Shown here: positions 1-64,000 of the stretch, one piece after another
Position numbering within the stretch: the first letter of the stretch is position 1
How the letters are laid out: each line of letters begins with the position of its first letter
Assembly: GCA_002269645.1 (NCBI GenBank)
Contig: NIVC01003581.1
Location: forward strand, 1-64,000
Direction: 5' to 3'
DNA length: 64,000 bases
Source of the DNA: Macrostomum lignano
Lineage: Eukaryota
Position numbers and translations under genes: made by a program
Notes under the pieces: generated by a model
Databases searched by the model: none
What the model saw: the letters and a program-made list of their open reading frames with translations, nothing else
What the model was told of the DNA's origin: nothing

Positions 1-1968
1 CAGCATCGTTACTATTTTACGTTTCAGATGCCGCAGCTAAGTAAGCAATGGAAGCAGCAGCACCAGGATCATCAGTGGCCGAGCCAGCTTCTTCCAATAC
101 AGTGTCTGAGCAGCTAGATGTTGAGACGTCTGAGTCAGCTGGGATCTCTATTATTTCTGCGGTTCGCTATCGGCCGTGTTGGCAAGCACCGGTGATTTTG
201 GAGCCGACGAATGATCTGATCCAGGAGTCCGATTGCTAGGTGCTAATGGCGGTGTTGTCTTGCTAGACGGTCAGCGGAAGAGCGTCGCTTTTGGGCCGGA
301 GGTACAGACGTACGGCTAGTCGTACCTCTACTGATCTGGACGGCCGAAGCACCAGCAACATTACTGTTGGCCCAGTCCGAGGACTGTCGAATATTTGCTC
401 TGTTACTCGTGGCTCTGCCGAACCGACCGATTTTTCGTAAGTAGGTAGCTTTGACATGTTATTTACTACTAAAAGATAGAAACTAAAATCGTGTCAAACT
501 GGAGGGCACAAAGCAAGCAGTTTACAAGCCTTTTAATATTTGGGGTTTTAAAATTGAAATTGATTGAGTAGTGGTTAATGATTACAGATTATTTGGAGCT
601 CTTGCCGGCAATAGAGGTTGCAAGTTGTGCTAAAGACGTTCTCGGAAGAAGAAATAGTGCTAATATGTCTGCCTGAGTAATTAATTTAAAGGAGAGAAGC
701 AAGGAGGCTGGTCAGCAACAATTAATAAATTTATTTATTTATTTATAATGAGTAAATAAATTGGAAGCAGTATGCGGTAATATACGGACAACGGACTGTC
801 CAAGACGGTGTGGTTTTCCCGAGCTTGTTTTGTTTTTGTTTTATATGTACGAGCGCTTCAGCCCCTAAGCCGGGGCTCTTACGCTAATATTGTACTTTTA
901 ATTATTTGATGTTGGTTAGTACAAGTTTGTATAAATTTCGAGTTTGAATAAAACCAATCAATAATACGAAATATTCAAAATAAATCAGCAATATACAGTA
1001 ATGCAATTAAACAAACCGATGCAATTAAAACAAATAAAACTAAATAAAACAAATTAAAACAAATATTTGTGAAGATAATTGGATAAAAGCAGATAAATAT
1101 TTGTGTGTAAATATATACAATATTGAAGAGCGAGACAGTCAATTTAATAATAAATAGGGGTAATAATATGTACATTAATATAGTTCGTTGAAACTGGTCC
1201 GTCAGTTTTATAGGAGAGGATACAGAATTAGAAGGTATCCCAAAAAGAAGAATACCTACTCAAATACTACTACTGAAGGTAACTTTACGAAAACGAAGGT
1301 TTCTAAACGATCAGACCCAATTTTACATACGGGTATGAAAATTTGCTGTTCTCTTAATGGCGAAGATGAGAACTCCTAATGGACTATTTGACCTGGTTAG
1401 GACTTTCGGGGGTTTAAATCATCCCCACCCCCGAGAGAGCTGCAGTGAGAGACTATGAAAATCTGAGGGGCAAAAGCAGCCTAGCTTGTCTAGTACCTTT
1501 GGAAGGCGAGGATAATCTCGGGCAGCCGTTCCGTCATACGGCAAGACTTTTTTGGATCCCTTTTGTCAGACTGTTTAAACAGACTTGCATTACCAGTAGA
1601 TAAACAGCTTTTTGCACAGATATAAAAATAAATCGAAAGTTTTGTCGGCAGAGTCAGTAAGAGTGGCATCAGTCAGTGAGAGTGGCATCAGTCGCAAGCA
1701 CTTTCCTGAACCATTTCTGCCAAGACTGCTTTGTAAAATACTTCCTAAAAATAGCCTCTACTCAACGAAAACAGAAAATAATGCCTGCAAAAGATCTACC
1801 CCGACACTACGAAAACGAAGGCGCACTTAGTGCCAATACCAAAAAAATCTATAACTAGAACCAAACCAACCCACAAAAGAGCTTTCAACTCCCTCCCAAT
1901 TTGATGTAATAATAAAAAAAGTATATAATATATAATATAAATAGTAATATAAAAAATATCTCCTAATA

Positions 1969-3028
1969 CCTTAGTGCGTCCAAAAACTTCTTAGACACCC
2001 CTCCTATCTATGCATCTGTTCAATTGATTTTTTATAAAAATTTACACAAACATGGACCAATATGTAATGAATTCAGTGCTTAAGTTTCAGCTTAATCGGG
2101 TTGACCGTGCAAAAGCAATCGATCTTCTACTGACGAACCTACGAAATTAGCAATACGATTTCAAACTCAATAAAATGAAAAAGTTAACGAGCAAACAGTT
2201 CAAACTGACAAGTTTCAGAACTTCAAAAAACAGATCACCAATCGTGAAAATCTTCAGAAGAATCTTCATTCTGTCGAATGCACTTGTCATATCACATCGG
2301 CAACTCCTTAGTCCTCAATCCACGCCGACGACATATCCCTAGGTGTCGCTATGATCAGCCCTTCAGCAGCAGTTTGCAGCTCAGTTTGCAGCTTGGCGAA
2401 CCGCTGGCCTCTTGGACTCATTCTGCGTGCTGATTCAGCTCTTGAACTCGTCTCCCAGAGCTGAAATTTCCGCCCTTTGTTGCAAGCAGACTCGTATTGG
2501 CGATTGTTTTGCTGTTAAACCATCTGAGGCTGGTTCCGCGTCTCAGCATCTGAATCTCTGCGCACTCTGACTATGTTGCTATTTTGCTTACTGCTTTGTT
2601 TTTTTGCTCTTTAATCTATGGCTAAACCTTCACAGCCTGTATTAGTATTGAATTAATTAAGGTATTTTTCAATACGCAGCGAAAGCAGTGATATTTTTCT
2701 GAATAATTTTTATAAAAATGAGCTGTAATGTCACCACTGGAGTCCAGATTCGATTCTCTTCAAAAATCGTATTGCTTATTTTGTAGGCTCGTCAGTAAAT
2801 GATCGATTGCTTTTGTTCTGTCAACCTGATAAAGCTGAAACTTTAGCACTGAAGTTCGAACAAAATCGGTCCAGCCATTTTTTCTCTAATCGATCACATA
2901 GACACAGACAGACCATTTTTAGTATATAGGAATTCATTACATATTGGTTAATGTTTCTGTATTTTTTCATCAGACTCAATCAAACAGAGATATAAGGGGT
3001 GTCTAAGAACTTTTTGGACGCACTAAGG
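1969..3028. mobile_element. Non-autonomous Tc1/mariner-like DNA transposon (~1.06 kb)
   Basis: 34-bp TIRs CCTTAGTGCGTCCAAAAA(C/G)TTCTTAGACACCCCT at 1969-2002 and 2995-3028 (1 mismatch), flanked by TA on both sides; no intact transposase ORF inside. Confidence 0.8.
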
Positions 3029-3102
3029 TAGTAATAAAATATATTACCCCTAATAAAGTATTGTGTCTCAGTTGTTGCTGGGGTGGTTCGGCAGGTTTTG
3101 AT

Positions 3103-3120
3103 ATCCCACCGCTGCCACCA
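3103..3120 (-). promoter_or_regulatory. Primer-binding site complementary to the tRNA-Leu(AAG/UAG) 3' end
   Basis: Minus strand TGGTGGCAGCGGTGGGAT, 1 nt after the LTR-terminal CA; exact complement of the conserved eukaryotic tRNA-Leu end ATCCCACCGCTGCCA+CCA. Confidence 0.8.
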
Positions 3121-3121
3121 G

Positions 3122-3652
3122 TGATATACTTTAGCTTTTGGCTGCCCGGGCTCGGGTCTGTAGATCTTGGTATCCCACCGCTATCACCAGTGTTACACTT
3201 GGCTTTCTGGTTTCTGTGGTGGGGCGAACTGCTATTTCCCGAGCAACCTTGCTGAGTATACTTATGGGGGTTGAGACTGGGGAGAAATCTAAGATCAAGG
3301 GTAGTGCTGCCACCAGCGTGGGAACCGTAGGATCCGCAATGAAGGGGTCTGTTTGGCTCCACGCAAATAAATAACGCTAGAACAACTAGTCTCAGATATT
3401 TCAATGTCCAAGTAACAGGACTCAATGGTAGCAAATGGCCTGAGCGGCGCAGTCCTGGCACTGACAATGTCCGCGCTTGAGCGTGTCTGAGTTTAGCTCT
3501 CAGAGGACCCCTAACTCCTATTAACCTAATAGCTATGTCTCGCGCAGATGGGCGGCGAGGGAATAGGTCTATGCGCCTGAAGCAGCAATAGACTCTAAGC
3601 CTATAAACTAACAGCTATTCTTAGAATCGCGCACGAGTGCTGCGACTGTACA
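3122..3652 (-). repeat. LTR of Gypsy element A (531 bp)
   Basis: TG...CA termini; preceded on the minus strand by purine tract GAGTGAGAGTGAG (3653-3665) and followed by a PBS; shares the GCTGCCACCA motif with the other LTRs in the window. Confidence 0.7.
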
Positions 3653-3665
3653 CTCACTCTCACTC

Positions 3666-4619
3666 TTATTCGCGCCTGTGTCGCGAATAGACACTAGCAG
3701 AATGGCTTCGCAGGACGGCCTTGAGCGGCGGTGGCAGGTCCACATGGCCGAGCTCCGCGGCGAATCGCCGCGCTACCAGTTCGGTGTGTTGGCGGCTGAA
3801 CTCTTGGTCGGCCAGCGTCTTGGCTGCTAAGTTCGCCGCCCATTCAAAAAGTGTTTGCCAGGACTGCAGGCTCTCTTGCCTGAGCTGGGCCTGTAGGTCT
3901 GGCGGCAGCCCGGCGAACAAGTGCTGCCGTACGCCAGCCAGCATAATCAAATCAGCTATGGCCTGGGCCTGTCTCTGTCTTGTCCACGCCATGAGATCGT
4001 CGGTGGACGTGCCGCGGCTGACCGGCGTCGATGGCGGAGCTCGCAATCCAGGCGGCGGACAGGGGCCAGGAGGCCTCGCATTCCGCGCATAAAGCGGCGT
4101 GGCGGTGGCTACCCGGGCAGCAGCCTGGCGCAGGCTTAAAAACAGCTCTCGCCCAGCTGGGCCACGGAAACGGCCTGCTCGTCGTCCTCGGCGACGGGCC
4201 AGAGGACGGGCCTCTGGATCGCCGCGGGGCTGCGGTGCGTCCGCGCCTCCTGGGCGCCCTTGGGGGCTGCCTCCTACTTGTGACGGGCGCTCCTGCGAAG
4301 CGGCACCAGCATTAATTGGGCGCAGACCCTTCGGTTGCGGCGCCAATGAGATGTCTTCATCTGCCGGTCTCAGACGATTGATGGATGCTCGGGCGGTGGT
4401 GTCATCCAAGGGTGAGTCCGGGGCCATCAGCTCCAATTCTTCATTCAAGAAGGTCAAGGAGGGAACTCGGCTTTTTAGCGGAACAGCCACCGAGCTCCGG
4501 AGCTGGAGTTCGCCCTGATTCCTCAGCTGATCCACCCTCTGGGCAACAGTAGTGCCACCCGCCGGCTTTTCAGGTTTAGTTGTAGTCCTAATCGCGGATT
4601 TCATTTCCTCGTCCGACAT
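3666..4619 (-). CDS. Accessory ORF (317 aa) of Gypsy element A between pol and the PPT; function unknown
   Basis: Uninterrupted ORF, ATG 20 nt after the pol stop, stop codon directly abutting the PPT; acceptor-like TTGCTTTCCAG just before the ATG. Confidence 0.6.
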   Translation of the reverse strand: MSDEEMKSAIRTTTKPEKPAGGTTVAQRVDQLRNQGELQLRSSVAVPLKSRVPSLTFLNEELELMAPDSPLDDTTARASINRLRPADEDISLAPQPKGLRPINAGAASQERPSQVGGSPQGRPGGADAPQPRGDPEARPLARRRGRRAGRFRGPAGRELFLSLRQAAARVATATPLYARNARPPGPCPPPGLRAPPSTPVSRGTSTDDLMAWTRQRQAQAIADLIMLAGVRQHLFAGLPPDLQAQLRQESLQSWQTLFEWAANLAAKTLADQEFSRQHTELVARRFAAELGHVDLPPPLKAVLRSHSASVYSRHRRE

Positions 4620-4638
4620 AATTGTCGCTGGAAAGCAA

Positions 4639-6010
4639 TTATTTTCGACGGAAGATGCGGTTAAGTAACCTCGCCAGGCGAGACGCATAAGTCTTGCGGC
4701 TAGGGTTGACCTGTAACCTATCAGGTTCCCTGCGCAATCGCTCTGGGCGGTTTAGTGTCGCTAGATCGACGTCCCTAGTCCTAGTTGCCTGCCTATCTAT
4801 AGTTGAAATTTCTCCTAGTTGTTGCTCAGGTGCGATGGGGGATGGGAGCGCGGGAGTAGGAGATTCGCGTGGGCTTGGGCTGCGTGACGGCAAATGCGCA
4901 ACCTCAATGGGCGCAAAATCTCCAATCCTCGATTCAGCTCCTTGGTCGACAGCTTCAGCGTTGGCGCCTCGCGATCGCGCTTGCAGCGGCGAGCGCGTCG
5001 ACCTCAGCGCAGCGGCGGCTGCAGCTGGGTGCGCCCAATTCACGTCGACAACGCTCTCGTCTTCGTCCTCGTCGGAGTCCTCGGTGCAGAACTCAGCGTG
5101 GCAGCCTGGCGCTTCGGTAGCAGCCTGTGGCGCCGGATGACAACGCTGTCGGTGCATCGGGTGCGGTGCTTCTTCGACCTGTGGGAGATAGTCGGCAGTG
5201 TGCACGGGGAGCAAATTCTTCCGGTGCACTACAAGCACCTCTTTTCGAGCACGGCGCTTCTCGCCTTGGCGACGGATCTTGTAGACCAGCTCGCCCTTCT
5301 GCTCGATCACCTCATAGACGGCCTTCCGCGGTCTATGGAATTTCGGCGCCTCACCGGCCTCTAGCACTGGATTCGCCAAGAACACTAATTGTCCTGGCTG
5401 CAGCGGATCTACTTGCGGTTTTCCGGCAAAGTGATCTACGCGGAGATCCTGCTGAGCGCGAATTCGCTCTTTTGCTAGGGCGGTCGCCTCACTCAATATA
5501 CTTTCAAATTGGCGCACATAATCTGGCAAATTCTGATAATCAGGTGAGTGGCGCAATGCGTTCTCAATAGGCAAATTGAACGTGCGGCCAAACATCAGAA
5601 AATGCGGGCTGTATCCTGTCACTGAGTGAACAGCCGTGCGCAGCGCTATTAAGCAAGCTGGCAGATAGTGTGCCCAATCTTTGTGCTTTGTCTCTAACAG
5701 ACACGTCAGCACAGACTTAATATTTCGATTCAGGTTCTCAACAAGCCCATTAGATGCAGGATTATATGGACAGGTTACTGTGTGTCTTATCCCATATATT
5801 TTCCAAAAATTATTAAAGGCGGCGCCCGTAAAATTGGTTCCTTGATCAGTATGGAACTGGGCTAGCACACCGTAAATTGGAATGAACTGTTCCTGAATCA
5901 CTTTAATAATTGTCTTGGCCTTCTGATTTCTCAGAGCATAGGCCCACGGATACTTCGACGTCGCGTCACACAAGGTTAGGACATATCTATGGCCTGCAGC
6001 ACTAGGCTGA
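4639..6010 (-). pseudogene. pol: 5'-truncated Gypsy pol: integrase core and C-terminal region (element A)
   Basis: rve motifs YVLTLCDATSKY, FHTDQGTNF, SNGLVENLNR and a GPY/F-like region; RT, RNase H and the HHCC finger are absent; sequence breaks at ~6010. Confidence 0.9.
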
Positions 6011-7209
6011 TTATGCATCATCAACAGTGGCAAAGCATTCGGTCTGCGAAACAGGACAGTGCACGCCTGTTAATCCACTTCCAAGAGCGGCGACAGGTAG
6101 CAGAGCGAGTGACACTGAACTCTCACTTTCCCGAAGCCTTCATGCCAGTCAGCTGGGACACTACGAGGACCTCGTCAAGTCCAAGACGGGGCACTCCTTC
6201 GAGAGCAAAGCGGGTCGTGCCTGCATGCAGATGGCAACATTGCGACACGCATGCGCCATAGATGACCGACTTGGTCGACTCGAGAAAAATTTGCTTCCGC
6301 GACTGATGTCCATGGTCGAGCAGCTTACAACGCAAGTGGCAGCCCTGGAGATTCAGAACCGCCAGCTGCTGCGCAACCGTGGTACTGCTCAGCAGGAGAC
6401 CGAGGATCCGAGGAGGACCAACCTGACTCCTATCGACTCGTGGGCCGAGTACGCCGCCTTCATAACATCTAAGGCCGTACAAGATAGACTCGTGAGTCAA
6501 TTTTTAAATAAATCATGACTTTCTAATTTAACGTAAATGTCTTTCAGTATCCTTAGGGCAGGCTCTGATATCAATATGTTTTTTATTAAATGCGAATATA
6601 TTTTTACATCAGCAAAAGTAAATACCTATATAGATGTTCAAATATAAGCGACGCGGTTAATAAGACAGGTCACTTTAACCTTTACTATTCTGATAGATGC
6701 CACATCTCCGTGGATGTCGCTCTGGAACGGTGCATGACACATTGAAGAGGATGATCGAAAAGTGCCTGTCAACGAAGATGCAGCTTTGTGTCAACTTCAG
6801 CGGGAGAGGAATGCAGCAGCGATCACAGCTGGATTTATCAGATGTGAAACTGGGCTTTCGCAACGCACTGCCACTTTTTCAAGGTAAGTGCAATTGACAT
6901 TAAATATAATCCTTTCTCCAGTCAACTCACAAAAGCTCAGCGCAACTGGAAAGCGTAAAACTCTAAACCTTTCTCCCCTTAGATGCTGTCGCCACGGTCT
7001 ATTCAGACATCACAAAGAGGCCATCCGAGAGGGAGGTCGAGCTAGGGATCATGACAGTCCTGAAGCATGCGGCCGACCGTGAAGCGGCCAAACAAAGGCG
7101 ACGGCAAACGCTTCCTGCTGCTTCAACAGCTGCCTGTGGCGAAGACCAGCCGGCGAGATGCGAGAAGAGGATACGACCTGACAGTTCTTCGGATGAGGAG
7201 AATGTGTAG
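6010..7209 (+). pseudogene. Spliced accessory gene fragment of a CACTA/EnSpm-type transposon (DUF4806-like), 5' end missing
   Basis: Exon pieces give a coiled-coil (LEKNLLPRLMSMVEQLTTQV), then TVHDTLKRMIEKCLSTKMQLCVNFSGRG and EVELGIMTVLKHAADRE, the pattern of animal EnSpm ORF2 proteins; GT-AG introns; domain name is inferred. Confidence 0.55.
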
Positions 7210-8316
7210 ATGGGATTTTAAAACTTTATTTTCTAAAGCCAGAAATTTTTGTATCAAAATTTGTTTGCCTTTTGCTGGTCACTTTAAAATTATTCTAGAA
7301 GCATACCAATATTGCTTAGAGCTGGGTATTAAAGAAGCCTTGAGGGGGGCTCGCAGCTCTATAGGAGGGTTTTGGTTGGCTTACCTCGATAGGAGACTCG
7401 CCCTTGGTGTTGGTAAAGAAGCTGCCCAGAATTGCCCCAAAATTAAGCCTTTTCTGTAGATTTCGGGGTCTCCCCGCTCTCGGACCACTTTAAGTAGTAT
7501 TTCAAACATTTTGCAATCTTTTTTGCGCGCACTTTCAAAAATTTGTCTGCTGGGGGTGGCTTGGGTGGACTCGGTCTTTGCACCGTCCCTGATTCCATTG
7601 TTGGACAGCGGTGTCTTAGTCCATAGGCTTGGGTTAGTAGCTCTAATAAGGTTATTCTCCTGGCCATAAGGCCAGGACCCAATTTGGGCCACTCGGGCTA
7701 TATTCCCCTGGTAGATAGGCCCCCGTTTTCTAGCGGCAGAGCCTTTCCCTGGGCTGATCCGCGGAAGCCCCCTAGGCTACCCACCCTCGTTTAACAACAA
7801 CAAGTAAACAAGTTTACAGTTTTATTAGTGTGTAAACACATCTATTAGAATAGCTTGCTTCTAACGGTTTTAGCTGTAGGTAATATACAAAGGCAAATAA
7901 ACATTTTTTTGCTCTGTGCTATTTGTCGACTCTTCAAAAACTGTGTAAACTGACAAAGTATGATATTGCTATGCGTTTTTAAATTGCGGACATCAGCTTT
8001 ATTTATATTTGTATCGTTTGATGCATATCGCGTGTTTTATCATTCTGATAGCGTATGTGCTATCAGCATGCTAGCTTGTGTACTGCTACTACAATACTGA
8101 TGCTACTAAAATACTGACTATAAAAAAATAAACTCCCAAGACGCAATATTTTTGCCATTTGAGTTGAATTTAGAATATTGTGCTACTATAAAAAATATCA
8201 GTCGCCACTTAGTCGACAGAATCATATGATATCGGACTGCGAAAAGTTGCGTCCTATTAGCGTCCTATTCTAGTCCCATTTCCTTCGACGTCGGATCCGA
8301 TCCGACGTCTTGTCGG

Positions 8317-11131
8317 TCATACATTCGGGTACAGTGGGGACGCCGATTTATCGCCGTCCCATTGACAGATTTTTTTTACTGGGTAAATTGACATGGACTC
8401 GACCATAGGAAAAACAACATATTCCGAATCAACATAAAAGTAGACTGCTTTGTTCGTAGGAACACCAGTAACATAAATGCGAGATTTAACAAAAATGCCA
8501 ATTCCAAGAGCACTAGAATTATAGAGATAGGTATAAAGATCCCTACGGAAAATTAGCTTGATTCCAGAAAGAGAACCATCAGGATAAATAGACTGCACAA
8601 TAACAGGAAAACCATTAATAATCGCAACGTCTGGCTTCGATACAGTAAATCTCAATTTCGAGCGCATCTCGGGTAACTTATGCAAATCTCGCAACGTAAT
8701 CAACTGGTTGAGAGTGTGACGTTGCTAGTTTAAGTGGTCCCGCAAAAGGGCCGTTGGACTATAGTTTCCCTTGCAATTTCTCATTTTAATTTCTCCAATA
8801 GTTTATTTTAACGTTTACTTGTAGTAGCGTGCAAATAATCTGTATCAACTGCTAATTCACTGTGTATTTGGTAGGCCTTGCGCTCGTCTGTGAATTTTGG
8901 CACGATCGATAATTTCAAATTCTCTCGCCAGCCAATGAAAACTCTCCGTGTTTTACGCTACCCCCCCCCCTTTTGCGCTCTTTATTAACCCCCGCCTGGC
9001 GGCGGGCTCCTCACTTCTTCTCCTCTCCTACCTTCTGCCTTCTCTCGCCTTCTGTCTGCCTTCTGCCCCCTCGCTTCGGGCCCCTCACTTCGCGGCTCTT
9101 GTTTTCCTTCTCTCTCTCTCTCTTGGCTGCCTCGAGCCTGCCTTATCTCTCGCCACGGCCCACCCTGTCTGGGCCCGTCTCGCCAGTCAGACCTGTTTAC
9201 GCCTTTCCACTGCCAGTCTATTCTCCTAGTGCCACTGCACCGTTTGCTCACTGCCATCATTCGCCACTTGGGATCACCTTCATCGTGCTCAACCGCCTTC
9301 AACTTAACTCAACTTATTGTTGCGCTGCCGCCAGTGCCCAGTACAGTAGTCCACTATATTGAAACTGTTAACCTTTGTGTAAATCTGACTACTACTCAAA
9401 TAAACAAGCCTACGGCCAACTTGTTGCCGCGATATTGCCAGTGCTACCGCTACAAACCGCCGTGTTGTCTCAACTAGTATTTCCTCGTCACGACAAAACA
9501 CGTGACAGAGAGCATGCGGCATAATTCCTCGGGTGCATCTAATACGATGCTTCAAATTTCCAAGAAACTTTTCGAATTGAAATGCAGAAAAATTAGACCA
9601 TGGGCCATATTGTATTACAAAATCATGAAGGTGAAGGAGCAAATGAGTATTATACGAGACGCACCGCTCATCGAACAAACGGGGAAAATCGGCAACAAAC
9701 ATCTCCAAGCACCTATGCGCATTTGAGTAAAAAATTGAATAGTTATGGGAAGAAAACACATAGTATGCAAAGTGCAAAAGAAGAAAGTGGTTAAAAAACG
9801 ACGCAGACAGATAGCTACCAAGCAAAAACGGCCCAAAATACAAAAGTAAACTACGAAACTCTGTAGCCTTGTAATGAGCAAGATTTAGATCGATGCGTCT
9901 CACGTGACGCTGAAACTCACAAGGTGTAAAGGAGCGGAAAGCAGAAATTTTGTCAGAAAGGTCTTTCACGCTTGCGCGGGTCACGCTACAGGACAAATGA
10001 AGTCCTTTAGTGCAAGAAAAAAAATACGAGCACAATCTACGGACAACACCTAAGCAAACACAATGTTGCTCGTCGATGGGAAAACCTGAGCGCAACGGCG
10101 TTACAGCAATCAAAGGGGATGCAGCTAATTGGTTGTCTTCCTTCACCTGACAGTACAACTCATCGCTTCTAGAAGTCCCAGCACTTCTAGAAAAAACAAC
10201 GCGATCAACATGATAGCGACCCTTGGATCGGCAATAACCACAACCATTCTTAGAAGTATGACCAGAAATGCATTGAACATATGCTCTAGCAGGGGCATCA
10301 CAAATAAAAAATACTTTGCCTAGTTTAACATGAGTTTCTCTAATATAAAAGCCAGTATCGCGCAAATACTTTATTTCTGCGACCAAATCACTCAAAAAAT
10401 GCAAAACATCCGGCTTCTGAACACCATAGTAAATGGCAACAGGAAACGGGCGGCGAATATTATTAAAAGAGACAAGAATTGGCCAAAGAGAAGCCGCAGA
10501 GCTCTTATATAGTGGCAAGTTATCAATATTAAACTTGCAGTCTACAACCAGCGCTTCTTCGGTAGCAGTGATGGGCAGTTGAAGTATTGTATTAGTAATA
10601 CAGAATTGGAGATTATCACGAATAGTCAAATAGGCATACTGTCCATGACCCATGGCAGAAACAGAGGCAAGTGATTTGGACGCTAGTTTTTTTAGTAAAT
10701 GAACAGTTGATGGAATCTTTTGGCAAGAACAAATTCTGCTTAGTAAATTTAGGAGATATTCCATAGAAACTTTGGAAACATTAGAGGGTAAAATAGAAAA
10801 ACAGTTCCTCGGAAAAACTCTTAGACTCGACTTGATCTGATTCTGACTGAGCATCAGATGGGGAAAAATACTCAAAGTCCAGCTCATCGAACTCAACGGA
10901 TTCAGAATTTCCAAAGCCTTCAGTCGCGCCTCCGTCAGATGGTCCACTGTCGGATTGAATCTCAGAAGCAAATGTACAAGAAACATCAGGACTTGTTTCA
11001 TCAGAACCCGGGGTCACCACTAGAGGATTTGTTGCAGCAGCTTGTTCAGCAGGAAAATCAGGAGAATCACTCCGAAGAATAGCGTCCAATTGGCGGTTAA
11101 TAGCACGATAATGAGTACGGCTGTTGCTCAT
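8317..11131 (-). pseudogene. CACTA/EnSpm (CMC) transposase disrupted by a frameshift (~10785) and a solo LTR
   Basis: Motifs FNIDNLPLYKSS..LWPIL, FICDAPAR, CGYC, YKATEFR, HLLLHL..YGPWSNFSAFQFE; C-terminal DLY..SSALGI..VVFP in ORF 8317-8703; removing 8715-9507 plus one TSD copy restores the frame (PHAL|NQLITL). Confidence 0.85.
8715..9507 (+). mobile_element. Solo LTR (793 bp), family unassigned (5-bp TSD fits BEL/Pao, Copia or some Gypsy)
   Basis: TGTGACG...CGTGACA termini, GAGAG TSD at 8710-8714 and 9508-9512; CCAAT (~8931), TATA-like (~8980) and AATAAA (~9398) on the + strand. Confidence 0.85.
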
Positions 11132-11818
11132 AGTTTAAGAAAATAGTCCACTGAAACTGAAGTTATGATATAGTATTATAAAGGCATCAAAACTTCATCG
11201 ACCAAAATTAAGGGATCTTGCGACGCTAAGTCAGATGGATTTACAGATTACGCATATTTAAAGAGGCTCATTATACCAGTTCGCATATGTAAAGTGATGT
11301 TTTGCTGTACGTAAATGGTTTAAAGAACTAAATCGATGGCTTGACTAGGCTTTTCTCTTCTGTACAATGAGATTCTGATACCCTCCTAATGCACCTTGAC
11401 ACACTTATTGAAAAGTTAAAGAAAAAATGTAAAAACTTTTTAATTAGCCAGATACTGACTTTTGTCAAACTTATAATTCAGACCTTTTTAGCTATAAATA
11501 TAAGAATAAATATGGACTCGAAAAAATGACATAAAGATCGAATTTAATATCAATATCATTGTTTTATAGCATTGCTAATAACTAACATTTCTTACTTTAA
11601 ATTTCAATAAATTTACAAAACTTGTGAATTTATTGCGTGGCGCGCGTATCAGACGAAAACAATTAGAACGAAATTTTAAAGTAGTGATTAACCTGCAAAT
11701 TTTTAAAACAAATTACCTAAATTAGCTAACAAACTTTTCTTGAAAGTGAATGGATGTAAATATAAATAGCCTATTGAACTGACAGAACTAACAAATTTAG
11801 ACAAAAAAGTTAATTTCT

Positions 11819-13120
11819 TCATTCAGGTGATGAATCCTGCAGCACAAATTGTCTGCTTGGCTCGGAGGTCTTTTGCCTTGAACTGCCGGTGGAGCGCTTG
11901 ACAGACTTGTGAGTTCTTGATCCTGATTGTGGCATATTTTCTGACTCACGGTCCATACGCCGCTTGCGGCCACCATCGCGATCAACAGCATTTTTAAGTG
12001 CAGATGCAATTGCTGACGAGATATCTGAATCGGTCGCGTCCTTATAGCTCTTGCGAACAGCGCAACGCACAAGAGGCTCAAAGGGCAGAAATGATCTTTT
12101 GCTGTCTGATCCCGTTCTGTTGTGAAGTATTTGCATCTCGTTTGTCATTAGCCCAGAAATTATCTTCACAACTGCCTTTTTCATCGTGTTACCACCGAGA
12201 AGAGAAAGAGCTCGAGTAGCCTTTTGGTGCCAGTCTTGATCTCTAGTCATCTCGAGAAGGCTTTCTACTTATTCGATTGAATTAGCCGGTGAGATATGGA
12301 AGTCCTCGTCTGTGTCGATAATTTGGCTGCCTCGCTGCGCGAGACTCTCAAGTGCAGCTATACGACGAAGAATAAGGCAGCACAGAAAGTAGCACGCTTC
12401 AGTCGAAAATGGCCGGTAGCCAGCACTGACGACACGCGAATCAACAGCTGCTGTTGCCGGTGTTCCAGGCATGACTCGTGGAGCAGTCAGTGTAGCGTGC
12501 ACACAGTGTCGGAAGCCATCGGCCGGTCTCCTTGAATAGTTGGTGCACTGCCTGCTACTGGTTGTGGCGGCATTATCGGACCAGTAGTGATTGTTGGGAA
12601 GCCAGCTGTTGAAGTTGAGCGACTGTCACTAAGACTTGTAACGCTGGTTGTTGCATGTTGCTGGTCAGGCAATGGCAACAGAGTCAATGGTTGGGGTTCC
12701 AAAATTCGTTGACAAGTGTGGTGCTTGGTTTGTTGGCCCTGACACTCGCACTAGATGCAACATAGCTTGCTTCTTCTGCGTCACTAAATTCAGTTGTTTC
12801 GCCTCCATCACAAGCAAAAAATGTGTTGGGGGCAGGCAGTACTGTTCGTCTCGTAGTGGCGAACCTAGGGATTCGGGCCACTAATTGCTGAATAGTGACA
12901 CCAGTGACTTTTTTGGTTCTAATGCAGTATGCACGAGTTGGAATTAAAAATGATTCCTCCTCTGCCACTTGCACACAGATAGCAGGAACACTACTTTCAT
13001 CAAAGTTGACAGCTAAGTTAATGTGTTCAGCCTGATTTGCCAGAGCCTTTCTGTAAATTTCTTCAGAAAAGTTTGTTTCACTTATTGGGTATGGCGAAAG
13101 GCTCAAACTCAGTTTGTTTG
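11819..13120 (-). pseudogene. Degenerate CACTA/EnSpm accessory gene (DUF4806-like ORF2)
   Basis: N-terminal AVNF..FLIP segment, low-complexity linker, and LSLLGG..KAVVKIISGLMTN..NRTG..K.SF..AV..IASALKNAVDRDGGRKRR; broken over four ORFs. Confidence 0.6.
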
Positions 13121-14069
13121 TCCGATGGAAAATTGAGCAGAGCCCAATTAATTCTGCTAAAGGGTAGCATATCTGCAAGAAATATGAATTAATGTTAAAT
13201 AGTTACACTTTTATTGAGATTCAATACTAATTCGGTGACATTAATAAAAAATTATAGGAATAGATAAAAAATAGATAAAAAAATAATAAAATGTCTATAC
13301 AAGTTCATTTTTTGACATAATCAATATAACATAGTAGAAGTAAAAAAAAGGATGAAATGTAATTTTGCTAGATTAGTTATTTTTTGTTCTACTACTAATA
13401 CTCAATACTAATATAATACTGTCGTAGGGGTATTCCCGTACGATACAAAACCCCACTGCTGTTACCAAATTGTCGTAAGGCTTACTTCTGTCCTCCAATT
13501 ATCCCAATATTGTCACCAAAGTTGTCACAGGGCTGATTCTTCCTTCTAAATAATATCTCACTAATTCTACTGCTGACACCAAATCTTCCTTAATGTTTCT
13601 ACCTGTTTCTTAGAATTTCATTTGGATATGCTGGTAGCGTTTTTATGTATTAGTCTGGTAGCGTCTTATGTATTAGTCTGGTAGCGTTCTTAGTATATGG
13701 TCTGAGCGGTCTTACTGGTATATGTACTTTCTCTCTCCAGTCTGGGCGTTACCGAGATTAGAGGGTCACAGCGATTACTCTTGGTACTACTCTTTGCATG
13801 AATCCCAATTGCAACCTCCAACCTTCTTTACAATTACTCTTAGAAATGAACAATGATCTGAGAACGATTTATAGAACACGTTTTGAGCTTATAGCTATTG
13901 AACGAGTGTTATCTTTTCTTGCCTACAATTCTCTTCCTTTTATACTAGTGTATTTTAAACAAATTGTTACAAGTTGAAAATATTTTGAGTATTAAAACAA
14001 CGAATATAAATTTCGCTCTAATTTGAAAAACGAGTTTATAAGAAACAAAAGGTACCGCTATTACAATAC

Positions 14070-15087
14070 TGAGGTGGGGGTGGAGAAGATCTTTTCTTGC
14101 ACGGTTGTTTTGAATTTGCAGACACCAGTGAGGTGGGGCGGATTCCTCGTTTGAATTGCCGCCGGCGTTGAGTTCGCACGAATAAAACCGGAAAAACGCG
14201 CAGACGAATCACAACGAAATTTCTTCTCCTGTTGTACTCCGACAGCCGGGTTCTCAAGTCCGGGGGGAGGGTAGTTGCAGTCGTAGCGGAGCGGTCGTGT
14301 AGCGGCGCGGTCGTTCAAAGCGATGAAACACCGGAGATACAGGCACCGTAAATTAATGTGTCGATTTGCTGAGCTTGTTACTTTCAGTAGGGTAGAGCTG
14401 CCACCACCGTAATTTATGTATTACGGAACGAATCAGTCTCTGAGCTTTCTTTGAGCTGAGAAAACTTGGTTATTTAACGCCCCACGGGCAAAAGACTCAA
14501 GATAGGCTATGGCTTAATGTCAACGAATGAATATTAATATACTGGCGGGATATGAATTTTATTTATTGGTTTGAGCAGGATAACTGATAGATTATTTAAT
14601 TATTGACGGAGATGGACTCGGCGTGCCGCGGTGCGACGACTAATTAACTAATAAATTGACCAAAACTTATACAACTAAGATAGGCAAAGACAAACAAAAC
14701 AAGAGAGAGAGAGATAAACGTAAGCGGAGCCGAGAAAAGGTGTTTAAAAACATAAACTCACACATGCTCGTATATAAGCAAAAAATGAGCGAAATCCGCG
14801 GCTGGACCAGAATAAGGAAAATTACACATACGCGTTTGGTCCAGCGGCAGCAAAGTAACAAAAACATACAATTAAGCGTGATACGAAAGGGGGCATACGG
14901 AGGGAAACACTTACACGGGATGGGAATTAAAGAAATCCCATAGCGGGATGGGGTGCGTGATAAACTTTTCGAAAAACTGTCCCGGCTTGGGAAATGTGCA
15001 CTTAACGTGAAACATCAATTTTGAATTTTGAAAGTTTTAAAACTGCAAAAATAAATATTAAAGAAACAGGGGCAGCCACCTGCCACA
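14070..15087 (-). mobile_element. Solo LTR (1018 bp) of the element B/C Gypsy lineage
   Basis: TGAGGTGGGGG...CCTGCCACA termini as in B and C; 4-bp TSD ATAC (14066-14069; the right copy is split by the Mutator insertion: ATA 15088-15090 / C 30859). Confidence 0.85.
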
Positions 15088-15744
15088 ATAATGTATTGGT
15101 TTCCCGACAGACATTCAGACAGACATTCAGAAATCGTTCATTAAATGTTTAACAAAATTGTCTATTTATTACGCAAGATACTGTGAATTTATAGAAACTT
15201 TTACGCATGTCTCTGCTTTAAAAAGACACCTCAGACACACACAAAGACGCTTCACAAGCTGAGATATTCCCTAGCAACTGTTGTTACGACGTTTCCCAAT
15301 ATACCGAATACTGTATATAGTAGTTTTTTGAGAAGCCACTACATCGTCCCACTTTGGTCTTTCTGCATGAAATTTGCACAGCTGTTTTACGCATGTCTCT
15401 GCTTTAAAAAGCTTACGGCTCGACTAAGGAAATAGTTCCGAAGAGATTCAATGTGCTGAGAGCCTTTGCTACCACCGTCTAGCAAGGAAAGAAAATCGCT
15501 CTGCTGCATAGCAACTCCATCTGCTCCGCTAGCAATTGCAGCCAAGTAGCCGTACACAACCTGATAATATTTTTAATACCTTCTACACATTAAATTACGT
15601 ACATACCGTAATGCTATGACGCAAAGCACTTCCTACAAATTTCTTACCGCATAGTCCAGCCAGTTCGTACCATTGAGTGATGCTAATTGCTCTTCTGAAA
15701 TTGGCGTTCCTCTTACATCTCGTACAGCCGAAATTTTTGAGCTG

Positions 15745-16040
15745 GGCGGTTGCTGAGAGTCGCGTGGCAGTTGCTGAGAGTCGCATGGCGGTTGCTGAGA
15801 GTCGCGTGGCAGTTGCTGAGAGTCGCGTGGCGGTTGCTGAGAGTCGCGTGGCGGTTGCTGAGAGTCGCGTGGCGGTTGCTGAGAGTCGCGTGGCGGTTGC
15901 TGAGAGTCGCGTGGCGGTTGCTGAGACTCGCGTGGCGGTTGCTGAGAGTCGCGTGGCGGTTGCTGAGAGTCGCGTGGCGGTTGCTGAGACTCGCGTGGCG
16001 GTTGCTGAGAGTCGCGTGGCGGTTGCTGAGAGTCGAGTGG
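15745..16040 (-). repeat. 21-bp coding minisatellite, 14 copies, encoding (R/L/C)(D/E)SQQ(P/L)P
   Basis: GGCGGTTGCTGAGAGTCGCGT units in frame within ORF 15633-16421. Confidence 0.95.
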
Positions 16041-17980
16041 CGATTTTGGAAACTCACAGGGGGGAGGCTGTGACTTTGTTCGTGGTGTCTGCCTACTGTT
16101 TGAGTATCTGCATCGTTTTTTGCCCCAGCTTTCTTCAGCCCCATCAGCTGTCTCCGCCGCGGCCTTCCTTTTTCGTTGGCAAAATCGTGGTGGAGCAACT
16201 TGCCCAAGTAATTTCGCCTCCTTTATCCTTTCATGACAGAAACTTGCGGTTAATTTCGAGAACTCTGCGACAGAGACGGGTAGCTGAAATTTGGATTTTA
16301 TCCTCTTAAACCAGCTCTCAATGTGAGCATTTGAAAAAGGAGACCACGCGGCTTTCCAAGAATTCATGGTTCCAGACGCAGGCAGCCCATAAGGGAAAGT
16401 AGGAGAGGTATCGGATGACAAACATTTCGACTATTTCCGGTGAATGCAATTCGTTATCGATAGCAACTTCCTCCACTTCCACAGTGCTATTAGCGATTGA
16501 TGTCCTCCATGCATTAAAGTACTCATAAAAGGGCGATCGTTTGTATAATGAACTATTCGTTTCGTCCTCATTAGTACTGTCATTGTCTTCGTGATCTCCT
16601 TCCTCTGACTGTCCGTCTGAGTTGGTCCCTTGCTCATCATCTTTGCTGTTATAGGGTTTGGACATTATACGCTGGCATACTTTCGCAGACTTTGTCAAAA
16701 AAATGTTCATTGCATCCTGAATTGTTGACTTAACTTCTTCTACAACCTTAATAGTCATAACTCTGTAGAAGTATCTCAAAAAAGTGTCCCTGATTCGCTT
16801 TGAATACTTCTTCTGCTTTAGATACCGGCTTACTGAATGCATTAGATGATTTGTACAGAGCATTACCCCGTAACTGTTACAGAAGTGTTGGCTTTTTCGG
16901 AAATAGTGATATTGCATATTTAAATACGTCTCCAAATCGCATTGGTGGAATTCAAAGCAGCTATGTATCAGTGCCCAGGAAAAGTCTGTCACCCATAGGA
17001 TTGGTACGTAGGCTTGCCTAAACCGTGACATCATGTTGACGATATGATGGCGCAGAACACGCAAGAAATGTGCTATTGATGCGACAGAATGTCCGTTTGT
17101 AATGCAGTCTGCTATTGAGACAGATTTCACGCGGTTGGTAGCTGTTGTTACAATAGAGTACAGGAATACGCGTCCGATATAATCCGCTTTTTTAATTATC
17201 GATCCGGTGGCGTTAATATGAAGAACATTAAGCTCATTTTCCTGTATTAGGTCGATTAAATATTGCAGTTGGTAACCAGAGTACAAAACGACACGCAGGG
17301 GATCAGCGCAGCGCTCTCTAACTATTCCCGGCAAGTACTCGTGTGGGTATTCTTCTTGTAGAGCAGTCTGCATAATGAGTAATTCCATATTAACGTCCTT
17401 ATGTAGTAATTTCGCCTCATTTACCTTTTTGGCTATTCTTTCCATTACAAATTTCGATTTGCATGAGTCAAAGTTTTTGCTCAAGACGTGACGCATGTGC
17501 TGATCTTCATTCGACAGCTTTCGATGCGCTCCAGACGCCCCATGCTCTGCGACAAGTTTTGTGAAATTTTCTTCCTCATCCTCTGTTATTCTTCTAAAAG
17601 TTGATGATTCGGCTTTCGAGTGGTCAAAGAGACCTCGTCCGATGACGTGCCACTCCCAGCGTTCTTGCGATTGGGGTTCTTCCTTCATTACAAAAGTAAG
17701 TTCTCTCTTGCACCCATGCATCTTGCACGCAGCCCTTACTGTCCAGAAATTCGTAGATTTTTTTCTAGATTCAACCGCACTAATATGACAGTAACCCCTC
17801 ATGCGCAGGCAACAAGACGATACAGATCTCAATGATTTGCAGAGAGCTTCATTTAGTGCTGGCTTCGAAAAAACATACTTGGAATTATTGATTCGTAAAT
17901 TAATCTTCCTTATAGCGTTAATCGATATTGTCACTGTCGCTGTCACTTCATTCCTTGAGGAGCAGTCCATAACAAGTTGC

Positions 17981-18048
17981 CCTTCAGGAGTCCCTTCAAG
18001 AGTCCCTTCAGGAGTCCCTTCAGGAGTCCCTTCAGGAGTCCCTTCAGG
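17981..18048 (-). repeat. 12-bp coding repeat encoding (EGTP)n
   Basis: CCTTCAGGAGTC x5-6 inside ORF 16318-18282. Confidence 0.9.
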
Positions 18049-18454
18049 ACTTCCGGCTCTCTCATTGTTGGTCGCCTGGCCAGCTGCTGGCTGGGCTTCA
18101 GCATGGCCACTGGTTGGCTGATATTCAGTGGAGCTATGAGGTCTAAAAGAATTGCTGTTCTGTTGGAAACAAGACTCATCTTCATGAGGAGGTTGTCCGG
18201 GCGAACATCGGGTACTACATGTAGATGTGGCTTTCCGAAGCCAATTCCACATAGTCATACGATTTCTCAAGTTATTTCTCATTCCCAGTCGCGAGCATAA
18301 AAACGAGAAAATAGGATCTCGATTTCGGTAATCTTTAGGAATGGAGTGCGCCTTCCTTGCCCGAGAGACGGCATCGTCGATCTGGGAAGTAAGTCAACAG
18401 TAGTAAGCCATAATTTAGCACTCCAAATTACATTGCAAAACCTACATGTACATA

Positions 18455-19361
18455 CAAGGACCACTGTAGAAAAAGGACTCGACACTCACAAACCACGTAA
18501 AAATTTTTGAAGGCTGATTTTCAGTTTGATGCTGCCTCTTCAGATACAGACATTAAGATGATTTTTTGACTACATTAGCAGCTGAATTTTTAAAGAAAAT
18601 TGGCCATTGGCTGACCTTACCACCCAGTTTAGTGATGCTTGCCACTTACAAAGATTTTTGTACTGTCCTCTGATAGTGCAGTGATACGGCTAATGCTTTT
18701 TGTATATTGTATCAGTTTGCATCTCTGCAGCTCACTTCTGTTCTGTTGTGGAATTAACGAACGCAGAAACAAGATAGATAATTATCCGGGCGCTCAGTGG
18801 CACCAAAAGAAGGGCTTGGCCAATAGGAGGGCGGCTCGTATATTTATGCACGCGGGGAAGGAAAGTTCTAGAAAGACCGGGGAAGGAAACTTCTGGAACT
18901 ATGCGTAAACAAGTCCGCGGTGGAAGTTTCTAGAAACGCTGTCCCCGAACTACCCCTACGCCTCGCATGCCTTTGCAATACACAACAACTTCTGCCGGCT
19001 GATTTCTTCTGTGATACATTGTGATAAGAGGTTCTCAGTAAGCAATTATGGCAATTAATTTATGGCAATTATGGCATATTGCACGAGGTGTCTCGTACTT
19101 GAAAATCTTGAAAGTCTAGTGCTTGTAGCCATTTATTGAAAAAAAATTAATAGAAAAAACTACATGTATGCATGTAATTACGTGCACAACATGCATCAAA
19201 AATGATCAGAGCAATAAGCATGAATAAAGCACAAATTTATGTGGTTGCACAAAAATGGCGCACTGGTAGTCAGACACGAAGCCTGCGGAAAATCAGCCTT
19301 CAAAAATTTTTCCGTAGTTCGTGAGTGCCGAGTCCTTCTTCTCGCACTACAGTGGTCCTTG
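18455..19361. mobile_element. 907-bp cassette bounded by inverted repeats (putative non-autonomous hAT-like element) nested in the MULE
   Basis: Perfect 15-bp termini CAAGGACCACTGTAG / CTACAGTGGTCCTTG, with imperfect inverted similarity continuing ~75 bp; 8-bp flanks only 5/8 identical (TGTACATA vs CCTATATA). Confidence 0.55.
18838..18936 (-). promoter_or_regulatory. Cluster of three perfect heat-shock elements with a TATA-like box
   Basis: nGAAnnTTCnnGAAn at 18860-18874, 18885-18899 and 18922-18936; CATAAATA on the minus strand ~12 bp beyond the nearest HSE. Confidence 0.75.
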
Positions 19362-19862
19362 CCTATATAGCCATTCGTAGACGTCAGTCTCTCACAAAGC
19401 CAAAAAAAAGCTTACTTCTTCCTTGGTAGGGAAACTCATTGAGATGGTGACCAGGAACAAAGCCAAAATGCATATTGACAACCTCATGCCGAAAAAAACT
19501 GTCAGATGAATTAAGTACCAAAATATGCTAGTGCTTATTGTACTATTGCCAATATAAGATAGAGATATTGTAGTCAGTAGAGACAATTCATCCATATTGT
19601 CAAAATGAGCTTGTTAGTGAGAAAGATTATATACCAAAACAGGGTGCAGGCATATTCTGTGTTAGGCCTCTTGCGTAATGTACATGGCAAAATGACAACG
19701 AATGTACATAAAGAAAAACTGCCTCCTGTACAGTGTTAATATTGCTGATAGATCTGCCTAAAGAAAAGTGCTTCAGATCGGTAGAAGGCAAATACAAGTA
19801 TAACGTACATTCCATGCCGGTGTCCAAATGCAAGTTAGATATGAGCATGCCTTCAGGCAACC

Positions 19863-20325
19863 GTTGCTAGGGAATATCTCTTATGAATGAAGCTTGTGAA
19901 GCGTCTTTGTGTGTGTCTGAGGTGTCTTTTTAAAGCAGAGACATGCGTAAAACAGCTGTGCAAATTTCATGCAGAAAGACCAAAGTGGGACGATGTAGTG
20001 GCTTCTCAAAAAACTACTATATACAGTATTCGGTATATTGGGAAACGTCGTAACAACAGTTGCTAGGGAATATCTCAGCTTGTGAAGCGTCTTTGTGTGT
20101 GTCTGAGGTGTCTTTTTAAAGCAGAGACATGCGTAAAACAGCTGTGCAAATTTCATGCAGAAAAACCAAAGTGGGACGATGTAGTGGCTTCTCAAAAAAC
20201 TACTATATACAGTATTCGGTATATTGGGAAACGTCGTAACAACAGTTGCTAGGGAATATCTCAGCTTGTGAAGCGTCTTTGTGTGTGTCTGAGGTGTCTT
20301 TTTAAAGCAGAGACATGCGTAAAAG
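19863..20325. repeat. 186-bp tandem repeat array in the MULE right TIR (~2.5 units; ~1.2 units in the left TIR at 15190-15411)
   Basis: GTTGCTAGGGAATATCTC recurs at 19863, 20059 and 20245. Confidence 0.9.
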
Positions 20326-20406
20326 TTTCTATAAATTCACAGTATCTTGCGTAATAAATAGACAATTTTGTTAAACATTTAATGAACGATTTCTGAATGT
20401 CTGTCT

Positions 20407-21459
20407 TGAGGCGGGGGTGGAGGAGATTTTCTTGAAAATTGGGCGGTTTTGAAAATTTGCTGACACCAGTGAGCTGGGCGGATTCCTCGTTTGAATTTCC
20501 GCCGAATGTTGAGTTCGCACGAATAAAACCGGAAAAATCGCGCAGACGAATCTCAACAGGAAAATCTTTCTCCTTTTACTCCGGCTGCCGGGTTCTCAAG
20601 TCCGGGGGGAGGGTAGTCGTAATCGTAGCGGAGCGGTCGTGTAGCGGCGAGGTCGTTCAAATCGATGAAACACTGTAATTGGAGATTCCTGACTCCGTAA
20701 AATAATGCGTCGAATAGCTGAGTTTGCTACTTTCAGTAGGGTAGTTGCTGCCACCACCGTAATTTACGTATTACGGAACGGATAAGTCCCAGAGCTATCT
20801 TTGAGATGAGGACTTGGTTATTTTATGCCCCACGGGCAAATGATTCAATAAAACGCTATGGCTTAATGTCAACGGGTAAATATAGATTAATGTATGGTTA
20901 ATGGTTAACGTTATTATTATTAACTGTAAGCAGGCGAAAGTAAATAATATTATTATTGTCGACGAGGATGATGTTCGCAGGCGGTACCTGGGTGCTGAAT
21001 GCGATCGGGATTTAATACAACTGGGCGCGCTGAATATTAAGTACGAAGGAAAAAACGCGGGCACAGAAGAGGAAGAGAAAGGGAGCGTGAGAAAGAGGGA
21101 GAGAGAGAGAGCAGCAATTACACCAAAAGATAAGGGGTTTAAATAGACCGCAGAAATGGTTCTCACAATGGAGCAACGGCTGGGCTAGGTGGTGGGCACG
21201 CACCATTCACAACATGGATTTTCGCAAAAGTTACCGTAATGAGCGCATTTTAACAAACCTCCAGTATGAGGGCATGCATGAACACCGCGTGGATTAAACG
21301 GTGGACAAACCCGATGGACGAAGTCCAACTCGGGGAAAGGTTGGACTCGAACCACGCTAAGGAAAAAAAAACAGAAACGAAGCATCACGCGGACAGTCAA
21401 AATTAGTCACCGTCACAGGTCCCGTTCACTAAAATCAATAGTGGCATCCGCCTGCCACA
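20407..21459 (-). repeat. 3' LTR of element B
   Basis: Matches 29766-30819 with about 5 substitutions and 1 indel counted by eye; TG...CA termini. Confidence 0.95.
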
Positions 21460-21491
21460 TGCGCGGGGCGGCCGGGGACATGTCGAACAAT

Positions 21492-22246
21492 TCAACAGCC
21501 GCCGCCGTTGCAGCTGTAGCGGCCTCGGGCGGCGGAAATGCGGCCTCCGCGATTGGCTGAGCGAGTCGCACGTTCGGCTCCGTTGGGCTGGGCTGGTGGG
21601 TCAGGCTGAGCATTGGTGGTGGCCCTCGGCGGGCGGGAGGCTGGCGCGGAGCTGGCGAGGCGCGCGTCCCGGCATAGTTGATCTAACATAGCCGGTATCC
21701 GGTGGCATTGGCCTTGGTTGACCAGAAGATTAGTCAGCGTGGCACAGGGCCCAAGTTGTTGGCCAGTCGTCTCTAGGCGTAGGCGATCGCCTAGAAGGGC
21801 CATAGTGGTCTCGATGGCCGTGGTGGCATCGCGCCGGGAGTGTTGCCGGGCCAGCTGACTCCAGGTAAGGCAGTCGTTCAGGAACAACGGCCCGGGCCCA
21901 CTAATGGTTTCCCAAAAGAGGAGCTCGGCGAGCTGGCGGGCCGGTCGCAGCTCCGGAGTTGGGGCCGGAACCTCCCCGTTGGCCGGCGAAGACGGGGGCG
22001 TGTCGGCCCGCTCCTCGAGCAGGCGTACAGCTTCATGAACCACGTCTTCATTCACGGCGACCGCGTCGACGGCTTCTAAAAAAGGATTTAACCAGTGGTC
22101 GATGAGGTCGACCTCCGGACTCGGGGCTGGCGCGGGGGCGGATTCAATCCCGGCGAATTATTAGCGTTTTCCAACATCTCGCGAAACGCCGGTTCGAAGT
22201 CTTCTTGGTTGATTCCCATCATTGGGTCGTCGTGCAGATGGTCCAT
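21492..22246 (-). pseudogene. Accessory ORF of element B between pol and the 3' LTR (frameshifted; unknown function)
   Basis: ATG at 22246 (MDHLHDDPMM...) and an open frame from ~22160 to 21492 (VDLIDHWLNPFLEAV...LCRDARL); no clear env-like transmembrane segment. Confidence 0.45.
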
Positions 22247-23024
22247 GTCCGTCGGGATTAGCACGAGGGGCAAACAAAATAAATAGAGATATATATACAC
22301 AAAATATTTACAAGATAGCTCAGTGGGGTCGCAGTTGAAAAGGAATAAAAATCGCCGATTAGTTTAATTACAAAAGGATCGCAAGGAAGTTTACAATATG
22401 CGACAAACAGAGCCACTTGACTGCCATATATACTCGGAAAAACTGCCCAAGCGGTGAATAAAGGAGATTCACACGCTGGAACAGGGCACCAGTCATCACT
22501 CCGCGTGTACTCTATGGTGAACGCGCACGGAGGAGGGGTGGGTGACCCATAGAGGAGTAATAAAACAGATAGCGAACCGCGGCAAAAGGGGGGGGGTCTA
22601 ACTTAGAATGAAAGGGCGCCTTAAACGGCTCACATCAAATGGGGCGGTTAAAAAAAAGGCTGGTTAGCACACAAACAACAAATAAATTAGTAAAGGAGCA
22701 AAGGCGGGTTCCGTACTAATAATAATGTTATAATAAAGTAGGTTAGCTACCGATATGGCATGCAGAGACTTCATAAGGAGTTACAAGGCAGGGAATACTA
22801 CTGGCACTGGGAGAGGGGGGGAGCCAAAATTAGCGGCCCTCACAATGTTCCCAGGCTCGAAACAAAATCGAACAAAGAGCGGGGGGTCGAGGCCTAGAAC
22901 AGGGGCGCTTGACCTGAGCGGCAAAAGACAGTTTGGCCCTTAGACAGTGGGCTGGCAAACTTAGAAAGAAAATTAAAGATTACCTACAGCTTTAATCGAA
23001 CTGTAAGGTGTACAAATTCGCTGC

Positions 23025-23610
23025 TTTTCTCCTGAAAGCATAAGGAAAAGGAGGGCGCTTCTGCACTTCGGCCGTGTGCGAAGAAGCTTACAGCAAACGG
23101 GGATTTGCAAAAACAGATGAAACGCGAAGTACTGTATCGCATTGAATAAATATTGACGCGTTGAATAAATATCGATAGCATTGGTTAGATGGGAAAATTC
23201 ACAGTACATGAGAACTGAGAGGTTCAGAACGCTGCTTTTAGCCGGAAAGCATAAGGAAAACAGAATTGAACAGCAGAATGAGAAAATTTGTTGCTTTTAT
23301 CCCTCAAGCATAAGGAAAATTACATTGAAATAAAATTGACGCCTGCTTTTATCCGGAAAGCATAAGGAAAATGACACTGCTTTTAACCCTGAAGCATAAG
23401 GAAAATTACATTGAAACGACGCCTGCTTTTATCCGGAAAGCATAAGGGAAATGACACTGCTTTTAACCCTGAAGCATAAGGAAAATTACATTGAAACGAC
23501 GCCTGCTTTTATCCGGAAAGCATAAGGAAATGACACTGCTTTTAACCCTGAAGCATAAGGAAAATTACATTGAAACGACGCCTGCTTTTATCCGGAAAGC
23601 ATAAGGAAAA
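23025..23610. repeat. Array of the TGCTTTTA....(G/A)AAGCATAAGGAAA motif (10 copies; ~80-bp dimeric unit) downstream of pol in element B
   Basis: GCATAAGG at ~23039, 23249, 23308, 23360, 23394, 23440, 23474, 23520, 23553 and 23599. Confidence 0.9.
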
Positions 23611-23741
23611 AAAATGACGAAACGGCAAACTTAAATGGAAAACTAAAATCGGCTTTCAGCACAGAGCAGGTGCAGAGAAAGCTTGCAGCAAAATGAGAAT
23701 TGGAACGCGTTCGCAATTACAACTACTAATAGTAATGCGCA

Positions 23742-26700
23742 TCAGAAGTTAGCAACTTGGCGCAACAGAAAACTCCATACCGGCTCCAGCTCCATACCGA
23801 TGTCAGGCAGATCCGGGTCGCCTTCAGACAGCACTTCCGGATGGCGGAGGCTCGGCTCGAACAATTGGCTGCCGCGCAGGTCAGGCTGGGCTGCGTCTGG
23901 CTGTTCGGGAGCGGGCGGATCGGCTGGGTCGACTTCGCTTTCATCGCTCGACTCGTAGGGCAACATTGGCCGCTCTGTCTGGCGCGGCGGCTCCTGCGGC
24001 CGATCTGCCATCATCTGCGGCACCTTGATGATGTTATTGCGATGAACTAGCATTTCAGCTGGGCGTCCACGTCGGGCTGTTGCAGGCTGGATCCAGTAGG
24101 CTACTTCGCCGACCCTCCTGTTGACCTTGTACATGCTTTTGTACGGCCGGTGAAAATTCGGCAGTTCGCCCAACTCGAGCTTCGGGTTGGCCAGGCAAAC
24201 CAGGTCTCCGGGCTGCAGTTCCACGGGCTTGGGTCGGTTCTCGTAGTACTCTTCACGGCGTTGGATCTCAGCTCGCAATCGCTGTCGCACAATCCTTTCA
24301 GTCTCGGCCAGTCTACGCTGATGCTTTGCGATGTACTCGGGGAGGTCCGGCGATACGTCCAGGCGGTCTAGGGTGTTATCGATCGGATACCGGTAGGGCA
24401 CTCCGTAGATGACGTAATGCGGCGAGAATCCCGTCGTACGATTGACGGCTGATCTTAGAGCTGTCAGAGCGGCTGGCAGCATCTTGTCCCACTGTTGATG
24501 ATCTTCGAGGAGACAAGTGAGCACCTTTTTGATGTTCTTGTTGCACGATTCAGCTTGACCGTTTGCCCAGGGCGAGTATGGCGGCGTCGTTGTCTGCCGG
24601 ATGCCATAGACTTCGCAGAAATGTCGAAACTCGTGCCCTGTGAACTGTTTGCCTTGGTCCGAATGGATCCACGCGGGGATTCCGGTGATCGGGAAGACTT
24701 GCTCTTGCAGGAGAGTTATTATCGTCTTGGCGCGCTGATTCTTCATGGCGAAGGCGAAGGGGTACTTTGACGTCGTGTCGACGTAGGTGAGGATGTACTT
24801 GTTGCCTCGGTCTGTCGGGTCTCCAGTGGGGCCCATGATGTCGATCGCACATCGCCCATAGATTTCGCAAACCGGAAATGATTGTACATGCGCTGGGATG
24901 CGTCGCCGTCCTTTACTCTGAGTGCAGGTCTGGCAGGAAGCGACATAGTCGGACACGGCCTTGGCCAGGGCCGGTCGCCAGAACCTCTCGCGCACCTTTG
25001 CGATGGTGAGATCTCGGCCCATGTGTCCGCAGTAGGGCGAACCATGCAGGTCGGCAAACACTGTGGCGTCGAGACTCTTCGGCAGGACGATCCTCGCATT
25101 GTCCTCCTCGCCAACATCGTCGAGATGGATGACTAATAGTCCGTCGTCTCGGACTTCCAATTGCTCATAGAATGCTAAGAGATTTCGCTCATCTCTTGTT
25201 AGATTTAATCGCTGATTCAGCGGCGGCTTCGGTTGTCGACTTTCAATTAAGTTTATCATCATCGCGATGGCGGAGTCGGCACGCTGATGGGTCTGGAGCT
25301 CCTCACGTGTGACTGGTCTCGGGATGTGATCAGTTAAGTTCAAAGTTTGGCGTCTGTTAGTCGAATTAGTCGGCGCGGCTTCGGCTGTGGCGGCATGGTT
25401 CGGGGTCTGGAGCTCCCTCCGCATAGTCGCTACTCTGGCCGGTTGCCGGGTCGATGAAGAATTTGAGGGCCGATCCTCGTCGGTCATGTCAGCGTCGGCT
25501 TCGTCAGCATTAGATTCGTCAGCAGATGAGAGTGAGTCAGCGGAACTGTCGGTATCAAGGCTGAATCTCACCTTCTTGAACACAGGACGGCGATCGGGTT
25601 GGCAGCGGTCTTCGTTGGCTGCGCTGTGGTCGCTATCCTCGTCGCCTTCAGCTAGTAGCCGGCGGCTCCTTGACGGGCAACATGTCGTGCTGCTAAAGCT
25701 GGTGGGCGACCTCTGTGAGTCCCGATAACGACTGGCAGATAGCCTCGACTTCGTCGCCGGCGGATGCAGCTCTGTCAGCGGCTTGCTGTCGGCTGTCGAT
25801 GTTGCGGGCGGCGTAGTCTCGCCGTTGGACTCAGTTGATTTCGTCGGCGGCTTTCGTCGGTGACGGCGGGTCGGTCGCTTCTTGCTCGGTGGAGGACTAG
25901 GGTGGCTGCTGTCGTGGACCTTCGGCGCCGCTGCGCCAGTTATCGCGGCTGGCTGCTTACTTTGGTCCTCGACGGCGGCCTCTCGCTGAGCCTCCTCCAA
26001 ACATTCAGCGTCGTCCTCAGGCCGTCTTGAGAGGCCGTCGGCGTTTTGGTGCTGACTTGATTTTCGATGCTGGATCTCGAACTCGAATTCGCTGAGGCGC
26101 TGTAGCCATCGTCCGAATATTCCTTCTTGTTGAGTTCGCCTTAGGATCCAGGTTAATGCGGCATGATCGGTTCGGCAGATGAACTTCTTGGCCAGCAGGT
26201 AGAGTCTGAAGTGTCGCATTCCATCTACGACTGCCAAGAGTTCCTGTTTCGTAATCGGATAACGGGCTTCGGCCGGTTTGAGTCGCCGGGAGAAATAGCC
26301 AATTGGGCGCTCGATCCCGTCGGCTTGGCGTTGGCTCAGGCAGGCTCCGATTCTGGTCGCAGAAGCATCCGTGTCCAGGATAAACATTACTTCCGGATCC
26401 TCGCTGAACTGCGGATACGCGAGCACTGATGTCGAAGTCATGGCTGCTTTGAGCTGATCAAACGCGTCTTGCTGGGCTTTTCCCCATAGACAATTGAAAT
26501 TTCTAATCTTCTTTTCCTTGATTAGGTCGTGGAGCGGAGCTGCAAGTTCTGCGTAGCCAGGTACGAATTTAGCATAGTAAGCGCACGTGCAGACAAAACT
26601 CTTAAGCTGTCGGGCTGTTCTTGGTCTTGGCCAGGTTTGAATAGCTTCGATTTTCGCCGGGTCGGTCTGATTCCATCTTTGGTTACTACGTGTCCCAGGT

Positions 26701-28414
26701 AGTTGAGGCTTGCCCGAAATAAATGGCACTTCTTGCCTTTGAACTTTAGATTAGCTTCTTGGACTCTCTTAAATACTTCTTCCATATGCCGTAGGTGGTC
26801 GTTAAATTTCTTAGAATAGACGATTACGTCATCCAGGTAGGCGATAGCACTTTTGTAGGCAATCCCGTTGAGCACAGCGTTCATGAGGCGCATGAAGCTG
26901 GCTGGAGCTGAACTTAACCCCATTGGCATAACATTGTAGGCGAACTGTCCGCGGTGCAGCGTGGCAAAGGCAGTCAGGTCTTGATCTTCCGGACGCAGAG
27001 GAATCTGATAGTAGCCGCTATTCAAATCGAATGTACTAAATAGCTGGCTTCCTTCGAGGCTGGCGAATGCTTCTTGAATATTAGGAATCGGGTACGGAAA
27101 ATACTCGCACTTTTGATTCAGACTCCGGAAATCTTGTACAATTCTTAGGCTGCCGTCCTTCTTCGGGATGATCACCAGCGGGGTGTTGTAGCTAGAGAAA
27201 CTCGGTCGAATCACGCCTTTGGCCAGCAGATCGTCGAGTAACTGGTCCACCTTGGGTAGCAGGTGCGGCGGGATCCTTCGCGTTGGGAGATGCACCGGAT
27301 CTTTGTCCTTCAGTACGATTTTGTGGGTGACCAGATGAGTTCGGCCGAGATCGTGCGGCCCCTGCGAGAAGATGGTCTGGTACTTTCTCAATAGCTCGAT
27401 GACTTGAGCGCGCTGGTCACTGGACAGATCCTCGCTGATATCGATCTCCTTAATCCAAGCATCGGGATCCTCGTCTTGGATTTGATTGACAGAGTCTTCT
27501 GATTTCGGCAGCGGGAAGAAATGTAGCTCGGGCAGTCTGATTGGTCTAGCAATCCCGACTAGGGCATTCGCTCGCACTTTGATGGCTGTAGTGCCACGGT
27601 TGATCATTTCAATAGCGCCTTCTCCATTAGCCATGGAAATCAGGGCAGGCGCGGCGTCCAAGTGCTGCACATCTTCTTCACGACGAGCCGGTTTCAGCGG
27701 CTCGATCACGGCGGGTGTACCCTGGTTTTCTTCTCGTCCTTTGGCTAATTTGATTTTAATTCGGGCAGATGATAACGGCGGCACAGTGGTGCTCTCGGCC
27801 GTGTAGATTCTGCACGTTGTAGCTTCGGTTCGCGTGTAGCGAAGCGGTGCGGCTGTGCCGTCCTTGAAAAACAGCATTCCGGCGGCGAGGTCCAGTGATG
27901 TGCTGTACTTCTCCAGGAACTCGAAGCCCAGAATGTTGTCATGCGATCCTTTCGCTAGCAGAAACTTGACTGTAGGCTCAAAATTACCAATCTTCACTTT
28001 GATAGATAGTTCTCCTGCCATCTGAATTGGCTCACCATTGTAGGTCACGATGCGCTGAAGGCAGGGCTTGATTTGGCCACGCAGGGTCGGGTCGTCAGTA
28101 CATAGGCGGTGCCAGGTGCTGAATCCTAGGACTTCACACTTGGACCCGGTATCAAGCAAGAAAGCAAAATAGCGGCCTTGAATCTCACCAGTTAAAAACG
28201 GATCTCTCCGAGGTCGCTTGGGTGCAGAATTCTGTACAGGTGCGGCGGAGGCTGTCTCAGCAGTGGCCTGCTGAGCGACTAAAGTCCTCGGCGGGGACTT
28301 CAGTACTGGCGCGGCTGCTGGATGGCGCTGCCCCCGATGGCGCGTCCAGCCGTCCCGTTTCCCGAGCTGCCGTTGCGCTGAGACGCGGTGCTGGCCGACC
28401 GCCGGTGCGGGCAC
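23742..28414 (-). pseudogene. pol: Gypsy pol polyprotein (PR-RT-RNase H-long linker-IN) with one frameshift at ~26670
   Basis: LLDTGS protease, YLDD RT, LDTDAS..ELLAVV..TDH RNase H, H..H..CQTC, AIDIMGP/HSDQG/NGQAES integrase; element C reads IKTN-AKIE across the break, which implies a 1-nt loss in B. Confidence 0.95.
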
Positions 28415-28495
28415 TCATCGGCACGATGCTCGCGATTGCACCTGTAACACATGGCATTCTGCCGTCGCAACTGGTAAGGCGGCGGCCTTGAACTC

Positions 28496-28527
<32 letters not shown>

Positions 28528-29694
28528 ACGTTGACCTCCTGCTGGCGGCGTTCTCGGCGGAGGGTTGCTGCCGTCTCGTGGTTGCTGAAGTCGATGGAAC
28601 GGTTGCTGTGGCACCATTTGCGTGCCGGGTGTCGTAAATTGGGCGCTTCCGTCGGCGCTGCGGCGAGGAGTCGAGGGTACCAGACATCTGGAGCGTTGGC
28701 CCCACGGGTCCCGCGGCTGGTGGCGAGGCTCCAATGGCTCCGGGGTGTCGTTGTCGCGCGATCCCCGTGAGTAGAATTCTCGCATCTCGTTACTCAATGT
28801 CTCCAGTAGGCGTCGCTGCTCCTGCAGAGTTTCGGCTTGTTGTTCCATCACTTCACGCAACCAGTTCTCCTCGGGCCGAGATGACTTGTCGTGTTGCACC
28901 ACAGTGGGCGTCTGACCATTGTCATCTTCGAGGACCCGGACATGTCTCGCTGCTGGCGGCGGTGCTACTCGCTGAGCCAGACTAGCTGCTGTCTCCAAGC
29001 GTAGCACGGCCCGTCTCGCTGCGGTCAGATTCTGCGGTCGCACCAGGATTAGCTGTTCTCTCGCCGACTGAGCAATCCGCACTCCCACTGTGAACTGATC
29101 AACCAGTTCAGCCTGCTTCTGAACCGGGGTAAAATGCGGAAATGCTCTATCGGCCAGAGCAATTAGTCGATCGCCATAGTCGTCAACGCTCTCGTTCTTG
29201 CCTTGCTGGCAGCTTCGGAACTGCTCCCGGTACTCCAGCGTGTCGGCCACATGCGTAAAACGTTCAGACAATCGCTGTTTGAACTCACCAAACGTTAGAT
29301 TGTCTGGCAGCTCCATCCTGACGACTGCGGGATAGGTGGTGGCGATATCCAGATTCACGAGGACCTCCGCCTTCTTGCGTCTGTCGTCTGTGATCCCGTT
29401 GAGCTCGCAACGCTCCTCCAGAGCCTGGATCCAGACGTCGAATTCCTGGTTCTGCGTATACCGCTGAATCTTGACCGGTTTCGGCGCTGGAGCTCGATCC
29501 TGCTGCTGGGGCTGCTGGTACACATGGTGATGGTGTTGCGGCTGGCCCAGGCTGGTCTGCTCCAGTCGCCGGCGCACCTCTTCGGTCACCGCGCGAATCA
29601 TCTCGTCGTAGGTCGGTCTTGTCGTTGAGTTGTCGGGGCCCGCGGCGTCGGCTGTCGCGTCCGCGGTCGTTGAATTAGTATTAGTTGAAGCCAT
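28300..29694 (-). CDS. gag: Gypsy Gag (464 aa) with poly-Q tract and CX2CX3HX4C zinc knuckle
   Basis: ATG ~50 nt after the PBS; capsid-like FDVWIQALEERC...ESVDDYGDRL..QFTVGV; CYRCNREHRADEC. Confidence 0.92.
28317..28363 (-). promoter_or_regulatory. -1 ribosomal frameshift signal between gag and pol
   Basis: G GGA AAC heptamer (28357-28363) in the gag frame, with pol in the -1 frame; GCTGGA/TCCAGC stem 6 nt downstream; conserved in element C (43906-43912). Confidence 0.8.
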
Positions 29695-29743
29695 AGTAGT
29701 GTAGCGTTTGAACGACTCGTTGAAAGGGTTTTGGCGTCTCGTT

Positions 29744-29764
29744 ATCCCACTTAGCTGACCACCA
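29744..29764 (-). promoter_or_regulatory. Imperfect tRNA-Leu(CAA/CAG)-type PBS of element B
   Basis: TGGTGGTCAGCTAAGTGGGAT, 1 nt after the LTR CA; compare canonical TGGTGTCAGAAGTGGGAT. Confidence 0.75.
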
Positions 29765-29765
29765 A

Positions 29766-30819
29766 TGAGGCAGGGGTGGAGGAGATTTTCTTGGAAATTG
29801 GGCGGTTTTGAAAATTTGCTGACACCAGTGAGCTGGGCGGATTCCTCGTTTGAATTTCCGCCGAATGTTGAGTTCGCACGAATAAAACCGGAAAAATCGC
29901 GCAGACGAATCTCAACAGGAAAATCTTTCTCCTTTTACTCCGGCTGCCGGGTTCTCAAGTCCGGGGGGAGGGTAGTCGTAATCGTAGCGAAGCGGTCGTG
30001 TAGCGGCGAGGTCGTTCAAATCGATGAAACACTGTAATTGGAGATTCCTGACTCCGTAAAATAATGCGTCGAATAGCTGAGTTTGCTACTTTCAGTAGGG
30101 TAGTTGCTGCCACCACCGTAATTTACGTATTACGGAACGGATAAGTCCCAGAGCTATCTTTGAGATGAGGACTTGGTTATTTTATGCTCCACGGGCAAAT
30201 GATTCAATAAAACGCTATGGCTTAATGTCAACGGGTAAATATAGATTAATGTATGGTTAATGGTTAACGTTATTATTATTAACTGTAAGCAGGCGAAAGT
30301 AAATAATATTATTATTGTCGACGAGGATGATGTTCGCAGGCGGTACCTGGGTGCTGAATGCGATCGGGATTTAATACAACTGGGCGCGCTGAATATTAAG
30401 TACGAAGGAAAAAACGCGGGCACAGAAGAGGAAGAGAAAGGGAGCGGGAGAAAGAGGGAGAGAGAGAGAGCAGCAATTACACCAAAAGATAAGGGGTTTA
30501 AATAGACCGCAGAAATGGTTCTCACAATGGAGCAACGGCTGGGCTAGGTGGTGGGCACGCACCATTCACAACATGGATTTTCGCAAAAGTTACCGTAATG
30601 AGCGCATTTTAACAAACCTCCAGTATGAGGGCATGCATGAACACCGCGTGGATTAAACGGTGGACAAACCCGATGGACGAAGTCCAACTCGGGGAAAGGT
30701 TGGACTCGAACCACGCTAAGGAAAAAAAAAACAGAAACGAAGCATCACGCGGACAGTCAAAATTAGTCACCGTCACAGGTCCCGTTCACTAAAATCAATA
30801 GTGGCATCCGCCTGCCACA
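29766..30819 (-). repeat. 5' LTR of element B
   Basis: Direct repeat of 20407-21459; adjacent PBS and TSD. Confidence 0.95.
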
Positions 30820-33800
30820 GTCTGAATGTCTGTCGGGAAACCAATACATGCCACAATACCACAAAGCCCTAGAGCAAGATTATTTCTATAGAGCAATAAT
30901 TGACAATTAAATATTATTGCACATCTAAATAATCACTATTCAAGCTCAGGAAAATAATATCATATTTGTATTCATGCCTTGACCTTGACAAACAAATTAG
31001 GCTAACAAATAGGGGCCTATGATATCAACCTATATATTTTTCTTATTGTATTAGCTTAGACTACTATATTGTACAGCTTTGATTTGCTACTTTCCAATTA
31101 CACAATTTATAAATGCCTTACTTTGCCATATTCAATAATTAACTAGGGCCTAGGTCTAACAATATCATATTTTTACATTTATACTTATGACAATCTACTT
31201 ATTGATATTTTTAACCTATTTTTATATATTTATTAATAACATTTGGCTTTAGGCCATTAGAGGGCTATTTTTAAATGTTACACTTAGAGAAATAGTGGCT
31301 ATGGGTATGCAAACTTATAGAAATGGTGGCTGCCCTTAATAAGGACTAGGTAGATATATTGGCCATGTCTGTATAATATAATGGCTGTGTCAATGAAGCC
31401 TGCATAATGCTACTAGCTGTGTCATTAATATTAAATGGGTTTATACTTATAGAAAAAAGGTAAGTGTCCCCTAGGTTTTTTGTAAGGTTAGAAATTCAGT
31501 TGCTATTTTGCCTTTAAGGCTCAAAATTTAGTTGCCAATGGCTATTTTTAGTTTGCCCATTGGCAACTAGGGCCCTAGCAGAATTCTTGAGGATGGATAT
31601 TTCCAAGGCTTTTTAAACATATATGCACTGTATGACTATAGGAATGAGTCTGTGACGTCTGTCTAAGAATTGCACTTATGATTGACATAGTCAATTTTTG
31701 CAACTTAGTATTTGCCACAACTTAGATCCATAGGACACTTTTATTTCAGTTACAATCATTTTTTCAAATTGGCAACTAGCATAAGGAAAATAAAGTTGTT
31801 AGAATTGTTTTTGATGCCAAAAATACAGTTGCCAATGAGATTTTCTGGGGGCCAAAAACCCCATATGGCCCAAAAAATGGTGTAGGACCAAGACTGTTTG
31901 CCACACACTAAGACTGCCATACTCAGGGAGCTAGGGGGAAGGAATTTGGCTTGCCATGTTATTGGATAGTGCTGAAGAAGGGTGAGACAAGGAGAGCCAG
32001 CAGGACAAGGCCGCGAGAGAAAACAGTAAGCAGGCCAAGTGGGTGAGTGAGCCAGGCTTCTCATTTTTTAAATTCATTTTTTACTTTTTAAATAACTATA
32101 TAATTTAATTTTTAAATAATTGTTTAAATCATTTTTTTAAATAACTATAAGATATTGTTAAAATTACTCTAGTTGACTTGCAATCATTTTGGGCCATTTA
32201 TTTATCTTATTAATGACCAATCTTGGGATGCTTTCTCCTCATCTAATTCCATAACCCATCACAACCAATAACAATACTGGAAGATTAGTAGCTCCCCCTT
32301 AATTCCAGTAGCCAATAAGAGCTATAGCAGTCTTGGTATATGGTGGTCTTGGTTGTGCACCTACAAAATATACCCAGAGTGTCTCTAATCTAGAATCTAT
32401 TTAACACTAGGTCCTGCTTAAAACATGCAATATATATGCTTATAAAACTCAATATTAAAAAATATGAAAATTATTTGTAGACCCTGTATAATTAATTCCA
32501 TGGTATATTGGCAAAAGCTAAAGAATAATACTTATCCTACTCATACTCATCTTGATATATAAATTAATAACATCAAAACTTTCAACTAATATCAAATAGT
32601 AAAATAATATGATATCAGTTATATCTTAAGATTATTTAGGCCTAACCTATAAAAGTCTATGACAATTTATAATAATACAGGTAACTAATACAGTCCAATG
32701 CTAGGGCCTAGTAATATGTAATAATACTGTAATGTTTCTTAAATTATAGTAGAGGCCTCTCTTGCCACAGTTAGTACATGTAGCCTATCTAACTTTTCAA
32801 CTTCTTTTTCTAATGTGGCAGAGTAAATATATGCCTGGGTGCTCTGGCTCATTCAAAGTTACCTCAAATAATCAATAGGGGTCGTTGCTGATATAAAAAT
32901 ACGGAGCGCAACTGCTTTTGTAATCTCGCAAATAAATTGTTTAGAAAACATTTTTCAAAATGAGTTAAAACAAATGGACAATACTTCTCCAGGTTTTTTA
33001 AAGCGAAAATTGACTTTAAAATAATTTTAGTACACCAATTTTATTATTAAAATTTTTTTAATTACTCTTAGTTTTAAACGTTTACTTAAATTTTACCTAG
33101 TGGCTTATTAGTGGAAAAATTTCTTCAGCCACTCAATTGCCGACAATATGCACTTCCACTTTCAAAGGGCAAAATTTGAAAGAAATTACTAGAGTTTTAG
33201 TTTTTCATTACTTTTCATTTAATTCAAATAATTTTTGTGACTTTTCACTTCCGCTTGAGTACTGACATGCCACTTTCGGTCCTCTAGCGGCATGCTAGCG
33301 GCTTTCCCAGTGGGTATATAGACAAAAATATGCAACGAGTGGTCCAAAGGGGTCAAACACTGGTGGCAAAGGGTGGTCACGTAGACCAAGCAAAGAACAG
33401 ACAGAAAATAACGCAGAAAATAAGGAGATAAACAAGGTTTCCAATAGAGGGACGCAAAAGACCAGAGAAAGGAATGGAAAAACCAACGCAAGAACAGGGA
33501 AAAGACGAAACAAACCAGCCACTGGGGCACAAGGTGGGCACACAGGACCAAAACTGGGGACAGTGGGGAATGGGTCAAGGGTGGTTTATTAAGTCACGAA
33601 AAAAATTAAATTTCAAAATTAACATATTAATGTTCATTAGATTGTCAGTGGCAGCCCCTAACTGCCACACTACTTACTAAAATCGAGGCCTATTGCATAT
33701 ATTTAACAAATAACAATATTCACATTATAGATAGAATAGTAGAAATAGGCCTACTAGATGCTAATTAGGCCTAATCTCAAATATCAATTGAATCTCAATT

Positions 33801-33853
33801 ATCTTGAAAATATTTTTTTTGTTTTAAAATATAATATTGTCCAACCCTTAAAC

Positions 33854-36625
33854 CAGGGGTCCCCAACCTTCTATGGGCGGCGGGCCGCATTGACAACTGG
33901 CTTGGTGTGTGCGGGCCGCATGCTAATACACAAAACATGAAATACACAAAACCAAGCAAAAATGTCCATTTCCAAATGTCAAACAAAATCAATGAGATGG
34001 CTGGTGCTCCTTATCCTTCGACAGCAGTTCAACATTTGGCTTGATCGACGAAACAGCGAGCAGCAGTGCATCTTCGAGGTGGCCGTCAGTCAACTGCGCT
34101 CTAGTTTTGCTCTTGGTCAGCTTCATTCGGCTGAAGAGCTGTTCACATGCGTATGTAGAACCAAACATGGCAGCAATCTTCGTGGCGTGTAGGACGAGGC
34201 CTGGAAAGTCAGCAGGCTTGATGCCCTGGCTCCAAAATCCCATTGGGGAGGTGCAGCCGAACTTTGCTTTGAGCTCGTCAGAACAATGAAGCTCAATGAG
34301 CTCCATCTGCAGATTGGCAGGCACTTCATCAGCATCCAGGTCGAAAGGGCTGCTGAATAGCTTCAGCTCCATTGAATTCGCTCGCAACTCCGAGAAGCGG
34401 TTGGCGAACTCGTCCCTCAGGTCCGAAAGGGCGTCAGCGTACTTCTGGGCAGCTGAATTAGTCAGCTCGAAAGTTGCAAGGTTGGGAAAGTGTGTGAGCT
34501 CTCGATTCTTTATCTGTGCTTCCCACAGCCTGAGCTTGGTCTCGAATGCCTTGATCTTGTTTATCATGTCTGGCACAAGGACGCCACGGCCTTGCAGCTG
34601 GGTGTTCAGGGTGTTGAGGTGCCCAGTCAGGTCAACAAGGAAGGCGAGGTCTTGCACCCACGCTGGGTCAGTGAACTCCTGGACAGCAGCTCCCTTTGAA
34701 TCCAAGAAGTCGGCTAGCTCCTCCCTCAGATCGAAGACTCTTTGCAGCATCTTCCCGCGGCTGAGCCAGCGCACCTCACAGTAATAGAGAAGGTCCCCAT
34801 ACTGTGCTTTGGCCTCTGACAGCAAGTCCCGGAACTGGCGGTGATTCAGGGCCCGAGCTAGCACAAAATTCACCGCCTTCACCACGACGCCCATAACGGA
34901 CGTTATGGTGGTCGACTTTGCACAGAGGACTTCTTGGTGTACGATGCAGTGGATGCGCATGATGTCCTGCATATGTCCCTGGTCCCGGCAGTGCTTTACC
35001 AGGAGGGAAGCAAAGCCCTTGGTTGGCCCAACCATGGCAGGTGCACCGTCAGTGGTAATGGCACACAGGCGTGATAGATCCAGCTCGAATTCCTGCACCA
35101 ACTTTAGCACGCACTGCAGGATGTCGGCACCAGTGGTGGTTCCTTGCATCGGCATCAGCCGGACGAATTCTTCCACTACGTCAAAGGTGTCCGTGACGCC
35201 ACGAAAGAAGATGGCGAGCTGAGCTGTGTCCTTGACGTCGGTAGACTCGTCGAGGGCAATGGAGAAGAAACGTGCACTGTGGCAGCGCTGCTTAAGCGTT
35301 GAACGAATGTCGATTGCCATCTCTTCAATGCGGCGAGTGATGGTGGAAGCAGAGAGGCTGATGTTGGTGAAGAGATCCTTTTTTTCTGGGCAGACTTCCT
35401 CTACAGCGGCCATCATGCACTCCTTTACAAATGCCCCGTCGGTGAAGGGCTTTAGCTGGGTCGCTACCAGGTGGGCAACTCGGTAGCTGGCGCGCGTGTT
35501 GCGGATTGCGGCAGATTGAGCCAGATTCACAGGCTTTTTAAAGAGGGCATTCTGCCGGTCCAAGTTGGCTGCCAAGCGAGTGAACTCAGTCTTGCGCTTG
35601 TCCTCCGGCATGTCCACAAACTTGGCATGGTTCGTGGTGAAGTGCCGCTTCACATTGAACTCCTTGCATACGGCGATCGTCTCCTGGCAGATGACACACA
35701 GCGGCTTCCCCTTGCGCTCCACGAAAAAGAACTGACACCAGTCGGCATTAAAGGAGCGCTTCTCCTCCGCGATCTTCCTCTTTTTTGCAGCGTGTGCCAT
35801 CTGGAACTATAGAGTTACTGAGTTATAGAGTTACTCCTTGCTACTGGTCCACCATTTTAAGGAACTCTACTGGCATTTAAGGGCCAATAAACAATGTACA
35901 CCCATGAAAAAGGGTGTAGAAGAAAAATCGATAAGTTTCTATTGGTTACAAGAACTATGGGCTGGACTAGAGACGAAATGCCACCCCCAGCGAGGCTTTG
36001 GGCCGCAGACCCGTCAGGCCGTTTCATTGTACAGTGAGAAAGAAGCAGCCAATAAACTGCTAGCGAGAATATACTAGTGCGGGGGGAGGGAAAGTGGGGG
36101 GTTGTGTTGTGCGTCACTCCCCCTTCCCCCACGCATGCGTAGCCAGATATGGAGAGAGAGGTTTGAAGCGGTGAGGGGTTGAATCAGCGGAGGTTGAATC
36201 AGCGCACTGTGGGGGAGAGAAAATATCGACTGAACTAAACTAGCTTTCATGAGAGAGAGAGAGGCAGTAGAGCCCTTACCCCCAACCCCCACCTCCTTTG
36301 CCTTGAACCTTATTGATATTAGCTAGCATTCCTTCCTACTTTTCACTTCAACTCTTGACTGCATGTACATTTGTGCGCTAGGAGTGGCTAAAATAGCAAT
36401 CCAAATGAATTGAAGCGTCGCTTCTAGCGGTTGGGGGGGTAAGAGATTTCTGGGCATATTTTCAATACAGCTAGGAAAACTTTAACATTTTCGGGGGCCG
36501 CAGTGAAATCCAGTGATAGACTTGGCGGGCCGCATGTAATGCAAACTACTGGAAGGTGCCGCGGGCCGCACAAAAAGGGCTTGCGGGCCGCATGCGGCCC
36601 GCGGGCCGCAGGTTGGGGACCCATG
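33854..36625 (-). mobile_element. hAT DNA transposon, Buster/SPIN (GTF2IRD2-like) group, apparently complete (2772 bp)
   Basis: 15-bp TIRs CAGGGGTCCCCAACC / GGTTGGGGACCCATG (1 mismatch), 8-bp TSD CCTTAAAC with central TA, subterminal GCGGGCCGCA repeats. Confidence 0.95.
33989..35800 (-). CDS. Intact hAT transposase (603 aa)
   Basis: CVIC..KRHFTTNH zinc finger, ALDESTD, TTDGAPAM, HCIVHQE, EVRWLSRG, STYACEQLFS dimerisation domain; no stops. Confidence 0.95.
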   Translation of the reverse strand: MAHAAKKRKIAEEKRSFNADWCQFFFVERKGKPLCVICQETIAVCKEFNVKRHFTTNHAKFVDMPEDKRKTEFTRLAANLDRQNALFKKPVNLAQSAAIRNTRASYRVAHLVATQLKPFTDGAFVKECMMAAVEEVCPEKKDLFTNISLSASTITRRIEEMAIDIRSTLKQRCHSARFFSIALDESTDVKDTAQLAIFFRGVTDTFDVVEEFVRLMPMQGTTTGADILQCVLKLVQEFELDLSRLCAITTDGAPAMVGPTKGFASLLVKHCRDQGHMQDIMRIHCIVHQEVLCAKSTTITSVMGVVVKAVNFVLARALNHRQFRDLLSEAKAQYGDLLYYCEVRWLSRGKMLQRVFDLREELADFLDSKGAAVQEFTDPAWVQDLAFLVDLTGHLNTLNTQLQGRGVLVPDMINKIKAFETKLRLWEAQIKNRELTHFPNLATFELTNSAAQKYADALSDLRDEFANRFSELRANSMELKLFSSPFDLDADEVPANLQMELIELHCSDELKAKFGCTSPMGFWSQGIKPADFPGLVLHATKIAAMFGSTYACEQLFSRMKLTKSKTRAQLTDGHLEDALLLAVSSIKPNVELLSKDKEHQPSH

Positions 36626-37555
36626 CCTTAAACCATACTATATTTTAGTTTTGAAACTATAGCTAATACCAAAAACATGCAAAACTAGGGATTGCAATCC
36701 CAAGATCCCTGGATCCTGAAATCCCAAGATTGGACCAAAATTCTGGGATTTCCAAGAACTAATTTTTGTTATTATTTTTACAAAAATTGTTATAAAATAA
36801 ACATAATTGGGCCCACAATATAGAAGTATATATGTGAAAGAGAAGGCTCGGCCCAGCTGTTCGTCAAGAAGGTTGCGTGTGGATGCCGGAGGCATGATGC
36901 TGCAGAGTTGCCGCCAAGGGGCATCAATTTACACCTGGCCCTTTTCAACGGCTTGTGTGTAGGCGTGGAACAGTGCCTGTCGTAGGCGGATGCGCACCAG
37001 TGCTGCTCTAGTCGCAGCTGCGTTGAACACTCAGAGGGTAGACGCGTCCTCCTGACTGAGCCACGGTGCCCGGTGCAGGGTAGCCTCCAAATCAGACGCG
37101 CGAAGGGCAGGGTCGCTGGTTGATGATTGATTTGAGCCGGACATGCCGTCGCAGTTGTACCCAAAGGGCAGGAGCAATTGATAAACAAATATATGTACAG
37201 GATTAATTACAAAGGGACGATGAAGGATAGCGCAGTCAAAATAATAGCCAAAGGAAAAATATGCATAGCAGAGAGACAAATTACAGTTTAAGAAAATTGG
37301 GACCAAAGTTAAAACGCTGCCTTAAATACAACAAAATTTCACCCGCTGCTGGAGAAGGTTTCCAACCACGGGGGACGACCACCACCCCGCTTGTACTCTA
37401 TGGCAGGCACACACGGAGGTGGGGTAGGTGACAAATAGTAGAGTTATAAAACGGATAGCTAACCGCGGCAGGGGGGTCCAAATTGAATGAAATCAGGGTG
37501 CCTTAAACAGCTCACATAAAAGGGTCAGCTGTTAGAAAACTGAATAAAGCATAAA

Positions 37556-38341
37556 GGCTCATTCCATATAAGATGGACATATTTGGAAAATAGAAAAAAG
37601 TCAATATTTTTGCTTGCCATTGCCTAATTAGCCTATTTTTTTACCAAATGTTTATATTGTGCAATATATACAATCTAAGAATAAAGGAATGGTAAAATGT
37701 TGGATTAGTATGTTATCAATTGGCAAAAAGTCATTTTTGTAAAAATTTGGACATTTTTCGAAGCAAAAGACATCATTAAGATTTTGTACCTTTTAAAAAC
37801 AAATAGAAAGCTTTTGAAGGTTGAAACAAACTATAGATAAAAGTATAGTACTTGCATCATCAGATAAAAGCATTGGTGACCAAATAATCTATTATATTTT
37901 TAATGTATTAGTACCTCAAAGTTACTGAATTGACAGAAAAAAATATGTTACGACCATAATGTTACGACCATAAGGCTGCCTTTTCTTTTGTATCTTTGTT
38001 GCCTTTTGAGTTTATATATTCTAATAAAAGAGTATGATTTCTAAAGATGTTCTTAGTCAAATTTTAAAAATGTATCGCAAAATATCAAAAATGAAAAATG
38101 TTATAAGACTTTTACCTTTTAGTTTCTATATGTCAAAAATCCTGTCGTTACGACCATAAGTTTCATTTAAGGTTTAATAGCATCTATACTAATGATGATA
38201 TCTATATGAAACTCTATAAATATATTCTAGACAAAATAATCTTTCATTTAAAATATTGGTTTAGTATATTCTATTATTAGATTTCATTTTATAAGTAAAA
38301 ATAACCTGTCATGTTTCGACCATGCTTATATGGAATGAGCC
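37556..38341. mobile_element. Non-autonomous TIR DNA transposon (786 bp), superfamily uncertain
   Basis: GGCTCATTCCATATAAG / CTTATATGGAATGAGCC termini, TAAA duplicated on both sides, absent at the homologous position of element B; internal TGTTACGACCATA x3. Confidence 0.8.
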
Positions 38342-38839
38342 TAAACAGTAACAACTTGAAAGGATAAAAAAAAATAAAGGAGCAATTGGCGGGCTCCTTC
38401 ATACTAAGATAAAATTTAATAGGATAGGTTAGCGACCGATATTATCATGGGGGCTCCATAAAGAGTTACAGGAACAGGGGCATGCAAAAAGGCACTGGGA
38501 AAGGGAGCCAAATTAGCAGCCCCTAAAACGTTCCCACGCTCGAACAAAACCAAACAAAGAAAAGGGGTCAAGTCCTCAAATGGCCTCCGCTGAGGACAAG
38601 GTCTGGATCCGGGGCGCTTGACCTAAACAGGGCATAGAAAGCTTGGCCCATAAACAGTGGGCTCACAAATAGCAGAGAGAGAGGGGGGGATACTTCTGCA
38701 CTTTGATAGCGTGCGGAAAAGTTTACAGTTCAAACGGATGCGCAGAATTCAACTGAAATTGCAAAATAATTTTACTGTATCGCCTTGATTAAATGTCGCA
38801 TATTGTCGTGTCGGATAAATATAATCGCATTGGTGCAAG

Positions 38840-39200
38840 CTTTTGCCAGAAAGCATAAGGATAAATGTAGAGAGCGAGAGTGCTGAATTAATGAAAATGC
38901 ATGAGGCTAGCAAAATTGAGCACTATACTGGAGCATTGAAAACTTGTACAAAATATACACTGCTTTTACCTGAAAGCATAAGGAAACGGCAAAATTTAAA
39001 CCTGCTTTTGACCCTCAAGCATAAAAAAAATACACTGAATGAAGCCTGCTTTTATCCTGAAAGCATAAGGAAACGGCAAAATTGAAACCTGCTTTTAACC
39101 CTCAAGCATAAGGAAAAATACACTGAATGAAGCCTGCTTTTATCCTGAAAGCGTAAGGAAAATGAGAATTTTCTTTTAACCCTGAAGCATAAGGAAAGTA
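38840..39200. repeat. GCATAAGG-motif array of element C (about 7 copies including variants)
   Basis: Same motif as 23025-23610 with different spacers. Confidence 0.85.
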
Positions 39201-39305
39201 TAGCAACTTAAACGGAAAACTAAAAAAATGGCTCTTAGCACAGAGCAGGGGCAGAGAAAGCTTACAGCAAAACTAAGAATTGGCACGCGCTCGCAAATTC
39301 GACTA

Positions 39306-42300
39306 CTAATAGTAATGCGCATCAAAAGTTAGCAACTTGGTGCAATAGCAAAATACCAACGAAAGCTCCATACCGATGTCAGGCAGATCCGGGTTGCCTT
39401 CGGGCAGCACTTCCGGATGGCGGAGGCTCGGCTCGAACAATTGGCTGCCGCGCAGATCAGGCTGAGCTGCAGCTGGCTGTTCTGGAGTGGACTGATCGGC
39501 TGGTTCAACTTCACTTTCATCACTCGACTCGTAGGGCAGCATTGGCCGCTCTGTCTGGCGTGGTGGCTCCTGGCGATCTGCCATCATTTGCGGCACCTTG
39601 ATGATGTTATTGCAATGTACAAGCATTTCAGCGGGGCGTCCCCGTCGGGCTGTTGAAGGCTGGATCCAGTAGGCTACTTCGCCGACCTTTCTGTTGACTT
39701 TGTACATACTTTTTTATGGTCTGTGGAACTTTGGCAGTTCGCCCAACTCGAGCTTCGGGTTGGCCAGGCAGACCAGATCTCCAGGCTGCAGTTCTACGGG
39801 CTTGGGTCAGTTCTCGTAGTATTTTTCACGGCGTTGAATCTCAGCTCGCAAGCGCTGTCGCACAATCCTCTCGGTTTCAGCCAGTCTGCGCTGATGCTTT
39901 GCGATGTACTCGGGGAGGTCTGGCGATATGTCCAGGCGGTCTAGGGTGTTATCAATTGGGTAGCGATAGGGCACTCCGTAGATGACGTAATGCGGCGAGA
40001 ATCCCGTCGTACGGTTGACAGCTGATCGCAGGGCTGTCAAAGTGGCTGGCAGTATCTTGTCCCACTGTTGATGATCTTCGAGGAGACACGTGAGCACCTT
40101 CTTGATGTTTTTGTTGCACGACTCAGCTTGACCGTTGGCCCAGGGCGAGTATGGCAGCTTCGTTGTCTGCCGGATGCCATAGACTTCGCAGAAATGTCTA
40201 AACTCGTGCCCAGTGAACTGCTTGCCTTGGTCCGAATGGATCCACGCGGGGATTCCGGTGATCCGGAAGACTTGTTCCTGCAGCAGAGTTATAATTGTCT
40301 TGGCGTGCTGATTTTTCATGGCAAAGGCGAATGGATATTTCAACGTAGTGTCGACATAGGTGAGGATGTACTTGTTGCCTTGGTCTGTTGGGTCACCAGT
40401 AGGGCCCATGTTGTCGATTGCGCATCGCCCATAGATTTCGTAGACCGGAAACAATTGTACATGCGCTGGGATGCGTCGCCGTCCTTTGCTCTGAGTGCAG
40501 GTCTGGCAGGAAGCGACATAGTCGGACACGGCCTTGGCCAGGGCCGGTCGCCAGAACCTCTCGCGCACCTTCACGATGGTGAGATCTCGGCCCATGTGTC
40601 CGCAGTAGGGTGAACCATGCAGGTCGGCGAACACTGTGGCGTTGAGGCTCTTCGGCAGGACGATCCTCGCTTTATCCTCTTCGCCAACATCGTCGAGATG
40701 GATAACTAATAGTCCATCGTCTCGGACTTCCAATTGCTCATAGAATGCTAAAAGATTTCTCTCGTCTCTCGTCAGGTTTAATCGCTGATTCAGTGGCGGC
40801 TTCGGTTGTCGACTTTCGATTAAGTTGATCAGCATCGCGATAGCAGAGTCAGCTCGCTGATGGGTCTGGAGCTCCTCGCAGGTGACTGGCCTCGGAATGC
40901 GATCTGTTAAATTCAAAGTTTGGCATCAGTTAGTCAGATTTGTCAAATTTGTCGGCGCGGCCTCGGCTGTGGTGGCATGGTTCGGGGTCTGGAGCTCCCT
41001 CCGCATGATCGCTACTCTGACCAATTGCCGGGCTGTTGAATTTGATGGCCAATCCTCGTCGATAGCTTCAGTGTCTTTGTTGTCAGCAGATAAGGGTGAG
41101 TCAGCTGAGCTGCCGGCGTCGAGGCTGAATCTCACTTTCTTGAACACAGGATGGCGAGCAGATTGGCAGCGGTCGTCGCTGGCTGCGCTGTGGTCGCTGT
41201 CCTTGTCGCCTCCAGCTAGTAGACGGCGGCTCCTTGACGGGCAACATGTCATGCTGCTAAAACTGGTGGGCAACCTCTGTGAGTCTCGAAAATGGCTGGC
41301 AGATGGCTTACGCTTCGTTGCCGGTGGGTGCAGTGCTGTCAGTGGCTTGCTGTCGGCTGTTGATGTTGCTGGCGGCGTAGCCTGACCATTGGACTCCTTT
41401 GGTTTCGTCGGCGGCCTTCGTCGGTGATGGCGGGTCGGTTGCTTTTTGCTCGGTGGAGGGCTAGGGTGGCTGCTGTCGTGGACCTTCGGCGCCGCTGCGC
41501 CAGTTATCGCGGCTGGCTGCTTACTTTGGTCCTCATCAGCTGCCTTGCGCTGAGCCTCCTCAATGCATTCGGCGTCGTCCTTGGGCCGTTGCGAGAGACC
41601 ATCGGCATTCTGATGCTGACTTGACTTTCGATGTTGAATCTCAAACTCAAATTCGCTAAGGCGCTGTAGCCATTGTCCAAAGATTCCTTCTTGCTGAGTT
41701 CGTCTTAAAATCCAGGTTAATGCGGCATGATTGGTTCGGCAGATGAACTTCTTGGCCAGCAAGTAGAAGCGGAAATGTTGCATTCCGTCTACAACTGCCA
41801 AAAGTTCCTGCTTCGTAATCGGATAACGGGCTTCGGCTGGTTTGAGTCGCCAAGAGAAATAGCCAATTGGTCGCTTGACTCCGTCAGCTTGGCATTGGCT
41901 CAGGCAGGCTCCGATTCTGGTCGCAGAAGCATCCGTGTCCAGGATAAACATAACATTAGGATCCTCGCTGAACTGCAGATACGCAAGCACTGATGTCGAA
42001 GTCAAGGCTGCTTTGAGCTAGTCAAACGCGTCTTGCTGGGCTTTTCCCCATAGACAGTTGAAATTGTGGATTTTCTTCTCTTTGATTAAATTGTGGAGTG
42101 GAGCTGCAAGTTCTGCATAGCCAGGTACAAATTTTGCATAGTAAGCACACGTGCAGACAAAACTTTTAAGTTGTCAAGCTATTCTTGGTCTTGGCCAGGT
42201 CTAAATAGCCTCAATCTTCGCCAGATTGGTCTTGATGCTGTCCTTAGTAACTACATGTCCCAGATAGTTTAGAGTCGCCCGAAATAAATGGCACTTCCTG

Positions 42301-43731
42301 CCTTTGAACTTTAGGTTGGCATCTTGAATTCGCTTAAATACTTCTTCCATATGCTGTAGATGGTCGTTAAATTTCTTAGAATAGACGATTACGTCATCCA
42401 GATAGGCTATTGCACTTTTATAGGCAATCCCGTTGAGCACAGCATTCATGAGGCGCATGAAGCTGGCCGGCGCCGAACTTAATCCCATAGGCATCACATT
42501 GTAAGCGAATTGTCCGCGTGCAGCATGGCGAAGGCTGTCAGATCTTGATCCTCTGGATGCAGTGGAATATGATAGTAGCCACTATTGAGGTCGAACGTGC
42601 TGAATAGCTGGCTTCCTTCAAGGCTAGCGAATGCTTCTTGAATGTTAGGAATCGGGTATGGAAAGTACTCAAATTTTTGGTTCAGACTCCTGAAGTATTG
42701 TACAATTCTCAGGCTGCCATCCTTCTTCGGGATGATCACCAGCGGGGTGTTGTAGCTGGAGAAGCTTGGTCTAATTACGCCTTTGGCAAGCAGATCGTCA
42801 AGTAGCTGGTCCATCTTGGGCAGCAGATGCGGCGGAATCCGCCGGGTCGGCAGATGCACAGGATCCCTGTCCTTCAATACGATGTTGTGGGTGACCAGGT
42901 GGGTTCGGCCGAGATCGTGTGGCCCCTGCAAGAAGATAGTCTTGTACTTTTTCAATAGCTCTATGACTTGAGCGCGCTGGTCATTGGACAAATCCTCGCC
43001 GATGTTGATCTCTTTGATCCAAGCATCAGGATCTTCGTCTTGAACTTGATTAACTGAGGCTTCTGGCTTCGGCAGCAGAAAGAATTGTAACTCGGGCAAT
43101 CTGATTGGTCTAGCAATCCCAACTAGGGCATTTGCTCGCACTTTGATGGAAGTAGTGCCTCGATTGATCATTTCAAAAGCGCCTTCTCCATTGGCCATAG
43201 ATATTAGGGCTGGCGCGGCGTCCAGTTGCTGCACATCTTCTTCACGCCGAGCCTTCTTCCTTCTTCCTTCTTCTTTAGTCCTTTTGCTTGTTTAATCTTG
43301 ATTCGGGCTGATGATAACGGCGGCACGGTTGTGCTCTCAGCTGTGTAGATTCTGCACGTAGTAGCTTTGGTTTGCGTATAGCGGAGTGGTGCGGCAGTGC
43401 CGTCCTTGAAGAACAGCATCCCGGTGGCGAGATCCAGTGATGTACTATACTTCTCCAGGAACTCGAAGCCCAGGATGTTGTCATGAGATTCCTTTGCTAG
43501 CAGAAACTTGACTGTAGTCTCAAAACTTCCAATTTTAACTTTGATTGATAGTTGGCCTGCCATTTGAATAGGCTCTCCATTGTAGGTCACAATGCATTGC
43601 AAGCAGGGCTCGATTTGGCCACGCAGGGTCAGGTCATCAGTACATAGTCGGTGCCCAGTGCTAAATCCTAGGACTTCGCACTTGGAGCCGGTGTCAAGCA
43701 GAAAAAGCAAAATAATGACCCTGAATTTCAC
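39306..43731 (-). pseudogene. pol: Element C pol pseudogene (PR-RT-RH-IN)
   Basis: LLDTGS, YLDD, RNase H and integrase motifs spread over ORFs 43204-43731, 42494-43234, 42201-42497, 40926-42005, 39807-40916 and 39306-39707. Confidence 0.92.
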
Positions 43732-44096
43732 CAGTTAGAACGGATTCCTTTGGGGTCACTTAGGTGCAGAGTTCTGTATAGGTGCAGTGGAGGCGGTCTC
43801 AGCAGTGGCCTGCTGAGCGACTAAAGTCCTCGGCAAGGACCTTAGTGCTGGCTCGACTGCTGGATGGCGCTGCCCCCGTTGGCACATCCCACATCCAGCC
43901 GTCCCGTTTCCCGAGCTGCCGTTGCGCTGGGGCGCGGTGCTGGCCGACCGCCAGTGCGGGCACTCATCGGTGCGGTCACTCATTGGCGCGGTGCTCGCGA
44001 TTGCACCTGTAACACATAGCGCTCTGTCGCCGCAGCTGATAGGGCGGCGGGTGTGAACCCAACTGTTGCTGCCGCTGTGGCTGCTGCTGCTGCTGT

Positions 44097-47000
44097 GTGT
44101 GTGTGTGCTGCTCAACTCATGCGCTTCCATCTTTCTTTGATCCAGTTCCAGAACCTGTAGGCGGCGTCTGGTTGGTTCCAGAGATCGCACAGGCTGGTGA
44201 TGTTGTACTCCTGCCTCCTTTTCCACATAGCCGGGCAATCCATTAAGTGCGAGTTGGATTCTTCGCCATCTCCACATAGCCTGCAGCTGTCACTGTCCTG
44301 GTTGCCAAGTCTCTTGCGGAACTGGTTCAGTTCGAGAGAGTGTCCGGTACAGAAGCGTCTGAAGCTCATTGCTTCGCTGCGGTCTGCATATTCCTTCTTC
44401 CAGTTGCTTTTGGGGCCTTTGCTGTAGGTCTCTTTGCTGCGTTGGTGGCTCCATTCCTTCACTCTGGTCAGGTCTCGGTAGATGGATCTCTTAACCAGGT
44501 TGGCAAGCACACCGGCTCCTCTAGCTGGTCTGCCGGCTGCGGCCTTGGCCGTGGTGTCGGCCTCTTCGTTCCCGCTGAGGCCACAGTGGGCCGGGACCCA
44601 GCAAATGATGAGCCGGCTGTTGGTCTCACTGGCTGCCTGCAAGTTGTTGGTGATTCTATTGGCTATCAGATTACTTCTTCTGCTGTGGAGGAGCTGGAGG
44701 CTGCTGAGGCTGTCCGTGGCAATGCAGGTGCTTTTTCCCCGGCCATGGTGACAGATCCAATCAGTGGCTGCTTGCAGCGCGTGCAGCTCAGCCTGGAGTG
44801 AGCTGCAGGGCTTGCCGGCGTCGACCTCAATACGGGTTTGTGTGTCCCAGCCGTCGATCCCTTTGGCTGTCACAACGACTCCGCCACCACCTTTACCATC
44901 TCTGCTGACTGATCCATCCGTGTAGAGGATGAGGTCTGCGTCGGCAGCGCAGCTTTGGATGATGTTCTCGGCCAGGTTCCTGTTGTCAGCTTCGCAAAGC
45001 TTGTGCCAGCCTTCCATGTGAATCGTGAATTTCCTTTCCTCCCATGGGGCCAGCGTTGCAGGTTGTTCATCCTTCTCCACCGTGATGTTGAGCAAACCAT
45101 GGTCATCAAGCAACTCTTTAGCTCGGGCTCTCCAGCCTTTTCTTTTAAGCCTCTGCTTTGGCCCTTCACCAACCAGCTCTCTTCTGATGCTACCGGGGGG
45201 CTGTCGTCTGAGGCGGTCGAATTTCTCGGCCCATCTGGCCTTGCTGCACACTTTGAGGGGCTCAAGGCCGCTTTCCATACTGAGCGTTTCAACCAGGGTT
45301 GTAGCCATGAGGCCAGTCATGATCCTTTCAGCTGAGCGCTGTATCACTTCGAGCTTGTGCCAGCTGCTTTCGCTGATCCAAGGCATCCATGCTGGAGCGC
45401 CGTACAGGATCTTGCTCTTAATAAGAGCTTCATACGTGATTTTAATTAGCTCCAGGCTCCAGCCCCAGTCACTGCCAGCCAGTTTCCTTAATATGTTAAC
45501 TTTTTTAAGGCATGCCTCTTTGATGTTGTTAACGTGCATCTCAAATTTCAGCGTTCTGTCGAAGGTGATCCCCAGGAACTTCGCGGTTGGGGCCCAGCTG
45601 ATAGTGCTGCCGTACATCGTGAAGGTGCTGTCTTCTAGGCTGGTTCTAGTGCTAGTCGTAGACAGAAGCGTGAGGGAACACTTGCTTACTGCAATCGGCA
45701 TAAGCCAGTTATTGCTCCAAGTCTCCGTGAGCTGGATGGCTTTATCCATACTCGCGCGCATCTGGTCTTGCCTGCCAGAGGTCCAGATGGCAAGGTCATC
45801 CGCAAAGCCGCTAACTTTGACCCCCTCGACTGCGCTGAGACCTTCTAGGAGGTCGTCAATGTAGACCAGGAACAGCAGCGGCGACAGGACGGAGCCTTGC
45901 GGCAGGCCTTGCTCGAGCACTTTAAGCTTGCTGTCCTTGCCATTGAAGTTGACTTTAGCTAATCTGTGACTCAGCCATGCTTGTATCCATCTGATCGAGA
46001 GCCTTCCCACTCCTTTGTTGATCAGTTTCCAGATGAGGCCGGTGCGGAGCACTTTGTCGAACGCTCGCTCGAAATCCACCAGTAGCAAAAGCGTGCAGAT
46101 TTTCTTCTGAAAGCCATCATCGGCGTCCTGCGCGAGCCTGAGCAGTTGGTCCTCCGTGGATCTGCCAGCCCTAAACCCAGCCTGGCAGTCGCTAAGGAGC
46201 CCTTTGCTCTCGAGGTGGTAACTAATTCTGTTGGTGATAACTCTTTCAAGCCATTTGCCTAGGCAGGATGTGAGGCTGATCGGCCTGTATGAGGGTATGC
46301 ATTCAGCATCTTTGCCAGGCTTCAGGAGCGGGATGATTCTAGCCGTGTGCCAGCTCTGGGGCACTTCGGCCTGCCTGTAGGAGTCGTTGAAGAGGCTAGT
46401 GATGGCAGGCAGGCTGCTGGATGGCAATTCCTTAAGGAGCCTGGGGTGGATAAGGTCTTTGCCGGCCGCTTTGTTACCATCCATGGCTTCAAGCGCACTC
46501 ACGACTTCGGACATGAGGATGGGCTGGTCCATTTCTGCTTCCGCTAAAGTTTCCATCTCACGCAGGGCAGCGTTCGCACTACTTCTAATTTTTCTTTGCT
46601 TTTTGGGAATAAAGTAGTTGCTGACACTTTGGCGTTGGCTTTGGCTCTGTCCGACAGGAAGGTCTTGCCACGATGCTGGATGGATTTCCCCACTTGGTCT
46701 TTGGCGCTCTTGCCATTGAGGCGTTTGACTACTGACCACATTTTTGCACTGCTCGCGTTGTTACTCAGGTGGTTTCGCCACTCCTCCTCCTTGCTTTTCC
46801 TAATCTCAGACTTGAGCCATTGTTCTTTTTCAGCCCATAGCTCCGGTTCAGCTGCGGCGTCGCACTTGCCAAGCTCCTCCAGGGCTTCCCTCATCTCGTC
46901 GTTGATGGAGGACTGGTTCCGGGTTGTGCGCGCAATGGTACCGACCGATGCTCTCGCAGCATTGATGATGATATCCCTGATCTTTTTCTTATTCTCCTTA

Positions 47001-61015: not shown

Positions 61016-61084
61016 GTGAGATAGGGGCCTGTTTCTTAGCGTTTGCTTTTTCAATATTTCTGGTAGAGTCGCAAAAGTAAGCTT

Positions 61085-61585
61085 AATCACTGCTAGAATC
61101 GCCTGTCAATCACTGCTAGAATCACCTGTCAATCACTGCTAGAATCACCTGTCAATCACTGCTAGAATCACCTATCAATCACTGCTAGAATCACATGTCA
61201 ATCACAGCTAGAATCACCTGTCAATCACAGCTAGAATCACATGTCAATCACAGCTAGAATCATCTGTCAATCACTGCTAAAATCACCTGTCAATCACTGC
61301 CAGAATCACCTGTCAATCACTGCTAGAATCAACTGTCAATCACTGCTAGAATCACCTGTCAATCACTGCTAGAATCACCCGTCAATCACTGCTAGAATCA
61401 ACTGTCAATCACTGCTAGAATCACCTATCAATCACTGCCAGAATCGCCTGTCAATCACTGCCAGAATCGCCTGTCAATCACTGCTATAATCACCTGTCAA
61501 TCACTGCTAGAATCGCCTGTCAATCACAGCTAGAATCACCTGTCAATCATGCTAGAATCACCTGTCAATCACTGCTAGAATCGCC
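61085..61585. repeat. Intron 7 23-bp repeat TCAATCACTGCTAGAATCACCTG
   Basis: Direct inspection. Confidence 0.95.
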
Positions 61586-61616
61586 CTTAAATGACCCCAC
61601 CCCGCCCCTCTTACAG

Positions 61617-62019
61617 CTGAACGCCACCTCAGTGGCCCTACTGGCGAATATGAGTTTCGACTTCGAATCTGGAACTCCACCTTCGCCAAAACAACTTCGC
61701 CTCGTCATCCGAGCCAGCTCTGGCCCACTGTTTGCCGACACTTCAGTCCAAGTGAACATCACGGATTTAAATGATGTCGCACCGATACTGCCAGACACGG
61801 ATGTCTATTTGATTAAACGAGATCTTCTCAGTAGAATCGATGCATTGGGCCGGTTAACTATTGTGGATCCAGATACTGTCAATAATTTCAGCTACTCTAT
61901 TATTGCCGGCAACGAAGCTGGTGCTGTGTTCATTGATCCTGCGACTGGTGTGGTTAGTGTTGACCAGCGGCTTAATACCGATGTGAATTATAACTTTAGT
62001 GTTACTGTCCGCCTGTCCG
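61617..62019 (+). CDS. fmi: Flamingo/CELSR exon 8
   Basis: FDFE..VIRASSGPL..DLNDVAP..DPD..GNE..TG: the atypical last cadherin repeat of CELSR proteins. Confidence 0.85.
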
Positions 62020-62094
62020 GTGAGTTTTCAGTGGTTTTGTTTTAAGATTTGTCTGTCTATAGGCTGAGGTTTGGGTTGTCTATAGGGTGAGGAG

Positions 62095-62910
62095 TAGGCT
62101 GTCTATAACCTCAGGTGTAGGTTGTCTATGGTTTGATGTGAAGGTTGTCTATGGTTTGATGTGAAGGTTGTCTATGGTTTGATGTGAAGGTTGTCTATGG
62201 TTTGATGTGTAGGTTGTCTATGGTTTGATGTGAAGGTTGTCTATGGTTTGAGGTGAAGGTTGTCTATGGTTTGATGTGTAGGTTGTCTATGGTTTGATGT
62301 GTAGGTTGTCTATGGTTTGATGTGTAGGTTGTCTATGGTTTGAGGTGAAGGTTGTCTATGGTTTGAGGTGAAGGTTGTCTATGGTTTGAGGTGTAGGCTG
62401 TCTATGGTTTGAGGTGTAGGTTGTCTATAAGGTGAGGTGTAGGTTGTCTATGGTTTGAGGTGTAGGTTGTCTATGGTTTGAGGTGTAGGTTGTCTATAAG
62501 GTGAGGTGTAGGTTGTCTATGGTTTGAGGTGTAGGTTGTCTATGGTTTGAGGTGTAGGTTGTCTATGGTTTGAGGTGTAGGTTGTCTATAAGGTGAGGTG
62601 TAGGTTGTCTATGGTTTGAGGTGTAGGTTGTCTATAAGGTGAGGTGTAGGTTGTCTATGGTTTGAGGTGAAGGTTGTCTATGGTTTGAGGTGTAGGTTGT
62701 CTATGGTTTGAGGTGTAGGTTGTCTATGGTTTGAGGTGTAGGTTGTCTATGGTTTGAGGTGTAGGTTGTCTATAAGGTGAGGTGTAGGTTGTCTATGGTT
62801 TGAGGTGAAGGTTGTCTATGGTTTGAGGTGTAGGTTGTCTATGGTTTGAGGTGTAGGTTGTCTATGGTTTGAGGTGTAGGTTGTCTATAAGGTGAGGTGT
62901 AGTTGTCCAT
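62095..62910. repeat. Intron 8 23-bp repeat GGTTGTCTATGGTTTGAGGTGTA
   Basis: Direct inspection. Confidence 0.95.
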
Positions 62911-63069
62911 AGAGGGGGGGGGTAGATTTTAATTCATTGGCTGAGATTTTATTTGCCTTTAAATAAGGTCTGAGGATTTTGAATTTCTTCAAGATATTTT
63001 AGTCCATAAATGTATTAAACAATGCAGCAAGTATAATTTTCATAATCTTCATACCAAACTGTCACATAG

Positions 63070-63533
63070 ATGGACTTCACACAACTCAAGGCCAGCTCAA
63101 CTTGCTCAGCCGCTATCCATCATCCGATCTCATAGCCAACAGTGCCACCTTGCTTATTAATCAGACCGAACCCGTTGGCCAGCAATACCTGGTAACTATT
63201 GGACACCTGGTAGCCTCAGCTCTGCCCGGCATCCGGTCCACTCTGGCTGGTATTCTGCATTTACCAATCGATTACATTCTACCTATAGATGCTGCTGTAA
63301 TTTCCCAGCATCCGTCTAATAATTGGATTCTGTTCAATCTCACATTGGCTGTGTCTGTTGATAGCAATTTTATTCAATCAATCGATCGGGATTTGCTGAT
63401 TCAATCGATTGCTGTTTATATCGATTGGCTGGCTGGCAATGCTAGCAGCGGCTCCGGTGGGTTAACAGCTGTAACCCTGGCTTCTGCTGCTGCTGAGTCA
63501 TTCTGCGCTACAGAGCCCTGTGGCAGCTTTCAG
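63070..63533 (+). CDS. fmi: Flamingo/CELSR exon 9 (membrane-proximal Flamingo-box region to the first EGF start); gene continues past the window
   Basis: SDGLHTTQGQL..NSATL..FNLTLAV..FCATEPC parallels SDGVHSV..SITLRL..LNVSLSV..CLREPC of CELSR. Confidence 0.82.
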
Positions 63534-63534
63534 G

Positions 63535-64000
63535 TGAGATGCCAGATAAACGCACTGAGATGCCAGATAAGCACACTGAGATGCCAGATAAACACACTGA
63601 GATGCCAGATAAACAGACTGAGATGCCAGATAAACACACTGAGATGCCAGATAAACAGACTGAGATGCCAGATAAACACACTGAGATGCCAGATAAACAG
63701 ACTGAGATGCCAGATAAACACACTGAGATGCCAGATTAACACACTGAGATGCCAGATAAACACACTGAGATGCCAGATTAACACACTGAGATGCCAGATA
63801 AACACACTGAGATGCCAGATAACCACACTGAGATGCCAGATAAGCACACTGAGATGCCAGATAAGCACACTGAGATGCCAGATAAGCACACTGAGATGCC
63901 AGATAAGCACACTAAGAAGCTAGATAAACGCACTGAGATGCCAGATAAGCACACTGAGATGCCAGATAAACACACTGAGATGCCAGATAAACAGACTGAG
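63535..64000. repeat. Intron 9 21-bp repeat GAGATGCCAGATAAACACACT
   Basis: Starts at the donor site; 7-aa periodic translations. Confidence 0.95.

Follow-up and report, generated by a model that had tools for sequence, protein, structure and literature searches.

A textbook LTR has one U5 end and one primer-binding site (PBS), and the two LTRs of a new insertion are identical. Artificial constructs from 1998 with two PBSs on one RNA reportedly took alternative second-jump routes; the arrays described below are natural and heritable. Drosophila gypsy has two tRNA-Lys2 binding sites, the second of which is not needed for cDNA synthesis (PMC1635307). This second full, dispensable site is the likeness to the elements studied here; as described in that source it is fixed at the 3' end of the genome, whereas here the extra sites are found inside the LTR, directly preceding the true PBS, together with an att end and in 0 to 3 copies. 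Most work on the second strand jump, co-packaging and primer inheritance comes from yeast Ty elements and retroviral vectors (PMC5371799). In Ty3 and Ty1, the PBS is bipartite or extended, with tRNA contacts beyond the 3' 18 nt that include the D-arm, and the primer sequence is not inherited (PMC5371799). An R-U5-mediated second jump of that kind would let an imperfect PBS persist, comparable to the bulged PBSs reported here, but the Ty3/Ty1 account in PMC5371799 includes neither a repeated LTR end nor a variable array, and here a tRNA-perfect PBS also occurs in a minority (6 of 37 cassette-less family E junctions and one family B copy). Helenus, Ajax and Cassandra TRIMs have small-RNA-like sequence in the LTR, with tRNA bodies resembling Pol III promoters (PMC10886601). 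They are alike in placing tRNA-related sequence inside LTRs, but in that description the tRNA bodies are non-complementary to the PBS and the elements non-autonomous, whereas the cassettes are antisense 3'-end sites with att ends in coding elements. The cassette was also considered as a TRIM or TRIMp3 (Helenus) and rejected as such: although a PBS and a single end are present, it lacks a PPT, and its hosts are coding.

Ty3/Gypsy families of Macrostomum lignano are treated in PMC12801592; the closest named proteins are 74–84% identical, and the families described here are probably the same kind of element. The main text of that paper describes no array, since “PBS” and “tRNA” occur in it 0 times. 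No description of U5 arrays of LTR end plus PBS was found in the openly accessible papers searched.

The window analysed is a stretch of 64,000 nucleotides of M. lignano DNA (contig NIVC01003581.1, positions 1 to 64,000). Its family A features are as follows.

3054..3709, minus strand: family A 3' LTR, 5'-truncated; 91–92% identical to the LTRs of an intact A element (L137), with an integrase ORF upstream
3300..3315, minus strand: upstream U5 box TGGTGGCAGC-A-CTACC, complement of both tRNA-Leu acceptor strands
3190..3195, minus strand: first att-like end (TAACA) and spacer C, read from sequence
3172..3189, minus strand: inner PBS 1, 16/18 to tRNA-Leu AAG/TAG
3122..3171, minus strand: cassette body type X, closing in an att-like CA and spacer
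3104..3121, minus strand: inner PBS 2, 18/18, internal and not the true PBS
3054..3103, minus strand: cassette body type Y, carrying the conserved box also present in families D, E and F
4639..6069, minus strand: family A integrase fragment (rve)

The initial annotation had identified the word at 3172–3189 (minus strand TGGTGATAGCGGTGGGAT, after TAACA-C) as a PBS-like site inside the LTR, and its 16/18 match to host tRNA-Leu AAG/TAG was confirmed. Position 3123, which had been taken as the true LTR end, must be moved: the site at 3104–3121 is followed by a cassette and then by flank, with no A leader, and this cassette recurs inside other family A LTRs. Because cassette and flank follow, and the integrase ORF lies upstream of both sites, both were placed internally in a 5'-truncated 3' LTR ending at about 3054–3059. 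Note that arrays can displace calls of the LTR/PBS boundary, as happened with this element.

Element B, a B-like solo LTR and element C provide the remaining features.

14070..15087, minus strand: B-like solo LTR, flanks TTAT/GTAT (3/4)
14118..14138, minus strand: inner end of the solo LTR, with 10 bp that match the terminus exactly, then the spacer and a decayed word of the PBS
14391..14406, minus strand: upstream box of the solo LTR
20407..21459, minus strand: element B 3' LTR, 99.4% identical to the 5' LTR; TSD AGAC
20459..20473, minus strand: inner CTCA-C and 10-nt PBS word of the B 3' LTR
20740..20756, minus strand: upstream box of the B 3' LTR
23742..29934, minus strand: element B gag, PR-RT and RH-IN ORFs, in Ty3/Gypsy order
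29744..29764, minus strand: B true PBS, bulged, 21 nt
29766..29817, minus strand: B cassette body and true LTR end
29818..29832, minus strand: inner CTCA-C and 10-nt PBS word of the B 5' LTR, a degenerate cassette head
30099..30115, minus strand: upstream box of the B 5' LTR
29766..30819, minus strand: element B 5' LTR
49265..49284, minus strand: element C true PBS, bulged; the LTR ends at 49286 and has no inner copy
49518..49531, minus strand: upstream box of element C

The inner B words annotated at 29818–29827 and 20459–20468 are indeed TGGTGTCAGC after CTCA-C, the solo LTR repeats 14070–14079 exactly at 14129–14138 and continues with TGGTGTCTGC, and the spacings of 59–69 nt were correct. 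Such “LTR end plus PBS” words were not due to chance (2 matches versus 0.00 expected in one count, and 4 versus 0.01 in another, in which the fourth match is the true junction of C). A decayed inner copy had also been reported in C, but no att-like end with a TGG word is present there; among 19 other C-like loci an inner copy was present in 9 and absent in 9, and 1 was not parsed. The proposal that each inner copy matches its family's own tRNA-Leu type stood as a word match only: the true PBS of B pairs better with AAG/TAG than with CAG (−27.2 versus −23.7 kcal/mol), and its inner word pairs poorly with both (−13.7/−14.4 kcal/mol). The sole tRNA-perfect B PBS seen (C2067, with a TSD) is of the AAG/TAG type, the same as that of A. 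Family B has a degenerate cassette that is close to fixation in the B set, and its inner 10-mer shows no greater conservation than flanking U5 (89 of 266 windows as conserved). No cassette gain was seen in the B set, and for one candidate B LTR ending at the inner att (C524) a TSD was looked for and not found.

Genome-wide, among families with a tRNA-Leu PBS, at least four related Gypsy families carry 0–3 stacked cassettes at the U5 end of the LTR. Each cassette of ∼60 nt comprises an 18-nt tRNA-Leu PBS, a conserved 24-nt box and a second LTR end; mini-units of 16–35 nt and decayed relics are also present among the arrays. Elements of families B, C, D, E and F and intact A elements have gag followed by PR-RT-RH-IN, the Ty3/Gypsy order, and their LTR pairs start with TG and have a PBS, PPT and TSD, as in Ty3/Gypsy LTR retrotransposons, with some family A LTRs terminating in TA. 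The TSD is 4 bp in 22/22 D/E/F pairs and 6/6 B pairs. The 4-bp TSD and long LTRs presumably suit Osvaldo-like elements, which we treat as a lead only. The R/U5 border was placed provisionally, from TATA-like and AATAAA/GT-rich motifs only; comparing four contig sets with the B LTR gave neither an RNA start nor an RNA end, a result given no weight in either direction.

Cassettes were counted on D, E and F LTR ends using search queries from which the array was left out. Per independent 3' or solo LTR end, family D had none in 3 and one in 13; family E none in 6, one in 8 and two in 2; and family F none in 15 and one in 5. Cassette number was observed to vary between LTRs that are 99.5–100% identical over 620 nt. 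Cassettes are dispensable to the elements, since 37 of 70 family E 5' junctions have none. The initial annotation had suggested looking for insertions that use the inner terminus, and these exist: nine intact elements without cassettes retain both LTRs and a TSD, and thus inner termini serve for integration. Two further insertions, C163 and C2478, also end at an inner terminus. The inner PBS is tRNA-perfect in 63/63 D/E/F cassette counts, in which loci were not de-duplicated, and the true PBS is bulged in 47/70 E and 9/12 F. In multi-unit A arrays, the upstream PBS is more decayed in 8 of 11 (2 ties, 1 opposite), a trend that may represent one inherited variant.

The two LTRs of single insertions were compared by hand counting in 35 de-duplicated insertions of D, E, F and A that bear cassettes and show both ends. 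Arrays were equal in both LTRs of 30; in the other five, all with a 4-bp TSD, they were unequal, four having one more cassette at the 5' side and one having one more at the 3' side. Both C2478 and C163 have a cassette on the 5' side only and a tRNA-perfect PBS, and share 99.8–99.9% identity with siblings that have a bulged PBS and no cassette. C2478 (one cassette 5', none 3') differs from each of two such insertions by a single mismatch in 7 kb, and its LTR is identical to one of them at 985/985 positions; C163 differs from another by 4 mismatches in 7 kb. The direction of change is gain, because a tRNA cannot regenerate a bulge, and both are likely gains caught within one copying cycle, although they could have arisen in two steps, by gain and then inner priming. 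As the best candidates for inner priming, they descend from cassette-less relatives. In family E, a perfect PBS accompanies cassettes in 17/33 versus 6/37 without (Fisher p=0.002); with one subfamily removed this becomes 8/24 versus 6/35 (p=0.21), and copies are not independent. The U5 end was also considered as a generally preferred site of difference between 5' and 3' LTRs and rejected, only two of 37 pairs (C511 and C199) differing there, without general enrichment. Arrays can bias dating from LTR divergence.

The U5 end is a variable array of 0–3 cassettes that the elements do not need, and we favour, with some reservation, the view that units are acquired from a co-packaged partner during the second strand jump and disappear through recombination. 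This route was read from genomic copies alone. The tRNA would normally prime at the outermost PBS, and the whole array would therefore be copied into both LTRs. Plus-strand strong-stop DNA, ending in the tRNA-copied PBS, would sometimes anneal to the complement of a partner's inner PBS, carried either by minus strong-stop DNA or by a minus strand elongated along the RNA of that partner. Once annealed, the plus strand would copy the cassette and a perfect PBS and then finish the jump, so that the 5' LTR alone would receive a cassette, on its leader side; the following cycle would copy it into both LTRs. Loss would likely occur by recombination between the array's own end-plus-PBS repeats. Predictions have the conserved box pairing with the tRNA D-arm or, alternatively, folding back on the inner PBS, and the cassette is likely a small passenger that spreads itself. 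By folding energy the inner site is preferred to a bulged outer PBS, a preference that leaves unexplained the copying of whole arrays in 30/35 elements. A hairpin hiding the inner PBS from tRNA receives no support from the energies. The bulged PBS as a guard against the cassette anti-PBS was ruled out, bulges being commonest without cassettes.

These natural, recently active families depart traceably from both textbook rules, and their arrays and bulged PBSs provide built-in markers of the Gypsy second strand jump, of the frequency of co-packaged unlike RNAs and of primer inheritance. If the cassette spreads itself, it would form a new tier of parasite on retrotransposons. A stronger version, possible but doubtful, is that the cassette is a ∼60-nt parasite of LTR retrotransposons that writes itself into cassette-less genomes, its minus strand mimicking tRNA-Leu. 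The cassette would be copied within tRNA-linked minus strong-stop DNA, where it would offer a landing site for the partner's plus strand, and new units would join with a polarity like that of CRISPR arrays. The minus strand of the cassette would resemble a miniature tRNA-Leu, with a D-arm-like part and a 3' end, and the cassette head would have been kept across families diverged to 64–79% RT identity. If true, this would place the cassette among the smallest self-spreading elements known.

An unlikely alternative casts the cassette as an accessory site for tRNA binding that benefits the element by raising its replication rate, with gain and loss as side effects; PBS and D-arm box would load or unfold the primer or bridge two RNAs, like the extended contacts of Ty1/Ty3. 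Such a role would, like the favoured reading, fit the conservation of the head across families whose RTs are 64–79% identical: when D, E, F and A LTRs were compared, only the upstream box and the PBS/cassette head aligned, and the head (PBS and first 24 nt) had a mean z of 3.7, versus −0.5 to 0.9 for other segments. Both would also fit the predicted pairing of the head with nt 7–21 of tRNA-Leu, which in D, E, F, L104, L113 and L115 falls in a single register. This pairing is modest against tRNA-AAG in E, F, L113 and L115 (z −1.9 to −3.9), weak in D (z −0.7) and L104, and absent in A types X, Y and Z; the lack of box pairing in X and Z counts against an accessory site. The D leader scores z −2.2 against CAG, and the fold-back on the inner PBS gives z −2.2 and −2.4 in D and E and −0.9 to +1.3 elsewhere. 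Second, non-priming tRNA sites have precedent (PMC1635307, PMC5371799), and 13/16 D ends and 29/30 B-search loci run through the cassette, one with an altered terminus, but it is absent from 37/70 E junctions and 15/20 F ends, including young insertions with TSDs.

It is less probable again that the cassette is a neutral by-product, a duplicated end plus PBS persisting via slippage and inner priming, the head being shared by exchange rather than selection. The quick turnover of cassette number, the mini-units and relics, and the B inner word, no better conserved than its flanks, all agree with this. A by-product is harder to reconcile with cassettes whose heads are related from family to family (mean z 3.7) but whose second halves are not (0.3), and the cassette is not a leader copy: module against own leader gave z −0.9 to 0.6, which ruled out a captured leader. 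The recurrent LTR extension suggested in the initial annotation thus held insofar as end-plus-PBS units are gained and lost, although these units represent an old, separate cassette rather than a capture of the present leader. LTR-like loci of other organisms with the same PBS lack a second site, which also argues against a by-product. Viral contigs searched twice for similar sites gave 0 matches; metagenomes yielded 4 loci, of which none carries two full PBSs; and a prokaryote collection gave 20 loci, none with a second GGTGGCAGC in the flanks examined, ∼14 of the 20 looking like LTR-element contamination.

The earlier suggestion that 3' tRNA fragments are drawn to the inner PBS as a decoy, leaving the true PBS protected, is very improbable, even though the inner site is tRNA-perfect in all 63 non-de-duplicated D/E/F counts and the true PBS is often bulged. 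A perfect site on the same RNA would be expected to add a target and remove none, bulged PBSs are commonest where the cassette is absent (31/37), the att end and box are both unneeded for a decoy, and the B copy retains just 10 nt. The two grounds for refutation set out in the initial annotation apply in part: conservation of the inner word gave a divided answer, the B 10-mer not exceeding flanking U5 and the PBS/24-nt head being kept across D, E, F and A, and the unit is missing from many copies (37/70 E junctions, 15/20 independent F LTR ends). Least probable of all are assembly errors or post-insertion unequal exchange, since, although the units are short and tandem, homopolymer gaps are frequent in these contigs and the LTRs of one insertion (C440) are only 98.4% identical, arrays are equal in both LTRs of 30/35 insertions, distinct cassette variants adjoin each other, duplicated contigs of one insertion are concordant, and gained cassettes are missing in the same element's 3' LTR.

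Separately, the conserved tRNA-complementary U5 box upstream of the arrays gave 1,635 matches, compared with 3 for the control; by variant, CTACC was found 1635 times and CCACC 25 times.

The inner LTR-end and PBS words reported by the initial annotation 59-69 nt inside the LTR end are real, being found where it placed them and more often than expected by chance, but were misread in detail. In element A, the site at 3104-3121 was taken as the true PBS (the one adjoining the leader). What follows it is not A leader but a unit known from within other A LTRs, and beyond that flanking sequence, so that both A sites lie inside a truncated 3′ LTR. The inner copy assigned to element C is absent. For element B, use of a different tRNA type is not supported: the true PBS there is a hybrid with a bulge (inserted nucleotides), and the sole perfect B copy is of the AAG/TAG type. 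The B inner word is identical to nt 1-10 of the bulged PBS carried by C and by some of the C-like copies, and so is probably a remnant of the PBS of that lineage itself. Within B, this 10-mer is conserved to an ordinary degree (0.964; median 0.954), and the proposed tRF decoy failed its tests. Host tRNA genes include 12 with a 3′ end complementary to TGGTGGCAGCGGTGGGAT (Leu-AAG/TAG) and 16 of the type giving TGGTGTCAGAAGTGGGAT (Leu-CAG), types being assigned by scanning 18 tRNA genes.

All elements in the window (contig NIVC01003581.1) lie on the minus strand. Element B is complete, with gag, PR-RT-RH-IN, target-site duplication (TSD) AGAC and two LTRs; the closest named matches to its pol are Macrostomum lignano proteins (74-84% identity over ~30% of the query).

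20407-21459, minus strand, element B 3′ LTR (99.4% identical to the 5′ LTR)
29766-30819, minus strand, element B 5′ LTR (99.4% identical to the 3′ LTR)

Across the 764 Mb genome, the pattern CA-Y-PBS gave 482 matches and its reversed control 0. Thirty of these loci were examined and yielded A, further families D, E and F, and single copies. The RTs of A, D, E and F are 64-79% identical to one another and 48-55% identical to that of B. Cassettes (~60-nt units of tRNA-Leu PBS, 24-nt head and second LTR end, or att) were counted using searches anchored upstream of the array, taking the best 30 of 40 rows per family; LTR ends carried 0, 1 or 2. Among independent 3′ or solo ends in these rows, i.e. 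those left after removal of duplicated flanks, D had 3 with none and 13 with one; E had 6, 8 and 2 with none, one and two; and F had 15 with none and 5 with one, one F locus not being parsed. For A, 9 ends had one, 9 had two and 1 had three, zero-cassette ends being disfavoured because the query contained the array. The complete set of 70 E leader junctions fitting the search pattern divides into 37 without a cassette (31 bulged, 6 perfect PBSs) and 33 bearing one or two (PBS bulged in 16, perfect in 17). Cassette number varies among LTRs 99.5-100% identical over 620 nt, and on a 67-row leader and gag tree, in which the long row C208 is unreliable, the four states require 26 changes. Mini-cassettes were also seen: one D LTR has three PBS units of 35 nt, and one F LTR a unit body of 16 nt (L247 on C251, L136 on C255).

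A 4-bp TSD was present in 22 of 22 D/E/F pairs tested. Both LTRs and a TSD are present in nine elements that lack a cassette; judged by these structures, the cassette is not essential, and the inner end functions as an att site. Both ends were visible in 35 insertions of D, E, F and A that carry cassettes (counted by hand, dropping duplicates and most tandem arrays); arrays were equal in both LTRs in 30 of them, which implies priming at the outermost PBS. One extra unit was found on the 5′ side in C163, C2478, C1967 and C440, and on the 3′ side in C206. C2478 and C163 are each identical over 850 nt to separate insertions lacking a cassette and having a bulged PBS, and over 7 kb are 99.9% and 99.8% identical to them, respectively. 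Since the tRNA template cannot give rise to a bulge, the simplest parent is one with a bulged PBS and no cassette, the daughter having gained PBS-cassette-PBS on its 5′ side, with both PBSs perfect. By the simplest route, the plus strong-stop end would anneal to tRNA-linked minus strong-stop DNA of a partner, at the complement of the inner PBS, copy the cassette and 18 nt of the partner's tRNA, and then jump. Newly gained units would be expected to adjoin the leader; the more decayed PBS is the upstream one in 8 of 11 A arrays, and D has decayed PBS relics upstream of intact PBSs. Loss would occur by crossover in the end-plus-PBS repeat or by inner priming. We regard this scheme of gain and loss as somewhat probable. 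A switch of template onto a partner's RNA, immediately downstream of a perfect PBS, would yield an identical product and may instead have been the route. Inner priming is a less probable source of the 5′-longer insertions, since the tree placed C2478 and C163 by cassette-less relatives. Head-to-tail tandem elements with common LTRs occur on C255, C1903, C3668 and C4250 of the genome (G000); in that on C1903, the last LTR bears a cassette and differs in its U5 end, and the TSD lies at the outer ends.

Comparison of D, E, F and A LTRs by blastn gave two common pieces only, the inner PBS with cassette head and an upstream box, neither of which was found between B and these LTRs at E<0.05. Seven representatives show relatedness over the initial 24 nt of the cassette (mean z 3.7), A being represented by a type-Y cassette of our choosing, types X and Z fitting worse. 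Relatedness between families was absent from the next 20 nt (z 0.3), upstream U5 (0.4) and leaders (0.9), and heads did not match their own family's leader. The head has predicted complementarity to tRNA-Leu nt 7-21 in one register, of modest significance and absent in A. Its predicted fold-back on the inner PBS, at −17 to −20 kcal/mol for families D, E and F and for type A-Y, is only 0.8-2.4 SD beyond shuffles and does not outweigh tRNA binding.

The upstream box, GGTGGCAGC-(1-7 nt)-CTAC, is present in all four LTR types of the window:

3300-3315, minus strand, A
14391-14406, minus strand, solo LTR
20740-20756, minus strand, B
30099-30115, minus strand, B
49518-49531, minus strand, C

Ending in CTACC, it has 1,635 genomic matches versus 3 in the control, with freely varying spacers (at least 15 variants among the first 100 matches listed); the CCACC variant, a better hairpin, has 25. 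This excess and the varying spacer fit a predicted pairing with both acceptor strands of tRNA-Leu; a protein site is also possible. On the minus strand, the box has the form of an acceptor micro-helix ending in ACCA.

A 2-nt insertion after nt 5-7 of the true PBS, differing between families, was found at 47 of 70 E and 9 of 12 F junctions; A and B true PBSs have similar bulges, and the D junctions seen were all perfect. Such bulges (29744-29764 in B, 49265-49284 in C, and families A, E and F) are family-specific, of 1-3 nt after nt 5-7, and persist despite the existence of tRNA-perfect revertants. PMC5371799 describes a Ty3 route in which primer sequence is not inherited; the persistence of the bulges fits either such a route or selection in their favour. 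The F leader (L120, L127, L130) begins, next to the true PBS, with tandem TTCGAGA-like words resembling the tRNA T-loop complement. Some LTRs terminate in TA rather than CA (L137, L051 and others in family A; L104, L115), the TSD being intact in C1946.

Cassette arrays are a new variation on known LTR biology. gypsy and Ty3 have second or extended tRNA sites that work in partly similar ways, whereas here the LTR end is repeated in variable number; the cassette-bearing structure is not a TRIM. No description of U5 end-plus-PBS arrays was found in the literature, coverage of which was incomplete. Outside the genome, one metagenome contig (L250, weakly related gag) has a similar box 58 nt ahead of this tRNA-Leu PBS. 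No second site was present at the remaining 23 outside loci that carry this PBS, so the feature is lineage-specific. In marine bacterial MAGs (L413-L430), about 14 junctions resembling those of LTR retrotransposons carry a eukaryotic tRNA-Leu PBS and are probably host contamination.

In B, pol ORF 23742-26750 has a low-complexity spacer between RNase H and integrase (residues ~222-556) without a Pfam match; the spacer, of 280-430 aa, is present also in D, E, F and A. A 361-aa ORF at 3666-4751, between the A integrase and 3′ LTR, lacks a Pfam match and, by blastn, any match to the intact A element L137. Element C carries an inserted non-LTR element (endonuclease-RT-RNase H) at 44112-47929, and an ORF at 33989-35806 has zf-C2H2_12/DUF4371 matches.

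Follow-up and report, generated by a model that had tools for sequence, protein, structure and literature searches.

The 64-kb stretch of Macrostomum lignano DNA analysed here (the window) contains a group of HSEs and a TATA box within the bounds of a Mutator-like DNA transposon, and raises the question of whether a cut-and-paste transposon of an animal possesses a heat-shock promoter of its own. The initial annotation had described it as a stress-inducible promoter in an animal DNA transposon, and as one of the strongest candidates for an undescribed system. In minus-strand order, the elements of the candidate promoter are these.

18923-18935, minus strand: HSE3, distal, a perfect three-unit HSE (motif match)
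18886-18898, minus strand: HSE2, a perfect three-unit HSE in a 25-bp duplicated unit (motif match)
18861-18873, minus strand: HSE1, proximal, a perfect three-unit HSE in a 25-bp duplicated unit (motif match)
18839-18848, minus strand: TATA box CATAAATATA (read from the sequence)

Perfect GAAnnTTCnnGAA elements number three in the window, all inside 18861-18935, and the same three intervals (18861-18873, 18886-18898 and 18923-18935) are the only exact matches on either strand to the pattern GAANNTTCNNGAA, of which about 0.6-0.9 are expected by chance in 64 kb. Block-wise shuffling of the window (n=3000) gave a mean of 0.57 such matches per 64 kb, with two matches lying at most 100 bp apart in 31 of the 3000 shuffles and three in a single one. 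The clustering of three perfect three-pentamer HSEs is thereby borne out, as are the other particulars of layout given in the initial annotation. The 25-bp tandem duplication said to carry two of the HSEs holds HSE1 and HSE2, with 20 of 29 positions identical at offset 25 and 7-13 at neighbouring offsets; the TATA box placed about 12 bp downstream on the minus strand is CATAAATATA, 11 nt after HSE1; and the transposase ORF placed about 550 nt further on the same strand has its ATG (18282) about 560 nt beyond CATAAATATA.

An HSF-responsive promoter is characterized by at least three contiguous inverted nGAAn units, set a short way ahead of a core promoter and in a single orientation. Here there are three separate perfect trimers, and they precede the TATA box closely on the minus strand, from which a transcription start would be expected about 30 nt past the TATA box, near 18815. 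A plus-strand promoter made up of CCAAT, GGGCGG and TATATTTAT was considered and rejected, as its elements are too closely spaced, its start would lie upstream of the HSEs, and the published orientation of the LTR described below also rules it out; direct reading of the window sequence showed no TATA-like box after the HSEs in the plus direction. A scan of viral_contigs for the HSE1-HSE2 block gave no match.

The answer to the question of ownership comes from the limits of the block in which these motifs are set.

18739-18987, minus strand: solo LTR of 249 bp, TGTTGTG...CAGAACA, assigned to Mlig_LTR-RT_ID206 (Ty3/gypsy, Mag) by BLAST and MAFFT, end to end against the KU60 LTR
18988-18992, minus strand: upstream copy of the 5-bp TSD of the LTR, GAAGT in the minus-strand reading
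18734-18738, minus strand: downstream copy of the 5-bp TSD, GAAGT

LTRs are delimited by TG...CA termini and a short TSD of 4-6 bp, and the block has both, with GAAGT on either side; in silico removal of the LTR rebuilds an empty site reading ...GGCAGAAGTGAGCTG.... KU60 is a plasmid with an LTR cloned from Mlig_LTR-RT_ID206|Mag, whose sequence is given in a preprint supplement (Ustyantsev et al., bioRxiv 10.1101/2024.12.18.629116; Mobile DNA 2025;17:3, PMC12801592). Positions 18987-18739 of the window align with this cloned LTR from first base to last over 248-249 nt, by both BLAST and MAFFT, at an identity of about 96-99%, which is approximate as the reference is machine-read PDF text with obvious reading errors. 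Two such transcriptions were used, mutually discordant at the reading errors; the identity against them is about 96%, and only three positions differ from the window consistently, in both of them. The three HSEs, the 25-bp duplicated unit, the TATA box and the CCAAT and GC motifs are common to the window LTR and the KU60 LTR, and the two to three canonical HSEs before a TATA box that mark LTRs of the family are represented by three HSEs followed by CATAAATATA. By all the tests available here, the HSE/TATA block is a copy of the LTR of this family. Repeat analysis found no second copy of the 249-bp LTR in the 64-kb window, and no Mag-type internal or other retrotransposon coding sequence was found beside it, so it is read as a solo LTR with its TSD.

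The description of a stress-inducible promoter in an animal DNA transposon is thus correct in one respect, as there is a heat-shock promoter within the transposon bounds that is aimed at the transposase ORF, but the promoter is not the transposon's own; it forms a separate unit, a solo LTR of 249 bp that has TG...CA ends and a 5-bp TSD to itself.

We infer from shared attributes that ID206 of the preprint is the element published as Mlig-id115|Mag, since both belong to the Mag clade, have 19 copies and three HSEs, and are associated with KU60 and line NL52. After 2 h at 37 C, no LTR retrotransposon of Macrostomum lignano is induced more strongly than Mlig-id115|Mag (PMC12801592); its induction is roughly 250-fold or greater, and a response can be detected after 5-15 min (Ustyantsev et al., PMC12801592). 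The family numbers 19 copies with a minimum of two, a median of three and a maximum of three HSEs per LTR; the isolated LTR drives mScarlet-I expression in transgenic line NL52 after 37 C, and a synthetic LTR with mutated HSEs loses the heat response (Ustyantsev et al.). The evidence for the family comprises RNA-seq, qRT-PCR, a reporter transgene and the mutated HSEs, and the authors themselves state that direct binding of HSF to the LTR was not shown (Ustyantsev et al.). A putative TATA box is marked in the supplementary figure legend for the cloned LTR, and in KU60 the reporter ATG is joined directly to the last LTR base (10.1101/2024.12.18.629116), so that transcription of the reporter demonstrably begins within the LTR and continues past its end. 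The heat-shock RNA-seq, HSE-mutation reporter and family survey proposed in the initial annotation are accordingly already published for the LTR family, and the idea of an undescribed system falls with them, as the family and its HSE-dependent heat induction had been described. Only the location of this LTR copy is new; the promoter, the HSEs and the heat induction are already known. What the window copy shares with Mlig-id115|Mag (as ID206) is the whole 249-bp LTR sequence and the host genus, and it differs in being solo and in lying in a Mutator-like transposon, upstream of and co-oriented with a transposase ORF.

The element that surrounds the LTR is itself interrupted, and its limits become clear once a second, unrelated insertion is taken out.

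15091-20406, minus strand: main body of the Mutator-like DNA transposon, with the left TIR starting at 15091 and the right TIR cut at 20406 (repeat analysis)
30824-30849, minus strand: outer 26 bp of the right TIR, displaced by a nested Gypsy element (comparison of the rebuilt ends)
15082-15090 on the left and 30850-30858 on the right: 9-bp TSD GCCACAATA of the DNA transposon (sequence)
20407-30819, minus strand: full-length Ty3/gypsy element nested in the right TIR, with LTRs of 1054 bp that are 99.4% identical and a TSD of GTCT

With the Gypsy element removed in silico, the two ends of the transposon agree at 53 of 53 positions, and the TIRs, of about 320 bp and including 186-bp subterminal tandem repeats, are identical. 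The Mutator superfamily has TSDs of 8-11 bp, typically 9 bp. Both the perfect 9-bp GCCACAATA and the long TIRs agree with Mutator, in contrast to the 8-bp TSD of Zisupton. The nested Gypsy element encodes gag, protease-RT and RNaseH-integrase ORFs on the minus strand, its pol has its best matches among Macrostomum lignano proteins at 83-84% identity, and it is unrelated to the HSE-bearing LTR; no HSE was found in it (20407-30819). It also has 80-bp tandem repeats at 23289-23610. An older LTR-like repeat at 14070-15087 resembles the nested Gypsy LTR, with about 83% identity over the first 480 bp of that LTR, and likewise ends ...CCTGCCACA; the DNA transposon was inserted 3 bp past this end.

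The solo LTR is enclosed more immediately by an inverted repeat, which delimits a MITE-like unit at 18455-19361.

18455-18522: one inverted-repeat arm enclosing the solo LTR, the arms being 85-91% complementary
19288-19361: the other arm of the same unit, the arms being 68-74 bp long and 85-91% complementary

As this repeat encloses the LTR, the LTR element seems to have inserted into a MITE-like unit that the transposon already contained. A search for a TSD around the inner inverted repeat (18455-19361) found no clear one.

The transposase is divided between two reading frames.

16318-18282, minus strand: transposase ORF in the first frame, 654 aa, with a putative N-terminal zinc finger of WRKY-like fold, the first two D motifs of a putative catalytic core and a C(2)H motif
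15633-16403, minus strand: continuation of the transposase in another frame, with ..SNAHIESWF.., the putative catalytic E motif

A frameshift near 16375-16400, in the stretch 16330-16440 of the minus strand, separates ..FPLWAACV.. from ..SNAHIESWF.., just before the catalytic E, and could be either a real defect or an assembly error. The ORF stops at 15633, without the Ulp1/PHD part present in a relative (P0001). As an initial homology search was swamped by a GTPE low-complexity repeat, the search was redone with the repeat-free core, which as a query gave four relatives at 24-27% identity; the 1.84-billion-protein library holds 661 relatives, all distant and at most 44% identical to the transposase, with none at 50% identity or above. 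A scan of metagenome_contigs for close relatives of the transposase gave no match. Many of the relatives bear PHD, Ulp1 (C48), OTU or YqaJ domains. A Pfam scan of the transposase ORFs at E <= 0.01 and at E <= 10 returned no match, none of the 47 aligned relatives matches the Pfam MULE, Transposase_mut or DBD_Tnp_Mut models, and a PDB sequence-profile search with the transposase gave no meaningful match. The motifs DATGS, TDFSWALI, CxAH and N..VENWF are conserved in the 47-sequence alignment, and an AF2 model of the transposase (pLDDT 84) gives weak fold matches, all at E > 0.001, to the P element transposase (prob 0.84), Hermes (0.77) and WRKY domains (0.94-0.95). On the strength of the 9-bp TSD, the long inverted repeats, the conserved motifs and the weak fold matches, the label "Mutator-like" is reasonable but not proven, given that the Mutator Pfam profiles are not matched. 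In-frame tandem repeats occur in the transposase ORFs at 15661-16115 and 17968-18063 (21 bp x 15, PRDSQQP, and 12 bp x 6, GTPE). On a 2-Mb ENA contig (L002), an OTU cysteine protease gene at 7445-8710 adjoins a distant transposase relative (P0007), paralleling the Ulp1 fused to P0001, and these two cases indicate that protease modules recur in the transposase family.

The block is therefore very probably a solo LTR of ID206 (taken as Mlig-id115), generated by insertion and LTR-LTR recombination and nested in a MITE-like unit within a Mutator-like element. In the proposed history, a full Mag element would have inserted and duplicated the 5 bp GAAGT, and later recombination between its LTRs would have left the single LTR. 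This LTR is taken to be an HSF-type heat-shock promoter, whose three trimeric HSEs are followed after 11 nt by a TATA box and whose start would lie within the LTR, so that heat stress might give rise to transcripts that begin near 18815, run through 18738-18283 (about 460 nt) and enter the transposase ORF. The stretch 18738-18283 has two upstream ATGs (18721 and 18374), and a GTAAGT...AG intron at 18649-18382 is possible. Heat-induced read-out of this LTR copy into the transposase ORF is thus plausible, and its transposase product is most likely non-functional, since the ORF is frameshifted before the catalytic E and has none of the C-terminal domains of its relatives. The LTR copy could also be silenced inside the nest of TEs. 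The shared orientation of LTR and transposase is most simply a matter of chance, at 1 in 2.

A more consequential history would be that the LTR entered an ancestor of the transposon lineage and that the solo LTR now travels along as a working heat-inducible promoter. The LTR and the ORF share an orientation at a suitable distance from the ATG, the LTR is able to drive a downstream ORF, and the identical TIRs indicate that this transposon copy moved recently. We nevertheless consider such co-option unlikely. An identity of about 99% with a family that is active at present, an approximate figure that depends on the machine-read reference, marks the LTR as young; the transposase of the window is defective; and the surroundings are a TE nest, where random nesting is expected. 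Searches for a family in which a travelling promoter might be traced gave no transposase relative at 50% identity or more among 1.84 billion proteins, and no second copy of the transposon.

An HSE array native to the DNA transposon, evolved or kept as a promoter for a heat-inducible transposase as in Helitron1_CE, is very improbable. The array does lie within the bounds of the transposon, ahead of the transposase ORF and pointing the same way, and there is precedent in Helitron1_CE and other HSE-rich Helitrons of Caenorhabditis, animal DNA transposons in which HSEs precede the transposase gene and the transposase is heat-induced via HSF-1 (Garrigues et al., eLife 2019, PMC6927752). Their existence also means that HSE-bearing animal DNA transposons were known before, which removes a further part of the novelty first attached to this locus. 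In the Helitrons, however, the HSEs are intrinsic to the element's own sequence and often form arrays of tens, whereas those of the window belong to a foreign nested LTR, and the host here is a cut-and-paste Mutator-like element rather than a Helitron. A block with its own TG...CA termini, a 5-bp TSD and a full-length match to a retrotransposon LTR does not fit a promoter native to the transposon; nor, as a weak argument, do the loci of three transposase relatives (L001-L003), which have no HSEs, since these relatives are distant and only 445 nt upstream are covered in L001. The ORF that such a promoter would serve is, moreover, frameshifted and truncated.

That the Mutator-like element took up a piece of a host hsp promoter, in the manner of a Pack-MULE, is scarcely tenable. 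MULEs do capture host fragments, Pack-TIR elements have been reported in animals (PMC8277862), and the architecture is like that of an hsp70 or hsp20 promoter, but the limits of the fragment are exactly the LTR termini, its 5-bp TSD is of integrase type, and its full-length match is to an LTR retrotransposon and not to a host gene. A Pack-MULE would contain a host-gene fragment lacking insertion hallmarks of its own, and what is found is a complete LTR with its own TSD. Chance clustering of functionless HSE-like words, for which only the short length of the motif speaks, has a negligible likelihood, as the sequence equals an experimentally validated promoter and the single shuffle in 3000 noted above is all that reproduced three matches within 100 bp.

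With the solo LTR retained as the preferred reading, the locus can be set beside known systems. Solo LTRs can act as alternative promoters of neighbouring genes. In such cases the single LTR keeps its promoter and can read into the flanking DNA; the difference here is that the flanking "gene" is the defective transposase of another transposon, into which read-out would be plausible. Among the solo LTRs of the strongly induced families of the worm, only two lie less than 2 kb from (mildly) induced host genes (Ustyantsev et al.). ONSEN (ATCOPIA78), from Arabidopsis and other Brassicaceae, is likewise a heat-activated element whose LTR promoter has HSEs bound by heat-shock factors, and new ONSEN insertions make neighbouring genes heat-responsive. 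It differs in being a plant Ty1/copia element whose HSEs were gained independently, by convergence, and it has no sequence relationship to the LTR of the window.

The finding by itself adds little, being a known promoter in a new place, and the remaining interest, which is low, lies in a possible co-option of the LTR by the transposon family. If co-option were true, heat stress would be coupled to a cut-and-paste transposase through a retrotransposon-derived promoter, and one mobile element would be hijacking the hijacked stress switch of another. The locus is a worked example of a dispersed solo heat-activated LTR placed where a neighbour, in this case the transposase of another transposon, could gain heat responsiveness, and it recommends that nested insertions be checked before regulatory motifs inside a transposon are credited to that transposon. 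It also yields a clear structural outline of a Mutator-like family that is poorly catalogued and has no Pfam model, and whose relatives carry PHD, Ulp1 and OTU domains.

No host gene is evident in the 64-kb window, all of which is a nest of transposons. Further mobile-element ORFs lie at 33989-35800, 39807-47287, 3666-6033 and 56990-58360, and comprise a hAT-like element (DUF4371 and a Spin-doc zinc finger), a second RT/RNaseH/integrase element, an integrase fragment and DUF7486.
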